Shown: positions 1 to 27,730 of the stretch, piece after piece
Layout of the letters: the number at the start of each line of letters is the position of its first letter
How positions within the stretch are numbered: position 1 is the stretch's first letter
DNA from: an uncultured Planctomycetia bacterium
GTDB lineage: Bacteria > Omnitrophota > Gorgyraeia > Duberdicusellales > 4484-171
Reading direction: 5' to 3'
NCBI GenBank assembly: GCA_964492865.1
Contig: CAZBLX010000001.1
Location: 1-27,730 of the forward strand
Length of the DNA stretch: 27,730 bases
Translations under genes and position numbers: made by a program
The notes under the pieces: model-generated
What the model saw: the letters and a program-made list of their open reading frames with translations, nothing else
The model's database searches: none
Told to the model about the DNA's origin: nothing

Positions 1-34
1 CCTCTCTTGCTTTTGTGCGAGGTCGCATTTTAAA

Positions 35-493
35 TTATAATTGAGAAAATACATCCGCCATCTCTATAGCTGCTCTTGCCGCCTCCCTTCCTTTATTACC
101 TTCTTTAGTTCCGGCTCTCTCTATTGCTTGCTCTATTGTATCTGCGGTAATTATTCCATAAATTATAGGAATTTTATAATTTAAAGAAAGATTAGCAATC
201 CCTTTAGTAACTTCAGAGGCAAGAAAATCAAAATGAGGCGTATCTCCTCTTATTAAAACTCCTAAGGCAATCAAGGCATCATATTTTTTTGAAGCTAACT
301 TAACTAACCCTTGAGGAATTTCAAAAGCACCCGGAACCCATACTACTTCGATATTTTTACCTTCTACTCCCAATTTTTTAAGCTCATCAAGACAACCTTC
401 CAGAAGTTTTAAACTTACAAATTCATTAAATCTTGATATTACAATACCAATTCTTTTTCCTTTTGCCTGATAATTTCCTTTTATCTCTTTCAT
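35..493 (-). CDS. ribH: 6,7-dimethyl-8-ribityllumazine synthase
   Basis: 152 aa with lumazine synthase motifs IVISRFN, VPGAFEIP, GVLIRGDTPHFDF and PIIYGIIT. GGAGG Shine-Dalgarno lies just upstream of the ATG at 493. Confidence 0.96.
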   Translation of the reverse strand: MKEIKGNYQAKGKRIGIVISRFNEFVSLKLLEGCLDELKKLGVEGKNIEVVWVPGAFEIPQGLVKLASKKYDALIALGVLIRGDTPHFDFLASEVTKGIANLSLNYKIPIIYGIITADTIEQAIERAGTKEGNKGREAARAAIEMADVFSQL

Positions 494-1988
494 CTCCGCC
501 TCCTTTTTGGGCTAAACACAAAGCTAAAAACTGAGCCTTTGCTTTATTTACTGTCTCTTTATATTCTTTTTCAGGATTTGAATCAAATACAATTCCTGCT
601 CCTGCCTGAACATAAGCATAATTATTTTTAAAAATAATTGTGCGGATTATTATACAGGTATCCAAAGAATCTGTAAATGAAAAATAACCCACACATCCAG
701 CATAAATCCCTCTTTTCTGAAGCTCTAACTCATTGATTATCTGCATCGCTCTCACTTTTGGAGCACCAGAGACAGTTCCAGCAGGAAAACAGGCTCGTAA
801 AGCATCAAACATATCATATTTTTTATCTAAAATTGCCCGAACTTCACTAACAATATGCATAACATGGGAGAATTTTTCTATTTTCATAAATATAGGAACT
901 TTTACTGTTCCTTTTTTAGCAACTTTCCCCAGATCATTACGCGCTAAATCCACAAGCATTAAGTGTTCTGCTCTCTCTTTGGAATCCTTTAAAAGCTCTT
1001 CTTCTAAGTATTTATCCTCTTCTTCGTTCTTGCCGCGAGGTCTTGTTCCTGCAATAGGTCGGGTTATCAAAACTTTATTTTCACATCTTAAAAGCATCTC
1101 AGGAGAAGCTCCAACAATTTTCAAATCCTTAAAATCTAAGTAATACATATAAGGTGAAGGATTCAACAATCTTAAATATCGGTAAACTAAAAGAGGATCT
1201 TTTTTAAAAGAAGTCCTAAAACGTTGAGAAAAAACTACCTGAATAATCTCACCATCTTTTATATATTCCTTTGCTTTCTCTACCTCTTTTAAAAATTCTC
1301 TCTTTTTAAAATTGGAAGAAAATTTTAAAGATGCTTTTTCCTCTAAATCCAAAGGTTTTAAAGGAGAAGGTTGTAAAATAATTTTAAAAATTCTCTCTAA
1401 AAGATTTTTTTCTTTCTGATATAAAGAAGCTTCAAATTTTTCAAGAGGTGAAAAAGAAAGTATCTCTATTTCTTTTTTAAGATGGTCAAAAATTATTAAA
1501 AATTTGGGAAGAATAAAATAAAGGTCAGCTGTATCAATATCATCAGGCAAACCCTCTCCTACAGGCTCTATAAATCTTACAAAATCATAACCAATATATC
1601 CTACAAATCCTCCAAAAAACCTTAAGTTTTTTTTAGGCCATACCTTAAATCTCCTAAATAATTTTTTAAGTTCTTCTAAAGGATCAGAAGAATTAACAGT
1701 AAAGACTTTTTCTTTTTTTTCTTCTTTTATATAAATCTCTTTTTCTTTACTTTTAAAAATAACCAGAGGCTTGAACCCCAAGAAAGAATAACGAGAAATT
1801 TTTTCTTCTCCCTCCACAGATTCTAAAAGAAAACTTTCTTCTTTAAATATTTTCCCTAAAGAAAAATAAACTGAAAGAGGAGTTAAATAATCAGAAAAAA
1901 AACGTAAAGAAAGAACAAAAAGATTTATCTTTGAGGGAATTTTTTTCTTTATCTGAAAAAATTCTTTTAAGGAAGGATATACCTTCAT
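426..1988 (-). CDS. trpE: Anthranilate synthase component I
   Basis: Chorismate-binding fold motifs: FLLESVE..RYSF (Trp feedback site), NPSPYMY, GASPE, PIAGTRPRG, KERAEHLMLVDLARNDLGKV, FPAGTVSGAPKVRAMQII and QAGAGIV. The C-terminal tail overlaps ribH by 68 bp. Confidence 0.9.
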   Translation of the reverse strand: MKVYPSLKEFFQIKKKIPSKINLFVLSLRFFSDYLTPLSVYFSLGKIFKEESFLLESVEGEEKISRYSFLGFKPLVIFKSKEKEIYIKEEKKEKVFTVNSSDPLEELKKLFRRFKVWPKKNLRFFGGFVGYIGYDFVRFIEPVGEGLPDDIDTADLYFILPKFLIIFDHLKKEIEILSFSPLEKFEASLYQKEKNLLERIFKIILQPSPLKPLDLEEKASLKFSSNFKKREFLKEVEKAKEYIKDGEIIQVVFSQRFRTSFKKDPLLVYRYLRLLNPSPYMYYLDFKDLKIVGASPEMLLRCENKVLITRPIAGTRPRGKNEEEDKYLEEELLKDSKERAEHLMLVDLARNDLGKVAKKGTVKVPIFMKIEKFSHVMHIVSEVRAILDKKYDMFDALRACFPAGTVSGAPKVRAMQIINELELQKRGIYAGCVGYFSFTDSLDTCIIIRTIIFKNNYAYVQAGAGIVFDSNPEKEYKETVNKAKAQFLALCLAQKGGGDERDKRKLSGKRKKNWYCNIKI

Positions 1989-1993
1989 AAAAA

Positions 1994-2317
1994 TTAAATT
2001 AATCTTTCAAAAAAACAGCTAAAATTTCCTGTGTGGCAAGCTACACCTTTCTGATCCACAATTACAAGTAATGCATCTTTATCACAATCATACCAAATCT
2101 CTTTAACCTTCTGAATATTACCACTAGTCTCACCCTTACGCCACAAAACCTTTCTTGAGCGAGACCAAAAGCAAGTCCTTTTTTCTTTTAAGGTAATTTT
2201 TAAAGCCTCTTTATTCATATAGGCAAGCATTAATACTTTTTTTGTTTTTCTATCCTGAACAATTACCGGAATTAATCCTTCTTGATTAAACTTAAATTTT
2301 GGTAATCTTTTTCTCAT
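1994..2317 (-). CDS. hisI: Phosphoribosyl-AMP cyclohydrolase (monofunctional, no HisE domain)
   Basis: 107 aa with [34 protein letters not shown] and [11 protein letters not shown]. Confidence 0.95.
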
Positions 2318-2335
2318 TTTATCTTAAGGTGCAAA

Positions 2336-2364
2336 ATTATATCATAAAATCAAGCGTATGGGAA
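2336..2364 (-). promoter_or_regulatory. Putative sigma70-type promoter for hisI-trpE-ribH
   Basis: On the minus strand: -35 TTCCCA (2364-2359), 17-bp spacer, extended -10 TGa-TATAAT (2344-2336). The -10 ends 19 nt upstream of the hisI ATG. Confidence 0.6.
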
Positions 2365-2501
2365 ACACTTTCCTATCAAAACAATACCTGCTAAAATCAG
2401 ATAAAAATTTGACAAAAAGCAACCTTTTAGAGAAAATATATTTAGGTAGTTTTATAGAGTGTAAAATTTTAATAAAGTTTTTTAAAAAGATGGAGGTAAA
2501 A

Positions 2502-4334
2502 ATGAAGAAATGGATGAGAGGAATAAAAGGAAGAATGGGAATGACTATCGGAATTTTTATAATAGGAATATTAATAAGTCTGTTATTTCTTTCTTATGAA
2601 ATGAAAGCAATAACAACCTTTGTTCCTATTTTGCGAGCAGAAAGATTAATAAATGTTGTAGCTGCTCGAAATGCAGAGATAGCTTTCAAGGATTATCTTC
2701 TTACAGGAAGTAAAAAAGCTAAAGAAGATTTCTTTAAAGCATATAATGTAGCTGTAGGGGCAGGTATCTGGGGAAAGCTTCTTGAAAAAGATGTTGATCC
2801 TTCAGAGATAGTAAAAGAGTATAGAGAAACATGGCTGCATACAATGCATTTACCTGGTTATGAAGAATATAAAAGAGAGATTTTTCCCAGAGATGAAAAA
2901 GAGGTTGAAAATATAGTTCTTATTGGTTGTAAGCTTAAAAAAATAAAAAGTGTTCGGAAACTATTAGAAATAGCTTATTCTCACGGAGAGAAAGTAAAAG
3001 AATTAGGCGAAACAGTTAAAGAGTATTTTAAAATAAACGAAAGTTCACTGGAACCAGCAATAAAGGAGAAAGAATTAGCCTCTCTTCGCTTTAAGATAGA
3101 AAAACTTTTTGATGAAGTCTACGCAAAAGGTTCAGAATTTTCTCAAAGTGCAGCAGAGGTAGCTTATTGGATAACAAATGTAATTAACGTCCTCCTCATT
3201 TTAACAACTATATTTTTCATCACTTTTGGTTCTATTGTAGCATTTTTTCTTTCCCGAGCTATTATCCGACCTCTTCCTAAGCTTACAAATATCTCCAAAA
3301 GAATTGCTCAGGGTGATTTAACTGTATCCTGTGAAGTGGAAAGATCAACTGAAGAATTAGAAATTTTAATGAGTAGCACAAAAGAAATGATAGAAAATCT
3401 AAGACAGATAGTGCATAATATAAGAACTGCTGCAGATAAGGTAAATATTTCTTCCCAAAGTCTTTCTTCCTCTACTCAAGAAGTAAATGCCTCTATTGCT
3501 GAAATTTCAGGAGTAATTCAACAAATCTCTAAAGGAATGAGTATTCAATCAGATAAAGTGGAAAATATAAAAAGATTAATAGAAGAGATGGTAGGAGCAG
3601 TAAAAGAAGTTGTAGAAAATGTCCAAAGCAGTGCCAAAGATAGTGAAATAGCAGTAAATATAGCCCAAAAAGGTGAAAAAATGATTGAAAGAGTAGTGGA
3701 AAGAATGAGTAAAATCTTCTCTACAGTAAAAAATTCCTCAGAAACAATTCAAGCTTTAGCGGAAAGGTCACAACAGATAAGTGAGATTACCACTACTATT
3801 ACTAAGATTGCGGATCAGACAAATCTTTTAGCCTTAAATGCAGCAATTGAAGCAGCTCGAGCAGGAGAAGCAGGTCATGGATTTGCTGTAGTAGCAGAGG
3901 AAATTAGAAAACTTGCTGAAGGAAGTGCTCGTGCTTCCAATCAGATTGACGTCTTAATTAGAGGTATTCAAGGTGAAATAGAAAAAGCTGTAATCTCTAT
4001 GGAAGAAGGGACAAAAGATGTAGAAGAAGGTAGGGAAACAGTTACTTTTGCTAAGAATACATTCAATACTATTGTTAATACTGTTCAAAAAGTAGTCCCC
4101 ATAACAAAAAAAGGATTAGAACTTACGGATAAACAGCTCAAAATTACCGAAAAGGTAGTCAAAGCTATGGATGAAATTGCTAACATTGCTCAACAGTCTG
4201 CTTCTTCAACACAACAGGTGAGCTCTTCTATAGAAGAACAATCTGCCTCTATGCAGGAAATTGCTTCCAGTGCTTCTGAATTAGCTCATATGGCAACAGA
4301 TTTGAAAGAATCGGTAGCAAAATTCCGATTATAA
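2502..4334 (+). CDS. Methyl-accepting chemotaxis protein (TM1, extracytoplasmic sensor, TM2, HAMP, signalling domain), 610 aa
   Basis: Two hydrophobic segments, a HAMP-like stretch (IIRPL...IAQGDL...EELEILM) and the hairpin tip [38 protein letters not shown]. Start moved from 2358 to the ATG at 2502 because GGAGG (2492-2496) sits 5 nt upstream and TM1 follows. Confidence 0.93.
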
Positions 4335-4353
4335 AAATTTTATTCTTTTTTGC

Positions 4354-4392
4354 TATTCTCTTTTAAATTTTGTTCTTAGCAGTAAGAGAATA
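4354..4392. terminator. Possible weak hairpin between convergent genes
   Basis: Inverted repeat TATTCTCTT (4354-4362) / AAGAGAATA (4384-4392) with a 21-nt loop. AT-rich with a large loop, so not a classic intrinsic terminator. Confidence 0.25.
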
Positions 4393-4406
4393 CCTCTTAG
4401 CAGTAA
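4374..4406. repeat. 12-bp direct repeat TCTTAGCAGTAA x2, 21-bp period
   Basis: Exact copies at 4374-4385 and 4395-4406 in the intergenic region between the MCP and the giant gene. Confidence 0.75.
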
Positions 4407-4499
4407 TTATCTTAAGGAAGAAGGATCCATTGGTTAAATTTTCCCAATTTTTTGCAAACTGATAATTGTTTTAAAATTTAGTTTTTTCTATAGTTTGAA

Positions 4500-7400
4500 T
4501 TACCAAGGATTGTTTTGACGAACTGTTTCTTTCAACGATGTAATAACCTGTAATTTTTCTATTTCTCTTTTTTCTTCTGACTCAATGATTACTTCAAAAG
4601 TAGAACTTAAATCTCTGTTTGCTTCTCTTTCTCCTCCATCAAAAAGAGGTTTTATTCTTTCCTCAAAGTATTCTTTGTTATTATATTCATCAGCAAAAAA
4701 GTTAGCTATTTTTTCTTTGATAAGAAAAGTATAAATCTCTTTTGCAATCCAATTAAAATCTTCTTCTAATTTAGCATCAACTCTTGTGGAAAGAACTGCC
4801 TCTGTTCCTGAAAATCTTACCAGTGTCCATCCTTTATCTTTAAAGAATATCTTTATTCCATCTATATCTGAATAACCAAAACTTCTTTCTCTGGCAAATT
4901 CAATCAACATCTTTTTAACTTCCTTCTTTATAATCTTCAGATTACCTTTGTATTTAGATAATAAGAATTCATGATAAGGAGGTCTTATATCAGGGCTGAA
5001 ATGCCATGAAGGTAATTTATTGATAAGCTTTTCTGTATTCCAATTTACCTCTTTTAAAGCCAAAAGTAAAAGTAAGCTTGCCTGAATTGAATCATCAAAA
5101 AATCCATTTCTTCCAAACCAAGAAGGATACATATGAGCTGATGCTTCAGCACCAAATACAGCACCTGTCTCTCTCATCTTCTTTTTTATATTGGCATGCC
5201 CTGTTTTAAATGTTACAGGAATTCCTCCCAATTCTTCAATCTTTTTAATAATACAGTCACTCATCTTTACATCCACTACTATCTTTGCTTTGGGGAATTC
5301 TTTCAATATTCTTTCTACAAATGTGCCCAAAATATGTTCTCCCTGAAAATCAAATCTTCTCTTTTTAATTTGAGCTACAGCACCAATTCTATCTCCATCT
5401 CCATCAATCCCTATTGCTATATGAGCATCTACCTCTTTTAGTTTCTCGTAAGCCTGATCCATATTCTTCTTTACCGTGGGGTCAGGAAGGTGAGCAGGAA
5501 ATCTTCCGTCAGGTTTCATATTTATTCCTACAACTTCTGCTCCTAATCTTTCTAAAACTTCTTTTAGAGCCTGGCCTGCTGTTCCATTTGCTGGATCAAT
5601 TACTACCTTTAAACCTTTAAGAGGTAAACCTTGCTTTTTAATCTTTTCTTCAACAAATTCATCTGAACTATCAACTAACTCTTTATATGAATATTTCCTC
5701 TGCAAACTTAACCATTCACTTGCTCCTTTTGCCCAACAGGAAGCAATCACCATATTTACATACTTCTTTAATATTTTTTCTGAATTTTCTCTAATTAAAT
5801 TGGCTTTTCTTTTAAATCCTACAAATTCTTGAGTATCTAAGCTCTTTTTGGCATATTCGGAAATCTTTTTTATCTCCTCAGTTGTAGGATTTCTCTGGCC
5901 CAATTTATCCTTTATCACTACTTTAAATCCATTCTCTCGAGGAGGATTATGAGAGGCAGTAACCATTATTCCTAAATCGGAATCAAAATAAAGAGTAGCG
6001 AAGTAAAGGATAGGGGTGGTAACTAAACCTATATCAATCACATCTATACCTAAATTTAACAAATTCTCTATTATTCTTTTTGCAATCCTTTCTGAAGAAA
6101 ACCGTGCATCTTTTCCTACAACACAGAGTAATTTATCTTTCTTATAAAACTCTTTCTGGGACTTAATCAAACCTTTTACCCAGGCATCTATAACTTCAAG
6201 AGTAAGGTATTTTTCTGCATCAGGAGCTCGCCAATCATAACTACGCGTAATAAAATCTATTCTCTCCTTATTTGTATAATCTCTTCCTCCATCTACCTCT
6301 TGTTTTTCTTGAGGAAAAACTATTCTGACAAAAGAATCTAAATTATCAAATGCTGAATATTTTTCTTTCTCAATTTCCAAAAATTCAAAAGTTAAATCTC
6401 TCAAAATAGAAAACCATCTCTTTAAATCATCAGCACAAAAAATTTCTCCCTTCCATTCACAACAAATATATTTATGATACAAACCTTCCTCTTCAACAAC
6501 ACCTCCTATATAAGAAGATATTTCTTCTTCTAAAGTAGAGAGATTTAAAATTAAAGAAAGTGTTTCTATCCAAGCTTCTGGAAAGAAAAAAGAAAAATAC
6601 TCTTCAGCTTTTTTTAAAGTTTTTCCTGTCTGAGAAGTGGCATCAATTATTAAAATTCTTAAAGGATTATTTAAGGAATTTTTTAATAAAGCAATTTCTT
6701 TTTTTATCTTCTCCAGATTCTTTTTATCTTCATTTATAAGATGAATTTCAGGAGCAAGAATTTGAGCCTGAGGTATATTTAAAAACTTAGACAAAATCTC
6801 ATAAACTATAATTAAAGGCCAGGCTTCTGTTCCTATAAATACACAAAGTTGAGGGAAAAATTCATCTTCTTTTATCTTTCTCAGCGCTTGATACATATAA
6901 AAAGGAACTCTTTCTTTCTTAAGAGTGAATATTTCGCCTCCACCATATTCTCTTCCTATTTTTATCTCTATATAGAAATCTTCATCAGGAATTTTTATAA
7001 ATTCTTGCAGATTTCTTCCTCCATCTCTTCTTTCAAAATTATTTAAAAATCCTCTTAAAATCTCATCTATCTTTTCTCTCTTTACAATCCTCACTCTATT
7101 CTGCAAATCTGTAGGCAGAAGTCTTTTTTCTCCACAAAAAAAGCTATATTTTCCCACTTTTAACATAGAGATATCATTTTTACTATCCCCAAAAACTGCT
7201 ATTTCATCTTCAGGTATCTTGTAAAAATCTAAAAAGTCTTTTACTGCTTCCTTTTTAGAAACTAAAGAGATATCTATAGCTACACTGGAGTAGGTAATCT
7301 TGAATTTTCTAAGAGAGTCTATATTCCTCAATCTCTTTTTGACTAACTTCGCCAGTTCCTTCATTAAATATTTTTCCTCAAAAAATTTAACTGTTACCAT

Positions 7401-10400
7401 AGAAATCTTAGGATAAGCTTTTATTATTAAGTTTTCTCCTCTCTTTACCAAGATTTCAGCCTCTTTTATTAACAAATTCCAATCTTCTCTTTTTATCTCT
7501 TCTAAACTTTCTCCAATCTCTTTTATAATCTTTTTTTTCTCTTCATAAGAACTAAATTTGCTATGCTTTATATCTACTTTTAAATTACCTTCTTCATCAA
7601 AATATCCCCAGACACTGCCCATCTCACTCAAAAAGAAAACTTTTTTCTTCCTGCGAATATCTTGAGGTAATCTTTCTCCTACCAACTCCTCCAAAGATTT
7701 AAGAGACTGTCCACTCACTATTACAAAAAATATGTCTTTCCTTACCAATTCTGATATTAACTCTATTTTCTTCTTTCCTAAAGGTATGGATGCTTTTTCT
7801 AAAGTATCATCATAATCAGTAAATATTGCTTTTATTCTGCCCCCATCTTTTAAAATCCTTTTTCTTCCTCTTCTTTCTGACTCAATATCTTTAACTACTT
7901 TCTCTAAAACTTCTTCTTTTATATCTGGTTCAATCTCTCTAATTATTTCAGGAAAATCTACTATCTCTCCTATCTCTTCATATTCTCTCTTCAGTCTTCT
8001 TGCTTCATTTCTTAATCTTCTGAAATATCTCTTTGCTATCTCATCTGCAGAAAATTTCAACCAGCTAACACTTAAATACGGTGAACCAATAACTACACCT
8101 TTTTTCTCTAATTTCTTTCTTTTCTCTTCTAAATCTGCAAATGTAATCCCATTTTCTGCGATAATCTTAATAAGTTTCCTCAATCGGGAAGTAGTCATCT
8201 TTATTTTAAATAAAGAAAATACTCTTAAAATGTCTTCTCGTTTGAGTTTTAAATGTTCATTTTCTTTTAAAAATTTCTCCAGAGGGTCTTCTGCCTTTAT
8301 CTTTTCTTCTATTTTCTGAATCAATTCTTCTATTTCTGAAGAATCAGAATACTTCCTTAATCTTTTTAACTTTCTTAATGCTCTTTTAAGCTTACCTTCT
8401 TTTATCCAGTTTTCTGCTTTTTTAAATTCTCTTCTTACCATCTCTTCTCTGTTTGCTTCCTCCAGAAAAACTTTTTTAGAACTTCTAAACATCTTTTTTT
8501 CTTGTGCTCTCTTTTCCTCAATTACCTTTATTTCTCTGCCCATTATCTTACTAATAATTTCCTCCCACGAAACTCCTCTTTTTTTCTTTATATCTAAAAG
8601 GGTTCTATATTCCTCAAGATACTGTCTTCTAAATCTTACTATGTCAAATACAGAAGAATCTCCTATAAATTCTTCTACTGCTTTTTTATATTTTGGCTTT
8701 TTTACTTCTTCTTTTATCTCTATCTCTTCCTCTTTTTTACCTACTATATCAGCAATAATTTTTTCTAAAGAAATTCCTTTCTTTCTTTCTATTCGTCGTA
8801 TAGTTCTGCATTCTTCAGGATATGACCTTCTAAACTCAGTAATATTAAATACATTTGAATCACCCATAAATTCTTTTACCGCTTTCTTATACTTCACCTC
8901 TTTTATTTTTTTCTCATACTCACATAAAGAATTCAGGGTAGGAAGAAATCCTTTCTCTATCCAGCTTGCTTCTAATCTATATCTTCTCAGTATACGACTG
9001 GTAACTTCACCTTTTTCCTGAGCTTTCTTTAAATCAGATAAACTTTTATAACCTAATATATTGGCTATAAAAAGCCAGGCTTTATATTGATTATGGATAT
9101 CCTTCCAATAGTTAGAAGAAATCTTTTTTAAACAGAACCAAGCAGCTTCTCTGAATACAGGGTTTTTCTTCACATAATTATGCGACTTATAAATTTCAAA
9201 AATCATTCCTTTAAATCGAGCAATTATTCCTCCCAGATGCATCTTATAAAATTCATCACGTCCAGGATAAAAGATATTCTTCTCGATCATCATATCTACC
9301 AACTTCTTTAAAGGAGTTTTCTTTCCTATTAAATCTAAAAATTCCCCAGGCAATGTTTTTCTTAGAAGCCATTCTAAAGCTTTCTCTTCTTTTTCTCTAT
9401 CCCAGCTTATATCTTTTATCACTAACCAGAATACTCTCTCCAGCAAAGGATAGTCTTTGTCAATCTCTGCTTCCTTTAGAATTTTTAAATAATCCAGTTC
9501 ATTCCTTTCTTGATAATAGTTTTTCAATCCAAAAAGACCAAAATTTACAAAACTTCTATAGCCAAAACATCTTAAATCATTTTCAATCAAATATCTTTCT
9601 GCTTCCTCTAAACTTATCCTTTTCTCTTTTAAGTTTTGAGAAAGCTTTATAAAATCCTTTGCTACTTTGCCAAATAACCATCTTATTGCTTTTTTGCGCA
9701 TCTTTATATTATCCCACTTTGTCTCTTTTAATAACCAAGGGGCTGTTTTCAAAACAGGATCCCATCTCTCAAGTTCAGTAACTTTTATAATCCATTCATA
9801 GTTCTTATCTCTTAAAAAAGAAAACTTTCTTTGTAATTCCCTAAAGGTTGGGTATCTTATCCTATTTGACAAGACAAAATTTTCCAAATCTTCATAATTT
9901 ATTTTTCCTTGATGATATTTTTCTATTTTTTCTTTATATTCTTGAGGCAATCTCTTTAAAATATATTCTTTAAGCTTAATTATTCTTTCTTCCTCTTTTC
10001 CTCCATCTTTAATAAATCCTTTCCCATTTCTATTTTTCTCCGCAAAAATCTTTAACAATCCTAATTTTTCTGTGACAGACTTAACATGAAGAAGCTGGGT
10101 GAGTTTAGGAATTCTATAGAAGAAAGAATTGGTGAATTTAAAATCTCTATCCTTAAATGAATTATTGAGCTCCTCATCAGACAAACCGTTATTATTCTTT
10201 CTATCCTTATTTTTATCAATCTTATTAAGCGAAATAGATAATTTCGTTTCTTTCCTCCCTCTGAAAGAAGAAAGTATGGCACTATTTCCATCTATGAAAC
10301 CTGAAATTCCCCCATCTTTTTTTTCCAACTCACGGGACACCAGAAACCTTATCCATGCATTATTAATTCTATTTTTAATCTCCTCAGGCTTATTAACATC

Positions 10401-13400
10401 CAACAATTCCTTTGATAAACAGCGCCAAACCTTGGTGTATCGAGGGTTAATAAAAAGTTCAGCGAAAGAATCGCGGGATATTTCATATAATCTCTTTATA
10501 AAACTCTTATCTTCTTCCTCTAAAGAATTGCAATCTCTGACAAATTTAAAAAAATCATTTTTTGCTTTTTTCTGCCAAGGCTGAAATTCCATAAACCAAA
10601 TTACGCCTCTTTTAGCAGAAAGGTATATAGCATTACTCAAAGTATTTGGTCCACGAACTACTATGGGCAATTCGCATAGTGAAAACAACTCATCAAATCT
10701 CTCTTTTTCTAAAGTTGTAGGAATAGAGATTACACTTATCTTATGACCTGTCGTTTTTGGAGAGATTTTAATACCAAAAATCGTTTCCCAAGGAACTTCA
10801 TAAACATTATAGTTACCTTTCTCAACCAAATTTTTAAATGTCTCATACTCATCAAAACCCCCTTTTCCAACTCTAAACACAAAAATAGTTAAATCCTCGT
10901 CTTTAAACTCCCTACTGCTTTCTCTTGCCTTCTCCAATGCGGAAAAATAAATCTCATACATTGAAAAATAAGCAAAACTATAAATCACACCCCATTTACT
11001 TTTTGTCAATTTATCTAATTCTTTGTCCTCAAGAGAAGGTAATAATTTTTCTAATAATTCCTTTTTTCTTTCTTTAATCTTCTTAGCCCCTTTAGGTAAG
11101 CTGTCTACCTTTTTCATAAATTCCTCATCTACAGGAGCTACCCCTACACATTTCTGACCAAATCCCCAGCTTAGGATACTATTTGAACTTCTCTCTTCAA
11201 AATAAGAAGACCCCTCAATTCCAAACTCATAGAGTTCAATTACCGGAGCTTCTTTCTCCAGTTTCGAAATAAAAGGCGAAATAATTTGTTCGTTTAGATC
11301 AATAGAAGCTGGTCTATAAACAATAATAAGAGAAACAGCTGAAGGCTTTAAGATTTCTTCCTTCATATATTGCCACGTATCTTTTGCATTTAACCAGATA
11401 AATTCCACATCTTCTGTGCTGAAAGTTTTTTTGTCAATGAAAGTTGCTTTCTTTATTTCTTTTATCAAATTTGATTTTAGAGCTTCTGAGATCGACGACA
11501 TTCTTAAGGCAGATATAAAATCATCACGGTTATGAAGTATCACTTTAATTTCTTTTTCAGAATAAATCTTTCTTAACATTTTTATAGTATTCAATATAAA
11601 TGGTATATCTCCACTTCCTCCTAACCATGATACAGGAGGAACGATAAAAACAATCTTTTTAAAATCCCTTTCTGATAAACTTTTTTCAATTTCTTCTCGG
11701 ATAAACATTGTCTTAAAAGATTTGAGTGCTTCCTTATTATCGTGCTTTTTCTTTTCTCCAAACGATTTTAAAACTCCTTTATAAAGATTAAAAATATAGT
11801 GACTACTACTAACTTTCTCTGCTGCCTCTTCTAAAACTTCCAAAGCTTTCCTGTCAAGAGGAGATACAGAGCTTTTAACTATAGAACTCAGCATCATAGC
11901 TATTACATCACGATATTTTCCTAAAGGATATTCTTCTAAAAAATCTCTTAAGGTAAAAATAACACTTTTACTAATGCAATTTGGATAAAACTCAATGAAG
12001 TGTAATAGACGACTTTCTGCTATGTGATAGGTAAATATATTTAAATTTTTTGTTTTAAGTAAACTAATAAGAAAAAGAATCTTTAACGGGAGAGGTTTTT
12101 TTTCTAAAATCTCTTCTATGGAATGTAATTGCCTCCGATATAACTCTGTATCTATATCTTCTATCTTCAATTTCTTTAGCTTCCCTATCTCTCTCAATAA
12201 TATTTCTCTTTCTTCCTCTCCGAAATATTTACGATAAATTTCTACAAATTCATCCAAATCATTAGGAATAATATTAAAAGTATCCTTAGAGAAATTGAGG
12301 CAATTTTCTTCTACTCCTTTCCCTCCATCATAATTATTCCCTCTAAATCTTTCTCGTATTTGTTCAAAAGAAAGTTCAGGATTTTCCTCAAGCATATAAG
12401 CAACACTTATAGCAACCCGAGGTGCAAGAAATGAATTTCCAACTCTTTTTTCTCCTTTAAATTCAACCTCTCCATAACGATTATCAAAATACAGTATATG
12501 AGCATCTTTTTCCTCATAGATTATTTTTTCTTTATTAATTTCTCTACTTACAGCAAGAACCTCTTTAAATGCAGCAGGATAACTTATCCTTCCATAAGCA
12601 TATTCATTGTTAGCAGCTGCAATTATTATTACGCCTTTTCGATAAAGTTCCTTAATAATCCTATGAACACTTTCCCATTTTTGTGGATCAGGATTGCTGT
12701 GTCCAGCAGTAATTACAACTATTACTCTTTTTCCAGATTTTTCAACATAATCTTTTATGATTAATAATGCTTCATTAAGAGAATCAACATATTCTTTTTC
12801 TGAGGCACATATTGTCCTAACGCGAATACTTCCTAACTCAAATAAACTCTTCTTAAGAATTTCCTCTACAATCTCAGCATGTTCCTCATTATCTCCTCTT
12901 ACATTGATAATCGCTACACTACCCTCTTTATGTCGAAGCCATTTAATTTGATTAATATTGCTTAATGATGCGGGTTGATGAATTTTTATGCTTGGTTTTC
13001 TTACATTTTTAAAGAATAATCTACAAAACAAAAATTTGGTGAATACAATAAAGATAATCTTTCTTAAAAACAAAAAAACTTGTTTTAAACTGTGGACAAA
13101 AGATGGGAAGAAGGAACTGAAAGAGATTATCTTAGCTAAAAGATTCTTCAAGAATGTTGTTAACTTTAAAGGCGGGGCTCTCAAAAAGAAATTTTTAAGG
13201 TAAATTAATAATAATCTTTTGAAAGAATAACTGGTTAAGAATTTGCTCCTTTCCTTTCTTGAAAATCTTAACCAATCGGTTATTATAAATGCAAATATAT
13301 TTTCCTTGACAGAGTTATATAAATATGTTATAGTTTGTTTGCCATGCCTGCCAATGTTAAACAAATAATTCAGGATTTGATTATCCCTGAGTTTAGAACT

Positions 13401-16400
13401 CTTTCTGCTGAAATTAAAAGATTGGATGAGAAGGTTGAGAACGTAAGAAGTGAATTTGAAGAAAAGTTTAAGAGATTGGATGAGAAGATTGAAAGTATAA
13501 GAAATGAGTTTGAAGCTAACTTTAGAAGGATTGATTCTGAAATTGATCTCCTTAAAGAAGAAATTAAGTTTTTGCGTGAAGAAATAAAGATTTCTATAAA
13601 CATTCATGAAAGACTTGCCGCACTTGAGGCAAAAATAAACAAATGAATTTTTGAATGAAATATTAGACTCCTTATCGAACAAACCACCATCATTCTTTCT
13701 ATCTTGGCTATTTTTAATCTCATCAGCAGTAAATAAGTCTTGAGATATATTTTCTTTTCTTGTTATTCTCTTAGCCTTTTGAATTCTGCCTCTTATCTTA
13801 CTACCAAAATTATCGATGTGTAGAGAAAGTAGATAACTAATTAAAAGAACCACTATTCCTGACTCTAAACCTAATGGTGCCATTATCCAAAGAGGTAAAT
13901 CGCCAGTATATCCTGTCAAATTCAACAAAGCGTATACTCCTGCTTTAAAATCTCCATAGTTTATTAACTTAAAGGCAGTACAGAAAGCAAGGGAGGCAAC
14001 ATAAATTACTTGCAACATTCCTATTCCGACTATCCAATAGTTATCAGTCCTTTTGCCTCTTCTAACTAACCAGAAACCTAATGTAGCATTATAAATGTTT
14101 GGCACAAAATTATTCAAAATCAAACCTAACTGTTTTGGTAAAGCAAAAGGTAAAATTGGCTGTTCAAGACGAACATATCTAACGGAAAAATCAGGAATAC
14201 TCTCTCTTTCAACAAAAGGAAGATATCTTGTTATAACTCCTCCTGGGTCCAGCCAAGATGGACAACGCACTTTATCTAACACATAATCAGGAAAGGTGAG
14301 GGTATTAAAAAGAGCATGAAGAAGTTCATGAGGTAAACTTATCAATATACACAAAGGTGAAAGCCCTGCTATCAGCATACCTAAAATTGTTTTAACTCCG
14401 CGCCGATCTGGAGGAAAAATCTCAATCATTCTTTGGTCTAAGTAGTTTAAGCAGTTCTTGGCAGAGTTAAAAAGACCTTTAATTACTGAGTAAAGAGAAT
14501 TGAATTCAAAATTTCTCTTTCTTCCTCCATCATTTCCTAAATTATTTAATAAGAAAAGTCGTTTTCTTTCTAATTCACTTAATTTCAATTCTTTTTCTCT
14601 AATCTCTTGTTCTGATTTTTCCAAAATTTTATTTCCTTTCCCTTTAATTACCTCAATAATAACACAAAACATTTTGTGAACTTTTCTCCTTATTTTCTTG
14701 ACAGATAAATATGTTATAGTTTGTTTGCCATGCCTGCCAATGTTAAACAAATAATTCAGGATTTGATTATCCCTGAGTTTAGAACTCTTTCTGCTGAAAT
14801 TAAAAGGAGTGTTCTGGAGTATTTTTAAAAGTTCTGATTTAAATAATTTCCTTCCTCCATCAACTTTATCTGCTGCTATCTTAAAAGACCCCAAATAAAT
14901 ACATTCAACAACATCACTAAACCTTCTGCCCCTTCCAAATGTCCTTTCACTTAATTCTTGTTCTGCCTTCTCATATGGTATACTCTTCTCCTTAGAAAGA
15001 TTACTTATTGCCCTTTGCCAGTAGATTCTGGAATATCTGTATAGTTCGGGTTTTACATAGATCTTTTCAATATATTTTAAAGGTATCTCTATGGGATTCC
15101 ATTCCCTATCATGAATTACCAGATTAGTTTTTCCATCTCCACTATTGTCCGTAATATCAAGATTCCTGAAGTCATTAAGCAGCTCTTTAGTATTTATGAT
15201 AGCAAGCGCTCCCCCCTCCTCAGCAAATTTTAATGGATTTTCCAGATTTCTTCCGATATAAACCCCTTCACCATATGCCTGAACAACTGAAACCTCTGTC
15301 TTATATTTCTCTCTTACCATGGAACCAGATTTTAAAGCCTTGTCTTCTAGGATACCCAATAAATTAATAATTATCGGTAAGTTTTCTCCTGCTGAAATTC
15401 TAATAGTTTTGGCTTTTGTCAAAGAAATACCATGCAGAGCAATATCATCCGGAACCTCGCCATTCTCCAGAAAGTTTTTCAATACTTCTCTGCCATAGTT
15501 CCTACTCTGCAGGAAGTTATAGATTTTATTTATTGTAAAGATCTCCTCAACGTCAGGGTATTTTTTGCATACTGGAGGTAAATCATCTAAATTCTTCTCA
15601 ATTATTGCTCTTAATTTTATCCGCAGATCGGACAGATTCATATATGGCGCTATCGTCCTGACGAGTTTTATCGTATCCTCTATATTCCAGTTTCCTCTTT
15701 CGGCAACATCCGTGACAAGTTTATTCAGATTTGTGCTTAATTTCTTAAGGATACTATCTCTTAGGAATTCGGGTAACTCCAAACCTATACCAAAACTTTG
15801 CCTTAATGCCTTTGAATAGATAAGTGAATCTTCCTCATCTAATTTCAACTCACCCAATGCCTTAGCTCTTACGAAACGAATAGCATCCGCCAGAACTATC
15901 TCTGCAACAGAATACTCAACAGCTGAGAAAGGATGAGGTCTTTCAGGATCAAATATTGAATCTATACCGGAATATATCTTAACTATACCATTCTTTGCAT
16001 AAACTATTGAATTATCTGGATCATAGACCTCAAATCTTTTATTGATTGAATTATAAAATATCTGGATTGCATTTATTCCCAGATCACTCCTGCTTATTGC
16101 GGATGTCTCACCTCTTATATCACCAATCTTCATAGAATTTGAAATTTTTCTAATAACCTTTTCTATTTCCTCAATATTCCTCTCGATAATATCCAAAGGC
16201 AGATATTTACCAAGATATTCATTTATCTTTTCCCTTCTTCTTCTATATAACTCCTCCAGTGCCTCTGGTTCAAATCTCTTTATCTTGTCTTCAAGATCAT
16301 CAAGAATTGATGGAATTGTTATTCTTTCTTCTTTTATCTCCAGTAATGTATTTTTAAACTCCTCGTCTTTAAATCTATCAGCGAATTCTTTTAAAGGAAT

Positions 16401-19400
16401 ATCAATTTTCCTTAAAACGTTATCAAAGTCATGATCCTCATATCTATCAAGTTTGCCAAGAAATACTAAAAGCATGTTTCTTGCAGTTCCAGATGTAATC
16501 CCTATCTCCCATCCATCCTCACTCATCTCTTTAATTCTTTCCAAAACTTCGCTCACCTCTTTAGGAACTCTATCCGAATTCAACCACTCCTCAAATTCTG
16601 CCTTAATTGCATCATTTTCCTCTTCCACTCTTTTTCTCTCTTTTAAAACATCATCTATACTTTTCTCCTGCTTAGCTATCTCAACCAAAGTCTTGCCCCA
16701 AATTCCCTTTTCCAAAGCCTTTTCTATTGTTTTTTTATCTCCTATCCTGAGAGCTTCTCTTATTTTGTCAACCCTGTATGGGGTCAGTTGTCCATGTATA
16801 TAACCCAGATTCGTTGCCTCCTCACCGTATTCAAGATAATCCATTAGATAGACCGGAAACTCTACTCTGTTCAGGCTCCATATGGATTCGTTATTTACCG
16901 GTTTTATTTCTTCTCTTATTAATTTATCCAAAACCTCTAATTCTCTCTCTCTTTTGGAATCCTTCAGATACCTCACTACGGGAACTATCCAGGAGAATTT
17001 ATCTATATTCTTCCCTATTATCTCAAATGTCTTATCATCTGCGGTGAATCTATCCCAGATGTCTCCATATTTTATAATGCTTGTTACTATCCTATCTATC
17101 TCTATTCCCTCAGAAATTAACCTCTTTATCGCTCTTGCGAATAAATACTCCCCAGTTTTTTTATCTCTCTCAAGAACATAGTTTGCAATATCCTCATTTG
17201 ATTCTATGATGGCTAACACCCTTATGAGTTGCACTATAGCATCATTTCTTCTTTTTCTTGTCTCCTCATCCATTAGATTCAAATCGGCATTAAATTTCTC
17301 TATCTCCGGAATAACTATGTCTTTATACAACTTTCTCGTTGGGACGCCCTTCAGTATATTCTTGAATGATAACAAACCCATATATTTTAGAAATTTGTCA
17401 TCCAATTCCCACAGCAGGATATACTTTAGATCTTCTAATGATAAAGTGCTCGTATCAATATTTTCGTATTTATCAAGTTTTGATATATCAAAGAATGCTG
17501 GTTCTCTCATGTAGTTTTCAAAAAACTCACTTGCATTAAGTAGACCGAATATCTTGATAAAATTGATGAAATTTGGATTTACTCCAACAGTCTGTGTCAT
17601 TAATACAAAACCAGTAAATGTTCTGGAAATTGCAGAAGTTATTTCCTCCTTATCACTCACTTCTTCTATATATTTCATACCATTAATGAAGGTTCCGGGA
17701 GCTTTTACGAGCATTTTTCTCGCCTCGCGGAAACGAAGCCAATCTCGCAATACCCTTAATCCTGCTAAACCAATATATCTGGCAATCTTTCCAAGACAGA
17801 GAATATACAGAATATCGAAGAAATTTATCCCTTCTACAGAATATCTTGAAGAGATATAAAATGCGAAATCTATCTCTTCCTTGCCGGCTTCTCTCAGTAT
17901 AGAATCTAAGATTTTAATAAAGTCTTCTTCCTGCAGATCTTTTTGTATATTCTGAACAATTTCTCTTATGTACTTCATATACTTCGGATCACCATCCAAA
18001 GAAGCACATATCGCCTCCATCCTCAACTTTTTATTGAATTCCACTAAATCAGAACGTTTTCTAAATAACTGTATTACTCTTACAAACTCGGGGTACCTTC
18101 CAAATAGCTGTATTGTTCCTACAAATCCATATGGATATCTTAAGGATTTCTCTATATCTTCATCATCAAATTCCCTTAAGTATTTGATACCATCAAGGAA
18201 ACTTTTTAAATCCTCTTTAATCTCCTCTATTGGACATCTGAATATTATATGTAGTTTATACACTCTTGTTAATTTTATTCCATTAATAATGTCTACAAAG
18301 TTGGGAAGTTTCTTAATAGAATTTAGTAGCTCTGATAACCACCATAAACTATAATCACTGTTGCTGAATGCTGTTCTCACATCTTCTGGATTATTCTTAA
18401 CAATATTTATGAATTCTGGAGTGATATCCTTGATGGCAGATATAATTCTATAAAACTCTGATCCCTGATTCTTGAGAATATTCCAGATAATATCCTCACC
18501 CAACATCAGCAAAGCATCAAAGGCATCAAGTAATTCCATAAGTTTTTCTGTGCATTTTAATCCTGACATAAACTCATTAATTGCCTGCCTGAATTCTACA
18601 TTCTTAGATTCAAGTGCCTCTCTTACTTTCTCAATACCAAATCTATTGGCGAATATCAACATAATTAAATGTTCACTTATTCCCTCATCTCTTTCTTTAA
18701 ATCTCTCTCTGACATTTTCCTCAATCCTATTCCTATCTTTTCTTTCTATAACATCTCCGAATTTAAAGAATAACTCTACTGCTTTTTCTTGATAATTCTT
18801 TTTGTTGCTATTCACCCCAAGAATTATCAATCTGTAAATCAGCTCTTTAACTCTGTCAGTAAAACCCATGGGAGAGTAAAATTCCAGTCTACTGTCTGTC
18901 CAGTGATCTACGAAACCATCTATCCTCAAGATTGGGATTAGCAATTCAAGATGTCGCTTTACAAAATTTACCGACTCTTTATCTATAAAAATGCCGGGGG
19001 TTTCTCTAACTAAGTCACTTAAAAAGTTTCTCACTGTTTCATCTTCAATTCCATCCTCTATTCTTTCCACCAGTGCATCAGTAAGTATGGAATCGACCAC
19101 TGTGTTAAATGTTATTTCCTTTCCACTTTCTATCAATTCTCTAATTTTCTTTCTTATCTCATCATCACTTACCTCAAGTCTCTTCTTTAAGACCCACTTT
19201 TGCTTTAGTCTCTCCCTTATCCTAATGATGAGTCTTCTAATCTCCATCAACCTCTCTCTAATCTCCTCAATCCGCTCCTTCCTAACCCCCTCCCTCTCAA
19301 GTTTTCTCAGAACTCTATCTACATCTCTTGCCCTTTTCAAGTAGATTTCTGTAAGTATAGCTCTTGCTAATCTACCTCTCTCATCTTTTAAAGGTGAAGT

Positions 19401-22400
19401 CATAAGCAATTCAGCAATATTCTCATCACTTATACCCTCAACTCTCAATTCTTTTATCTTTTCTAATTGATACTCTTTTATCTCTGAAATGACATCTCTC
19501 TTTTTATTCTTGGTTTCTTCATGTATCTGAGATAGGCCCTTTAATGAGAAAGTTAACTTGCTTTGCTCTCCACCATCATTCTTTCTATCCTGGCTACTTT
19601 CCTCAATCTCATCAAGTAAAGTAAGCTCTTTATTTTTCCATCTTATCCCTATCCAAGAGGTATACTCTCCATCAATAACTTTGTAATTTTTCTCTAATAA
19701 CTTTTCTTTCACAAAATCTTCCCATTTTCCCTCTTTGCTTAAGTAATCTATATAAATCCTAAATAAAATACTTAACAATTCTCCTCCCTCTTCATTTCTT
19801 AAAAAAGTAGGCAAATCCTTAAGATGAAAGAAAATCGCCCATTTAGGAAAATCTTTTCTTAACCATAACTCCTCCATTATAAGTCTTTTCTTTTTTACTC
19901 TATATTGAGAAAATATTAATGTGTTTAAACCCGCTCCTTCAAAAATTAATCCTCCTTCTTTCACTATTCCACTTATAGAAGAAAGTATCTTGTAAGCTTG
20001 TTTGTGAGAATAATGCATTAATACATTAAAAATTCTTGCCCAATCAACTTTTTCTTTTTCCCAATTCTTATCTAAATCTCTCAAATCTGCTTTTATAAAT
20101 TCTAAATTATTCAATCCTTTTTCTTTTTTAACAACTTCATAGGGTTTAAAAATAATCTTCTTTTCTTCAAAAGAGTCACTTTCTGTTTCTTTTTCATCAA
20201 AAAATATAAGTTCTGCTAATTCTTCTCTATTCTCTATTACTTCCAAAAGAGAAAAGCTATCTTTTAGAACAGAGATCTTTAAAAAACCTATCAAATTTTT
20301 ATTTTCATCCTTTAAAACGATATAATCTCCTTTCTTTACTACTAAATAAGCTACTAAATAAGGAATAACTTTATCCACCCCATATACTTTAAGTTGAGGA
20401 AATTTTTCCGCAAATTCAACAGTAGTAAAAGGGGTGGGTAATCCTGTTTTTCTATCCCAAGCCATACCTATTCCCAAATCAGCAAAAGCTCCTTTTTGAG
20501 GAGAAAATCTTTTCCTAAACCAGTCATCAAAATCTTTAAGTCTTTTCGGATAGGTAGTTAGAGGAATACCTCCATCTGAATTTATCCTTCTCCATTTATG
20601 AAAATAAATAAAAGGACGGCGAGAAATCTCTTTCTCTATACGCCTGCGATAATGAGAAAAGCCTTTCTCCTTTATAATTTGCTTAATATCCTGCCAAGAG
20701 ACATCTCCATACAAATACCAAAGATTAAGATAAACTTGTTTTCTCTCTTCATCTCCCAAGAATTTCAACCATTCCAAAACTTTTCTACTTTTTACTTTTT
20801 CTCTTATCATCTTAACCACACCTATCTTCTCTAAATCGTATAGAATTTTTACTTCTCTTCTATCTAATAGCTCTTCACAAATAATATCTTTTTCTCCAAA
20901 TAATCTTCTCAAAATCTTCTCTATCCTCGTATTTATCTTTCTTCCTCTCTCTTTCTGTCTTAACCTTTCCTTCTCAGTTTTTTTCTTGTAGAATCCTTTA
21001 TCTCTCTCTATACAAGCTTTTGTTTTCCTTTCTATCTTCTTCTCTCTTCTGCTTTTCTGCCGACTCTTTCCTTTTTTTCTGGTAAAAAACCTTTTTCCTT
21101 TTTGTAAAGACAAAATCTCTCCTTGAGGAAGATGAGCAGAGATAAATTCTACCTCACCTTCTTGATTAAAAATCTCTACTTCTATCTCTCTATTAGCTAA
21201 CGCAGCTCTTTTAACTTTTTTACCAGCAAATCTTATAGTTCCCGTCTTTCCTACCCAGAATCTTTTAAGCAAAAGTTTTCCTTGAGAAAGTTTCTTTAAA
21301 GTTTCCTTAGATAATTTTTGATAAAACACGCCTATTAAATTATCTTCCTTCCAAATCTGAGCAAAGATTATCCTTTTCTGAGAAAGAAGAACTTCTATAG
21401 GCTTACCTTCATAAAGAAGAACATTTGCATTTTTATATCTAAACTCTCTTCCTAATTCTGCCCATATTCTACCTGCAAAGATAAGCTCTCCTCTTTTGCC
21501 TAAGAAAAGATTCTTAATAATAATCCATTTACTTTGAGTTAATATTTCTTTCCTGACACAAGGCAGTTTTAAAGCATCAATTAATAAAATATCTTCCTTC
21601 TTTACTCCTTTATTTAAACTTTCAAATTCCAAAGTTATTTTTTCTATTCTTTTTTTTCTTTTAAAACTTTCCCACAGCTTTTTTAATTGAGGATTTTTCA
21701 AAATAGCATTTCTTACTCTTGTTCTTGAAACTTTTAAATCCTTAGCAATTAAGGTGATTTTACCTTTTTTCTCTATAATCTTTTCCTCCAATCTCTTCTC
21801 AAAAATTCTCTTTTCTTTCTGAAATTGACCTTCTAAAATTTTTCTAAGTAACTTTTTCCCTTCTTCAGTAAGAGTAAAAAGGTATTTTTCTTTTCTTTCC
21901 ACTATTCCTTTTTTGATTAACCGCCACAGAGAAAGATATATATTTTCTCTCTTTCCTCCTAACACCTCTTTTACTTCTTTTCTTATTTCTCCCCAGGAGG
22001 TAATACCTTCAGAGATCAAATAAATAATAAATAGAGTTGACTTAGAATAATGAGTAAGCCTCTCTCTTTCTAACTCCTCTACCTTCTTGAAAAATTCTTT
22101 TCTCCTTTCTTCTCTATCTCTTCCTCCATCTAAATATTTCTCTCCATCATCTTTTTTCCTCTTTTTCTTTAAATATTCCTCAAACCGGGAAGAAGAAAAG
22201 AAATCTTCATAAAATTGTTCAGGAGAAATCTTCTCATCTTCATTCTCCAAATGCTTAATTTTCTCATCATCCTGCTTTTCTACTTTAAAATCCTCTGTTT
22301 CCCTTATCCATTCTTTTATTTTCTCATTCCATAAATATCTACCAGAAGAGACAGGAATTAAAATCTTTTGTCTTACCATCCACTCAAAACTAGGAATAAG

Positions 22401-25400
22401 TCCTTTTACTTTTATCTTTCTTAATTTAGCAAATTCTTTCTCTGCCAAGTTCCTGTTCAAAAATCCTTGAGGAAATTTCTTCCCTAAAAGTTTTAATGCT
22501 TCACGATATGGAGAAAATGTATGCCATAAATCCTCTTCTTTCTCTACTTTGGAAAGCAATTCTTCTTTTATTTTGGGGGGAATTTTACGTTGTCTTATTA
22601 AACGTTTCGCCTTATTATAATTATGCTCCTGGCACAATTTTCTTACTATTTTTTTGACCTCTTCTATTCTTAAATTCTGCAAAATCTCATCAAATAATTG
22701 AGGAAACTTTTTACGATACAAAGCTATAAATTTCTCCACCTCTTCTATCCTGCCCTGAGAAAGCAAAGCATAACATTTCTTTCTTATCTCATCCCTGCTT
22801 TCTTCTTGTCTCTTTCTAACCAGAGAAGTTTTTTCCCTAATAATAGATTTTCTCCTTGCCGAAAGATTATCTTTTTTCTTTATAACTTTTCTTGAAAGCA
22901 ATACTTTTCTTTTTTCTTCCCTTCTCTCTTTTACTTCTACTCCTTTTATCCCTCTTCGATATTTCTCAATTAATTCTTGTAACTCTTGGTTTCTTTTTAT
23001 CATCCCTCTAAGTTTACTTCTTCCTAAACCTAACAAATTAGCCGCTGCAGAAATATTGCCTCCTGTCTCCTCCAAAGCTTTTTTAACCCTTAAGTATAAC
23101 TCCTCTAAAGGAGGATATTTTCCTTTCTTTATCGCTAAAATTATCTCTTCCGCCTGCTTTGTCAGTATATATCCTTCCTTTTTATCTTTCTTTCTCAAAA
23201 ATCCTTTCTCCTCTAATTTTTTCAAATATTGAAAAATCAAATTCTCTCCTTTTCCTAAAAGCTGGGCTATACTGTCTTCGGCAACTCCCATATAATAAAG
23301 AATAAGTATCTTTAAAGCTAAAGAAGATAATTTTCTAAAACCAGCCTCTTCCAACTTCCTACAACCTTCCCATAAAGAATTTAATTCTTTAACAAATTCC
23401 TCCCAATATTTAAACCGTTTTCTTCTTAACCTAATCTCTTTATCATCTATCTTCATCCAATAAGTTACCCCTAAATCCCATGCTTTCTTTAAAGTAAGGG
23501 TACCATCATAAAGAGAGTTGATGAACTCCTCTCCTCTTTTTGTCAAGATTAACTTATTATTCCTTAATTCTATCAATCCCAATTTCTTCATTCTATGAGT
23601 ATGAGTTGTGGAACCAGGAGAGATTAAATCTCTTAAAGGAATACCTCTACTTTTTGCCCATAAAAACTTTACATCATTTTCGGTAACAAGAAGCTTTTCT
23701 TCCCACTTTTTAAATTTAGAAATTAGCCTTTTTGCATCTTCCTGAAAAGTTCTTCCTCTTCCTGTCAAAACAGAAATTAAATCCTCTACACTGGCTTGAT
23801 TTCTTAATACTTTTTCTAAAACTATCTCTAATTCTTCATTCAAATAATAATCGCCAAATTTTTCCTTCTGGAAAATTAGCCCTCTATTTAAAAGTTTTAA
23901 AAAGCGCTTCTCCACTATTTTCTTTCCTGATTTCTGGGTATATATACCAGTTATATCTGTAACTAAGGATGGTTTTCTTTTTCCTTTTTCTATACAGATA
24001 AGAATAGCTAAATCTTTCTCATCAAACTCCCTAGGTAACTTTGAAGAAAGTCCTTTCAATATTTTAATTTCCTTCTCCCTCAATCCTAATCCTAATCTTA
24101 GATTCTTCCAGCTGAATCCAATAAAACGAGGAGGAAGTCTCAAGCTTACCAATAATTCATTCACTTCCCATTTACTTTTAAGATAATTTTCTAAAATTCT
24201 TCTGACTGACTCCTTTAAAATGAATCTATCCTCCTTCTGAATAAGAAAATCAGTGTTTTTATCTATTTTTTCTAAAGCATCTTTTATTTCCCAACCAGCC
24301 AACTTTCCTTTCAGTAAATCTTTAAGCTCATCAAAACTTAAATTACCTTTTTCTGCTAAAGTAAGTAATACTAAGAAATCATTTTTGGTTAACAACATTC
24401 CTTTATAAAAAGGAAATCTTTCTATCTTTGCTATCTGCTCCTTTTTCCCTCCATCCTGAGTAATTATCTCTTTTGTTAAATCCTGCATAATTGCCTTTGC
24501 TACTTTCTGATTTATCCAAGGCTGACCTGTGGTAAAAATGGCTATCAAATCAGAAGTATTTAAAATTCGAAGAGTATATGGTTTAAGCTCCTCATAATTT
24601 CTCCATACATCTTTAAAAGAAAGCTTTCCTCCTCTATCTTTCTGGGTAAAAACATCTAAATCTAAGGAGGCTGCTTTGGGCAAATATTGACAAACCTTTA
24701 TTTCCTCTTTTAAACTAACTACTTTTTCAAAAGAAGCAGTTTCAAATCTTACTATCTCTTCAAATTCCTTCTGAAGCATCTTCAGTTTTTCAAATTTAAC
24801 AGGAGAAGTTATCCAGAAAATAGAAGAAGAAAAATAAAAAGAAGTCGCAGAAAGAAATTCTCCTACTCCATAACTAAGCAAATGTCTGATTTTTTCTTCT
24901 TTATTTTTTAACCAGAAATTAGATAAATACTTTACTGAAGGAAAAACCCAATCAGAATGCTGGTCTATATGGAAAAGAATGAAATCTTTTATCTCTTCCT
25001 CTAAAAGAAATACATTCAAAAGATTATGAACATCTGCCAAAAATACCTTTTTATCTCCCAACTCTATCAAAATATATCTGTCTTTACCTAATCTATAGTA
25101 ATTCTTTCCTACTTTTATCCTAAAAACTTTTTCTCCTAACTCTAAATTCTTTAAATCCTTATCTAAAAGAGGAAGTTTTCTTTGTTGAATAATCACCCTT
25201 CCTCCGTCTTTCTCTTTTATCTTTTGCTCAAGCAGTTTAAGTGCTTCTTGATAAACTTTTTTATTTATGTTCTCCTCTTTAAAACTTCTCCACAACTTAT
25301 ATCTTACCTCCTCCTCACCTAATATAAGAAAGGCTTTAGTTAAAAATTTAACTGGTTTGCTATAATCAGGAGAGGTATGCTGCATCTTTAATCTTTTCAC

Positions 25401-27730
25401 TAAACTTTTTGCGTCTTCTTTTAAAATCTCTGCTGCTTTTTTATTTATCTTTTCAGGAGAAGGTAGCTGAGAAAATTTTTCTTCTATTACCTTTAGTCCT
25501 TCTTCTAAACCAATATAAATATCAGAGTAAGGATATAATCTTTCTACTTTTGAAGGATGAAAATACTCTTCTAAAGTATAAAACCCTATATCTAAACAAA
25601 GCTCTCCGTGCTTTCTTCCCAACGCAGAAGGTAAATTCACAATTCTACTTTCTATCAAATCTAATCCTAAATTATTCACCCTTTCTTTTAAACAAGCAGG
25701 AAACTCTTCTCTCAACTCCATCTTTTCTAAAACATCCAACTCTCCTAACTTAATTACCTCCAAATCTAAATCTTCAATTATCTGAGAACTCCAGTCTATC
25801 TCCTGTGATGTTTTATAAAGATAGGTGGGACTGCCAGTTATAGCAATTGCGACTTTATATCCTTTCTCATTAAGCTTTAAAACAACATCAAATAAAATTT
25901 CCAATAAATTCTTTCTTCCCTGAGGAGTAATAATCTGCCAGGCTTGAGGGCTAAGATAACTTGGCATTTTATAGTTCTTCTCAAAGATACCCCCGTCTTT
26001 TTTCTGCTTACTAAAATTGACAGAAATATCTCTATTTAAAACACTCATTCCTTCCTCATCATTTAACTCTTTTCTTAAAATTTCTTTACCTTCAAATTCA
26101 ACATAATCTAATACTTTTTCTATTTCTTCTCTTATCCATTCATAAGGTATAGAAAAAATCTCTTTATTAATTCTTCCTTCTTCTATATCTTTCTTTATCG
26201 CTCTTCTGCTTAATCCATGAAAATCCCTTAATACCTCTATAAATTCTTTTAAAGTTACTCTCTTTAAAGGCTGATTATCTTTGGAACGGGAGGCAGTTAT
26301 ATCTCCAATCCTTTCTCCCTGAGGAGTGCTTAAAACATTTATCAACGACATATCATCACATAATACTCCTTTCTTGGTAACAGGATTAAAACTTTTTACA
26401 AAAATTCTAATATAAGGTTCCATTTTCCTTTGCACTACTTCTTTAACCCTTTCTTTAACTTCCTCATTCCATCTCTTGTAATTTTCGGTTACTCTTTTAA
26501 TTGCTTCTATTCCATCCTCTCCTTCTAAAAACTCTACTGCCATTACTGCTCTTAAGGAAATCTCATCATAATAAGGATCATCGTAGCGAGAAATTACCAT
26601 AAATACCTCACCAGGAGTAGCTACTGCTTCTCTATCTATCTTTTTAAGTTCAGCTAAAGCCTCAATTCTCTTTTTAAATACTTCCAAAATATTTTCTATA
26701 GAGTAACAGGCAGCAGGGTTGAATTCACTAATACTTACAAAAAGAGGATATTCTTTCTCTTGTGTTTTAAAAGTTACTTTATAACTTACATCTGGACGAT
26801 TATGCACAGCAAATTCTATTTTTACCTCCTCTATCTTTTCTGATCTTTCCACTTCAGGAAAAATCTTTACTAATACTTCTCCTAATAATCCTTTCTCTAT
26901 AAGAATCGAAATATCTTCCATATCTATATCAGGAACAAATACCCATCCTAATTTTTCCCGATGCTCTTTTATTACCTCTTCAGAAGGCATAATCTTTTCA
27001 ATCTTATCTTCTCCTATAGAGTATTCTTGAGAAATAGAACCAGAAACTGCCTTCTTGATTATCTCCTCAACATCTTTATCTCCCCCATCTTTTGTTTGCT
27101 TAGAGAACTTTTTCTTAAACTTACCTCTTGGTTGTTTTACATCTCTCCTATATATCAATCTTTTAACTCTACCATAGGTAACCTCTTTTCCAGCTTTAAT
27201 CAATTCTTGAATAATTAAATTTATTTCTTCCTCTGATACAGATCTTCCAAATATAAGCTTTGAATTCTGAGCCAATTTTTTTGAATCTATGATGGTAGCC
27301 TTAAAGTGTTGTAAGGCGTTTTCAACTAACCACTTATCTGATCTTTCCTCCCAATTTTTAGCTCTCTTTATCACCTTAAAACAATATCCATCAGATATCT
27401 CTACTCCAAATTTTTCTCTTACCACTCTTTTTACCTGTAAAATAGAAACTATCTTTTTCTTGTAGCTATTAGGATATCCTTTAGCCAAGAAGAAGATATC
27501 ACTTGAAGGTAAATTTAATCCTTTCTTTTCAGCATAGACTTTAATTTCTGGATATAGGTCTATTATCTTTCTGTAGCTTTTAGGATAAATCTTAGCTAAA
27601 CAGAAGATATTGCTTTGAGATAAACTTAATCCCTTCTTCTCAACATAGGCCTTAATTTCTGGATATAGGTCTATTATTCTCCTGTAGCTTTTGGGATAAC
27701 TCTTAGCTAAATAGAAAATATCACTGGGAG
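4500..27730 (-). CDS. Giant multi-domain protein, 5'-truncated by the window (>7,742 aa)
   Basis: Stop TAA at 4500-4502. The ORF track gives 7,662 aa from a TTG at 27488, but manual translation of 27489-27728 shows no stop and continuing tandem repeats, so the real start is outside the window. Several recognisable enzyme motifs are in frame. Confidence 0.93.
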   Translation of the reverse strand, partial: PSDIFYLAKSYPKSYRRIIDLYPEIKAYVEKKGLSLSQSNIFCLAKIYPKSYRKIIDLYPEIKVYAEKKGLNLPSSDIFFLAKGYPNSYKKKIVSILQVKRVVREKFGVEISDGYCFKVIKRAKNWEERSDKWLVENALQHFKATIIDSKKLAQNSKLIFGRSVSEEEINLIIQELIKAGKEVTYGRVKRLIYRRDVKQPRGKFKKKFSKQTKDGGDKDVEEIIKKAVSGSISQEYSIGEDKIEKIMPSEEVIKEHREKLGWVFVPDIDMEDISILIEKGLLGEVLVKIFPEVERSEKIEEVKIEFAVHNRPDVSYKVTFKTQEKEYPLFVSISEFNPAACYSIENILEVFKKRIEALAELKKIDREAVATPGEVFMVISRYDDPYYDEISLRAVMAVEFLEGEDGIEAIKRVTENYKRWNEEVKERVKEVVQRKMEPYIRIFVKSFNPVTKKGVLCDDMSLINVLSTPQGERIGDITASRSKDNQPLKRVTLKEFIEVLRDFHGLSRRAIKKDIEEGRINKEIFSIPYEWIREEIEKVLDYVEFEGKEILRKELNDEEGMSVLNRDISVNFSKQKKDGGIFEKNYKMPSYLSPQAWQIITPQGRKNLLEILFDVVLKLNEKGYKVAIAITGSPTYLYKTSQEIDWSSQIIEDLDLEVIKLGELDVLEKMELREEFPACLKERVNNLGLDLIESRIVNLPSALGRKHGELCLDIGFYTLEEYFHPSKVERLYPYSDIYIGLEEGLKVIEEKFSQLPSPEKINKKAAEILKEDAKSLVKRLKMQHTSPDYSKPVKFLTKAFLILGEEEVRYKLWRSFKEENINKKVYQEALKLLEQKIKEKDGGRVIIQQRKLPLLDKDLKNLELGEKVFRIKVGKNYYRLGKDRYILIELGDKKVFLADVHNLLNVFLLEEEIKDFILFHIDQHSDWVFPSVKYLSNFWLKNKEEKIRHLLSYGVGEFLSATSFYFSSSIFWITSPVKFEKLKMLQKEFEEIVRFETASFEKVVSLKEEIKVCQYLPKAASLDLDVFTQKDRGGKLSFKDVWRNYEELKPYTLRILNTSDLIAIFTTGQPWINQKVAKAIMQDLTKEIITQDGGKKEQIAKIERFPFYKGMLLTKNDFLVLLTLAEKGNLSFDELKDLLKGKLAGWEIKDALEKIDKNTDFLIQKEDRFILKESVRRILENYLKSKWEVNELLVSLRLPPRFIGFSWKNLRLGLGLREKEIKILKGLSSKLPREFDEKDLAILICIEKGKRKPSLVTDITGIYTQKSGKKIVEKRFLKLLNRGLIFQKEKFGDYYLNEELEIVLEKVLRNQASVEDLISVLTGRGRTFQEDAKRLISKFKKWEEKLLVTENDVKFLWAKSRGIPLRDLISPGSTTHTHRMKKLGLIELRNNKLILTKRGEEFINSLYDGTLTLKKAWDLGVTYWMKIDDKEIRLRRKRFKYWEEFVKELNSLWEGCRKLEEAGFRKLSSLALKILILYYMGVAEDSIAQLLGKGENLIFQYLKKLEEKGFLRKKDKKEGYILTKQAEEIILAIKKGKYPPLEELYLRVKKALEETGGNISAAANLLGLGRSKLRGMIKRNQELQELIEKYRRGIKGVEVKERREEKRKVLLSRKVIKKKDNLSARRKSIIREKTSLVRKRQEESRDEIRKKCYALLSQGRIEEVEKFIALYRKKFPQLFDEILQNLRIEEVKKIVRKLCQEHNYNKAKRLIRQRKIPPKIKEELLSKVEKEEDLWHTFSPYREALKLLGKKFPQGFLNRNLAEKEFAKLRKIKVKGLIPSFEWMVRQKILIPVSSGRYLWNEKIKEWIRETEDFKVEKQDDEKIKHLENEDEKISPEQFYEDFFSSSRFEEYLKKKRKKDDGEKYLDGGRDREERRKEFFKKVEELERERLTHYSKSTLFIIYLISEGITSWGEIRKEVKEVLGGKRENIYLSLWRLIKKGIVERKEKYLFTLTEEGKKLLRKILEGQFQKEKRIFEKRLEEKIIEKKGKITLIAKDLKVSRTRVRNAILKNPQLKKLWESFKRKKRIEKITLEFESLNKGVKKEDILLIDALKLPCVRKEILTQSKWIIIKNLFLGKRGELIFAGRIWAELGREFRYKNANVLLYEGKPIEVLLSQKRIIFAQIWKEDNLIGVFYQKLSKETLKKLSQGKLLLKRFWVGKTGTIRFAGKKVKRAALANREIEVEIFNQEGEVEFISAHLPQGEILSLQKGKRFFTRKKGKSRQKSRREKKIERKTKACIERDKGFYKKKTEKERLRQKERGRKINTRIEKILRRLFGEKDIICEELLDRREVKILYDLEKIGVVKMIREKVKSRKVLEWLKFLGDEERKQVYLNLWYLYGDVSWQDIKQIIKEKGFSHYRRRIEKEISRRPFIYFHKWRRINSDGGIPLTTYPKRLKDFDDWFRKRFSPQKGAFADLGIGMAWDRKTGLPTPFTTVEFAEKFPQLKVYGVDKVIPYLVAYLVVKKGDYIVLKDENKNLIGFLKISVLKDSFSLLEVIENREELAELIFFDEKETESDSFEEKKIIFKPYEVVKKEKGLNNLEFIKADLRDLDKNWEKEKVDWARIFNVLMHYSHKQAYKILSSISGIVKEGGLIFEGAGLNTLIFSQYRVKKKRLIMEELWLRKDFPKWAIFFHLKDLPTFLRNEEGGELLSILFRIYIDYLSKEGKWEDFVKEKLLEKNYKVIDGEYTSWIGIRWKNKELTLLDEIEESSQDRKNDGGEQSKLTFSLKGLSQIHEETKNKKRDVISEIKEYQLEKIKELRVEGISDENIAELLMTSPLKDERGRLARAILTEIYLKRARDVDRVLRKLEREGVRKERIEEIRERLMEIRRLIIRIRERLKQKWVLKKRLEVSDDEIRKKIRELIESGKEITFNTVVDSILTDALVERIEDGIEDETVRNFLSDLVRETPGIFIDKESVNFVKRHLELLIPILRIDGFVDHWTDSRLEFYSPMGFTDRVKELIYRLIILGVNSNKKNYQEKAVELFFKFGDVIERKDRNRIEENVRERFKERDEGISEHLIMLIFANRFGIEKVREALESKNVEFRQAINEFMSGLKCTEKLMELLDAFDALLMLGEDIIWNILKNQGSEFYRIISAIKDITPEFINIVKNNPEDVRTAFSNSDYSLWWLSELLNSIKKLPNFVDIINGIKLTRVYKLHIIFRCPIEEIKEDLKSFLDGIKYLREFDDEDIEKSLRYPYGFVGTIQLFGRYPEFVRVIQLFRKRSDLVEFNKKLRMEAICASLDGDPKYMKYIREIVQNIQKDLQEEDFIKILDSILREAGKEEIDFAFYISSRYSVEGINFFDILYILCLGKIARYIGLAGLRVLRDWLRFREARKMLVKAPGTFINGMKYIEEVSDKEEITSAISRTFTGFVLMTQTVGVNPNFINFIKIFGLLNASEFFENYMREPAFFDISKLDKYENIDTSTLSLEDLKYILLWELDDKFLKYMGLLSFKNILKGVPTRKLYKDIVIPEIEKFNADLNLMDEETRKRRNDAIVQLIRVLAIIESNEDIANYVLERDKKTGEYLFARAIKRLISEGIEIDRIVTSIIKYGDIWDRFTADDKTFEIIGKNIDKFSWIVPVVRYLKDSKRERELEVLDKLIREEIKPVNNESIWSLNRVEFPVYLMDYLEYGEEATNLGYIHGQLTPYRVDKIREALRIGDKKTIEKALEKGIWGKTLVEIAKQEKSIDDVLKERKRVEEENDAIKAEFEEWLNSDRVPKEVSEVLERIKEMSEDGWEIGITSGTARNMLLVFLGKLDRYEDHDFDNVLRKIDIPLKEFADRFKDEEFKNTLLEIKEERITIPSILDDLEDKIKRFEPEALEELYRRRREKINEYLGKYLPLDIIERNIEEIEKVIRKISNSMKIGDIRGETSAISRSDLGINAIQIFYNSINKRFEVYDPDNSIVYAKNGIVKIYSGIDSIFDPERPHPFSAVEYSVAEIVLADAIRFVRAKALGELKLDEEDSLIYSKALRQSFGIGLELPEFLRDSILKKLSTNLNKLVTDVAERGNWNIEDTIKLVRTIAPYMNLSDLRIKLRAIIEKNLDDLPPVCKKYPDVEEIFTINKIYNFLQSRNYGREVLKNFLENGEVPDDIALHGISLTKAKTIRISAGENLPIIINLLGILEDKALKSGSMVREKYKTEVSVVQAYGEGVYIGRNLENPLKFAEEGGALAIINTKELLNDFRNLDITDNSGDGKTNLVIHDREWNPIEIPLKYIEKIYVKPELYRYSRIYWQRAISNLSKEKSIPYEKAEQELSERTFGRGRRFSDVVECIYLGSFKIAADKVDGGRKLFKSELLKILQNTPFNFSRKSSKLRDNQILNYLFNIGRHGKQTITYLSVKKIRRKVHKMFCVIIEVIKGKGNKILEKSEQEIREKELKLSELERKRLFLLNNLGNDGGRKRNFEFNSLYSVIKGLFNSAKNCLNYLDQRMIEIFPPDRRGVKTILGMLIAGLSPLCILISLPHELLHALFNTLTFPDYVLDKVRCPSWLDPGGVITRYLPFVERESIPDFSVRYVRLEQPILPFALPKQLGLILNNFVPNIYNATLGFWLVRRGKRTDNYWIVGIGMLQVIYVASLAFCTAFKLINYGDFKAGVYALLNLTGYTGDLPLWIMAPLGLESGIVVLLISYLLSLHIDNFGSKIRGRIQKAKRITRKENISQDLFTADEIKNSQDRKNDGGLFDKESNISFKNSFVYFCLKCGKSFMNVYRNLYFFTQKLNFFFKEINFRINPSKVSFKLISYTFNLLIQSLKLFFKFTSYVLNLLIQSFNFSRKSSKLRDNQILNYLFNIGRHGKQTITYLYNSVKENIFAFIITDWLRFSRKERSKFLTSYSFKRLLLIYLKNFFLRAPPLKLTTFLKNLLAKIISFSSFFPSFVHSLKQVFLFLRKIIFIVFTKFLFCRLFFKNVRKPSIKIHQPASLSNINQIKWLRHKEGSVAIINVRGDNEEHAEIVEEILKKSLFELGSIRVRTICASEKEYVDSLNEALLIIKDYVEKSGKRVIVVITAGHSNPDPQKWESVHRIIKELYRKGVIIIAAANNEYAYGRISYPAAFKEVLAVSREINKEKIIYEEKDAHILYFDNRYGEVEFKGEKRVGNSFLAPRVAISVAYMLEENPELSFEQIRERFRGNNYDGGKGVEENCLNFSKDTFNIIPNDLDEFVEIYRKYFGEEEREILLREIGKLKKLKIEDIDTELYRRQLHSIEEILEKKPLPLKILFLISLLKTKNLNIFTYHIAESRLLHFIEFYPNCISKSVIFTLRDFLEEYPLGKYRDVIAMMLSSIVKSSVSPLDRKALEVLEEAAEKVSSSHYIFNLYKGVLKSFGEKKKHDNKEALKSFKTMFIREEIEKSLSERDFKKIVFIVPPVSWLGGSGDIPFILNTIKMLRKIYSEKEIKVILHNRDDFISALRMSSISEALKSNLIKEIKKATFIDKKTFSTEDVEFIWLNAKDTWQYMKEEILKPSAVSLIIVYRPASIDLNEQIISPFISKLEKEAPVIELYEFGIEGSSYFEERSSNSILSWGFGQKCVGVAPVDEEFMKKVDSLPKGAKKIKERKKELLEKLLPSLEDKELDKLTKSKWGVIYSFAYFSMYEIYFSALEKARESSREFKDEDLTIFVFRVGKGGFDEYETFKNLVEKGNYNVYEVPWETIFGIKISPKTTGHKISVISIPTTLEKERFDELFSLCELPIVVRGPNTLSNAIYLSAKRGVIWFMEFQPWQKKAKNDFFKFVRDCNSLEEEDKSFIKRLYEISRDSFAELFINPRYTKVWRCLSKELLDVNKPEEIKNRINNAWIRFLVSRELEKKDGGISGFIDGNSAILSSFRGRKETKLSISLNKIDKNKDRKNNNGLSDEELNNSFKDRDFKFTNSFFYRIPKLTQLLHVKSVTEKLGLLKIFAEKNRNGKGFIKDGGKEEERIIKLKEYILKRLPQEYKEKIEKYHQGKINYEDLENFVLSNRIRYPTFRELQRKFSFLRDKNYEWIIKVTELERWDPVLKTAPWLLKETKWDNIKMRKKAIRWLFGKVAKDFIKLSQNLKEKRISLEEAERYLIENDLRCFGYRSFVNFGLFGLKNYYQERNELDYLKILKEAEIDKDYPLLERVFWLVIKDISWDREKEEKALEWLLRKTLPGEFLDLIGKKTPLKKLVDMMIEKNIFYPGRDEFYKMHLGGIIARFKGMIFEIYKSHNYVKKNPVFREAAWFCLKKISSNYWKDIHNQYKAWLFIANILGYKSLSDLKKAQEKGEVTSRILRRYRLEASWIEKGFLPTLNSLCEYEKKIKEVKYKKAVKEFMGDSNVFNITEFRRSYPEECRTIRRIERKKGISLEKIIADIVGKKEEEIEIKEEVKKPKYKKAVEEFIGDSSVFDIVRFRRQYLEEYRTLLDIKKKRGVSWEEIISKIMGREIKVIEEKRAQEKKMFRSSKKVFLEEANREEMVRREFKKAENWIKEGKLKRALRKLKRLRKYSDSSEIEELIQKIEEKIKAEDPLEKFLKENEHLKLKREDILRVFSLFKIKMTTSRLRKLIKIIAENGITFADLEEKRKKLEKKGVVIGSPYLSVSWLKFSADEIAKRYFRRLRNEARRLKREYEEIGEIVDFPEIIREIEPDIKEEVLEKVVKDIESERRGRKRILKDGGRIKAIFTDYDDTLEKASIPLGKKKIELISELVRKDIFFVIVSGQSLKSLEELVGERLPQDIRRKKKVFFLSEMGSVWGYFDEEGNLKVDIKHSKFSSYEEKKKIIKEIGESLEEIKREDWNLLIKEAEILVKRGENLIIKAYPKISMVTVKFFEEKYLMKELAKLVKKRLRNIDSLRKFKITYSSVAIDISLVSKKEAVKDFLDFYKIPEDEIAVFGDSKNDISMLKVGKYSFFCGEKRLLPTDLQNRVRIVKREKIDEILRGFLNNFERRDGGRNLQEFIKIPDEDFYIEIKIGREYGGGEIFTLKKERVPFYMYQALRKIKEDEFFPQLCVFIGTEAWPLIIVYEILSKFLNIPQAQILAPEIHLINEDKKNLEKIKKEIALLKNSLNNPLRILIIDATSQTGKTLKKAEEYFSFFFPEAWIETLSLILNLSTLEEEISSYIGGVVEEEGLYHKYICCEWKGEIFCADDLKRWFSILRDLTFEFLEIEKEKYSAFDNLDSFVRIVFPQEKQEVDGGRDYTNKERIDFITRSYDWRAPDAEKYLTLEVIDAWVKGLIKSQKEFYKKDKLLCVVGKDARFSSERIAKRIIENLLNLGIDVIDIGLVTTPILYFATLYFDSDLGIMVTASHNPPRENGFKVVIKDKLGQRNPTTEEIKKISEYAKKSLDTQEFVGFKRKANLIRENSEKILKKYVNMVIASCWAKGASEWLSLQRKYSYKELVDSSDEFVEEKIKKQGLPLKGLKVVIDPANGTAGQALKEVLERLGAEVVGINMKPDGRFPAHLPDPTVKKNMDQAYEKLKEVDAHIAIGIDGDGDRIGAVAQIKKRRFDFQGEHILGTFVERILKEFPKAKIVVDVKMSDCIIKKIEELGGIPVTFKTGHANIKKKMRETGAVFGAEASAHMYPSWFGRNGFFDDSIQASLLLLLALKEVNWNTEKLINKLPSWHFSPDIRPPYHEFLLSKYKGNLKIIKKEVKKMLIEFARERSFGYSDIDGIKIFFKDKGWTLVRFSGTEAVLSTRVDAKLEEDFNWIAKEIYTFLIKEKIANFFADEYNNKEYFEERIKPLFDGGEREANRDLSSTFEVIIESEEKREIEKLQVITSLKETVRQNNPW
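4700..6270 (-). other. Domain of giant protein: alpha-D-phosphohexomutase (PMM/PGM family)
   Basis: VVGKDARFSS, catalytic phosphoserine loop GIMVTASHNP (about 5944-5970), metal loop DGDGDR (about 5389-5406), sugar loop GAEASAH and LVRFSGTE. All four motifs are intact. Confidence 0.9.
6480..6900 (-). other. Domain of giant protein: type I phosphoribosyltransferase-like
   Basis: LRILIIDATSQTGKTL (about 6615-6660) resembles the PRPP-binding loop, with the second acidic residue replaced by Ala. Confidence 0.55.
7060..7838 (-). other. Domain of giant protein: HAD-superfamily hydrolase, subfamily IIB (Cof-like)
   Basis: Motif I IFTDYDDTL, motif II IVSGQS, motif III SKKEAV and motif IV FGDSKNDISML. 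Confidence 0.88.
8540..8893 (-). repeat. Tandem 67-aa (201-bp) duplication within the giant protein
   Basis: KYKKAVKEFMGDSNVFNITEFRRSYPEE... versus KYKKAVEEFIGDSSVFDIVRFRRQYLEE..., with anchors at 8881 and 8680. Confidence 0.9.
9060..9980 (-). repeat. About three degenerate repeats of roughly 100 aa with conserved Trp
   Basis: PWLLKETKWD..KKAIRWL, FWLVIKDISWD..EKALEWL and AWFCLKKISSNYW..YKAWLF. Anchor Trp codons at 9735, 9426 and 9138. Confidence 0.65.
10066..10205 (+). pseudogene. Degenerate, internally deleted copy of the nested antisense coiled-coil cassette
   Basis: 10066-10083 matches 13300-13317 at 15/18. 10153-10205 matches 13651-13703 at 41/53, ungapped. An in-register mini-ORF at 10086-10160 reads MKKLGEFRNSIEERIGEFKISILK. 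Confidence 0.6.
10560..11670 (-). other. Domain of giant protein: GT-B glycosyltransferase resembling EarP (EF-P rhamnosyltransferase) family
   Basis: Ordered motifs GSGDIPFIL..ML, LYEFG, WGFG..VG, ERFDELFSLCELPIVVRGPNTLSNA and IWFMEFQPW parallel the recalled EarP motifs GDIGV, EYL, PGF..GG, YD.LL..CD.NFVRGEDSF.RA and W.IYPQ. Confidence 0.6.
12345..12925 (-). other. Domain of giant protein: subtilase (S8)-like, catalytic Asp apparently replaced by Asn
   Basis: VAIINV (Asp position), EEHAEIV (His), IIAAANN (oxyanion Asn), SYPAA..VLAV and GNSFLAPRVA (Ser motif, compare GTSMAAPHVA). Confidence 0.75.
13306..13334 (+). promoter_or_regulatory. Near-consensus sigma70 promoter, antisense within the giant gene
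   Basis: TTGACA (13306-13311), 17-bp spacer, TATAGT (13329-13334) with extended -10 TG at 13326-13327. The ATG follows at 13344. Confidence 0.8.
13344..13646 (+). CDS. Small coiled-coil protein (100 aa), nested antisense in the giant ORF
   Basis: E/K/R/I-rich helical protein with an 18-aa internal repeat (KRLDEKVENVRSEFEEKF / KRLDEKIESIRNEFEANF). It has its own promoter, no SD (probably leaderless), and casts a typical S/L/F-rich shadow ORF (13370-13603, minus). Confidence 0.7.
   Translation: MPANVKQIIQDLIIPEFRTLSAEIKRLDEKVENVRSEFEEKFKRLDEKIESIRNEFEANFRRIDSEIDLLKEEIKFLREEIKISINIHERLAALEAKINK
13815..14400 (-). other. Domain of giant protein: membrane-embedded HExxH metallopeptidase-like (M50B/DUF3267-like)
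   Basis: LISLPHELLHALF (HELLH at 14316-14330) in a hydrophobic helix, followed by further hydrophobic segments and a candidate third ligand in GYTGDL. Confidence 0.55.
14698..14828 (+). pseudogene. Truncated duplicate of the antisense cassette (5' part), with a 6-bp deletion in the promoter spacer
   Basis: 14705-14806 is identical to 13319-13420 (102/102). TTGACA at 14698-14703 is 11 bp from TATAGT at 14715-14720. ORF 14730-14828 encodes MPANVKQIIQDLIIPEFRTLSAEIKRSVLEYF. Confidence 0.8.
15050..15450 (-). other. Domain of giant protein: ADP-ribosyltransferase-fold (H-Y-type)-like
   Basis: IALHGIS, then GILEDKALKSG, then YGEGVYIG..PLKFA, then LVIHD..IPLKYIEKIYV. This order matches the HG / G.GvY / final-strand pattern of PARP/KptA-like ARTs. 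Confidence 0.55.
15830..16515 (-). other. Domain of giant protein: CCA-adding/poly(A) polymerase head-like nucleotidyltransferase
   Basis: IGITSGTARNMLL..DHDFD (compare VGGAVRD.LL..DiD), SRSDLGINAI (compare RRDFTINA), YDPD and ADAIRFVR..GELKLDEE (compare lRalRF..gf.id). Confidence 0.65.
19900..20500 (-). other. Domain of giant protein: class I SAM-dependent methyltransferase
   Basis: FADLGIG (motif I), VYGVD, LEFIKADL, IFNVLMHY and IVKEGGLIFEG. Confidence 0.72.
21690..24400 (-). other. Region of giant protein: array of winged-helix and Fis-type HTH domains
   Basis: At least five wHTH-like units ending in L.k.Gli.......y.LT..G-type wings, plus Fis-like ALEETGGNISAAANLLGLGRSKL (about 22995-23085) and KGKITLIAKDLKVSRTRV (about 21715-21770). 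Confidence 0.7.
24470..25100 (-). other. Domain of giant protein: UPF0489/arginase-deacetylase-fold-like
   Basis: ADVHN, FHIDQHSDW, SLDLDVF and IAIFTTGQPW, in the order typical of the HxDxHxD / xDxDxF metal-binding fold. Confidence 0.6.
25540..25900 (-). other. Domain of giant protein: Pol-beta superfamily nucleotidyltransferase-like
   Basis: IAITGS...EDLDLEV, followed by a third-acid strand LCLDIGF. Confidence 0.5.
26290..26850 (-). other. Domain of giant protein: possible protein-kinase-like (APH/RIO-type) fold
   Basis: VATPGEV, VMAVEFLEG, LCDDMSLINVL and RIGDI resemble the hinge, catalytic loop (D....N) and metal-binding Asp. The usual His before the Asp is absent. Confidence 0.4.
27450..27730 (-). 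repeat. Tandem 37-aa (111-bp) repeats in the giant ORF, at least 2.5 units, running off the window
   Basis: SDIFYLAKSYPKSYRRIIDLYPEIKAYVEKKGLSLSQ / SNIFCLAKIYPKSYRKIIDLYPEIKVYAEKKGLNLPS / SDIFFLAKGYPNSYKKK. DNA anchors at 27703, 27592 and 27481. Confidence 0.92.

Follow-up and report, generated by a model that had tools for sequence, protein, structure and literature searches.

A single reading frame on the minus strand of the window (the whole 27,730-nucleotide stretch of DNA analyzed here) encodes a giant protein in which unrelated cassettes are separated by a recurrent tripeptide, Asp-Gly-Gly (DGG). The best explanation, to which we tentatively give close to an even chance, is that this giant gene is a polyprotein, in effect an operon contained in one ORF, whose shuffled cassettes would be released at a lineage-specific junction motif.

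The giant ORF and its host

Translation of the window from 27728 to 4500 yielded one minus-strand ORF (27728..4503) of 7,742 sense codons with its terminal stop at 4500-4502. No in-frame stop was present up to the window edge; the giant gene, which lies on a source contig of 92,394 bp, is therefore cut at its 5’ end, and the TTG at 27488 is only the first codon that resembles a start. The composition of the coding strand predicts stops at 9.2% of codons, giving a stop-free run of 7,742 codons a chance probability of ~1e-326. The other two minus-strand frames contain 870 and 796 stops, and no other ORF that overlaps the region exceeds 151 aa. The single stop-free frame of 23.2 kb described in the original prediction was thus confirmed. 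An alternative genetic code was ruled out, as the neighboring genes are of normal length and have ordinary stops.

The 3’ part of the gene, up to 5.8 kb, recurs in four other assemblies (ENA ERZ27248349, ENA ERZ27227317, JGI 3300014913 and Logan SRR7051320) with protein identities of 99.3-100%, no indel and no stop; the remaining 17.4 kb was found in this window only. Each comparison of the 3’ 5.8 kb showed ~10 synonymous and 11-14 non-synonymous nucleotide differences. Because non-synonymous sites far outnumber synonymous ones, we take these substitutions as a sign of moderate purifying selection. Purine and GC skew of the coding strand are uniform along the ORF except at 13-14 kb. For an upstream extension of the gene, neither exact DNA matching against contigs of genomes and metagenomes nor a protein-based metagenome scan found anything, and the first 1,100 visible aa had no match in a search by homology. 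A 4,998-aa query from the giant protein returned a single distant match, P0001; low-complexity words probably overwhelmed this query.

The 4.5 kb of adjoining sequence in the window encodes MCP, HisI, TrpE and RibH. In a protein database search the TrpE showed 79% identity to ‘Candidatus Omnitrophica bacterium 4484_70.2’, and further named matches, at ~61-68% identity, were all from Omnitrophota/Omnitrophica. These matches place the host in the phylum Omnitrophota, in agreement with the earlier remark that giant genes are reported in candidate-phylum bacteria such as Omnitrophota. A TrpE scan of a genome collection gave matches of at most 53% identity from several phyla and was uninformative for taxonomy. 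The locus is accessory, as the giant gene is missing beside HisI and TrpE in close relatives. No Rfam families or tRNAs were found in the window.

Cassettes of the giant protein

Cutting the giant protein at the junction motif produced 20 segments (Table 1). Six of the 20 have family-level support: HTH_8 with winged-helix units, a methyltransferase (weak), Peptidase S8, HAD-IIB, a phosphoribosyltransferase (PRTase)-like unit (very weak) and phosphoglucomutase/phosphomannomutase (PGM/PMM). An initial count of about 13 unrelated modules was roughly right, with the motif dividing the chain more finely and families supporting fewer units. The remaining segments had no match in Pfam, NCBIfam, PHROGs, PADLOC or PDB. 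Segments 1-5, 9, 10, 13 and 16 returned nothing from the last four of these collections, and segments 7, 11 and 18 gave weak or below-cut-off hints only in the same four. HTH_8, the weak methyltransferase, Peptidase_S8, Hydrolase_3 and PGM_PMM_I-IV each occur in one copy, and no large tandem domain arrays were present in the visible giant protein.

Table 1. Segments of the giant ORF and features within it; positions are those of the window.
Feature	Position	Strand	Remarks
Segment 1, 216 aa, N-terminus cut	27081..27728	-	DGG at 27081-27089 closes segment; no family match
Segment 1, tandem repeats of 37 aa	27456-27725	-	111-nt period
Segment 2, 364 aa	25989..27080	-	DGG at 25989-25997 closes segment; no family match
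Segment 3, 263 aa	25200..25988	-	DGG at 25200-25208 closes segment; no assigned family
Segments 4 and 5, 191 and 60 aa	24447..25199	-	closing DGG 24447-24455; no assigned family
Variant junction RGG between segments 4 and 5	24627-24635	-	
Segment 6, 775 aa, several winged-helix units	22122..24446	-	closing DGG 22122-22130; CasR/Csa3-type wHTH matches
Fis-type HTH_8 in segment 6	23007-23084	-	Pfam HTH_8, E 2.4e-7
Segment 7, 518 aa, basic, weak winged-helix signal	20568..22121	-	closing DGG 20568-20576; TrmB/PadR below cut-off
Segment 8, 333 aa, class-I SAM methyltransferase-like	19569..20567	-	closing SQDRKNDGG, DGG at 19569-19577
Segment 8, methyltransferase core	19941-20132	-	Methyltransf_25/31/11, E 1e-4 to 3e-3, below Pfam cut-offs
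Segment 9, 1,572 aa, mostly helical by eye	14853..19568	-	closing DGG 14853-14861; no detectable family
Segment 10, 110 aa	14523..14852	-	closing DGG 14523-14531; copy 2 of 102-nt perfect repeat (14705-14806)
Segment 11, 280 aa, membrane unit	13683..14522	-	closing SQDRKNDGG, DGG at 13683-13691; no family match
Segment 11, three strong hydrophobic helices	13836-14390	-	hydropathy scan
Segment 11, HELLH (HExxH)	14316-14330	-	read from sequence
Segment 12, F/L/S-rich odd stretch at its start, 249 aa	12936..13682	-	composition and codon tests; GC skew reversal
Segment 12, compact subtilase, Peptidase S8, QhpE-like	12336..12935	-	DGG after it at 12321-12329
Segment 13, 671 aa	10308..12320	-	closing DGG 10308-10316; no assigned family
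Segments 14 and 15, 41 and 62 aa, short spacers	9999..10307	-	closing DGG 9999-10007
Degenerate junction DRKNNNG between segments 14 and 15	10185-10193	-	
Segment 16, 720 aa	7839..9998	-	closing DGG 7839-7847; ~67-aa internal duplicated motif (repeat D4); no assigned family
Segment 17, 274 aa, HAD-IIB (Cof-type) sugar phosphatase	7017..7838	-	domain 7137-7829; closing DGG 7017-7025
Segment 18, 244 aa, phosphoribosyltransferase-like	6285..7016	-	closing DGG 6285-6293
PRPP-loop-like motif LRILIIDATSQTGKT in segment 18	6618-6662	-	read by eye
Segment 19, 551 aa, phosphoglucomutase/phosphomannomutase	4632..6284	-	domains I-IV 4734-6245; closing DGG 4632-4640
Segment 20, C-terminal tail of 43 aa past last DGG	4503..4631	-	
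Antisense small gene, 100-codon coiled-coil protein	13306..13646	+	ATG at 13344
Small-gene promoter TTGACA-17-TATAGT	13306-13334	+	

In the case of the subtilase, the Pfam S8 match (25.6 bits) exceeded its cut-off of 21.8, and NCBIfam QhpE matched at E 8.5e-10. The Ser motif GNSFLAP lies at 12420-12440 on the minus strand; in the alignment to subtilisin its Ser falls on Ser221, and the Asn of AAANN on Asn155. A plausible His is found in EEHAEIV, and the usual Asp position reads AIIN...RGD, where an Asp is present five residues further on. The HAD module matched Hydrolase_3 (E 3.6e-15; segment residues 5-234 cover profile positions 1-227) and TIGR01484 (74 bits against a cut-off of 41.8; residues 4-232 cover model positions 1-218 of 221), as well as PfHAD1 in the PDB.

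For the PGM/PMM module, Pfam PGM_PMM_I-IV were all above their cut-offs (E 7e-29 to 2e-5), the PDB match to P. aeruginosa PMM/PGM reached E 3.5e-56, and the translation contains the phosphoserine loop TASHNPP and the metal loop GIDGDGDRIG. The PRTase-like segment 18 gave a weak PADLOC match (E 0.006) and no Pfam or PDB match. An AlphaFold2 model of the HAD-plus-PRTase stretch, made without an alignment, had a mean pLDDT of 37.8 and was unusable. The HAD, PRTase-like and PGM trio suggests a role in sugar-phosphate chemistry. The cargo as a whole consists mostly of cytoplasmic-type enzymes and DNA-binding units rather than adhesin repeats, as had been predicted.

The 249-aa F/L/S-rich stretch is antisense to the small plus-strand gene, is still stop-free and looks non-functional. 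The small gene avoids TTA, CTA and TCA, which would be stops in the giant frame (P = 0.0016). The first copy of the 102-nt perfect repeat listed under segment 10 lies at 13319-13420. A further DNA repeat, D3, ties the junction between segments 14 and 15 to the one at 13651-13723.

A tripeptide marks the cassette junctions

DGG is by far the most over-represented tripeptide in the giant protein (17 observed, 1.02 expected; Poisson P = 1.4e-15). Among 280 control proteins, the best tripeptide never had a P below 9e-7. The motif is present at nearly every cassette junction, with the variants RGG and NNG at two others, and it also bounds tiny segments of 41-62 aa. Asp is found at 17 of 17 DGG sites and is followed by exactly two Gly, with no GGG, GSG or longer runs. 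P0040, a relative with 92% identity, has conserved the C-terminal tail along with its DGG.

At the DGG sites the Gly codons are mixed (GGA, GGG, GGT and GGC) in about background proportions, which indicates a constraint on the peptide and not on a Shine-Dalgarno-like DNA word. A translated Shine-Dalgarno (GGAGG) or another DNA signal was ruled out, as GGTGGT and GGGGGC occur. Separate initiation of each cassette was likewise ruled out: no consistent ATG, GTG or TTG, and hence no Met or start codon, is found past the junctions.

The sequence flanking DGG is hydrophilic, with a Kyte-Doolittle value of -1.15 compared to -0.43 +/- 0.17 at random positions, and none of 2,000 resamplings reached it. 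The junctions are probably disordered. DGG also coincides with the natural ends of the recognizable enzymes HAD, PGM/PMM and subtilase. Position 1 of the HAD profile lies four to five residues past a DGG, and HAD motif I (DYDDT, in FTDYDDTL, segment residues 6-13) begins 8 residues past it. PGM domain I starts 14 residues past a DGG, and the PGM chain ends ~30 residues before the next. The NCBIfam QhpE match to the subtilase ends 5 residues before the segment end, that is, 2 residues before DGG.

Relatives use a different mark

The nearest relatives were found by identity of the PGM cassette: P0038 at 70% (a complete ORF of 3,530 aa; JGI 3300016457, contig Ga0186713_162638), P0044 at 70% (a fragment; NCBI GCA_011052615.1) and P0039 at 53-54% (a fragment, from Hainich groundwater according to its record name). 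PGM is the sole cassette common to the giant protein and P0038, where residues 7160-7695 correspond to 913-1447. P0038 contains SSS 20 times, compared to 1.19 expected (P = 5e-18), and its Ser codons are mixed, including both AGY and TCN. At the homologous junction after PGM, the giant protein reads ...YFEERIKPLF-DGG and P0038 reads ...YFEKEIKLLI-SSSP. In P0039, SSSNSP and STSSP flank PGM. The junction motif of these relatives can be written SSS(S)(P/I/T/L), often with Pro next. They share the cassette architecture and the short over-represented motif with the giant protein, the motif being of the SSS type and not DGG, and PGM is the one cassette in common.

P0038 runs 2,000 aa beyond PGM, whereas the giant gene stops 43 aa beyond the DGG of PGM. 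By our own reading of the sequences, P0044 and P0038 have nearly the same PGM cassette and different upstream modules (FG-GAP in P0044), which points to cassette shuffling. No signal peptide was found at the start of P0038, no recognizable protease was found in it, and no protease module is common to P0038 and the giant protein. Three other PGM fusions, P0001 (3,350 aa), P0175 (1,835 aa) and P0041, have no enriched junction tripeptide; the motif is thus not universal.

The polyprotein reading and its alternatives

In the polyprotein that we propose, at least 18-20 unrelated cassettes would be translated as a single chain from one reading frame: winged-helix/HTH units, a methyltransferase-like unit, the 1,572-aa unit, the membrane unit with HExxH, the subtilase, HAD-IIB, the PRTase-like unit and PGM/PMM. 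DGG in its hydrophilic spacer would be the recognition mark of an endoprotease that frees the cassettes as separate proteins. Candidates for this protease are the embedded subtilase, a domain in the N-terminal part beyond the window or a trans-acting enzyme. Related giant genes would use a Ser-Ser-Ser mark, with cassettes such as PGM moving as mark-bounded units.

The polyprotein half of the original prediction gains genuine, though indirect, support from DGG at the junctions and from the SSS that a relative has at the homologous ones. That the chain is cleaved at all, at which exact bond, by which protease and to what physiological end is our inference. An S8 module with its Ser and oxyanion Asn in place sits inside the chain, in favor of this reading. 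On the other hand, its catalytic Asp could not be placed, to our knowledge subtilases are not known for Gly-Gly specificity, and Pro at P1’ is unfavorable for cleavage, which counts against cleavage at SSS-P. The lack of a protease module common to this gene and P0038, the tiny DGG-bounded segments, the 249-aa stretch that looks non-functional, and the recurrence of only the last 5.8 kb in other assemblies count against the polyprotein as well. It is possible, and we put it forward with reserve, that some of the giant genes in Omnitrophota encode cellular polyproteins punctuated by a code specific to the lineage, DGG here and SSS(P) in relatives, with mobile cassettes between the marks.

The main rival is a megaprotein that is never cut, like beads on a string, with DGG (or SSS in the relatives) as a flexible hinge or docking mark. 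We regard it as less likely, yet several observations favor it. Gly and Ser are typical linker residues, short stretches rich in Ser or Gly are a classic form of uncleaved flexible linker, and the junctions have the hydrophilic and probably disordered character of such a linker. Linker tripeptides are enriched in ordinary multidomain proteins as well, as with APT, which is found 14 times in an unrelated control ORF. The PGM-containing P0001 and P0175, with no junction motif, are plausibly true multidomain proteins, and no cognate protease was identified. However, a hinge needs neither an invariant Asp nor exactly two Gly. The motif is uniform within each protein and switches as a set between relatives, as would be expected if it co-evolved with something that reads it, for example a protease. 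Cassettes with full native-like termini, and a membrane unit amid ~7,000 soluble residues, also argue against a chain that stays intact.

An exported effector train similar to MARTX toxins, secreted or injected into prey where its cassettes would be released, was the other half of the original prediction and now appears improbable. MARTX toxins combine a dedicated T1SS with Gly-rich RTX-type repeats and a C80 cysteine protease domain that is activated by inositol hexakisphosphate. Pfam and NCBIfam revealed no C80 domain in any segment. RTX-type repeats were absent, the tandem arrays being the 37-aa repeat at the window edge and one 39-nt, two-copy array, and no T1SS or other secretion genes were found among the neighbors on the window side. 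The visible 7,742 aa thus lend the effector idea no support. Its PGM, HAD phosphatase and HTH regulators are housekeeping-like rather than toxin-like, and the lack of a signal peptide in the complete relative P0038 also speaks against export. What favors it is the accessory locus, an N-terminus that lies beyond the window and would be the place for a signal peptide or C39 domain, and the proposal that Omnitrophota are predators or episymbionts whose giant proteins are tied to prey attack (bioRxiv 10.1101/2023.11.21.568195).

Breakage without an enzyme, in which labile Asp-Gly and Ser-Ser bonds serve as slow self-cleaving links in a hydrothermal organism, is very improbable. The absence of a shared protease would fit this explanation. 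Few peptide bonds are chemically as labile as Asp-Gly and Ser-Ser, and DGG, the variant NNG (10185-10193) and SSS all consist of residues with the strongest tendency to form succinimides or undergo an N-to-O acyl shift. The closest named relative belongs to the ‘4484_’ MAG series, which we take to be from Guaymas Basin hydrothermal sediment. Spontaneous cleavage at these bonds is nevertheless slow and incomplete, usually ending in isomerization and not chain scission; P0039, of the SSS type, is a groundwater sequence by its record name, and none of the results speaks directly for this explanation.

Finally, a chimeric assembly, or a decaying pseudogene with an accidentally open frame, deserves almost no credence: the 102-nt repeat could mislead an assembler, the 249-aa patch looks antisense and 17.4 kb is known from one window, but the improbability of the open frame, the skew that is uniform save at 13-14 kb, the 3’ 5.8 kb found in frame and under moderate purifying selection in four other assemblies, and the avoidance of giant-frame stops by the small gene all argue against it.

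Significance

Whether the chain of such giant proteins stays intact or is cut, and where, is a stated open question (bioRxiv 10.1101/2023.11.21.568195), and these proteins could not be split for structure prediction because the cleavage points were unknown (bioRxiv 10.1101/2023.11.21.568195). The DGG sites would be the first concrete, residue-level cleavage predictions for them and could be tested by proteomics. The junction tripeptide also offers a rule for cutting giant proteins into foldable units in silico, and a comparison of motif type with protease repertoire across genomes would give a handle on the responsible protease. If cleavage is confirmed, the giant gene would be the equivalent, in a bacterial cell, of polyprotein expression in viruses, with cassette shuffling in addition. 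A punctuation code, if true, would be a so far undescribed way in which bacteria organize and express their genes. Were cleavage refuted, the motif would still define domain boundaries in otherwise unannotatable giant proteins.

Comparison with known systems

Among viral polyproteins, African swine fever virus pp220/pp62 is cut at GG-X, and coronavirus PLpro cuts after LXGG. The likeness to the giant gene lies in one ORF, many products and a short motif ending in GG at the junctions. The viral proteases are cysteine-type, whereas none of this type was found here; the giant gene is also cellular and chromosomal, and its cleavage is a prediction. MARTX toxins are likewise very long bacterial proteins with a train of unrelated enzymatic modules, which inter-module proteolysis sets free, but the cargo of the giant protein is not toxin-like.

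Double-glycine leaders are cleaved by C39 peptidases after Gly-Gly and have hydrophobic residues at -4, -7, -12 and -15, and multi-core RiPP precursors carry repeated flanking motifs. The 17 DGG sites resemble these substrates in having Gly-Gly at -2/-1 of the junction. In contrast, the hydrophobic pattern of the leaders is absent: hydrophobic content at the four positions is at or below background, with -4 mostly basic or polar. The cassettes are whole enzymes and not peptides, and no C39 peptidase was found in the visible 7,742 aa or the 4.5 kb of neighboring sequence.

Giant multi-enzyme genes of Omnitrophota have been described in two preprints (bioRxiv 10.1101/2023.11.21.568195; bioRxiv 10.64898/2026.06.07.730766). 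PGM/PMM, HAD hydrolase, methyltransferase and peptidase recur in both surveys, and C39 domains are common in these proteins (bioRxiv 10.1101/2023.11.21.568195; bioRxiv 10.64898/2026.06.07.730766). In the description by West-Roberts et al., a signal peptide and a peptidase domain of the C39 or S8 type lie in the N-terminal region; the authors proposed cleavage, at points stated as unknown (bioRxiv 10.1101/2023.11.21.568195). The giant gene shares with the class 1 multi-enzyme metabolic cluster proteins its phylum and a long ORF tiled by different enzyme families; the class 1 survey threshold was 10,000 aa, compared to 7,742 aa visible here in an ORF that runs off the window (bioRxiv 10.64898/2026.06.07.730766). 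Neither preprint names cleavage points, and DGG, Gly-Gly and double-glycine are absent from both texts (bioRxiv 10.1101/2023.11.21.568195; bioRxiv 10.64898/2026.06.07.730766). New with respect to both preprints are a specific junction tripeptide, its replacement by SSS in a relative and its position at the borders of cassettes.

The giant open frame

The giant gene lies on the minus strand and runs from the window edge at 27728 to a stop codon at 4500-4502; its translation contains 7,742 sense codons without a stop. The stop-free, 5'-incomplete frame of the original prediction is thus upheld. Because the frame is still open at 27728, the gene is truncated at its 5' end, and the TTG that the ORF list gives at 27488 is merely the first start-like codon. 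From the composition of the coding strand, stops are expected in 9.2% of random codons, and an uninterrupted run of this length has a chance of ~1e-326. The remaining two minus-strand frames contain 870 and 796 stops. GC skew indicates a purine-rich coding strand throughout the gene, with the exception of 13-14 kb.

The 3'-most 5.8 kb of the gene was also found in four other contigs (ENA ERZ27248349, ENA ERZ27227317, JGI 3300014913 and Logan SRR7051320), where protein identity over the 5.8 kb compared was 99.3-100%, with no indels and no stops. Each comparison contained ~10 synonymous and 11-14 non-synonymous nucleotide differences. Independent assembly support covers this 5.8 kb, and the other 17.4 kb is known from the window alone. 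The strain differences were bunched in short patches (aa 6012-6081 and 7076-7121 against locus L001; aa 7602-7642 against locus L003), a distribution that suggests recombination among giant-gene variants.

A tripeptide at module junctions

The tripeptide Asp-Gly-Gly (DGG) was first spotted by reading the translation and was then tested in an unbiased scan of all tripeptides. It occurs 17 times against 1.02 expected (P = 1.4e-15); the runner-up in the same protein reached P = 3e-6, and the best tripeptide in 280 control proteins reached P = 9e-7. Both glycine codons are mixed among GGA, GGG, GGT and GGC in roughly background proportions. This variety identifies the signal as a peptide and rules out a Shine-Dalgarno-like DNA word. 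D, G and G are the only invariant positions at the junctions. Lysine or arginine follows the motif at 10 of 17 sites, and an acidic residue precedes the aspartate at none of the 17. The flanks of the motif, taken as ten residues each way, are hydrophilic (-1.15 versus -0.43 +/- 0.17 at random positions; 0 of 2,000 resamplings reached this value), and the hydrophobic periodicity of double-glycine leaders was looked for at these junctions and was not present. Two junctions are degenerate. Together, these properties of the motif point to a signal that would be read at the level of the peptide. No start codon was found after the DGG junctions, and the chain must therefore be synthesized whole.

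Division at the junction sites yielded 20 segments, and those with family support begin and finish at DGG (see table). Segments 1-5, 7, 9, 10, 13-16 and 20 (~4,600 aa) had no convincing match in Pfam, NCBIfam, PHROGs, PADLOC or PDB. A 37-aa tandem repeat and a similar motif in segment 16 may reflect a small helical unit that recurs. Three junctions carry the longer sequence (S)QDRKN-DGG, or a version of it with NNG, and two of the three are also alike over the next ~25 residues; this extended similarity indicates that some junctions and their flanks were duplicated inside the giant gene.

Features of the giant gene and of the protein that it encodes (positions in nt of the window)
Feature	Position	Strand	Description
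HAD-IIB unit			Matched nearly end to end; profile position 1 lies four residues past a DGG
PGM/PMM unit			Four domains; first starts 14 residues past DGG, last ends ~30 residues ahead of next DGG
QhpE-like subtilase			Compact; match ends 5 residues from segment end, 2 residues ahead of DGG
775-aa segment			HTH_8 and winged-helix units
Class-I methyltransferase			Weak match
PRTase-like unit			Very weak match; PRPP-loop-like motif
Membrane unit			280 aa; three hydrophobic helices and HELLH
Tandem repeat	27456-27725		111 nt (37 aa); reaches window edge
Motif in segment 16	8659-8689; 8860-8890		'...YP.xYR.I....KKG(L/I)SL', twice
Degenerate junctions	24627-24635; 10185-10193		RGG; NNG
Junction DNA repeat	13684-13714 vs 19570-19600		94% DNA identity
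Junction DNA repeat	13651-13723 vs 10153-10225		73% DNA identity
Aberrant stretch	12936-13682	-	249 aa, F/L/S-rich; ahead of subtilase module; GC skew reversed
Predicted promoter	13306-13334	+	TTGACA-17-TATAGT; near-consensus, 11/12 matches, extended TG
Small antisense ORF	13306-13646 with promoter; ATG 13344	+	Inside giant ORF; 100 codons, coiled-coil product
Perfect direct repeat	13319-13420; 14705-14806		102 nt; copies 1,386 nt (462 codons) apart, in frame

A different tripeptide in relatives

Word-indexed homology searches returned next to nothing for a 4,998-aa query and for the first 1,100 aa of the giant protein. An exhaustive HMMER search of 1.84 billion representatives with a HAD, PRT and PGM query recovered three sequences closely related to the PGM cassette. 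One of these, P0038, is a complete 3,530-aa ORF with a stop upstream of its TTG start. It has the PGM alone in common with the giant protein (giant residues 7160-7695 versus P0038 residues 913-1447, 70% identity), and the tripeptide most in excess in P0038 is SSS (20 versus 1.19 expected, P = 5e-18), whose serine codons are of both the AGY and the TCN type. Homology between the two proteins begins ~12 residues past the junction motif and ceases two residues short of the next, where the alignment places ...YFEERIKPLF-DGG of the giant protein and ...YFEKEIKLLI-SSSP of P0038 at the same position. The HATPase_c of P0038 occupies one SSS-bounded segment. In P0039, a Hainich groundwater fragment, the PGM is flanked by SSSNSP and STSSP. 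The PGM cassette of P0044 (NCBI GCA_011052615.1), read by eye, is nearly the same as that of P0038, and the upstream module differs, being an FG-GAP propeller. DGG is kept at the last junction in a 92%-identical relative.

Three other PGM-containing fusions (P0001, P0175 and P0041) had no junction motif of the DGG/SSS kind. A CofD-like unit is combined with PGM in P0175 (1,835 aa), which by eye also has a HAD-like unit, and in P0001 (3,350 aa, locus L093 5311-15363), which is Omnitrophota by its NCBI name. The recurrence of a HAD and PGM set in fusions of unlike design hints at one common pathway.

An aberrant stretch with an antisense gene

Ahead of the subtilase, 249 residues of the giant protein have an unusual composition (F 16%, L 14%, S 10% and E 1.6%, versus 5%, 10.5%, 6% and 11% in the rest). 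The stretch could be a piece inserted in frame that the protein tolerates as a spacer or propeptide. TTA, CTA and TCA, each of which would read as a stop in the giant frame, are missing from the small antisense ORF within it; elsewhere they jointly account for 6.2% of codons (P = 0.0016). Given this avoidance, both frames seem to be kept open. The 102-nt direct repeat spans the predicted promoter of the small gene together with its first 28 codons; the copy at 14705-14806 meets a stop after ~33 codons. The repeat may be the scar of a duplication or insertion. This repeat-bearing patch is the weakest point as regards assembly, and it also gives the strongest hint that the giant frame is preserved by selection.

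In P0038, the final ~60 codons, rich in F, Y and L, overlap a gene call on the opposite strand (L006 10612-10992, minus, versus 199-10791, plus), and a second odd stretch, rich in F, L and S, lies near residues 2700-2830. Such antisense-looking patches may be a recurrent trait of these giant ORFs.

Genomic neighbourhood

The genes adjoining the giant gene encode RibH, TrpE, HisI and a methyl-accepting chemotaxis protein (MCP), all ordinary chromosomal functions, and the MCP gene is convergent with it. The window is part of a contig of 92,394 bp. In a protein database search, TrpE was 79% identical to that of 'Candidatus Omnitrophica bacterium 4484_70.2', and the other named matches (~61-68% identity) were without exception Omnitrophota/Omnitrophica. 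The giant gene was absent from this position in relatives with the HisI-TrpE-RibH-NusB block (L005 and L087-L090), which makes the giant-gene locus accessory or variable. In L005, with housekeeping proteins ~90% identical to those of the window, the neighbour of the MCP, close to the contig end (L005 1-1000), is a 255-aa secreted protein, at the place where the 3' end of the giant gene would fall. Next to HisI in L087-L090 (TrpE identity 72-79%), neither an MCP nor a giant gene lay within 10 kb.

Possible cleavage at the junctions

One tripeptide within a protein, another at the homologous junctions of a relative, and constraint at the peptide level, together with the native-like termini of the cassettes and their movement as units, form the pattern that a dedicated reader would produce. 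The DGG or SSS mark would be recognized by a factor co-evolving with it; the simplest such factor would be an endoprotease, which would make the giant product a polyprotein. In our judgement, cleavage of the giant protein at the junction motif has about an even chance of being correct. The embedded subtilase retains the serine and the oxyanion asparagine, with uncertain placement of the aspartate. No recognizable protease was found in the complete ORF of P0038.

The main alternative, an uncleaved chain in which the motif serves as a hinge, is possible but rather doubtful. Glycine and serine are linker residues, and an APT linker motif was enriched in a control ORF; however, a hinge leaves unexplained the invariant aspartate, the exact length of the motif and the coordinated switch between relatives. 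Export in the manner of MARTX toxins is improbable, since the visible part of the giant protein has no defining MARTX feature; none was seen among the neighbouring genes of the window either, and the MARTX-like effector train originally predicted finds no support there. Spontaneous self-cleavage is very improbable, and an artefact is the least probable explanation of all.

Relation to known giant genes

Giant Omnitrophota genes are described in two preprints (West-Roberts et al., 10.1101/2023.11.21.568195; 10.64898/2026.06.07.730766). West-Roberts et al., who report N-terminal C39 or S8 domains in other giants, proposed that such domains cleave the chain and stated that the cleavage points were unknown. 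The 2026 survey defines 'multi-enzyme metabolic clusters' as a class with recurrent PGM/PMM, HAD and methyltransferase domains. The text of neither preprint mentions DGG, Gly-Gly or double-glycine, and literature searches for a bacterial polyprotein with any of these gave none. Judged by the literature that could be searched, the junction code is new for giant Omnitrophota genes. The giant gene of the window is therefore of the same kind as those already known, with the junction code as an added property.

Follow-up and report, generated by a model that had tools for sequence, protein, structure and literature searches.

Short conserved sites mark the junctions of viral polyproteins, e.g. the Gly-Gly|X sites cut by adenain, ASFV pS273R, and coronavirus PLpro. 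In MARTX toxins, an internal cysteine protease domain (CPD) frees the effector modules at inter-module Leu sites. Polymorphic toxins carry boundary motifs, VENN in CdiA and PxxxxDPxGL in Rhs, which are found once per protein, ahead of the C-terminal toxin.

For the giant proteins of Omnitrophota, post-translational cleavage has been suspected on account of their peptidase domains, the cleavage points being unknown, and for want of this information the authors could not divide the proteins ahead of structure prediction (West-Roberts et al, bioRxiv 10.1101/2023.11.21.568195). A 2026 preprint (bioRxiv 10.64898/2026.06.07.730766), which applies an operational length cut-off of 10 kAA and covers 5,761 Omnitrophota proteins of at least that size, reads such proteins as membrane-anchored multi-enzyme assemblies. 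C39 domains recur in other Omnitrophota giant proteins (bioRxiv 10.1101/2023.11.21.568195; 10.64898/2026.06.07.730766). Neither preprint mentions DGG or a linker, and the latter is also silent on motif or cleavage; neither describes a strict junction tripeptide, or a homologue with SSS in its place, as found for the locus presented here.

The window (the whole stretch of DNA that was analysed; 27,730 nucleotides) contains one giant ORF, the closest database relatives of which are annotated as Omnitrophota MAG proteins. Like the Omnitrophota "class 1" multi-enzyme giants, it is a single, very long ORF tiling PGM/PMM, HAD, and methyltransferase modules, with membrane helices (predicted at aa 4364-4558) and peptidase domains, but it is shorter than the 10 kAA that the 2026 survey requires. 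It encodes a multi-enzyme protein made of unrelated modules, in which the tripeptide Asp-Gly-Gly (DGG) sets apart 18 protein-sized units of 43-1,572 aa. The ORF and its recognizable units are:

4500..27488, minus strand: giant ORF, 7,662 aa; TTG start as listed, first Met at aa 167
19578..20567, minus strand: SAM-methyltransferase-like unit; Pfam Methyltransf_25/31/11, all under the curated cutoffs
13692..14522, minus strand: membrane unit; three predicted membrane helices, HELLH within the first
12330..13682, minus strand: S8 (subtilase)-like unit; Pfam Peptidase_S8 at 25.6 bits versus a cutoff of 21.8, peptidase core at ~aa 4853-5056
7026..7838, minus strand: HAD-IIB (Cof-type) phosphatase module, a complete enzyme; Pfam Hydrolase_3 over 5-234 of the 274-aa unit
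4641..6284, minus strand: PGM/PMM module with domains I-IV, a complete enzyme; Pfam PGM_PMM_I-IV
4503..4631, minus strand: C-terminal tail of 43 aa beyond the last DGG

A helix-turn-helix-rich unit of 775 aa ends at the fifth DGG, and the 1,572-aa unit, which ends at the eighth, is without a Pfam match; a PDB sequence search with the first 4,212 aa of the giant ORF gave no match either. The module assignments of an earlier note on this DNA were recovered in part: PGM/PMM, HAD-IIB, and the S8-like unit were found by Pfam or NCBIfam, whereas UPF0489, NTase, and kinase-like modules were not recovered by Pfam; HExxH is present as a motif only, inside a predicted membrane helix, and PRT as a PRPP-type motif discerned by eye only.

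The locus resembles viral polyproteins in that one ORF holds mature-protein-sized units, with a lineage-varying motif, here containing Gly-Gly, at the junctions and peptidase-like units inside the precursor. It differs in that the gene is cellular, located beside ribH, trpE, and a chemoreceptor gene, and in that domains of clan CE or papain-like type were not detected. The neighboring TrpE is only 48-53% identical to any GTDB genome, Thermovibrio and Omnitrophota MAGs included. Double-glycine leader processing by C39 peptidases (bacteriocin/PCAT) likewise features Gly-Gly at the proposed cut site, but the DGG sites are internal and 17-fold, as opposed to a single N-terminal leader; the leader consensus LSxxELxxIxGG (hydrophobic at −4, −7, and −12) is absent upstream of all 17 DGG. 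Within the 27.7 kb covered, none of the 18 units matched a C39 domain (PF03412) at E values up to 0.01, nor did the six that were rescanned more permissively, and Pfam detected neither a C39 (double-glycine) peptidase, nor a clan CE peptidase, nor a JAMM domain in the giant ORF. MARTX toxins are similar as bacterial giant proteins with short sites between modules that are shuffled between strains, but the giant ORF lacks a CPD domain, toxin repeats, and a secretion signal, and its modules are housekeeping-type enzymes and DNA-binding domains. CdiA and Rhs share a short conserved peptide at the start of a variable module, coinciding with module exchange between strains; DGG, in contrast, recurs at every junction, and VENN and DPxGL are absent from the window protein. 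Unlike in ubiquitin-like Gly-Gly precursors, the units ending in DGG are HAD, PGM, S8, and others rather than ubiquitin-like, and no JAMM/DUB family was found by Pfam. Tandem-repeat proteins differ as well since DGG is not part of any repeated domain: a chunked all-vs-all blastp of the giant ORF revealed no repeated domains, and four kinds of internal similarity, all minor (a 34-aa element, one 52-aa tandem duplication, a weak helix-turn-helix pair, and junction-flank similarities).

Occurrence and codons of the DGG tripeptide

Among multi-enzyme giant proteins of the Omnitrophota type, DGG is a junction motif specific to its lineage. The 17 DGG that the earlier note had listed by their low coordinates are all exact, and all are in frame in the giant ORF:

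DGG 1: 27081..27089, minus strand, aa 134-136; context FSKQTK-DGG-DKD
DGG 2: 25989..25997, minus strand, aa 498-500
DGG 3: 25200..25208, minus strand, aa 761-763
DGG 4: 24447..24455, minus strand, aa 1012-1014
DGG 5: 22122..22130, minus strand, aa 1787-1789; end of the helix-turn-helix-rich unit
DGG 6: 20568..20576, minus strand, aa 2305-2307
DGG 7: 19569..19577, minus strand, aa 2638-2640; end of the methyltransferase unit
DGG 8: 14853..14861, minus strand, aa 4210-4212; end of the 1,572-aa unit
DGG 9: 14523..14531, minus strand, aa 4320-4322; start of the membrane/HExxH unit
DGG 10: 13683..13691, minus strand, aa 4600-4602; membrane/HExxH unit on one side, S8 unit on the other
DGG 11: 12321..12329, minus strand, aa 5054-5056; at or within the C-terminal edge of the S8-like fold
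DGG 12: 10308..10316, minus strand, aa 5725-5727
DGG 13: 9999..10007, minus strand, aa 5828-5830; end of a 103-aa unit
DGG 14: 7839..7847, minus strand, aa 6548-6550; just ahead of the HAD module, site of a 381-aa TPR-module indel
DGG 15: 7017..7025, minus strand, aa 6822-6824; junction of the HAD unit and the PRT-like unit, conserved in the relative P0002
DGG 16: 6285..6293, minus strand, aa 7066-7068; just ahead of the PGM/PMM module
DGG 17: 4632..4640, minus strand, aa 7617-7619; immediately past the PGM/PMM module

This frequency is far over background. From composition, 1.02 DGG are expected (Poisson P 1.4e-15), which corresponds to the earlier estimate of about one; a first-order Markov expectation is 2.6, and 2000 shuffles of the giant ORF gave a mean of 1.02 and a maximum of 5. 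DGG is the most enriched tripeptide in the ORF, with the runner-up, EEI, reaching only P 2.6e-6, and does not occur in seven neighboring genes of the same genome (2,186 aa). Only one off-frame GAYGGNGGN is present on the coding strand of the giant gene (18013-18021). The codons used for Asp (GAT 15, GAC 2) and for the first Gly (GGA 11, GGG 4, GGT 2) had been counted correctly before; those for the second Gly are GGA (11), GGT (3), GGG (2), and GGC (1). Gene-wide usage is similar (GGA 218, GGT 99, GGG 39, GGC 35; GAT 346, GAC 44). Codon positions 1 and 2 are invariant across the 17 DGG (102/102), and third positions carry ∼0 bits. Because the first two positions are invariant while the wobble position follows gene-wide usage, selection acts on the peptide, as had been proposed.

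The near-variants NGG, SGG, DGS, DGA, DAG, and DSG do not occur in the giant ORF; EGG occurs three times, which is chance level, in surroundings less hydrophilic than those of DGG. As a passive linker would tolerate near-variants and a recognition site would not, the strictness of DGG was counted in favor of a recognition site. The charged, K/R/E-rich linkers described in the earlier note are reflected in the 10 residues on either side of DGG, which are more hydrophilic (Kyte-Doolittle −1.15 versus −0.44 ± 0.17) and more basic (27% versus 19% basic residues) than at random positions. By position, the upstream composition of the 17 sites shows only a weak preference for K/N at −1 and K at −2. 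Longer flanks are common to DGG 1 and DGG 2 (FSKQxKDGG, with Ser encoded by TCT at the first and AGT at the second site) and to DGG 7 and DGG 10 (SQDRKN-DGG), and the 103-aa unit ending at DGG 13 holds a decayed junction copy, DRKN-NNG-L, at ~aa 5768.

Module boundaries and relatives of the giant ORF

Where boundaries can be measured, complete enzymes start 1-7 residues past DGG, which bears out the claim that DGG marks module boundaries. This applies to HAD-IIB, PGM/PMM, and an OMP-decarboxylase-like enzyme, the last in P0155, a second DGG-type protein with unrelated modules (4 DGG versus 0.3 expected). Position 1 of the HAD-IIB profile TIGR01484 is at aa 6554, 3 residues past DGG; positions 7-451 (of 456) of the PGM profile NF007088 align to aa 7076-7587, position 7 being 8 residues past DGG; and in P0155, the OMP-decarboxylase-type profile begins 5-7 residues past DGG. 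For each boundary, a DGG would by chance lie in the 10 residues preceding it in ∼2% of cases (17 sites in 7,662 residues). For 16 of the 17 DGG, there was no sign of a position inside a recognized domain, in line with the idea that they lie outside folded domains. The exception is DGG 11 (aa 5054), which, in an alignment made by eye, overlaps the last, C-terminal GxG strands of the S8 fold. A QhpE-type profile reaches position 211 (of 219) at aa 5052, next to this DGG, the subtilisin alignment of the S8-like unit ends at aa 5050 (subtilisin 251 of 274), and YDGGKGVEEN at DGG 11 resembles, by eye, subtilisin YYGKGLINV.

In a close relative (93-96% identical), an extra TPR module of 381 aa is inserted exactly at one DGG, with DGG on either side. 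The module indel between the window and L083 amounts to 1,143 nt and is bounded by GATGGGGGC and GATGGCGGC. That close relatives differ, precisely at a DGG, by an entire module carrying its own DGG agrees with the motif as a candidate shuffling signal. Near-identical fragments are P0002 (92% identity; deposited as "Candidatus Omnitrophica bacterium 4484_70.1") and P0153 (99% identity; deposited as "Thermodesulfobacteriota bacterium").

A full HMMER search identified a more distant homologue of 3,530 aa, P0003, with 70% identity in the PGM module only. It contains one DGG; SSS, however, is present 20 times versus 1.2 expected (P 4.6e-18), at 17 sites, which flank its PGM and HATPase_c Pfam domains, with none inside those domains. 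TCN and AGY codons for Ser are mixed within single sites. The PGM homology between the window and P0003 ends exactly at DGG 7617-7619, which is aligned to SSS 1449-1451, and TSSP is found within 3 residues of the position aligned to DGG 16; in this comparison, conserved module sequence directly adjoins the motif on either side. As judged from these alignments, and with one orthologous module, PGM, being compared between the lineages, a related lineage is shown to use Ser-Ser-Ser(Ser/Pro) at the same junctions as DGG. Homologues thus keep a boundary motif, as the earlier note had anticipated, but the more distant one has SSS instead of DGG. That aligned junctions carry DGG in one lineage and SSS in the other implies that the reader is lineage-specific. 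P0154 behaves like P0003. The motif of the SSS lineage is looser (SSS, SSSS, TSSP, TSST), and some sites are clustered 10-30 residues apart. A junction motif is not universal among such proteins since P0001, an Omnitrophota protein of 3,350 aa with a PGM module, has neither DGG nor SSS in excess. An exact DNA-probe search of genome contigs gave no match; PGM-profile scans yielded, among the matches listed, ordinary PGMs only (≤34% identity) for genome contigs, and none or ordinary PGMs (≤34% identity) for metagenome contigs.

Proposed polyprotein processing and candidate proteases

The reading that we favor, with a probability of roughly 0.45 and thus short of even odds, is that the tripeptide is a recognition site for the processing of a polyprotein. 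As in a viral polyprotein, a dedicated endopeptidase would recognize it and release individual enzymes and regulators from the precursor, and motif and protease would co-evolve within a lineage. Cutting would most plausibly take place after Gly-Gly, which would generate native-like N-termini 1-7 residues ahead of each enzyme core. Because there is one motif per unit, whole units could be gained or lost without harm to their neighbors, and one such event is seen in the close relative. A wider proposal, which is tentative, takes the giant ORFs for true polyproteins in bacteria: a set of enzymes and regulators comparable to an operon would be made as one chain and cut at a lineage-specific three-residue code (DGG or SSS) by a co-evolving protease, the modules being motif-bounded cassettes. 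If so, i.e. if the reader is a protease, polyprotein expression in the manner of viruses would be a strategy for housekeeping-type enzymes in a cellular organism.

The protease could be the S8-like or the membrane HExxH unit in the middle of the protein, or could be encoded elsewhere in the genome. The S8-like unit contains the Ser motif GNSFLAP, with Asn where the catalytic Asp is expected; the position of the catalytic Asp is uncertain (VAIINVRGD), and the unit may lack this residue. A cut at DGG 5054 would clip the S8 domain since this site lies in the last strands of the fold. The membrane unit is possibly a membrane metallopeptidase, judging from its motif only; it matches no Pfam family, and an AF2 model of it, made without an alignment, was unusable (pLDDT 41.8). 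The looser and clustered motif of the SSS lineage resembles a Ser-rich linker more than it does a protease site, and we know of no peptidase family documented to cut at DGG or SSS. The SSS lineage also lends no support to the earlier idea of autoproteolysis at a labile Asp-Gly bond.

As to whether Omnitrophota giant multi-enzyme ORFs act as one chain or as cut pieces, DGG supplies testable coordinates: DGG and SSS are the first concrete candidates for cut or hinge points in such giant proteins. Moreover, DGG offers a principled basis for choosing the units in which these proteins are annotated and their structures predicted, and a marker for tracing module gain and loss.

Alternative readings of the junction motif

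DGG and SSS could instead form an uncleaved hinge, a short turn-forming spacer that insulates the modules for independent folding within one membrane-anchored chain, with its uniformity being a lineage habit under purifying selection. Asp, Gly, and Ser typically form loops and turns, the DGG sites are in hydrophilic, charged stretches, SSS-type sites are loose and partly clustered, as in linkers, and no cognate protease was identified; the predicted membrane helices at aa 4364-4558 and the view of a membrane-anchored multi-enzyme assembly (bioRxiv 10.64898/2026.06.07.730766) also fit. However, a hinge does not need the exact tripeptide, yet NGG, SGG, DGS, and DGA are absent from the junctions and not one of the 102 first and second codon positions varies, whereas the wobble is free. 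In addition, conserved module sequence on both sides limits the motif to three residues, which is short for a flexible tether. We consider a hinge the main rival, although less likely than processing. More improbable is a docking or modification signal, where the tripeptide is read at each junction by a modifying enzyme, a chaperone, or an assembly partner and no cleavage follows. A strict and lineage-specific motif does imply a co-evolving reader, and the data do not require that it be a protease, but no candidate for this reader emerged, a modification directed at both DGG and SSS is not known, and, with peptidase units present in the ORF itself, such a signal is the less economical reading.

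Signals in the nucleic acid fare worse than polyprotein processing or either of these protein-level alternatives. The 9-nt GAYGGNGGN might provide microhomology for illegitimate recombination or cassette exchange, the peptide being a by-product; the 1,143-nt indel with its defined bounds and three junctions with longer common flanks, suggestive of copied junction sequences, would suit this. That the free bases are exactly the wobble positions, that out-of-frame occurrences are not above chance, that the SSS sites of the sister lineage mix TCN and AGY and hence have no common DNA motif, and that the FSKQxKDGG pair differs in Ser codon family make such a DNA signal very unlikely. A motif on the reverse complement was considered as well, as GATGGAGGA read backwards is TCC-TCC-ATC (Ser-Ser-Ile), similar to SSSI in P0003, and was ruled out by the mixed TCN and AGY codons in the Ser runs of that protein.

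We give as little credence to a signal in RNA or translation, in which GGAGG in GAT-GGA-GGA is Shine-Dalgarno-like, being either the fossil of an operon junction (TGA-T-GGAGG) or a cause of internal initiation or ribosome pausing at module starts. GGAGG is found at 11 of the 17 sites and GGGGG at four, and the HAD unit has ATA-AAA-GCA four bases past the motif, which resembles a former ATG start. Against this, an in-frame ATG, GTG, or TTG follows within 30 nt at only 3 of the 17 sites and T precedes GAT at only 6 of 17; these scarce start codons and −1 base counts ruled out the fossil Shine-Dalgarno sequence and internal initiation. Moreover, the invariant Asp codon is outside the Shine-Dalgarno sequence, variation at the middle base is what Gly codon usage across the gene would predict, and the SSS lineage is without such an RNA motif. 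Chance or a compositional artefact is negligible, for although long ORFs with repeated domains show a strong tripeptide excess (RLW 14 versus 0.09 and YIF 9 versus 0.06 at unrelated loci), the giant ORF is without repeated domains, its P is 1.4e-15 with a shuffle maximum of 5 versus 17, and DGG is also enriched in P0155, a protein with unrelated modules (4 versus 0.3).

An Rfam search gave no match. Methyltransferase and helix-turn-helix units, which were absent from the module list of the earlier note, were found by Pfam/NCBIfam, and PADLOC returned weak matches of helix-turn-helix type only for the window.

The DGG excess in the giant protein

The window holds a single ORF of 7,662 codons (minus strand, 4500-27488), neighboured by ribH, trpE and a methyl-accepting chemotaxis gene. 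Its translation matched exactly all 17 coordinates at which an earlier note had placed the tripeptide Asp-Gly-Gly (DGG). Given the shares of Asp and Gly (5.1% each), 1.02 DGG are expected, or 2.6 under a first-order Markov model. DGG is the top tripeptide of the protein (Poisson P 1.4e-15), nine orders of magnitude ahead of the runner-up, EEI (P 2.6e-6). Every one of 2,000 shuffles contained five DGG or fewer, and DGG was absent from the 2,186 aa encoded by seven neighbouring genes of the genome. The start codon is uncertain (TTG is listed), and because the first Met is only at aa 167, the first DGG (aa 134) depends on an upstream start. Among 24 long ORFs of unrelated loci, comparably large tripeptide excesses were seen with a repeated domain, which is why a control for such repeats matters. 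Chunked all-versus-all blastp of the giant found no repeated domains as a source of DGG; internal similarity was limited to a 34-aa element, one 52-aa tandem duplication, a weak HTH pair and short similarities between junction flanks. The excess is no by-product of repeated domains.

DGG is in frame at 17/17 sites, and the coding strand of the gene has only one out-of-frame GAYGGNGGN. Information at the sites is restricted to the six codon-determining bases, with none in the flanks and 0.24 and 0.08 bits at the Gly wobble positions. Codon choice at the sites (Asp: GAT 15, GAC 2; first Gly: GGA 11, GGG 4, GGT 2; second Gly: GGA 11, GGT 3, GGG 2, GGC 1) is similar to gene-wide Gly usage (GGA 56%, GGT 25%, GGG 10%, GGC 9%). 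FSKQxKDGG is common to two sites, which differ in the Ser codon (TCT at one, AGT at the other). The variants NGG, SGG, DGS, DGA, DAG and DSG do not occur in the giant; EGG occurs three times, which is chance level, in surroundings less hydrophilic than those of DGG. In-frame placement, free wobble, gene-like codon usage, mixed Ser codons and the strictness of the motif strongly indicate that selection acts on the tripeptide itself, as had been proposed from the same codon counts.

Module edges and the motif in relatives

The sequence within 10 residues of a site, on either side, is markedly hydrophilic and rich in basic residues (Kyte-Doolittle -1.15 versus -0.44 ± 0.17 at random positions). 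The 18 units that DGG delimits span 43-1,572 aa, and their sizes look like a gene-length distribution. Large units are multi-domain (aa 1015-1789, for instance, contain several HTH domains); thus, DGG separates protein-sized units and not every domain. The fit to domain edges was judged where a curated profile fixes them:

DGG 6548-6550: HAD-IIB profile position 1 at aa 6554, 3 residues past the site
DGG 7066-7068: PGM/PMM profile position 7 at aa 7076, 8 residues past the site
DGG 5054-5056: QhpE-type profile position 211/219 at aa 5052

That the sites mark module boundaries, as had been claimed, holds tightly at the HAD-IIB and PGM/PMM edges. The exception is DGG 5054-5056, at the extreme C-terminal edge of an S8-like fold: the subtilisin alignment stops at aa 5050 (subtilisin 251 of 274), and YDGGKGVEEN around the site matches subtilisin YYGKGLINV by eye.

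A relative deposited as Candidatus Omnitrophica bacterium 4484_70.1 (protein P0002, locus L083; DNA identity to the window 93-96%) keeps all three DGGs shared with the window and carries an extra TPR module (Pfam TPR_2; 1,143 nt, 381 aa) exactly at DGG 6548. The layout is ...RILK-DGG-(EESKIL...KDMKF-DGG)-KIKAIFTDYDDT, with the insertion in parentheses and nucleotide bounds GATGGGGGC and GATGGCGGC. Because the insertion lies exactly at a DGG and includes its own, what is gained or lost is a single module together with one motif. In the same locus, at ~5200-5310, the PGM module is broken by a frameshift or stop past domain II; homology goes on in another frame beyond the end of the gene call at 5210, owing either to an error in sequencing or to decay of the module. 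P0155, a partial Omnitrophota MAG protein (931 aa) whose modules differ from those of the window, has four DGGs versus 0.3 expected, one of them 5-7 residues upstream of a complete OMP-decarboxylase-type domain.

P0003 (3,530 aa), found by a full HMMER search, has only the PGM module in common with the window (70% identity) and one DGG. SSS occurs 20 times (1.2 expected, P 4.6e-18); its 17 Ser sites take the forms SSS, SSSS, TSSP and TSST, with TCN and AGY codons mixed inside single sites. In the comparison between lineages, which rests on one orthologous module (PGM), the blastp alignment ends with DGG 7617-7619 opposite SSS 1449-1451, and toward the N-terminus TSSP 896-899 is at most 3 residues away from the position of DGG 7066-7068. 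In P0003, Ser runs occur on the flanks of its Pfam domains PGM and HATPase_c and never within them. The same Ser motif adjoins PGM or methyltransferase modules in P0004, P0009 and P0154. At the locus of P0154 (L246, 3532-3607), a second ORF of 1,185 aa follows in another frame with a 75-nt overlap; the two are probably one longer gene split by a frameshift or sequencing error.

The junction motif is real and lineage-specific, though not universal. P0001 (Omnitrophota, 3,350 aa, with a PGM module) has neither a DGG nor an SSS excess. A short string, RMA/RMT, recurs in it (GVRMAKP, SARMTLS, QARMTNV, C-terminal TTRMAA), with a weak excess for RMA alone (3 versus 0.24 expected); possible origins are a junction mark used by another lineage and a remnant of fused start codons. 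In scans of public contig collections, ordinary PGMs filled the matches listed. Near-identical fragments of the window are binned as Omnitrophota and as Thermodesulfobacteriota, and the organism is not firmly placed.

A possible reader of the tripeptide

DGG is a strict, peptide-level motif at the edges of complete enzymes, a homologue exchanges it for another tripeptide, and it bounds a module indel. Since a passive spacer would need no exact sequence, we infer a specific reader. The simplest would be an endopeptidase, and the ORF would then encode a polyprotein processed at the tripeptide; we tentatively put the probability of this at about 0.45. A cut after Gly-Gly would create N-termini like those of free-standing enzymes. 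Cof-type phosphatases usually start M-x-IKxIxxDxDGT, and past its DGG the HAD unit starts correspondingly, R-IKAIFTDYDDT. The same ORF contains the S8-like unit (Pfam 25.6 bits versus a cutoff of 21.8; Ser motif GNSFLAP) and, adjoining it, a membrane unit with HELLH within a predicted membrane helix. The subtilase catalytic Asp motif is V-x-V-I-D-S/T-G; by eye, VAIINVRGD (window 12840-12941, aa ~4850-4880) takes its position, with candidate His in NEEHAEIV and candidate Ser in GNSFLAP. Judged from these residues, the unit may be an inactive or atypical subtilase, the Asp position being doubtful.

The junction tripeptide would function as the sites of viral polyproteins or those between MARTX effectors do. 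The giant differs from C39 double-glycine systems in having neither a C39 domain nor the leader consensus, and it is no member of the ubiquitin-like precursors. A 2026 preprint (bioRxiv 10.64898/2026.06.07.730766) describes class 1 multi-enzyme giants whose content includes PGM, HAD and methyltransferase, and West-Roberts et al (bioRxiv 10.1101/2023.11.21.568195) suspected cleavage from C39 and subtilisin domains and gave its points as unknown. Neither text has a match for DGG or linker, nor the 2026 preprint for motif or cleavage, and a further search of the literature yielded no report of cleavage sites in such giants.

The main rival, a hinge that is never cut, is rather unlikely, though it would suit the Ser runs, which are looser and sometimes clustered, and the published view of these giants as membrane-anchored assemblies (2026 preprint). 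Recognition of the tripeptide without proteolysis is improbable. DNA-level microhomology would fit the module indel but is very doubtful given the free wobble bases at DGG and the mixed Ser codons at SSS sites. Equally hard to credit is a Shine-Dalgarno fossil or internal start, as an in-frame start codon follows at only 3/17 sites and T precedes GAT at only 6/17. The SSS lineage lends no support to chemical lability of Asp-Gly, one of the earlier note's hypotheses.

Repeats, duplications and an antisense frame

Further features of the giant gene, in window positions, are as follows:

13319-13420 and 14705-14806: perfect 102-nt direct repeat with sharp edges
13305-13583 and 14706-14804: element holding the repeat
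13335-13646, plus strand: antisense ORF (103 aa), codon-aligned with the giant
8722-8948 (aa 6181-6256): 76-codon segment missing from L083
~10182-10190 (aa ~5768): decayed junction copy in a 103-aa unit, NNG replacing DGG
4497-4530: end of the giant

Offset from each other by 1,386 nt (462 codons), the 102-nt copies enclose the membrane/HExxH unit together with two DGG sites. P0153, a 99% identical fragment that was assembled independently, has this arrangement too, so it was not created by the assembly of this window alone. The element recurs in P0154 (aa 841-926) and P0155 (aa 158-268) in the same reading frame, with 46-70% protein identity, and is the sole part of the region that the giant shares with these two otherwise unrelated giant proteins, of the SSS and DGG type, respectively. 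It may represent a recurrent insertion or mark a site of recombination.

The product of the antisense ORF looks like a natural coiled coil; the frame includes an 18-aa tandem unit (13414-13521), and none of its 10 Leu codons is TTA. The giant's translation opposite (~aa 4603-4840) is odd, rich in Phe, Leu, Asn and Ser, and at 13-15 kb both the GC skew and the AT skew of the window level off. Dual coding at 13335-13646 is not established, since a gene of this length would by chance contain ~0.6 open antisense frames of this kind.

The 76-codon segment forms a diverged tandem duplication (aa 6199-6250 versus 6266-6317, 60% identity), and this indel has no DGG at its bounds. The decayed copy, KDRKN-NNG-LSDEELNNSFK, aligns with site 10, SQDRKN-DGG-LFDKESNISFK, and the flank SQDRKN-DGG is also found at site 7, which suggests that junction sequences are sometimes copied along with their flanks. 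At the end of the giant, a 1-nt indel sets its stop codon apart from that of the relative P0005, with ...NNPW* in the window and ...NNPLVIQTIEKAKF in P0005. The longer ending is also encoded in the window in a shifted frame (...EKTKF, then TAA), and the two versions end at most 11 codons apart.

What the first reader, a model, noticed from the sequence alone, without database searches (positions are those of the whole stretch)
10066..10205. Third, eroded copy of the antisense cassette with a frame-preserving net deletion
Both ends match the full cassette at 13300-13703: 15/18 over the -35 region (GTGACA instead of TTGACA) and 41/53 over the 3' flank and linker. The span is 140 bp versus 404 bp, a difference of 264 bp or exactly 88 codons. 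The remaining in-register mini-ORF keeps coiled-coil character (EFKISI versus EIKISI), and the linker has decayed from KNDGG to KNNNG. The cassette therefore looks old and repeatedly reused, and has decayed only in ways that keep the giant frame open.
Basis: partly seen in the sequence, partly recalled or inferred. Interest (0 to 1): 0.7.

Follow-up and report, generated by a model that had tools for sequence, protein, structure and literature searches.

The report
Dead antisense gene relic in giant ORF
This stretch is most likely the decayed remnant of a small gene that sits backwards inside a giant bacterial (Omnitrophota) gene; it now does nothing except serve as filler, yet it has been kept free of stop codons so that the giant gene can still be read through it.

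Summary
For the 3' flank, 0 of 500 shuffles reach the score. The 33 nt that exclude the linker also give 0 of 1000. The 5' flank gives 1 of 1000. The middle "mini-ORF" is not demonstrably homologous, and part of the 3' match is only the giant protein's recurring linker, which also occurs at 19570-19630 without a cassette.

The window comes from an Omnitrophota bacterium. Its giant ORF (more than 7,742 codons) is a chain of enzyme-sized modules joined by "DGG" linkers. The cassette is a real 100-aa coiled-coil gene with a consensus promoter, nested codon-for-codon antisense in that ORF. In seven divergent loci this gene has no TTA, CTA or TCA codons (0/103, against 23/75 in stand-alone homologues), so the giant frame stays open.

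Copy C has no -10 box. It differs from a 96%-identical relative at the neutral rate (10 nonsynonymous to 3 synonymous changes) but has no stop (P=0.006). I read it as a dead relic kept as a stop-free spacer.

The parts
10066..10083 (+). Relic of the cassette's -35 region (GTGACA in place of TTGACA). No -10 hexamer follows at 16-18 nt.
   Evidence: 15/18 to 13300-13317. The promoter scan finds no site here, while copy A scores 11/12. L001 carries a further change in the box, GTGGCA.
10045..10060 (+). Possible relic of the sequence upstream of the promoter. It is offset by 17 nt relative to the -35 block.
   Evidence: 14/16 to 13262-13277. It contributes to the 5'-flank chain test, 1 of 1000. 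It is not significant alone.
10086..10160 (+). 24-codon mini-ORF (MKKLGEFRNSIEERIGEFKISILK), codon-aligned with the giant frame and purine-rich. Probably what remains of the small gene's body.
   Evidence: About 61% purine, like the intact ORF (measured over 10087-10160). Homology not significant. Single-target HMM p about 0.01, and 0.002 for the L001 variant with KRLDE. 4 nonsynonymous and 0 synonymous differences from L001 in the + frame.
10153..10185 (+). Cassette-specific 3' flank, the sequence that in copy A lies between the small gene's stop codon and the linker.
   Evidence: 25/33 to 13651-13683; 0 of 1000 shuffles reach the score.
10185..10205 (-). Degenerate module linker DRKNNNG in the giant frame (DRKNDGG in copy A).
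   Evidence: The same linker sequence is at 13684-13704 and 19570-19590. It is identical in L001.
9999..10184 (-). Unit S14 of the giant ORF. It is a 62-codon spacer that is the antisense reading of copy C, and it ends in a KDGG linker (9999-10007).
   Evidence: No Pfam match. Window against L001: 15/186 nt differ (8.1%), the same as 4-fold sites in neighbouring S15 (9.1%), with 10 nonsynonymous to 3 synonymous codon changes. Stop-free in 0.6% of shuffles.
13306..13334 (+). Promoter of the intact cassette A: TTGACA, 17 nt, TATAGT, with TG before the -10.
   Evidence: Best site in 9800-15000, 11/12. TTGACA-17-TATAxT is clear in six of the seven nested loci; in L016 only the -35 box was seen directly.
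13344..13646 (+). Intact nested small gene, a 100-aa protein predicted to be a single long helix.
   Evidence: 23 homologues. Predicted as one 97-residue helix, pLDDT 93.7. Purifying selection acts on the + frame. No TTA, CTA or TCA codons.
13647..13704 (.). 3' flank of cassette A plus the DRKNDGG linker codons of the giant frame.
14693..14806 (+). Copy B: the promoter with a spacer shortened by 6 nt (11 nt) plus the first 30 codons. 102 nt are 100% identical to copy A.
   Evidence: (HMM E 5e-14).
4500..27728 (-). Giant open reading frame. It has 7,662 codons from the first start codon and is open for 7,742 codons to the window end. It consists of about 19 modules separated by DGG linkers.
19570..19630 (-). 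Paralogous linker and module tail (SSQDRKNDGG) with no cassette. This shows that the linker match is not specific to the cassette.
   Evidence: (D20).

Best explanation
10066-10205 is a non-functional relic of a small antisense gene cassette, and an old paralogue of the intact copy at 13300-13703 within the same giant gene.

The intact cassette is an independent gene. It has a consensus sigma-70 promoter and a 100-codon ORF for a long-helix protein. It lies on the opposite strand, codon-aligned, inside an Omnitrophota multi-enzyme giant ORF. The giant frame reads through it because the small gene uses no TTA, CTA or TCA codons.

In copy C, deletions removed the -10 box, the start region and most of the ORF. 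What remains is translated only as a 62-residue filler (unit S14) between a degenerate linker (DRKNNNG) and a KDGG linker. It drifts at the neutral rate. The one detectable constraint is that no stop codon or net frameshift may arise in the giant frame.

Shown here: homology of both flanks, loss of the promoter, neutral substitution pattern, improbable absence of stops, and conservation of the nested arrangement.

Inferred: that the giant ORF is translated through this region, that the filler is discarded after cleavage at the DGG linkers, and that the gene body once lay between the two flanks.
For: - Flank homology.
- Purine-strand switch confined to about 10087-10160.
- No promoter-like site at copy C, against 11/12 for copy A.
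- L001 (96.4% identical) has copy C at the same place with no indel, but 8.1% divergence and a 10:3 nonsynonymous-to-synonymous ratio, against 31:59, 15:18 and 13:15 in neighbouring modules. Four-fold sites in S15 diverge by 9.1%.
- The mini-ORF has 4 nonsynonymous and 0 synonymous changes.
- Stop-free probability is 0.006 for S14, and 0 of 5000 for S13+S14, for 12990-13682 and for copy B's unit.
- The small gene is real. It has 23 homologues, including stand-alone genes. Substitutions fall at + codon positions 1/2/3 as 499/244/860. The synonymous-to-nonsynonymous ratio is 542:529 in the + frame but 137:934 in the giant frame.
- Seven nested loci (GC 0.32-0.50) have 0/103 antisense-stop codons, against 23/75 in four stand-alone homologues (Fisher p 2e-10). 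The antisense frame is open to at least one contig end in all seven and across the whole contig in six, including 2,405 codons in L012.
- A second relic sits in another giant ORF (L002 1933-1968).
- The structure recurs in independent assemblies (L021 at 99.8%, L003 at 98%, L001).
Against: - The central 69 nt are not significantly similar to the small gene, and the family HMM misses them in an unbiased search.
- A cassette profile that excludes the window's copy A does not detect copy C, so the case rests on similarity to a single paralogue.
- The 5'-flank test region was chosen after seeing the match.
- At protein level in the giant frame, S14 and S13 show no significant similarity to the corresponding parts next to copy A.
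- Only one informative relative (L001) covers copy C, so the neutral-rate estimate rests on 15 substitutions.
- There are no expression data for either strand.
Confidence: 0.7

Rival explanations
1. Duplicated inter-module spacer, never a gene. What was copied is only the giant protein's linker with a little flanking filler, and the resemblance to the -35 region and the purine-rich middle are coincidences of AT-rich sequence.
For: The linker and tail also occur at 19570-19630 without a cassette. The middle is not significant. The profile built without copy A misses copy C. There is no protein-level similarity in the giant frame.
Against: The 33 nt beyond the linker, which in copy A lie between the small gene's stop and the linker, match at 0 of 1000; the 19570 copy aligns with copy A only from the linker onward (13684-13741) and not over these 33 nt. 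The colinear 5' match covers the -35 box (1 of 1000). The purine skew switches strand exactly between the two flanks. The L001 variant of the mini-ORF reads KRLDE, the family's repeat motif.
Confidence: 0.18
2. Copy C is still functional, either as a source of a 24-aa micro-protein or as an antisense RNA or weak promoter that modulates expression of the giant gene.
For: An ATG-initiated ORF is intact in both the window and L001. It is in register with the giant frame.
Against: There is no -10 element, and the -35 box is degraded further in L001. There are 4 nonsynonymous and 0 synonymous changes in the mini-ORF over 4% genomic divergence. Overall divergence equals the neutral rate. There is no Rfam match.
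Confidence: 0.06
3. Chance resemblance in low-complexity AT-rich DNA, with no homology at all.
For: The window is 31% GC and repeat-like short matches are common. Many two-copy 'families' at 70-80% identity appear.
Against: The 3' flank score lies 11.7 sd above dinucleotide shuffles. The chain score beats 489 of 489 real windows of the same gene.
Confidence: 0.03

Closest known systems
Omnitrophota very long proteins, 'multi-enzyme metabolic cluster' class (Nielsen & Lui 2026, bioRxiv 10.64898/2026.06.07.730766; West-Roberts et al. 2023, bioRxiv 10.1101/2023.11.21.568195)
   Same: The host ORF fits this class. The taxon is Omnitrophota (TrpE is 79% identical to Candidatus Omnitrophica proteins). 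The frame is open for more than 7,700 codons. It is tiled by unrelated enzyme domains (PGM/PMM, HAD, methyltransferase, S8 peptidase, HTH). West-Roberts et al. suspected cleavage into several products.
   Different: A text search of both papers finds no mention of antisense or nested genes, of linker motifs, or of DGG. West-Roberts et al. state that the cleavage points are unknown. The nested small gene, its relics and the DGG junctions are not described there.
Long antisense overlapping genes in bacteria (for example olg1/olg2 of Pseudomonas aeruginosa, PMC8850804; EHEC antisense OLGs, PMC9927249)
   Same: A complete ORF lies antisense inside another ORF, with its own promoter. The frame relation is the codon-aligned one, in which only TTA, CTA and TCA give antisense stops.
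   Different: In those cases the nested ORF is evolutionarily young and the host gene is the conserved one. Here the nested gene is the old, conserved one with stand-alone homologues. The host frame shows no amino-acid constraint over it, only avoidance of stops. Copy C is a dead remnant of such a gene, not an overlapping gene.
Ordinary gene relics (pseudogene fragments) in bacterial genomes
   Same: Loss of the promoter, internal deletions and a neutral substitution rate.
   Different: A normal relic accumulates stops and frameshifts in all frames. This one is barred from doing so in one antisense frame because it lies inside a continuous giant ORF.
Proteolytically processed polyproteins with Gly-Gly junctions (viral polyproteins; ubiquitin-like/JAB and double-glycine C39 peptidase systems). 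This comparison comes from my own knowledge.
   Same: There is a short conserved junction ending in GG at module boundaries. A filler segment between two junctions would be released and discarded.
   Different: No cleavage has been shown. No C39 or JAB domain was detected in this window, only an S8 fragment. The junction next to copy C has decayed to NNG.

Membership tests
Small long-helix protein family (MPxN[IV]KQIIQDLIIPEF ... KRLDEK repeats ... IHERLAALEAK; unnamed) | Significant match to the family profile across the N-terminal motif, the repeats and the C-terminal motif | tested here: not met
   Copy C's mini-ORF is not reported at E<=10 in the six-frame HMM search, and gives only p about 0.01 when tested alone. 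Copy A matches at E 5e-48 and copy B at E 5e-14 (N-terminal third).
Sigma-70 promoter of the cassette | TTGACA-like and TATAAT-like hexamers 16-18 nt apart | tested here: not met
   There is no site at 10066-10110 in the scan. Copy A scores 11/12 with TG. Copy C has GTGACA and no -10 box.
Gene relic / pseudogene | Flank homology to an intact paralogue together with loss of the functional elements | tested here: met
   for the flanks. for the losses.
Gene relic / pseudogene | Evolves at the neutral rate in every frame | tested here: met
   8.1% at all sites against 9.1% at 4-fold sites of S15. 10:3 nonsynonymous-to-synonymous in the giant frame and 4:0 in the + frame. The counts are small and come from one relative.
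Antisense overlapping gene pair (applies to the intact cassette A) | Both frames open beyond chance | tested here: met
   0 antisense stops in 7 nested loci (0/103 forbidden codons) against 23/75 in stand-alone homologues. Shuffle P is 0.012 for the ORF and 0 of 5000 for 12990-13682.
Antisense overlapping gene pair (applies to the intact cassette A) | Purifying selection on the amino-acid sequence of both products | tested here: not met
   Only the small gene's frame is constrained: 542:529 synonymous-to-nonsynonymous against 137:934 in the giant frame.
Antisense overlapping gene pair (applies to the intact cassette A) | Both strands transcribed and translated | not testable with these tools
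   No expression data are available.
Omnitrophota multi-enzyme giant proteins | Omnitrophota origin | tested here: met
   All named top TrpE hits are Candidatus Omnitrophica/Omnitrophota, the best at 79%.
Omnitrophota multi-enzyme giant proteins | Many distinct enzyme Pfams tile one polypeptide | tested here: met
   HTH_8, methyltransferase, Peptidase_S8, Hydrolase_3 and PGM_PMM I-IV.
Omnitrophota multi-enzyme giant proteins | Length of at least 10,000 aa (the threshold used by Nielsen & Lui) | tested here: inconclusive
   The frame is open for 7,742 codons and runs off the window end.
Processed polyprotein | Conserved junction motif at module boundaries | tested here: met
   DGG occurs 17 times against 1.03 expected. 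Its codons vary synonymously. The HAD and PGM domains begin 4-13 residues after a DGG. In L001 an extra module is inserted exactly between two DGGs.
Processed polyprotein | Demonstrated cleavage and a cognate protease | not testable with these tools
   Only a partial S8 match (E 9e-6) and an HELLH membrane module with no Pfam hit.
Transposable element (IS/MITE-like cassette) | Terminal inverted repeats, target-site duplication or a transposase | tested here: not met
   No inverted-repeat pair among those listed flanks any of the three copies (25 of 44 pairs shown), and no transposase domain was found. I had no empty site to compare.

The most novel reading that the evidence does not exclude
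Omnitrophota multi-enzyme giant ORFs are stop-free polyprotein genes, and the only way to place an independently expressed gene inside one is on the opposite strand. The small long-helix gene is such a resident. It carries its own conserved consensus promoter and has been purged of TTA, CTA and TCA codons so that the host frame survives. It is copied within and between giant genes as a linker-bounded module, and when a copy dies it persists as a stop-free neutral spacer like 10066-10205. The DGG junctions would then be the long-sought cleavage points of these giant proteins. Relics like this one would be direct evidence that selection acts on uninterrupted translation as such, even across meaningless sequence.
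Probability: 0.35. Interest if true: 0.8.

Novelty: new variant of a known kind. Interest (0 to 1): 0.5.

Why it matters
On its own, copy C is a dead gene fragment. Its value is as a natural experiment. It is sequence with no detectable amino-acid constraint in any frame, evolving at the neutral rate, yet it has stayed free of stops and net frameshifts in one frame. That is hard to explain unless ribosomes must read through it. This bears on an open question about Omnitrophota giant genes: whether they are really translated as one unit, and where they are cut.

Three features give concrete, testable handles on how these proteins are made and processed, and none of them is mentioned in the two papers I checked:
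- the intact nested gene, found in seven loci with 0/103 forbidden codons;
- the conserved promoter of that gene;
- the DGG junctions.

Tried and rejected
- Searching the 5.8-billion-protein database with the giant-frame (antisense) translation of cassette A found nothing. Gene callers evidently split the giant ORF at the cassette, as in L002 and L016.
- The search for related loci with the membrane module S10 in GTDB genomes found nothing. With the small-protein alignment, GTDB gave one locus (L012), JGI metagenomes gave three short ones and IMG/VR gave none. The source species is not among the GTDB representatives searched.
- I considered that DGG linkers (GAT GGA GG) might be Shine-Dalgarno or re-initiation sites. 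I rejected this because the codons vary synonymously (GGG, GGT, GAC) and no start codon follows at a consistent distance.
- I considered an alternative genetic code or composition as the reason for the open frame. I rejected this because the flanking genes end normally, the other frames are full of stops, and the cassette regions are T-rich on the giant strand.
- Rfam found no match. Pfam and NCBIfam found no family for the small protein or the filler units.
- Protein-level comparison of S13 and S14 with the region next to copy A in the giant frame was not significant.
- L021 is 99.8% identical, too close to be informative. L023, a related species, lacks the giant gene at this position, so it offers no orthologous site.
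- I did not run a fold search on the small protein, because the model is a single helix.
Full report
**Setting.** The window is 31% GC. It carries trpE (426-1988, minus strand), a chemoreceptor gene (2358-4334, plus strand) and one enormous open frame on the minus strand, from 4500 to the window end. TrpE's best named relatives are all Candidatus Omnitrophota, up to 79% identical. The giant frame has 7,662 codons from its first start codon and is open for 7,742 codons up to position 27728, so the gene continues beyond the window. It is a chain of modules that includes Fis-type HTH, a methyltransferase, a subtilase fragment, a HAD phosphatase and a complete phosphoglucomutase/phosphomannomutase. 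This matches the 'multi-enzyme metabolic cluster' class of Omnitrophota very long proteins (10.64898/2026.06.07.730766).

**DGG linkers.** The modules are separated by a short junction ending in Asp-Gly-Gly. DGG occurs 17 times against 1.03 expected, and it is by far the most enriched tripeptide. Its codons vary synonymously, so the motif is selected at the protein level. The HAD and PGM domains begin 4-13 residues after a DGG.

**The cassette.** At 13306-13334 on the plus strand there is a near-perfect sigma-70 promoter (TTGACA, 17 nt, TATAGT, with an upstream TG). It is the best site in the 5.2 kb scanned. Nine bases later comes a 100-codon ORF (13344-13646), whose product is predicted to be one uninterrupted 97-residue helix (pLDDT 93.7).

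This is a real gene family. The search found 23 homologues. The distant ones are ordinary stand-alone genes, one between rplU and rpmA and others in toxin-antitoxin-rich islands. The ORF is codon-aligned antisense to the giant frame, so only TTA, CTA and TCA codons would put a stop in the giant frame, and it has none.

I examined seven divergent members that lie inside large antisense frames: the window, L002, L013, L016, L017, L018 and L012, with GC from 0.32 to 0.50 and down to 41% protein identity.
- Together they have 0 forbidden codons among 103 Leu and Ser codons. Four stand-alone homologues have 23 among 75 (Fisher p 2e-10, with the caveat of shared ancestry). TTA alone makes up 46% of Leu codons elsewhere in the window.
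- In all seven the antisense frame is open to at least one contig end, and in six it spans the whole contig, including all 2,405 codons of the 7.2-kb contig L012. In L017 it stops about 108 nt beyond the small gene's start.
- Differences among the seven genes fall at + codon positions 1/2/3 as 499/244/860. The synonymous-to-nonsynonymous ratio is 542:529 in the small gene's frame but 137:934 in the giant frame.

So the small protein is the constrained product, and the giant frame over it is constrained only to stay open. The promoter TTGACA-17-TATAxT is clearly visible upstream in six of the seven loci; in L016 only the -35 box was seen directly.

| Region tested | Result |
|---|---|
| 3' flank, 10153-10215 against 13651-13716 | score 50 against 21.1 +/- 2.5; 0 of 500 shuffles |
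| 3' flank without linker, 10153-10185 (25/33) | 0 of 1000 |
| 5' flank, 10030-10086 | 1 of 1000 |
| Colinear chain, 10030-10152 | beats 489 of 489 real windows; 11 of 1000 shuffles reach it |
| Middle, 10084-10152 | 210 of 1000 (not significant) |

About 20 of the 3' bases encode the giant protein's linker DRKN(D/N)(G/N)G. That linker also occurs, with its module tail, at 19570-19630 where there is no cassette. The linker match is therefore generic. The 33 nt between the linker and the position of the small gene's stop codon are specific to the cassette and are significant on their own.

The middle is the weak part. The family HMM does not report the mini-ORF in a six-frame search. Tested as a single prior target, the window's version gives p about 0.01. 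The L001 version, which reads MKRLDEF and so carries the family's KRLDE repeat motif, gives p about 0.002. A DNA profile of four cassettes detects copy C only weakly (E 0.31; E 0.004 in L001). A profile built without the window's copy A does not detect it at all. The similarity is thus to this genome's own copy A, which indicates a duplication within the gene. Independent of alignment, the plus strand of about 10087-10160 is 61% purine, like the intact ORF, while the flanks are 28-39%.

**What copy C is now.** It has GTGACA where the -35 box was and nothing resembling a -10 box at the right spacing, and the promoter scan finds no site. In the giant frame it forms a 62-codon unit (S14, 9999-10184). 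This unit lies between a degenerate linker (DRKNNNG, 10185-10205) and an intact KDGG (9999-10007). It has no domain match.

L001, a contig 96.4% identical to the window over 5.1 kb, has the same unit at the same place with no indel. The two versions differ at 15 of 186 positions (8.1%). That equals the divergence at four-fold degenerate sites in the adjacent module S15 (9.1%). The changes are 10 nonsynonymous to 3 synonymous in the giant frame, compared with 31:59, 15:18 and 13:15 in neighbouring modules. In the mini-ORF's own frame there are 4 nonsynonymous and 0 synonymous changes. L001 also carries a further change inside the former -35 box.

So neither strand shows amino-acid constraint. 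Yet only 0.6% of dinucleotide shuffles of S14 are stop-free in the giant frame. For S13+S14, for the 231 codons of filler at copy A and for copy B's unit, 0 of 5000 shuffles are stop-free. The simplest reading is a dead gene fragment on which the only remaining selection is that the giant frame must not be interrupted.

**History.**
- Copy C predates the split between the window and L001. It differs from copy A's flanks by about 25%, against about 4% between the strains.
- Copy B (14693-14806) is the promoter with a spacer shortened by 6 nt, plus the first 30 codons. It is 100% identical to copy A over 102 nt, so it is recent or was recently homogenised.
- L002, a different giant ORF from another contig, has an intact nested gene and also a relic of its own at 1933-1968 (nhmmer E 1e-6, HMM E 0.002). 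That relic is likewise bounded by an 'NRKNNG' and a DGG.
- In L001 the cassette's promoter and first 30 codons are fused to a PD-(D/E)XK fragment, and the giant frame begins there.
- The breakpoints of copy B (13420) and of L001 (13434), and the start of copy C's mini-ORF, all lie at or near the KRLDEK repeat. This suggests recombination at that repeat, but it is an observation and not a tested claim.
- L001 also has a 381-residue extra module inserted exactly between two DGG junctions, so modules are gained and lost in frame at the linkers.

The multiple-of-3 net deletion is what any surviving allele must show, so it is not separate evidence. One upstream block (10045-10060 against 13262-13277) is offset by 17 nt from the -35 block. 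If it is homologous, the decay included compensated frameshifts.

**How it probably works (inference).** A giant ORF without stops can hold an independently expressed gene only on the opposite strand. The small gene does exactly that, at the price of giving up three codons. Its antisense reading is carried in the polyprotein as filler between junctions. If the DGG junctions are cleavage sites, the filler is released and lost. West-Roberts et al. suspected cleavage of Omnitrophota giant proteins but could not locate the sites (10.1101/2023.11.21.568195). When a copy of the small gene dies, the filler may drift freely but may not acquire a stop, and this is the state of copy C. I could not test transcription, translation or cleavage.

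**Known or new.** Giant multi-enzyme ORFs in Omnitrophota are described. Text searches of the two relevant papers find no mention of antisense genes, linkers or DGG. Antisense overlapping genes are known in other bacteria, but there the nested ORF is the young one. Here the nested gene is old and conserved, and the host frame is merely kept open. Copy C itself is a gene relic, an ordinary kind of object in an unusual situation.

**Verdict.** My best explanation, at about 0.7 confidence, is a non-functional relic kept as a stop-free neutral spacer. The main rival, at about 0.18, is a duplicated spacer that never held the gene.

Noticed in passing
window 4500-27728 (-), e.g. 10007, 13691, 14531, 14861, 19577: The tripeptide DGG occurs 17 times in the giant ORF against 1.03 expected, always at module boundaries and usually preceded by K or N and followed by R or K. 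Its codons vary synonymously. The HAD and PGM domains begin 4-13 residues after it. These are candidate cleavage sites of a polyprotein.
   Followed up: partly
L001 ~753-1872, corresponding to window ~7847: A 96%-identical relative has an extra module of about 381 residues, TPR-like by eye, inserted exactly between two DGG linkers where the window has one. Modules are therefore gained or lost in frame at the linkers.
   Followed up: partly
window 13319-13420 and 14705-14806: Copies A and B share 102 nt at 100% identity, although strain variants differ by 2-12% in this stretch. They lie 1386 nt (462 codons) apart and bracket a membrane module with an HELLH motif. This suggests recent gene conversion, or a substrate for in-frame deletion.
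   Followed up: no
L001 7015-7503 (protein P0020): The cassette's promoter and first 30 codons are fused to a PD-(D/E)XK nuclease fragment, and the giant frame opens inside this hybrid. The downstream half of the giant gene therefore exists without the upstream half in that strain, and it still shows purifying selection.
   Followed up: partly
window 13420/13434 and 10089-10103; L001 copy C: The breakpoints of copy B and of the L001 hybrid, and the start of copy C's mini-ORF, all fall at or near the small gene's KRLDEK repeat. The number of these repeats also varies among family members. This may be a recombination hotspot.
   Followed up: no
L002 1933-1968: A different giant ORF carries its own short relic of the small gene (the IIPEFR segment). 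It is bounded by 'NRKNNG' and DGG, the same decayed-linker pattern as in copy C.
   Followed up: partly
L012 (CAYMKG010000052.1, labelled Planctomycetales MAG), gene 3794-4021: A 41%-identical homologue with a TTGACA-17-TATACT promoter is nested antisense in a frame that is open across the whole 7.2-kb contig (2,405 codons, 43% GC). That frame has no DGG motif. By eye it contains HELGH and JAMM-like (HNHP...SHDED) motifs.
   Followed up: partly
window 27456-27725: An in-frame 111-nt (37-residue) tandem repeat, 2.4 copies at 81% identity, lies at the upstream end of the giant frame, which runs off the window.
   Followed up: no
window 13335-13343 and equivalents in L002, L013: In at least three loci of the AT-rich group (window, L002, L013) only 9 nt separate the -10 box from the ATG and there is no Shine-Dalgarno sequence, which suggests a leaderless mRNA. 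The GC-richer relatives (L012, L017, L018) have a longer leader with AGGAG.
   Followed up: no
window 10200-10799 against L001: Divergence between the two strains is mosaic: 0 differences in 600 nt, next to blocks at 4-8%. This indicates recent recombination within the giant gene.
   Followed up: no
L023 1-1000: A related species (its TrpE falls in the same 90%-identity cluster as the window's) has a small secreted-looking protein next to the chemoreceptor gene, not the giant gene. The giant gene is therefore accessory or variable at this locus.
   Followed up: partly
window 10308-12320 (module S12): Its domain of about 430 residues has only 22 relatives among 1.84 billion representative proteins. 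Some are stand-alone proteins of about 500 aa and others are embedded in proteins of 3,000-5,800 aa.
   Followed up: partly

Follow-up and report, generated by a model that had tools for sequence, protein, structure and literature searches.

A small conserved protein gene with its own promoter lies antisense and codon-aligned inside a giant multi-enzyme open reading frame of an uncultivated Omnitrophota bacterium

Can a complete gene with its own promoter reside backwards, codon for codon, within a much longer bacterial reading frame, and if so, which of the two frames is preserved by selection? This question is raised by the window analysed here, a 27,730-nt stretch of DNA (contig CAZBLX010000001.1, positions 1 to 27,730 of the forward strand, assembly GCA_964492865.1) from an uncultured Planctomycetia bacterium (GTDB lineage Bacteria; Omnitrophota; Gorgyraeia; Duberdicusellales; 4484-171). 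A sequence-only reading had reported a near-perfect promoter and a start codon without Shine-Dalgarno sequence for a 100-aa coiled coil at 13306-13646, in codon register with the giant frame on the opposite strand. The plus-strand features are as follows.

13306..13311 (+): −35 box, TTGACA.
13326..13334 (+): extended −10 box, TGtTATAGT, located 17 nt after the −35 box.
13344..13646 (+): small coding sequence of 100 codons, starting with ATG 9 nt after the −10 box and ending with a stop at 13644-13646.
13414..13521 (+): two 54-nt (18-aa) internal tandem repeats of the small gene, of the form KRLDEK...EF.
13296..13648 (+): extent of the conserved cassette (promoter plus coding sequence).

Every element described by that reading is present, and the observation is thus confirmed. 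The promoter matches 11 of 12 consensus positions plus the TG extension, which makes it the best promoter-like site in 12300-15000 and the only site with at least 11/12 matches plus TG in the whole window on either strand (about 0.05 such sites are expected). No purine-rich Shine-Dalgarno sequence precedes the ATG. The plus-strand codons occupy the same triplets as the minus-strand frame. The Leu codons of the small gene are TTG, CTT, and CTC (4, 4, and 1, respectively) and the Ser codons are TCT and AGT (3 and 2), with no TTA, CTA, or TCA, although in this genome TTA and CTA make up 50-52% of Leu codons and TCA 17-21% of Ser codons. The probability of this absence is about 4-9e-4 for this gene alone. 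GC skew is +0.39 to +0.59 at 13300-13600, in contrast to −0.2 to −0.5 across the rest of the giant. The 393 nt at 12951-13343, upstream of the small gene, contain 0 stops in the giant's frame and 4-17 in each of the other five frames, and none of 20,000 shuffles was open. In addition, contig L136, which is 98% identical and comes from another sample, shows the same arrangement with the frame open.

The host frame and its features on the minus strand can be described as follows.

4500..27730 (−): giant stop-free frame; the listed ORF is 4500..27488 (7,662 aa), and the frame stays open to the window end, giving at least 7,742 codons; it is a multi-enzyme, polyprotein-like ORF with 17 DGG junctions.
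13683..14522 (−): DGG-delimited 280-aa hydrophobic segment with an HELLH (HExxH) motif and no Pfam hit, also carried by L136; it is flanked by the two copies of the cassette's 5′ part (see below).
13683..13691 (−): DGG junction (SQDRKNDGG) immediately upstream, in the giant's direction, of the nested gene; the linker is repeated at the DNA level at 19570-19600 (94% identity) and 10153-10225 (73%).
12951..13682 (−): spacer of 244 codons between this DGG and the S8-like domain, consisting of the antisense of the small gene and its promoter plus a strain-variable 322 nt, with no domain hits.
12321..12950 (−): subtilase-like (S8) segment that follows the spacer and ends in a DGG (Pfam Peptidase_S8, E=8e-7; NCBIfam QhpE-like subtilase, E=1.9e-10, below the curated cut-off).

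The giant frame contains 17 DGG motifs against 1 expected, and DGG sits at the native N-termini of the HAD and PGM/PMM segments. The ORF thus looks like a polyprotein, although cleavage at DGG has not been shown directly. Two further features were identified, of which the second copy of the cassette was missed by the sequence-only reading.

14698..14828 (+): second, truncated copy of the cassette, with TTGACA at 14698-14703, a spacer of only 11 nt, TATAGT at 14715-14720, and ATG at 14730; the first 26 codons are identical to the full gene, after which the sequence diverges to a stop at 14826-14828.
12953..13274 (strand not assigned): 322-nt stretch present here and in L136 but replaced by 13 nt in the 96%-identical strain L001; the difference of 309 nt is 3 × 103, so the giant frame is preserved.

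The second copy (promoter plus first 26 codons at 14698-14806) is 100% identical to 13319-13420 over 102 nt, the spacing is 1386 nt (3 × 462), and the copy is also in register with the giant (hmmsearch E-value 9e-11).

A search for free-standing homologues of the small protein had been proposed beforehand as a check. The protein turns out to belong to a real, uncharacterised family with a conserved N-terminus KQIIQDLIIPEF and C-terminus IHERLAALEAKI, comprising 23 close hits and 2,295 clusters at E≤1e-3. Homologues occur in many phyla, and most copies examined lie outside any giant ORF; one free-standing copy lies between rplU and rpmA in Kryptonia. AlphaFold2 predicts a single long helix (coiled coil) over residues 3-99 with pLDDT 93.7. 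Repeat number in the internal tandem array varies among homologues, always in whole codons.

The closest relatives (54-99% identity) come from at least six other metagenome assemblies. In each of them the codon-aligned antisense frame is open across the gene, and in six of seven over the whole contig. Listed by contig, the frame is open over the entire length of L002 (1206 codons), L133 (408), L134 (617), L135 (273), L136 (337), L141 (314), and L008 (2405), while in L140 it is open over 239 codons. The comparison of TTA/CTA/TCA usage between nested and free-standing members, also named in advance as a test, gives a clear difference: the number of antisense stops per gene is zero in all nested copies, whereas free-standing homologues carry such codons normally (on average 5.7 in loci with GC below 0.40 and 4.1 at GC 0.40-0.50). 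Across six nested copies, 0 of 62 Leu codons and 0 of 29 Ser codons are of the stop-generating type. The −35 box is invariant in L002, L133, L134, and the second copy in the window, while L136 reads TTGAGA; overall, the promoter is conserved in every nested copy. Similarity to the copies in other contexts starts about 10 nt upstream of the −35 box and ends at the stop codon according to blastn limits and the alignment. Neither terminal repeats nor target duplications were found, and there is no plus-strand terminator. In a neighbour-joining tree, which has no support values and is based on short proteins, the nested copies form one clade, and they sit at different places in giant ORFs.

Estimates of dN/dS in both frames, likewise suggested earlier as a test, point to the small gene. 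Among nested copies its dN/dS is 0.07-0.21, with dS of 0.4-2.5 among the diverged copies. The giant's frame across the nested gene has dN/dS near 1 (0.6-1.7 across the diverged copies), in contrast to 0.16 in the giant's real domains (7860-12950, compared with strain L001).

The interpretation offered by the sequence-only reading, namely a complete, promoter-driven, natural gene nested antisense and in register with both strands constrained to stay open, is supported by these comparative data. Of the three roles it proposed, none of which was tested, a tolerated insert in a linker fits best, since the giant's frame is neutral there and the gene lies next to a DGG junction; the element, however, is a protein-coding cassette rather than a palindromic repeat of the Rickettsia type. 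A regulator acting by convergent transcription is possible but not shown, and for a chaperone or adaptor there is no evidence for or against. The suggested leaderless mRNA, which was not assayed here, is consistent with the conserved 9-nt gap in this clade, although more distant nested copies do have a Shine-Dalgarno sequence.

The best explanation, held with reasonable confidence, is an autonomous small-gene cassette, i.e. a sigma-70-type promoter plus a 100-codon coding sequence for a coiled-coil protein, that resides in the codon-aligned antisense (−0) frame inside a spacer of an Omnitrophota multi-enzyme giant ORF. The data show that the protein is a member of a widespread family under strong purifying selection, that its promoter is conserved, that the giant's frame across the cassette carries no amino-acid constraint yet is stop-free across every nested copy examined, that this state is achieved by using no TTA, CTA, or TCA codons and only whole-codon indels, and that nested copies form one clade at different places in giant ORFs. 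The remainder is inference: the giant would be translated straight through the cassette, this requirement being what removes antisense stops, and the resulting F/L/S/N/K-rich filler peptide would be harmless because the polyprotein is cut at the neighbouring DGG junctions. Expression data are lacking for both strands, and nothing shows directly that ribosomes read the giant through this spacer. In the same view, the small gene is transcribed from its own promoter, as an essentially leaderless mRNA in this clade, and makes a protein with its own function, which was not identified; the −0 frame is used because it is the only antisense frame in which all stops can be removed by synonymous changes (PMC6884476); and the lineage of stop-free cassettes has been copied or recombined among spacers of giant genes. 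Whole-cassette gain or loss in strain L001 occurs exactly at a DGG. However, in this strain the giant's frame is closed just upstream of the cassette's 5′ part and the small gene is fused to an unrelated nuclease fragment, so either the arrangement is dispensable there or the contig is chimeric. A strong promoter firing head-on into a 23-kb gene should also be costly, which a pure passenger model does not explain, and no mobility machinery or terminal repeats account for how the cassette moves.

Among the alternatives, a regulatory module, in which convergent transcription or antisense RNA throttles or partitions expression of the giant gene downstream of position about 13300 and the protein is secondary, appears unlikely but is the strongest. 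The promoter is very strong, conserved, and faces the giant's transcription, the transcript should run antisense into the HExxH segment in the absence of a terminator, and the cassette lies at cassette boundaries next to DGG junctions in the window, L002, and L134. On the other hand, the protein sequence itself is under strong purifying selection (dN/dS about 0.1), free-standing homologues in unrelated contexts have the same kind of TTGACA promoter, and the truncated second copy, probably dead as a promoter due to its 11-nt spacer, is nevertheless kept in frame. Somewhat more doubtful is a selfish or mobile, moron-like unit that spreads among spacers of giant genes, persists only because stop-free copies do not break the host ORF, and encodes a protein that benefits the element or is neutral to the host. 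Discrete, shared boundaries in at least four flanking contexts, two copies in the window with a perfect 102-nt match, rearrangement breakpoints inside the cassette in the second copy and in L001, the single clade of nested copies, and the inconsistent neighbours of free-standing copies agree with this reading. It is weakened by the absence of a transposase or recombinase, of inverted or direct terminal repeats, and of a target-site duplication, by a dN/dS of about 0.1 over saturated dS, which implies a long-maintained protein function, and by the free-standing relative that occupies a conserved ribosomal-protein operon position.

The two remaining alternatives are very improbable. Separate minus-strand genes on either side of a divergent small gene, with an accidental or compositional open frame between them, might be suggested by gene callers splitting the minus-strand frame at the small gene on related contigs, by the lack of any predicted protein matching the antisense peptide in a collection of 5.8 billion sequences, and by a spacer that has no domain hit and evolves neutrally. 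The giant's frame, however, has zero stops over 732 nt at 30% GC (against 11-38 in the other five frames), the same openness is seen in eight diverged copies despite saturated synonymous divergence, and all spacer indels are multiples of 3. As for an assembly artefact, a mis-join at the perfect 102-nt repeat could make the local order (second copy, HExxH segment, small gene) unreal, and L001 shows that contigs can change partner inside this sequence. While the junction at 14705-14806 is not independently confirmed, L136, obtained from another sample with another assembler, reproduces 13098-14101 at 98% identity, covering the promoter, the small gene, the DGG linker, and the HExxH segment, and the nested state itself does not depend on the second copy.

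In comparison with described systems, the closest analogue is the ambigrammatic narnaviruses, which have a codon-aligned reverse ORF opposite the RdRp gene (PMC6884476, PMC8316113, PMC8155312). There too one frame encodes a conserved protein, while the other is kept free of stops by avoiding UUA/CUA/UCA, shows no amino-acid-level constraint, and stays open across diverged relatives. The present case, however, is in a bacterial DNA chromosome, the roles are reversed in size (the conserved protein is the small nested gene, and the frame merely kept open is a short stretch of a giant ORF that is a normal coding sequence elsewhere), and the reason for openness is probably to let the giant's translation pass. 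The long overlapping genes of Pseudomonas aeruginosa (PMC8850804) are likewise complete ORFs on the opposite strand inside a longer bacterial gene. In those cases the embedded ORF is evolutionarily young and the host gene is conserved, whereas here the embedded gene is the older, widely distributed family, the host frame is unconstrained, and the embedded gene has a near-consensus promoter of its own. In-frame Rickettsia palindromic elements, the analogy drawn by the sequence-only reading, are also repeated elements that sit inside host ORFs without breaking the frame and are translated as filler; the present element, however, is not palindromic, encodes its own conserved protein on the other strand, and carries a promoter. 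Phage morons are autonomous promoter-ORF-terminator cassettes, similarly compact and self-promoted, inserted in a long, differently organised transcription unit and found in varied contexts, but here there is no terminator and no prophage context (the neighbours are ribH, trpE, hisI, and an MCP gene), and the cassette lies inside rather than between reading frames.

The host ORF resembles the "multi-enzyme metabolic cluster" class of Omnitrophota giant genes (bioRxiv 10.64898/2026.06.07.730766; also 10.1101/2023.11.21.568195), carrying many unrelated enzyme domains in one frame (PGM/PMM, HAD, methyltransferase, peptidase, and HTH) as well as hydrophobic segments, and the neighbouring TrpE is most similar to Omnitrophota proteins (up to 79% identity). 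The window shows only at least 7.7 kAA, below the 10-kAA cut-off of those studies, and the ORF runs off the window; neither paper mentions antisense or nested genes or a DGG junction motif. In this giant gene the small protein is what selection preserves, and the giant frame across it is filler kept stop-free, a layout so far described mainly in certain RNA viruses.

The minus strand of the window carries a giant ORF listed as 4500..27488 (7,662 aa), whose frame in fact stays open to the right end of the window and spans at least 7,742 codons. The features of the plus strand at 13306-13646, opposite this frame, are the following:
13306-13311, plus strand: TTGACA (-35 box), followed by a 17-nt spacer to the extended -10 box
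13326-13334, plus strand: TGtTATAGT (extended -10 box), followed by 9 nt without a Shine-Dalgarno sequence
13344, plus strand: ATG that opens a small ORF of 100 codons
13644-13646, plus strand: TGA stop of the small ORF

The codons of the small ORF occupy exactly the same triplets as those of the giant ORF (the -0 frame). Its promoter is the only site in the whole window, on either strand, that matches at least 11 of 12 consensus positions and also has the TG extension, while about 0.05 such sites are expected by chance. GC skew is +0.39 to +0.59 over 13300-13600, in contrast to -0.2 to -0.5 along the rest of the giant. Among the 9 Leu codons (TTG 4, CTT 4, CTC 1) and 5 Ser codons (TCT 3, AGT 2) none is TTA, CTA, or TCA, although in this genome TTA and CTA together make up 50-52% of Leu codons and TCA 17-21% of Ser codons; the probability of this absence for the one gene is about 4-9e-4. 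The 393 nt upstream of the ATG (12951-13343), which are non-coding for the small gene, have no stop in the giant's frame and 4-17 stops in each of the other five frames, and none of 20,000 shuffles was open. Thus, the observation made in the sequence-only reading, which had described this promoter, the ATG without a Shine-Dalgarno sequence, the codon register, the missing codons, and the inverted skew, is correct in every particular. Its interpretation of a natural gene nested antisense and in register, with both strands constrained to stay open, is supported by the comparative data presented below.

A search for homologues, one of the checks proposed together with that interpretation, shows that the small ORF is a real gene. 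In a collection of 5.8 billion predicted proteins it has 23 relatives at E<=1e-3 (E-values from 1.7e-50 to 2.5e-4), ranging from 99% down to 32% identity over 94-100% of its length. One of these, P0020, however, matches only the first 30 residues and is a fusion described below. The alignment of the family (KQIIQDLIIPEF ... IHERLAALEAKI) reveals a conserved N-terminus (KQIIQDLIIPEF, then EIKRLDEK), a conserved C-terminus (AIDIHERLAALEAKI), and a variable number of RLDEKI-type repeats. A profile search of 1.84 billion cluster representatives finds 2,295 clusters at E<=1e-3 and 254 at E<=1e-10, nearly all of them proteins of 60-250 aa. Homologues occur in MAGs labelled as many phyla, including Planctomycetota/Brocadiaceae, Nitrospirae, Kryptonia, Binatia, and Omnitrophota, and most of these copies lie outside any giant ORF. 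In Candidatus Kryptonia (loci L003 / L015, 6001-6393), for instance, a free-standing homologue with 39% identity sits between rplU (L21) and rpmA (L27), immediately after rplU.

AlphaFold2 predicts one continuous helix over residues 3-99 with mean pLDDT 93.7. An exact look-up of the window's small protein returned no record, and the protein does not belong to a curated family: Pfam and NCBIfam searches gave only generic coiled-coil hits, such as DUF1664 and the sll1863 family, all below the curated cut-offs, and a profile search of the PDB returned only generic coiled coils. Gene neighbourhood is not informative either, since the neighbours of free-standing homologues (a beta-helix protein, a DNA alkylation repair enzyme, a methyltransferase, and ribosomal proteins) have nothing in common, which leaves the protein without an assigned biochemical role.

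To examine whether the nesting is conserved, the DNA of the closest relatives was retrieved. These loci have 32-50% GC and come from at least six different assemblies.

Table. Nested relatives of the window's small gene: locus, identity to the window's small gene, length of the open antisense frame, and number of stops.
L136; 98% nt; 337 codons (whole contig); 0
L133; 78% aa; 408 codons (whole contig); 0
L002; 69% aa; 1,206 codons (whole contig); 0
L134; 63% aa; 617 codons (whole contig); 0
L135; 63% aa; 273 codons (whole contig); 0
L141; 56% aa; 314 codons (whole contig); 0
L140; 54% aa; 239 codons; 0

A more distant copy, L008 (CAYMKG010000052.1, positions 1-7217, a MAG labelled Planctomycetales; 41% identity, 43% GC), lies inside a 7.2-kb contig that is one open frame of 2,405 codons with recognisable HExxH, nucleotidyltransferase-like, and JAB/MPN-like motifs. 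This contig has no DGG motifs of the kind that join the segments of the window's giant ORF (see below), so nesting is not limited to DGG-type giants. In all eight nested homologues the codons of the two strands are aligned. Most of the nested contigs are short, and a search of the flanking minus-strand frames in the short ones gave no domain hits.

As for the use of TTA, CTA, and TCA in free-standing homologues, a comparison also named beforehand as a test, these behave differently, having on average 5.7 antisense stops per gene in loci with GC below 0.40 and 4.1 at GC 0.40-0.50. The only zero counts below GC 0.50 belong to the nested copies, a second copy in locus L019, and the free-standing homologue L005. 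In six nested copies, 0 of 62 Leu and 0 of 29 Ser codons are TTA, CTA, or TCA. Codon bias from high expression does not explain the missing TTA, because the copy in the Kryptonia ribosomal operon uses TTA normally and the non-coding promoter region is also stop-free in the giant's frame.

The dN/dS estimates for both frames, which had likewise been suggested as a check, indicate that selection differs between the strands. Among the diverged nested copies substitutions pile up at the third codon positions of the small gene: dN/dS in the plus frame is 0.07-0.21 (dS of 0.4-2.5), whereas in the giant's frame it is 0.6-1.7. As a control, the giant's frame over its real domains (7860-12950, window against L001, a strain 96% identical over 5 kb) has dN/dS of 0.16. 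The nested copies are not statistically independent, although their synonymous divergence is saturated. The protein that selection sees at the amino-acid level is therefore the small one, and the giant's frame across it is filler that is only kept free of stops. Indels support this reading, as all of them are whole codons, including those outside the small CDS: a 6-nt indel in the promoter spacer of a second copy in the window, 322 nt against 13 nt between the window and L001 (a difference of 309 = 3 x 103), and a repeat spacing of 1386 = 3 x 462. The 322-nt stretch (12953-13274), which is also present in L136, is purine-rich on the plus strand and contains a non-aligned 71-aa plus-strand ORF (12988-13203) of unclear status; L001 has a 15-nt direct duplication (AATTTGATCGGTTAT) at this site.

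The promoter is conserved too. TTGACA-17-TATAGT/TATATT, with the ATG 9 nt after the -10 box, is kept in L002, L133, and L134, while L136 reads TTGAGA at the -35 box. L008, L140, and L141 keep a TTGACA-17-TATACT/TATATT promoter (TATACT in L008) and L135 a TTGACA box; these four copies also carry a leader with an AAGGAG-type Shine-Dalgarno sequence. Transcription and translation of the two strands were not measured (neither RNA-seq, Ribo-seq, nor proteomics data were available), and thus only the promoter consensus and its conservation can be cited for expression of the overlapping pair.

The genes neighbouring the giant ORF are ribH, trpE, hisI, and an MCP gene. The best named relatives of TrpE are all Candidatus Omnitrophica/Omnitrophota, with up to 79% identity, which agrees with an Omnitrophota genome. 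Orthologous giant genes were sought among the GTDB representative genomes with the PGM/PMM segment and with two degenerate DNA patterns for the conserved N-terminus of the small protein, but no close relative was found and only L008 turned up again. The giant ORF carries HTH_8, methyltransferase, Peptidase_S8, HAD (Hydrolase_3), and all four PGM/PMM domains (PGM_PMM I-IV) in a single frame with none dominating, which matches the "multi-enzyme metabolic cluster" class of Omnitrophota giant proteins described in a 2026 preprint (Nielsen & Lui 2026, class 1). Whether it reaches the 10,000 aa of that class is left undecided by the at least 7,742 codons seen, as the frame is still open at the right end of the window. 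The N-terminal region there (27449-27730) consists of 111-nt (37-aa) tandem repeats (SDIFYLAKSYPKSYR...), and the TTG start at 27488 is therefore probably not the true start.

The segments of the giant ORF are joined by a DGG motif, which occurs 17 times against 1.0 expected (the maximum in 2,000 shuffles was 5). Examples of these junctions are:
7839-7847, minus strand: DGG junction
12321-12329, minus strand: DGG junction
13683-13691, minus strand: DGG junction (SQDRKNDGG) next to the nested gene
14523-14531, minus strand: DGG junction
14853-14861, minus strand: DGG junction

The Gly codons vary, so the motif is at protein level. The possibility that DGG is a disguised ribosome-binding site (GGAGG followed by a start codon) was rejected because of this variation, because GGA is simply the commonest Gly codon (56%), and because no start codon follows. 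The motif falls at the native N-termini of the HAD and PGM/PMM enzymes, which start within a few residues of a DGG (5 residues in the case of HAD), and the 274-aa and 551-aa segments have the sizes of stand-alone HAD and PGM/PMM enzymes, respectively. In addition, L001 (753-1896, compared with window about 7821-7847) has an extra 381-aa TPR-like segment inserted exactly between KRILKDGG and IKAIFTDYDDT, i.e., cassette-level gain or loss inside the giant ORF. Linker sequences around the junctions (SQDRKNDGG and following residues) are conserved at DNA level between distant parts of the giant, with 94% identity between 13684-13714 and 19570-19600 and 73% between 13651-13723 and 10153-10225, which hints at duplication or recombination at the junctions. 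The ORF thus looks like a polyprotein built of cassettes of independent proteins. Cleavage at DGG, however, is an inference that was not assayed, and the S8-like and HExxH segments are candidate proteases only. Two papers on Omnitrophota giant genes suggest proteolysis by S8 or C39 domains but mention neither DGG nor nested or antisense genes, and a literature search for Omnitrophota together with "antisense" found nothing relevant. The nested gene itself sits in a 244-codon spacer (12951-13682) with no domain hit, which begins right after the junction SQDRKNDGG and ends where an S8-like domain begins. In L002 and L134, DGG-type linkers likewise flank the cassette.

Besides the full copy, the window contains only one other, truncated copy of the cassette. 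The sequence at 14705-14806 is 100% identical to 13319-13420 (a 102-nt direct repeat covering the -10 box and the first 26 codons, 1386 nt apart) and, together with the TTGACA at 14698-14703, forms a cassette with a spacer of only 11 nt that keeps 26 codons before diverging to a stop at 14826-14828. It is again in register with the giant, and the two copies bracket a DGG-delimited 280-aa hydrophobic, membrane-like segment with an HELLH motif. This suggests recent gene conversion or recombination between cassette copies, although the junction of the second copy is not independently confirmed.

Similarity between cassettes in different contexts starts about 10 nt upstream of the -35 box and ends at the stop codon, while the flanks and the adjacent domains differ. 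In a neighbour-joining tree, computed without support values, the nested copies form one clade, with one free-standing member, L005 (5998-6246), inside it. L005 also lacks TTA, CTA, and TCA, but its antisense frame is open for only about 140 codons, and it may be a copy released from, or on the way into, a nested state. In L001 (7081-7803) the first 30 codons of a small-gene copy are fused to the C-terminal part of a PD-(D/E)XK nuclease (P0020) in GC-richer DNA, and the giant's frame is closed upstream of it; this is either a real rearrangement or a chimeric assembly at the conserved sequence, and the present data do not tell the two apart. In contrast to the proposed analogy with in-frame Rickettsia palindromic elements, the cassette is not an RPE-like or MITE-like repeat, since no consistent terminal inverted or direct repeats, internal palindromes, or target duplications were found in three copies, there is no Rfam match, and the element encodes a conserved protein. 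Nor is it a moron-like unit of promoter, ORF, and terminator in a prophage: the promoter and ORF are present, but there is no plus-strand terminator and the context is chromosomal rather than phage.

What the analysis demonstrates is a conserved, self-promoted small gene, a codon-aligned antisense frame that is stop-free in every nested copy examined, and amino-acid constraint on the small gene only. The mechanism built on these results is inferred. In this view, ribosomes translating the giant must pass through the small gene, so any TTA, CTA, or TCA in it is removed by selection; the filler peptide is tolerated because it lies between processing junctions; and the small gene is expressed from its own promoter for a function of its own. 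The codon-aligned frame would be used because it is the only antisense frame in which all stops can be removed by synonymous changes, a point shown analytically for narnaviruses (PMC6884476). This explanation is held with reasonable, though not full, confidence.

Among the alternatives, it is possible but rather unlikely that the head-on promoter is the point and regulates the giant by convergent transcription, as this does not explain the strong purifying selection on the protein. Somewhat less likely still is an essentially selfish and mobile cassette, which is favoured by its discrete ends and multiple contexts, while the lack of any mobility signature and the long-maintained protein argue against it. 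Accidental openness of the frame and an assembly artefact both appear very unlikely given the independently assembled nested copies, the dN/dS contrast, and the stop-free upstream region.

The closest analogue in logic is the ambigrammatic narnaviruses (PMC6884476, PMC8316113, PMC8155312), which share aligned codons, avoidance of the same three codons, and a reverse frame that is open but not constrained. The present case differs in that it is in a cellular DNA genome, a bacterial chromosome with housekeeping neighbours, where the overlap is 303 nt of a frame longer than 23 kb rather than nearly the whole genome of an RNA replicon; that the conserved protein is the small nested partner; and that there is an evident reason for openness, which is passage of a giant ORF. 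Bacterial antisense overlapping genes are known (for example, PMC8850804), but there the embedded ORF is the young partner.

As for annotation, gene callers cannot represent this arrangement and on related contigs split the giant's minus-strand frame at the small gene, so that such nested genes and their hosts are probably mis-annotated systematically. A search of the giant-frame peptide across the nested gene against the 5.8 billion predicted proteins gave no hit; it therefore provided no census of nested copies and shows only that the collection holds no protein read through this stretch.

A more speculative and rather doubtful reading, which the data nevertheless allow, is that Omnitrophota giant ORFs may be stop-free concatenations of whole gene neighbourhoods, that is, polyproteins cut at DGG junctions, which could absorb even opposite-strand genes. 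A dedicated lineage of stop-free, self-promoted small genes would then have become built-in punctuation of these giants: their head-on promoters would partition transcription of the 20-400-kb genes, and their shared sequence would serve as portable homology for shuffling enzyme cassettes between and within giant genes. The coiled-coil protein might itself act on the giant's products.

The locus represents a clean case of a double-coding layout in which selection on each strand can be separated, one strand being selected for its protein and the other, in the reading preferred here, only for the absence of stops. This layout has so far been described in narnaviruses (PMC6884476), and finding it in a cellular chromosome shows that the same coding trick arises wherever a long frame must pass through another gene. 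The DGG junctions and the cassette-level gain or loss seen between strains give concrete starting points for studying how these giant genes are built and processed. It is an open question whether the giant genes of Omnitrophota are really translated as one unit, which the present arrangement makes testable with one locus. Purging of antisense stops from a foreign gene and from its promoter region is hard to explain unless ribosomes must traverse the spacer, and is thus indirect evidence that an Omnitrophota giant ORF is read through as one frame.

What the first reader, a model, noticed from the sequence alone, without database searches (positions are those of the whole stretch)
14698..14828. 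Recent in-frame 102-bp duplicate of the cassette with a two-codon deletion in the promoter spacer
The copy is 100% identical over 102 bp and in the same frame, so the giant protein repeats FNFSRKSSKLRDNQILNYLFNIGRHGKQTITYL twice, 1,386 bp apart. The -35/-10 spacer is 11 bp instead of 17, a loss of exactly 6 bp (YLYNSVK becomes YLSVK). The extended -10 survives and could still drive a 32-aa peptide or antisense RNA. This points to ongoing rearrangement filtered for frame maintenance.
Basis: seen in the sequence. Interest (0 to 1): 0.75.

Follow-up and report, generated by a model that had tools for sequence, protein, structure and literature searches.

The report
Truncated copy of nested antisense gene
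The 102-bp repeat is real: it is a broken second copy of a small, conserved gene with its own promoter that sits backwards inside a giant 23-kb gene, and it shows that this giant gene is being rearranged while its reading frame is kept open.

Summary
Window 13319-13420 and 14705-14806 are identical over 102 bp and 1386 bp (462 codons) apart. A 6-bp gap shortens the copy-2 promoter spacer from 17 to 11 nt.

The "cassette" is a real plus-strand gene of 100 aa, a coiled-coil protein with 54 homologues. It has a near-consensus sigma-70 promoter 9 nt before its ATG. It lies codon-aligned and antisense inside a stop-free minus-strand ORF of at least 7,743 codons. That ORF is built from about 18 enzyme-like modules joined by a DGG motif.

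Paralogue comparisons show purifying selection on the plus frame. The nested copies never use TTA, CTA or TCA, the codons that would put a stop in the giant frame.

Copy 2 keeps the promoter hexamers and 26 codons, then ends as a 32-aa ORF. It lies just after a DGG junction, as full cassettes do.

I read copy 2 as a decayed second cassette, recently homogenised with copy 1 by gene conversion or recent duplication, and kept in frame by selection on the giant ORF.

No independent assembly covering copy 2 was found. Activity of the copy-2 promoter is untested.

The parts
14705..14806 (+). Copy 2 of the exact 102-bp repeat: the last 10 nt of the promoter spacer, the -10, 9 nt, then ATG and codons 1-26 of the small gene
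14698..14720 (+). Copy-2 promoter remnant: TTGACA (14698-14703), 11-nt spacer, TG-extended TATAGT (14715-14720)
   Evidence: It is not reported by the 16-18-nt spacer scan. The six other family promoters examined have 17 nt.
14730..14828 (+). Truncated small ORF, 32 aa: 26 family residues followed by SVLEYF and a stop
   Evidence: It lacks the KRLDEK repeats and the C-terminal IHERLAALEAK motif of the family.
14523..14852 (-). 110-aa DGG-to-DGG segment of the giant ORF that contains copy 2 in antisense
13319..13420 (+). Copy 1 of the exact 102-bp repeat
13306..13334 (+). Intact cassette promoter: TTGACA, 17 nt, TG-extended TATAGT. Only 9 nt separate the -10 from the ATG, so the mRNA is near-leaderless.
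13344..13646 (+). Intact small coiled-coil gene (100 aa), codon-aligned antisense to the giant ORF
   Evidence: 54 homologues. Substitutions concentrate at plus-strand codon position 3. No TTA, CTA or TCA codons.
13284..13721 (.). The cassette unit: the only stretch shared with otherwise unrelated giant-ORF contigs L008-L011. It comprises the DRKNDGG junction, the antisense small gene and the promoter.
13683..14522 (-). 280-aa membrane module with an HELLH motif, bracketed by the two repeat copies
   Evidence: No family match.
12930..13318 (-). Spacer with no coding signature that is nevertheless stop-free in the giant frame
12321..12932 (-). Small subtilisin-like (S8) module next to cassette 1
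   Evidence: Pfam PF00082, 29.2 bits against a cut-off of 21.8 when scanned alone. Best NCBIfam match is QhpE-like, below its cut-off.
4500..27730 (-). Giant stop-free ORF (7662 aa from the first TTG; the frame stays open to the window end) of about 18 modules joined by DGG
19570..19630 (.). Remnant of the cassette's junction part (SQDRKNDGG), with no small gene
10153..10225 (.). Degenerate remnant of the cassette's junction and 3' flank

Best explanation
Region 14698-14828 is a truncated, probably non-functional second copy of a promoter-plus-small-gene cassette. The cassette is nested antisense, codon for codon, inside a giant polyprotein-like ORF.

Shown:
- The intact cassette (13306-13646) encodes a conserved 100-aa coiled-coil protein.
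- Its sigma-70 promoter is conserved, and the ATG follows the -10 by 9 nt.
- The plus frame is under purifying selection.
- The minus (giant) frame across the cassette is constrained only to stay free of stops.

Inferred:
- Cassettes sit right after DGG module junctions of the giant ORF and decay there.
- Copy 2 is such a decayed copy. An internal deletion removed codons 27 onward, and a 6-bp deletion shortened the promoter spacer to 11 nt.
- The remaining contiguous block of homology (102 bp, bounded on each side by those two breakpoints) was recently homogenised with copy 1 by gene conversion, or was recently duplicated.
- Every change that survived is a multiple of 3 and introduces no stop, because ribosomes must read through this region to reach the downstream modules of the giant ORF.
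- At most, the TG-extended -10 still gives weak transcription of a near-leaderless 32-aa ORF and an RNA antisense to the giant mRNA.
For: The repeat and its geometry are confirmed.

The small protein belongs to a real family. It has 54 homologues. Distant members are ordinary stand-alone genes, for example between rplU and rpmA.

The plus frame is under selection. Window versus L008, L009 and L010 gives differences at codon positions 1/2/3 of 15/9/36, 17/8/37 and 15/6/34. In the antisense frame the changed codons are mostly non-synonymous.

The giant frame is kept open:
- There are no TTA, CTA or TCA codons in 5 nested genes, although TTA makes up 45% of Leu codons in this genome. P per gene is 4.4e-3 to 4.7e-5. 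Stand-alone homologues carry 4-7 such codons.
- Contigs L008, L009, L010 and L011 are stop-free in that frame from end to end.
- The spacer 12930-13318 is open in that frame only (P = 5e-5).

Promoter hexamers and the 17-nt spacing are conserved in the six other nested family members examined; copy 2 is the only exception.

Copy 2 lies 16 codons after the DGG at aa 4210-4212, the same kind of position that full cassettes occupy.

Only the cassette is shared between otherwise unrelated giant-ORF contexts, and the window holds other remnants.

The exchange is recent. There are 0 differences between the two window copies, but 4 between window copy 1 and its orthologue in the 98% strain L007, and 6 against L006.

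Other changes in these giant ORFs are also in frame. L006 has an extra 381-aa module bounded by DGG on both sides, and a relative diverges 7 aa before the DGG next to copy 2.
Against: - No independent assembly covering copy 2 was found, so the U2-repeat-D2 join rests on this contig alone.
- Gene conversion and a simple recent duplication cannot be told apart with one genome.
- The similarity of the copy-2 tail (SVLEYF*) to the family's 3' end is not significant (best case L010, 18 of 500 shuffles reach the observed score; L008, 38 of 500). The "internal deletion" step is therefore inferred from position, not shown.
- A TG-extended -10 can work without a -35 in E. coli (established knowledge), so copy 2 may not be silent.
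- There are no expression data for either strand.
Confidence: 0.65

Rival explanations
1. Recombination scar of module gain. The 1386-bp unit (the rest of the small gene, the DGG junction, the HELLH membrane module and its leader) entered by homologous recombination within the 102-bp block, either from a circular intermediate or from another giant gene. That left the block duplicated on both sides. In this reading the two copies are the arms of an insertion that can also loop out again.
For: Direct repeats bracket exactly one DGG-bounded module. Strain L006 shows gain or loss of a whole DGG-bounded module. The cassette is the only homology shared among different giant-ORF contexts, so it could act as a recombination site.
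Against: The model requires a donor with an intact gene behind the defective 11-nt promoter, and a recipient with a truncated gene behind the good promoter, which is a less economical history. No allele lacking the 1386 bp was found. L007 has the U1-repeat-D1 arrangement.
Confidence: 0.25
2. Copy 2 is a functional unit in its own right. Its extended -10 promoter makes a short near-leaderless mRNA for a 32-aa peptide that carries the family's conserved N-terminal motif, and/or an antisense RNA that modulates the giant mRNA at this junction.
For: The TG-extended TATAGT and the 9-nt distance to the ATG are intact. The peptide keeps the family's most conserved N-terminal segment, IQDLIIPEF. In L006 the same 5' part is joined to a different body, P0039.
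Against: It is the only family member with an 11-nt spacer. No usable -35 lies 17 nt upstream (read). It lacks 4 of the 10 invariant family positions and the whole C-terminal motif. No terminator follows it. Perfect identity to copy 1 gives no way to see selection on it.
Confidence: 0.15
3. Assembly artefact. The contig was mis-joined or collapsed at a 102-bp repeat, so the second copy or the 1386-bp spacing is not real; alternatively the unit is tandemly repeated more than once.
For: Related assemblies break in or near cassette copies: L008, L009 and L010 end 46-223 bp past the gene, and L001 and L002 end at window 10340 and 9749. No second contig spans copy 2.
Against: All four flanks differ, including the 6-bp gap directly beside the repeat. 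L007, from an independent assembly, spans copy 1 with both flanks and runs on to 14101. Both joins keep a 7,700-codon frame open, which a random mis-join would do only rarely. The 102 bp is shorter than the k = 141 suggested by related contig names (k141_...), so it need not collapse.
Confidence: 0.07

Closest known systems
Antisense overlapping (embedded) genes in bacteria, e.g. the long overlapping genes of Pseudomonas aeruginosa (PMC8850804) and E. coli O157:H7 (PMC9927249)
   Same: Two ORFs lie on opposite strands of the same DNA. The embedded one has its own promoter. Selection can be read from codon-position patterns.
   Different: In the published cases the embedded ORF is the evolutionarily young one and the mother gene is conserved. 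Here the embedded gene is the conserved one, with free-standing homologues in other phyla, and the mother frame is constrained only to avoid stops. The arrangement recurs in at least five different contexts and in two lineages (32% and 43% GC).
Giant genes of Omnitrophota (bioRxiv 10.1101/2023.11.21.568195)
   Same: An ORF of many thousands of codons with membrane segments and an S8 peptidase domain. The authors propose proteolytic processing into several products.
   Different: Here the modules include whole cytoplasmic enzymes (PMM/PGM, HAD phosphatase, methyltransferase, Fis-type HTH) joined by a DGG motif. The organism is unidentified. That paper does not contain the words 'antisense' or 'opposite strand'.
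Gene conversion and partial duplicates among dispersed paralogues (established knowledge: concerted evolution of repeated genes)
   Same: A tract of perfect identity ends at heterologies, between copies whose flanks are diverged. The two copies are closer to each other than to the orthologue in a sister strain.
   Different: The tract lies inside another gene's reading frame, so only in-frame, stop-free outcomes survive.
Extended -10 (TGn) sigma-70 promoters (established knowledge from E. coli)
   Same: Copy 2 keeps TGTTATAGT, which in E. coli can support initiation without a -35.
   Different: Not tested in this organism. Every intact family member keeps TTGACA at 17 nt, which suggests the -35 matters here.
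Polyproteins cut after Gly-Gly (viral GG-specific proteases, ubiquitin-like precursors, double-glycine leader peptides cut by C39 peptidases; established knowledge)
   Same: A short Gly-Gly motif recurs at module boundaries: DGG occurs 17 times against 1.0 expected.
   Different: No C39, Ulp or DUB-type domain was detected in the window ORF. Cleavage is an inference only.

Membership tests
Sigma-70 promoter (copy 2) | -35 hexamer close to TTGACA | tested here: met
   TTGACA at 14698-14703
Sigma-70 promoter (copy 2) | -10 hexamer close to TATAAT | tested here: met
   TATAGT at 14715-14720, preceded by TG
Sigma-70 promoter (copy 2) | 16-18 nt between the hexamers | tested here: not met
   11 nt. 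Not reported by the scan. The six other family promoters examined have 17 nt.
Sigma-70 promoter (copy 2) | A transcription start about 7 nt after the -10 | not testable with these tools
   Needs dRNA-seq or 5' RACE.
Small coiled-coil protein family (N-terminal IQDLIIPEF, C-terminal IHERLAALEAK) | Conserved N-terminal segment | tested here: met
   Codons 1-26 are identical to copy 1.
Small coiled-coil protein family (N-terminal IQDLIIPEF, C-terminal IHERLAALEAK) | KRLDEK coiled-coil repeats and the C-terminal IHERLAALEAK motif | tested here: not met
   The copy-2 ORF ends after 6 unrelated residues. The invariant D29, E30, L46 and R91 are absent.
Nested antisense gene pair (intact cassette) | Purifying selection on the embedded frame | tested here: met
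   Position-3 excess; 25-27 synonymous versus 19-20 non-synonymous codon changes in the plus frame, against 6-9 versus 37-39 in the antisense frame.
Nested antisense gene pair (intact cassette) | Selection on the enclosing frame | tested here: met
   Only as stop avoidance: 0 TTA/CTA/TCA codons (P 4.4e-3 to 4.7e-5 per gene) and an open spacer (P 5e-5).
Nested antisense gene pair (intact cassette) | Both products expressed | not testable with these tools
   Needs RNA-seq, Ribo-seq or proteomics.
Polyprotein gene | One uninterrupted ORF across several complete enzyme domains | tested here: met
Polyprotein gene | A recurrent motif at module boundaries | tested here: met
   DGG 17 observed versus 1.0 expected. 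The codons vary, so the motif is at the protein level. An extra module in L006 is bounded DGG...DGG.
Polyprotein gene | A processing protease and actual cleavage | tested here: inconclusive
   An S8-like module is present. Its specificity and any cleavage cannot be tested here.
Insertion sequence / MITE | Terminal inverted repeats, target-site duplication, transposase | tested here: not met
   No terminal inverted repeats at the cassette ends. No transposase domain in the window.
Omnitrophota giant genes | Host belongs to Omnitrophota; adhesion and cell-wall-degrading domain content | not tested
   The organism was not identified, and those domains were not seen in Pfam hits.

The most novel reading that the evidence does not exclude
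The cassette (DGG junction, antisense small coiled-coil gene and promoter, about 440 bp) is a portable unit that has co-evolved with giant polyprotein genes in at least two bacterial lineages, with selection on both strands at once. Its dispersed copies are the homology islands through which whole modules are gained, lost and swapped in frame. Under this reading, copies 1 and 2 bracket a protease-like membrane module that can be looped out or moved. Antisense transcription from the cassettes may divide or tune expression along the 23-kb mRNA.
Probability: 0.3. Interest if true: 0.85.

Novelty: new variant of a known kind. Interest (0 to 1): 0.62.

Why it matters
A partial duplicate on its own is ordinary. 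Here it is direct evidence that a bacterial ORF of more than 7,700 codons is being remodelled under a "no stop, no frameshift" filter, even where the DNA encodes a different, conserved protein on the other strand.

This gives a clean natural case of dual-strand constraint: protein sequence on one strand, mere openness on the other. It also supports the view that the giant ORF is read through as one unit.

It has a practical consequence for annotation. Gene callers report either the small gene or the giant ORF at this site, but not both.

If the cassette copies do mediate module exchange, they would explain how such giant multi-enzyme genes are assembled.

Tried and rejected
**Independent support for copy 2: none found**
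- The JGI metagenome scan with the family alignment gave 3 loci, none from this locus.
- The GTDB genome scan gave only L011.
- The IMG/VR DNA scan gave nothing.
- An exact look-up of the 32-aa peptide gave nothing.
- Look-ups through the flanking genes did not return the 92-kb contig that the cluster table lists.
- A homologue search with the module upstream of copy 2 gave one relative, which diverges before the junction.

**Other leads that led nowhere**
- Homologues of the segment spanning copy 2 and the HELLH module: none.
- Function of the small protein: only coiled-coil noise in Pfam, NCBIfam, PHROGs, PADLOC and PDB.
- Known RNA families in the window: none.
- Mobile-element reading (IS/MITE): no terminal inverted repeats.
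- DGG as a Shine-Dalgarno artefact (GGAGG): rejected, because the Gly codons vary (GGG GGA, GGT GGT and so on).
- Giant ORF as a shadow of plus-strand genes: rejected, because the Pfam and PDB domain hits lie in the minus frame.
- Homology of the copy-2 tail to the family's 3' end: not significant.
- Literature on DGG polyproteins or genes nested in giant ORFs: nothing found.
- The organism's taxonomy could not be established.

Full report
**Observation**

The window holds an exact 102-bp direct repeat, 13319-13420 and 14705-14806, with a spacing of 1386 bp = 462 codons. With one 6-bp gap the similarity extends to 13298-13420 against 14691-14806 and includes the -35 hexamer.

- Copy 1 reads TTGACA, 17 nt, TG-extended TATAGT (13306-13334). 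It is the best sigma-70 match in 12800-15000.
- Copy 2 reads TTGACA, 11 nt, TATAGT (14698-14720) and fails the spacing rule.
- In both copies an ATG follows the -10 by 9 nt (13344 and 14730).
- Copy 1 continues as a 100-aa ORF to 13646. Copy 2 leaves the repeat after codon 26 and stops at 14826-14828, giving 32 aa.
- On the minus strand both copies are read in the same frame of a very long ORF, which therefore contains the same 33 residues at aa 4229 and aa 4691.

**Context: the giant ORF**

Window 4500-27488 (minus strand) is a 7662-codon ORF, and the frame stays open to the window end at 27730. Housekeeping genes flank it: lumazine synthase, a chorismate-binding enzyme, PRA-CH and an MCP. 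In related contigs NusB, RibD, MazG and RNase H follow. This is therefore a bacterial chromosome.

The ORF contains complete enzyme domains in one frame:
- PMM/PGM (all four Pfam domains; E = 3.5e-56 to solved PMM/PGM structures);
- a HAD phosphatase;
- methyltransferase-like and Fis-type HTH segments;
- a small S8 subtilase-like module.

The modules are joined by Asp-Gly-Gly, which occurs 17 times against 1.0 expected. The Gly codons vary, so the motif is at the protein level and is not a GGAGG ribosome-binding site. Modules start directly after DGG without a start codon; the HAD module, for example, begins DGG-RIKAIFTDYDDTL. I infer a polyprotein cut at or after DGG, but cleavage is not shown.

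**The cassette is a real gene nested antisense**

The plus-strand 100-aa protein has 54 database homologues. They share a conserved N-terminus (IQDLIIPEF), KRLDEK coiled-coil repeats and a C-terminus (IHERLAALEAK). Distant members are ordinary stand-alone genes in ordinary neighbourhoods, for example between rplU and rpmA. No characterised family matches.

The gene is codon-aligned antisense to the giant ORF, since both sets of codons start at coordinates divisible by 3. Comparison with the closer relatives on contigs L008, L009 and L010 gives differences at plus-strand codon positions 1/2/3 of 15/9/36, 17/8/37 and 15/6/34. In the giant frame, the changed codons are mostly non-synonymous. The plus frame is therefore the one selected for protein sequence.

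**The giant frame is nevertheless kept open across the gene**

In this phase only TTA, CTA and TCA sense codons create antisense stops.
- TTA is 45% of Leu codons in this genome, yet the nested genes in the window, L008, L009, L010 and L011 use none. P per gene is 4.4e-3 to 4.7e-5 given their Leu and Ser content.
- Stand-alone homologues have 4-7 such codons.
- Contigs L008, L009 and L010, and the 7.2-kb contig L011 from a MAG labelled Planctomycetales (43% GC; small protein 41% identical), are stop-free in that frame from end to end.
- The spacer 12930-13318 has no coding signature and carries 5-16 stops in five frames, but none in the giant frame (shuffle P = 5e-5).

**Promoter**

TTGACA and TATAGT/TATATT/TATACT with exactly 17 nt between them are conserved in window copy 1, L006, L008, L009, L010 and L011. 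L007 also has the 17-nt spacing but carries TTGAGA at the -35. The spacer sequence itself varies among these members. The 9 nt between the -10 and the ATG is conserved in the close relatives, which implies a near-leaderless mRNA. Copy 2 is the only member with a different spacing.

**Position and portability**

Translations of the giant frame of L008-L011 match the window's giant protein only over the cassette: window aa 4590-4735, nt about 13284-13721, plus the copy-2 region. All flanking modules are unrelated. The shared unit is the junction ...DRKNDGG, the antisense gene and the promoter.

The window also holds junction-only remnants at 19570-19630 (84-94% identical) and 10153-10225 (73%). 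Copy 2 starts 16 codons after the DGG at aa 4210-4212, the same kind of position as the full cassettes. No terminal inverted repeats or transposase were found.

**Age of the exchange**

The two window copies differ at 0 of 102 positions. Window copy 1 differs from its orthologue in the 98% strain L007 at 4 positions, from L006 at 6, and from L008, L010 and L009 at 7, 17 and 21. The exchange is therefore younger than the strain split, or it is ongoing.

The identical block ends exactly at the 6-bp gap on one side and at the point where copy 2 loses homology on the other. That pattern is what a conversion tract limited by heterology looks like. A recent duplication followed by a 6-bp deletion cannot be excluded.

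The copy-2 tail is not significantly similar to the family's 3' end. The step "an internal deletion of an older full copy" is therefore inferred from position and from the other remnants.

**Other in-frame rearrangements**

- Strain L006 (94-96% identical) carries an extra 381-aa TPR-like module inserted exactly at the DGG junction at window about 7839, and the insert is bounded by DGG on both sides.
- L006 lacks about 309 bp (323 window nt replaced by 14) of the spacer next to cassette 1 while staying in frame.
- A relative from the same JGI sample (P0085, contig L021) is 85% identical to giant aa 3924-4205 and then diverges completely, 7 residues before the DGG next to copy 2.

**Assembly question**

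I found no second contig across copy 2. Four points argue against an artefact:
- All four flanks differ.
- L007, from another assembly, spans copy 1 with both flanks and continues to 14101.
- Both joins preserve the frame.
- The repeat is shorter than the k = 141 suggested by related contig names.

A collapsed tandem array of the 1386-bp unit cannot be excluded without read depth.

**Verdict**

The finding is real. It is best read as a decayed, recently homogenised second copy of a nested antisense gene cassette. Its own function is probably nil or weak. Its value lies in what it shows about the giant ORF.

I looked for published descriptions of this architecture (a conserved small gene nested antisense at module junctions of a DGG-linked giant ORF, with stop avoidance) and found none.

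Noticed in passing
window 4500-27730 (minus strand): The giant ORF is built of about 18 modules joined by Asp-Gly-Gly (17 DGG against 1.0 expected; the Gly codons vary). Modules begin right after DGG without start codons, which suggests a polyprotein cut at DGG.
   Followed up: partly
window 27449-27730: The giant frame is open to the very end of the window, so the ORF is 5'-incomplete. Its 5' end consists of 111-nt (37-aa) tandem repeats (LAK.YP.SY...IIDLYPEIK...).
   Followed up: partly
L006 754-1871, corresponding to window about 7839: A 94-96% identical strain has an extra 381-aa TPR-like module inserted exactly at a DGG junction. The insert is in frame and bounded by DGG on both sides.
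   Followed up: yes
L006 7015-7803: In that strain the cassette promoter and the first ~30 codons are joined to the C-terminal fragment of a PD-(D/E)XK nuclease (P0039, PF12705). The giant frame closes with a stop at 7230. This is either a real rearrangement or a chimeric contig end.
   Followed up: partly
window 19570-19630 and 10153-10225: Remnants of the cassette's junction part (SQDRKNDGG and flank) lie at two other module boundaries, without the small gene.
   Followed up: partly
L011 (GTDB MAG labelled uncultured Planctomycetales), whole 7217-bp contig: A 41%-identical small gene is again nested codon-aligned antisense in a frame with no stop over 2405 codons. That giant frame lacks DGG. 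By eye it shows HExxH motifs and an HNHP...D stretch reminiscent of JAMM proteases.
   Followed up: partly
L021 / P0085 (JGI 3300014913; NCBI MAG protein DRN08_05480 labelled Thermoplasmata archaeon): An 843-aa partial ORF fills a 2.5-kb contig. It is 85% identical to giant aa 3924-4205 and unrelated thereafter. The archaeal label is probably a binning error for a short contig.
   Followed up: partly
window 13414-13521: A 54-bp tandem repeat inside the small gene encodes the KRLDEK heptad units. The number of units differs among paralogues (P0002, P0003, P0005, P0008). The 102-bp repeat ends 7 nt into the first unit.
   Followed up: partly
window 13334-13365 and 14720-14751: A 12-nt imperfect inverted repeat (TTTGTTTGCCAT / ATGTTAAACAAA) straddles the start codon in both copies. 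It could fold in the near-leaderless mRNA or act as an operator.
   Followed up: no
window 12321-12932 and 13683-14522 (minus strand): The modules on either side of cassette 1 look protease-like. One is a small QhpE-like S8 subtilase. The other is a membrane module with an HELLH motif and no detectable homologues.
   Followed up: partly
L014 10001-10393: A distant stand-alone homologue of the small protein lies between the ribosomal protein genes rplU (L21) and rpmA (L27).
   Followed up: no
L007 about 220 (window 13306-13311): The 98% strain has TTGAGA instead of TTGACA at the -35 of cassette 1, so promoter strength may vary between strains.
   Followed up: no
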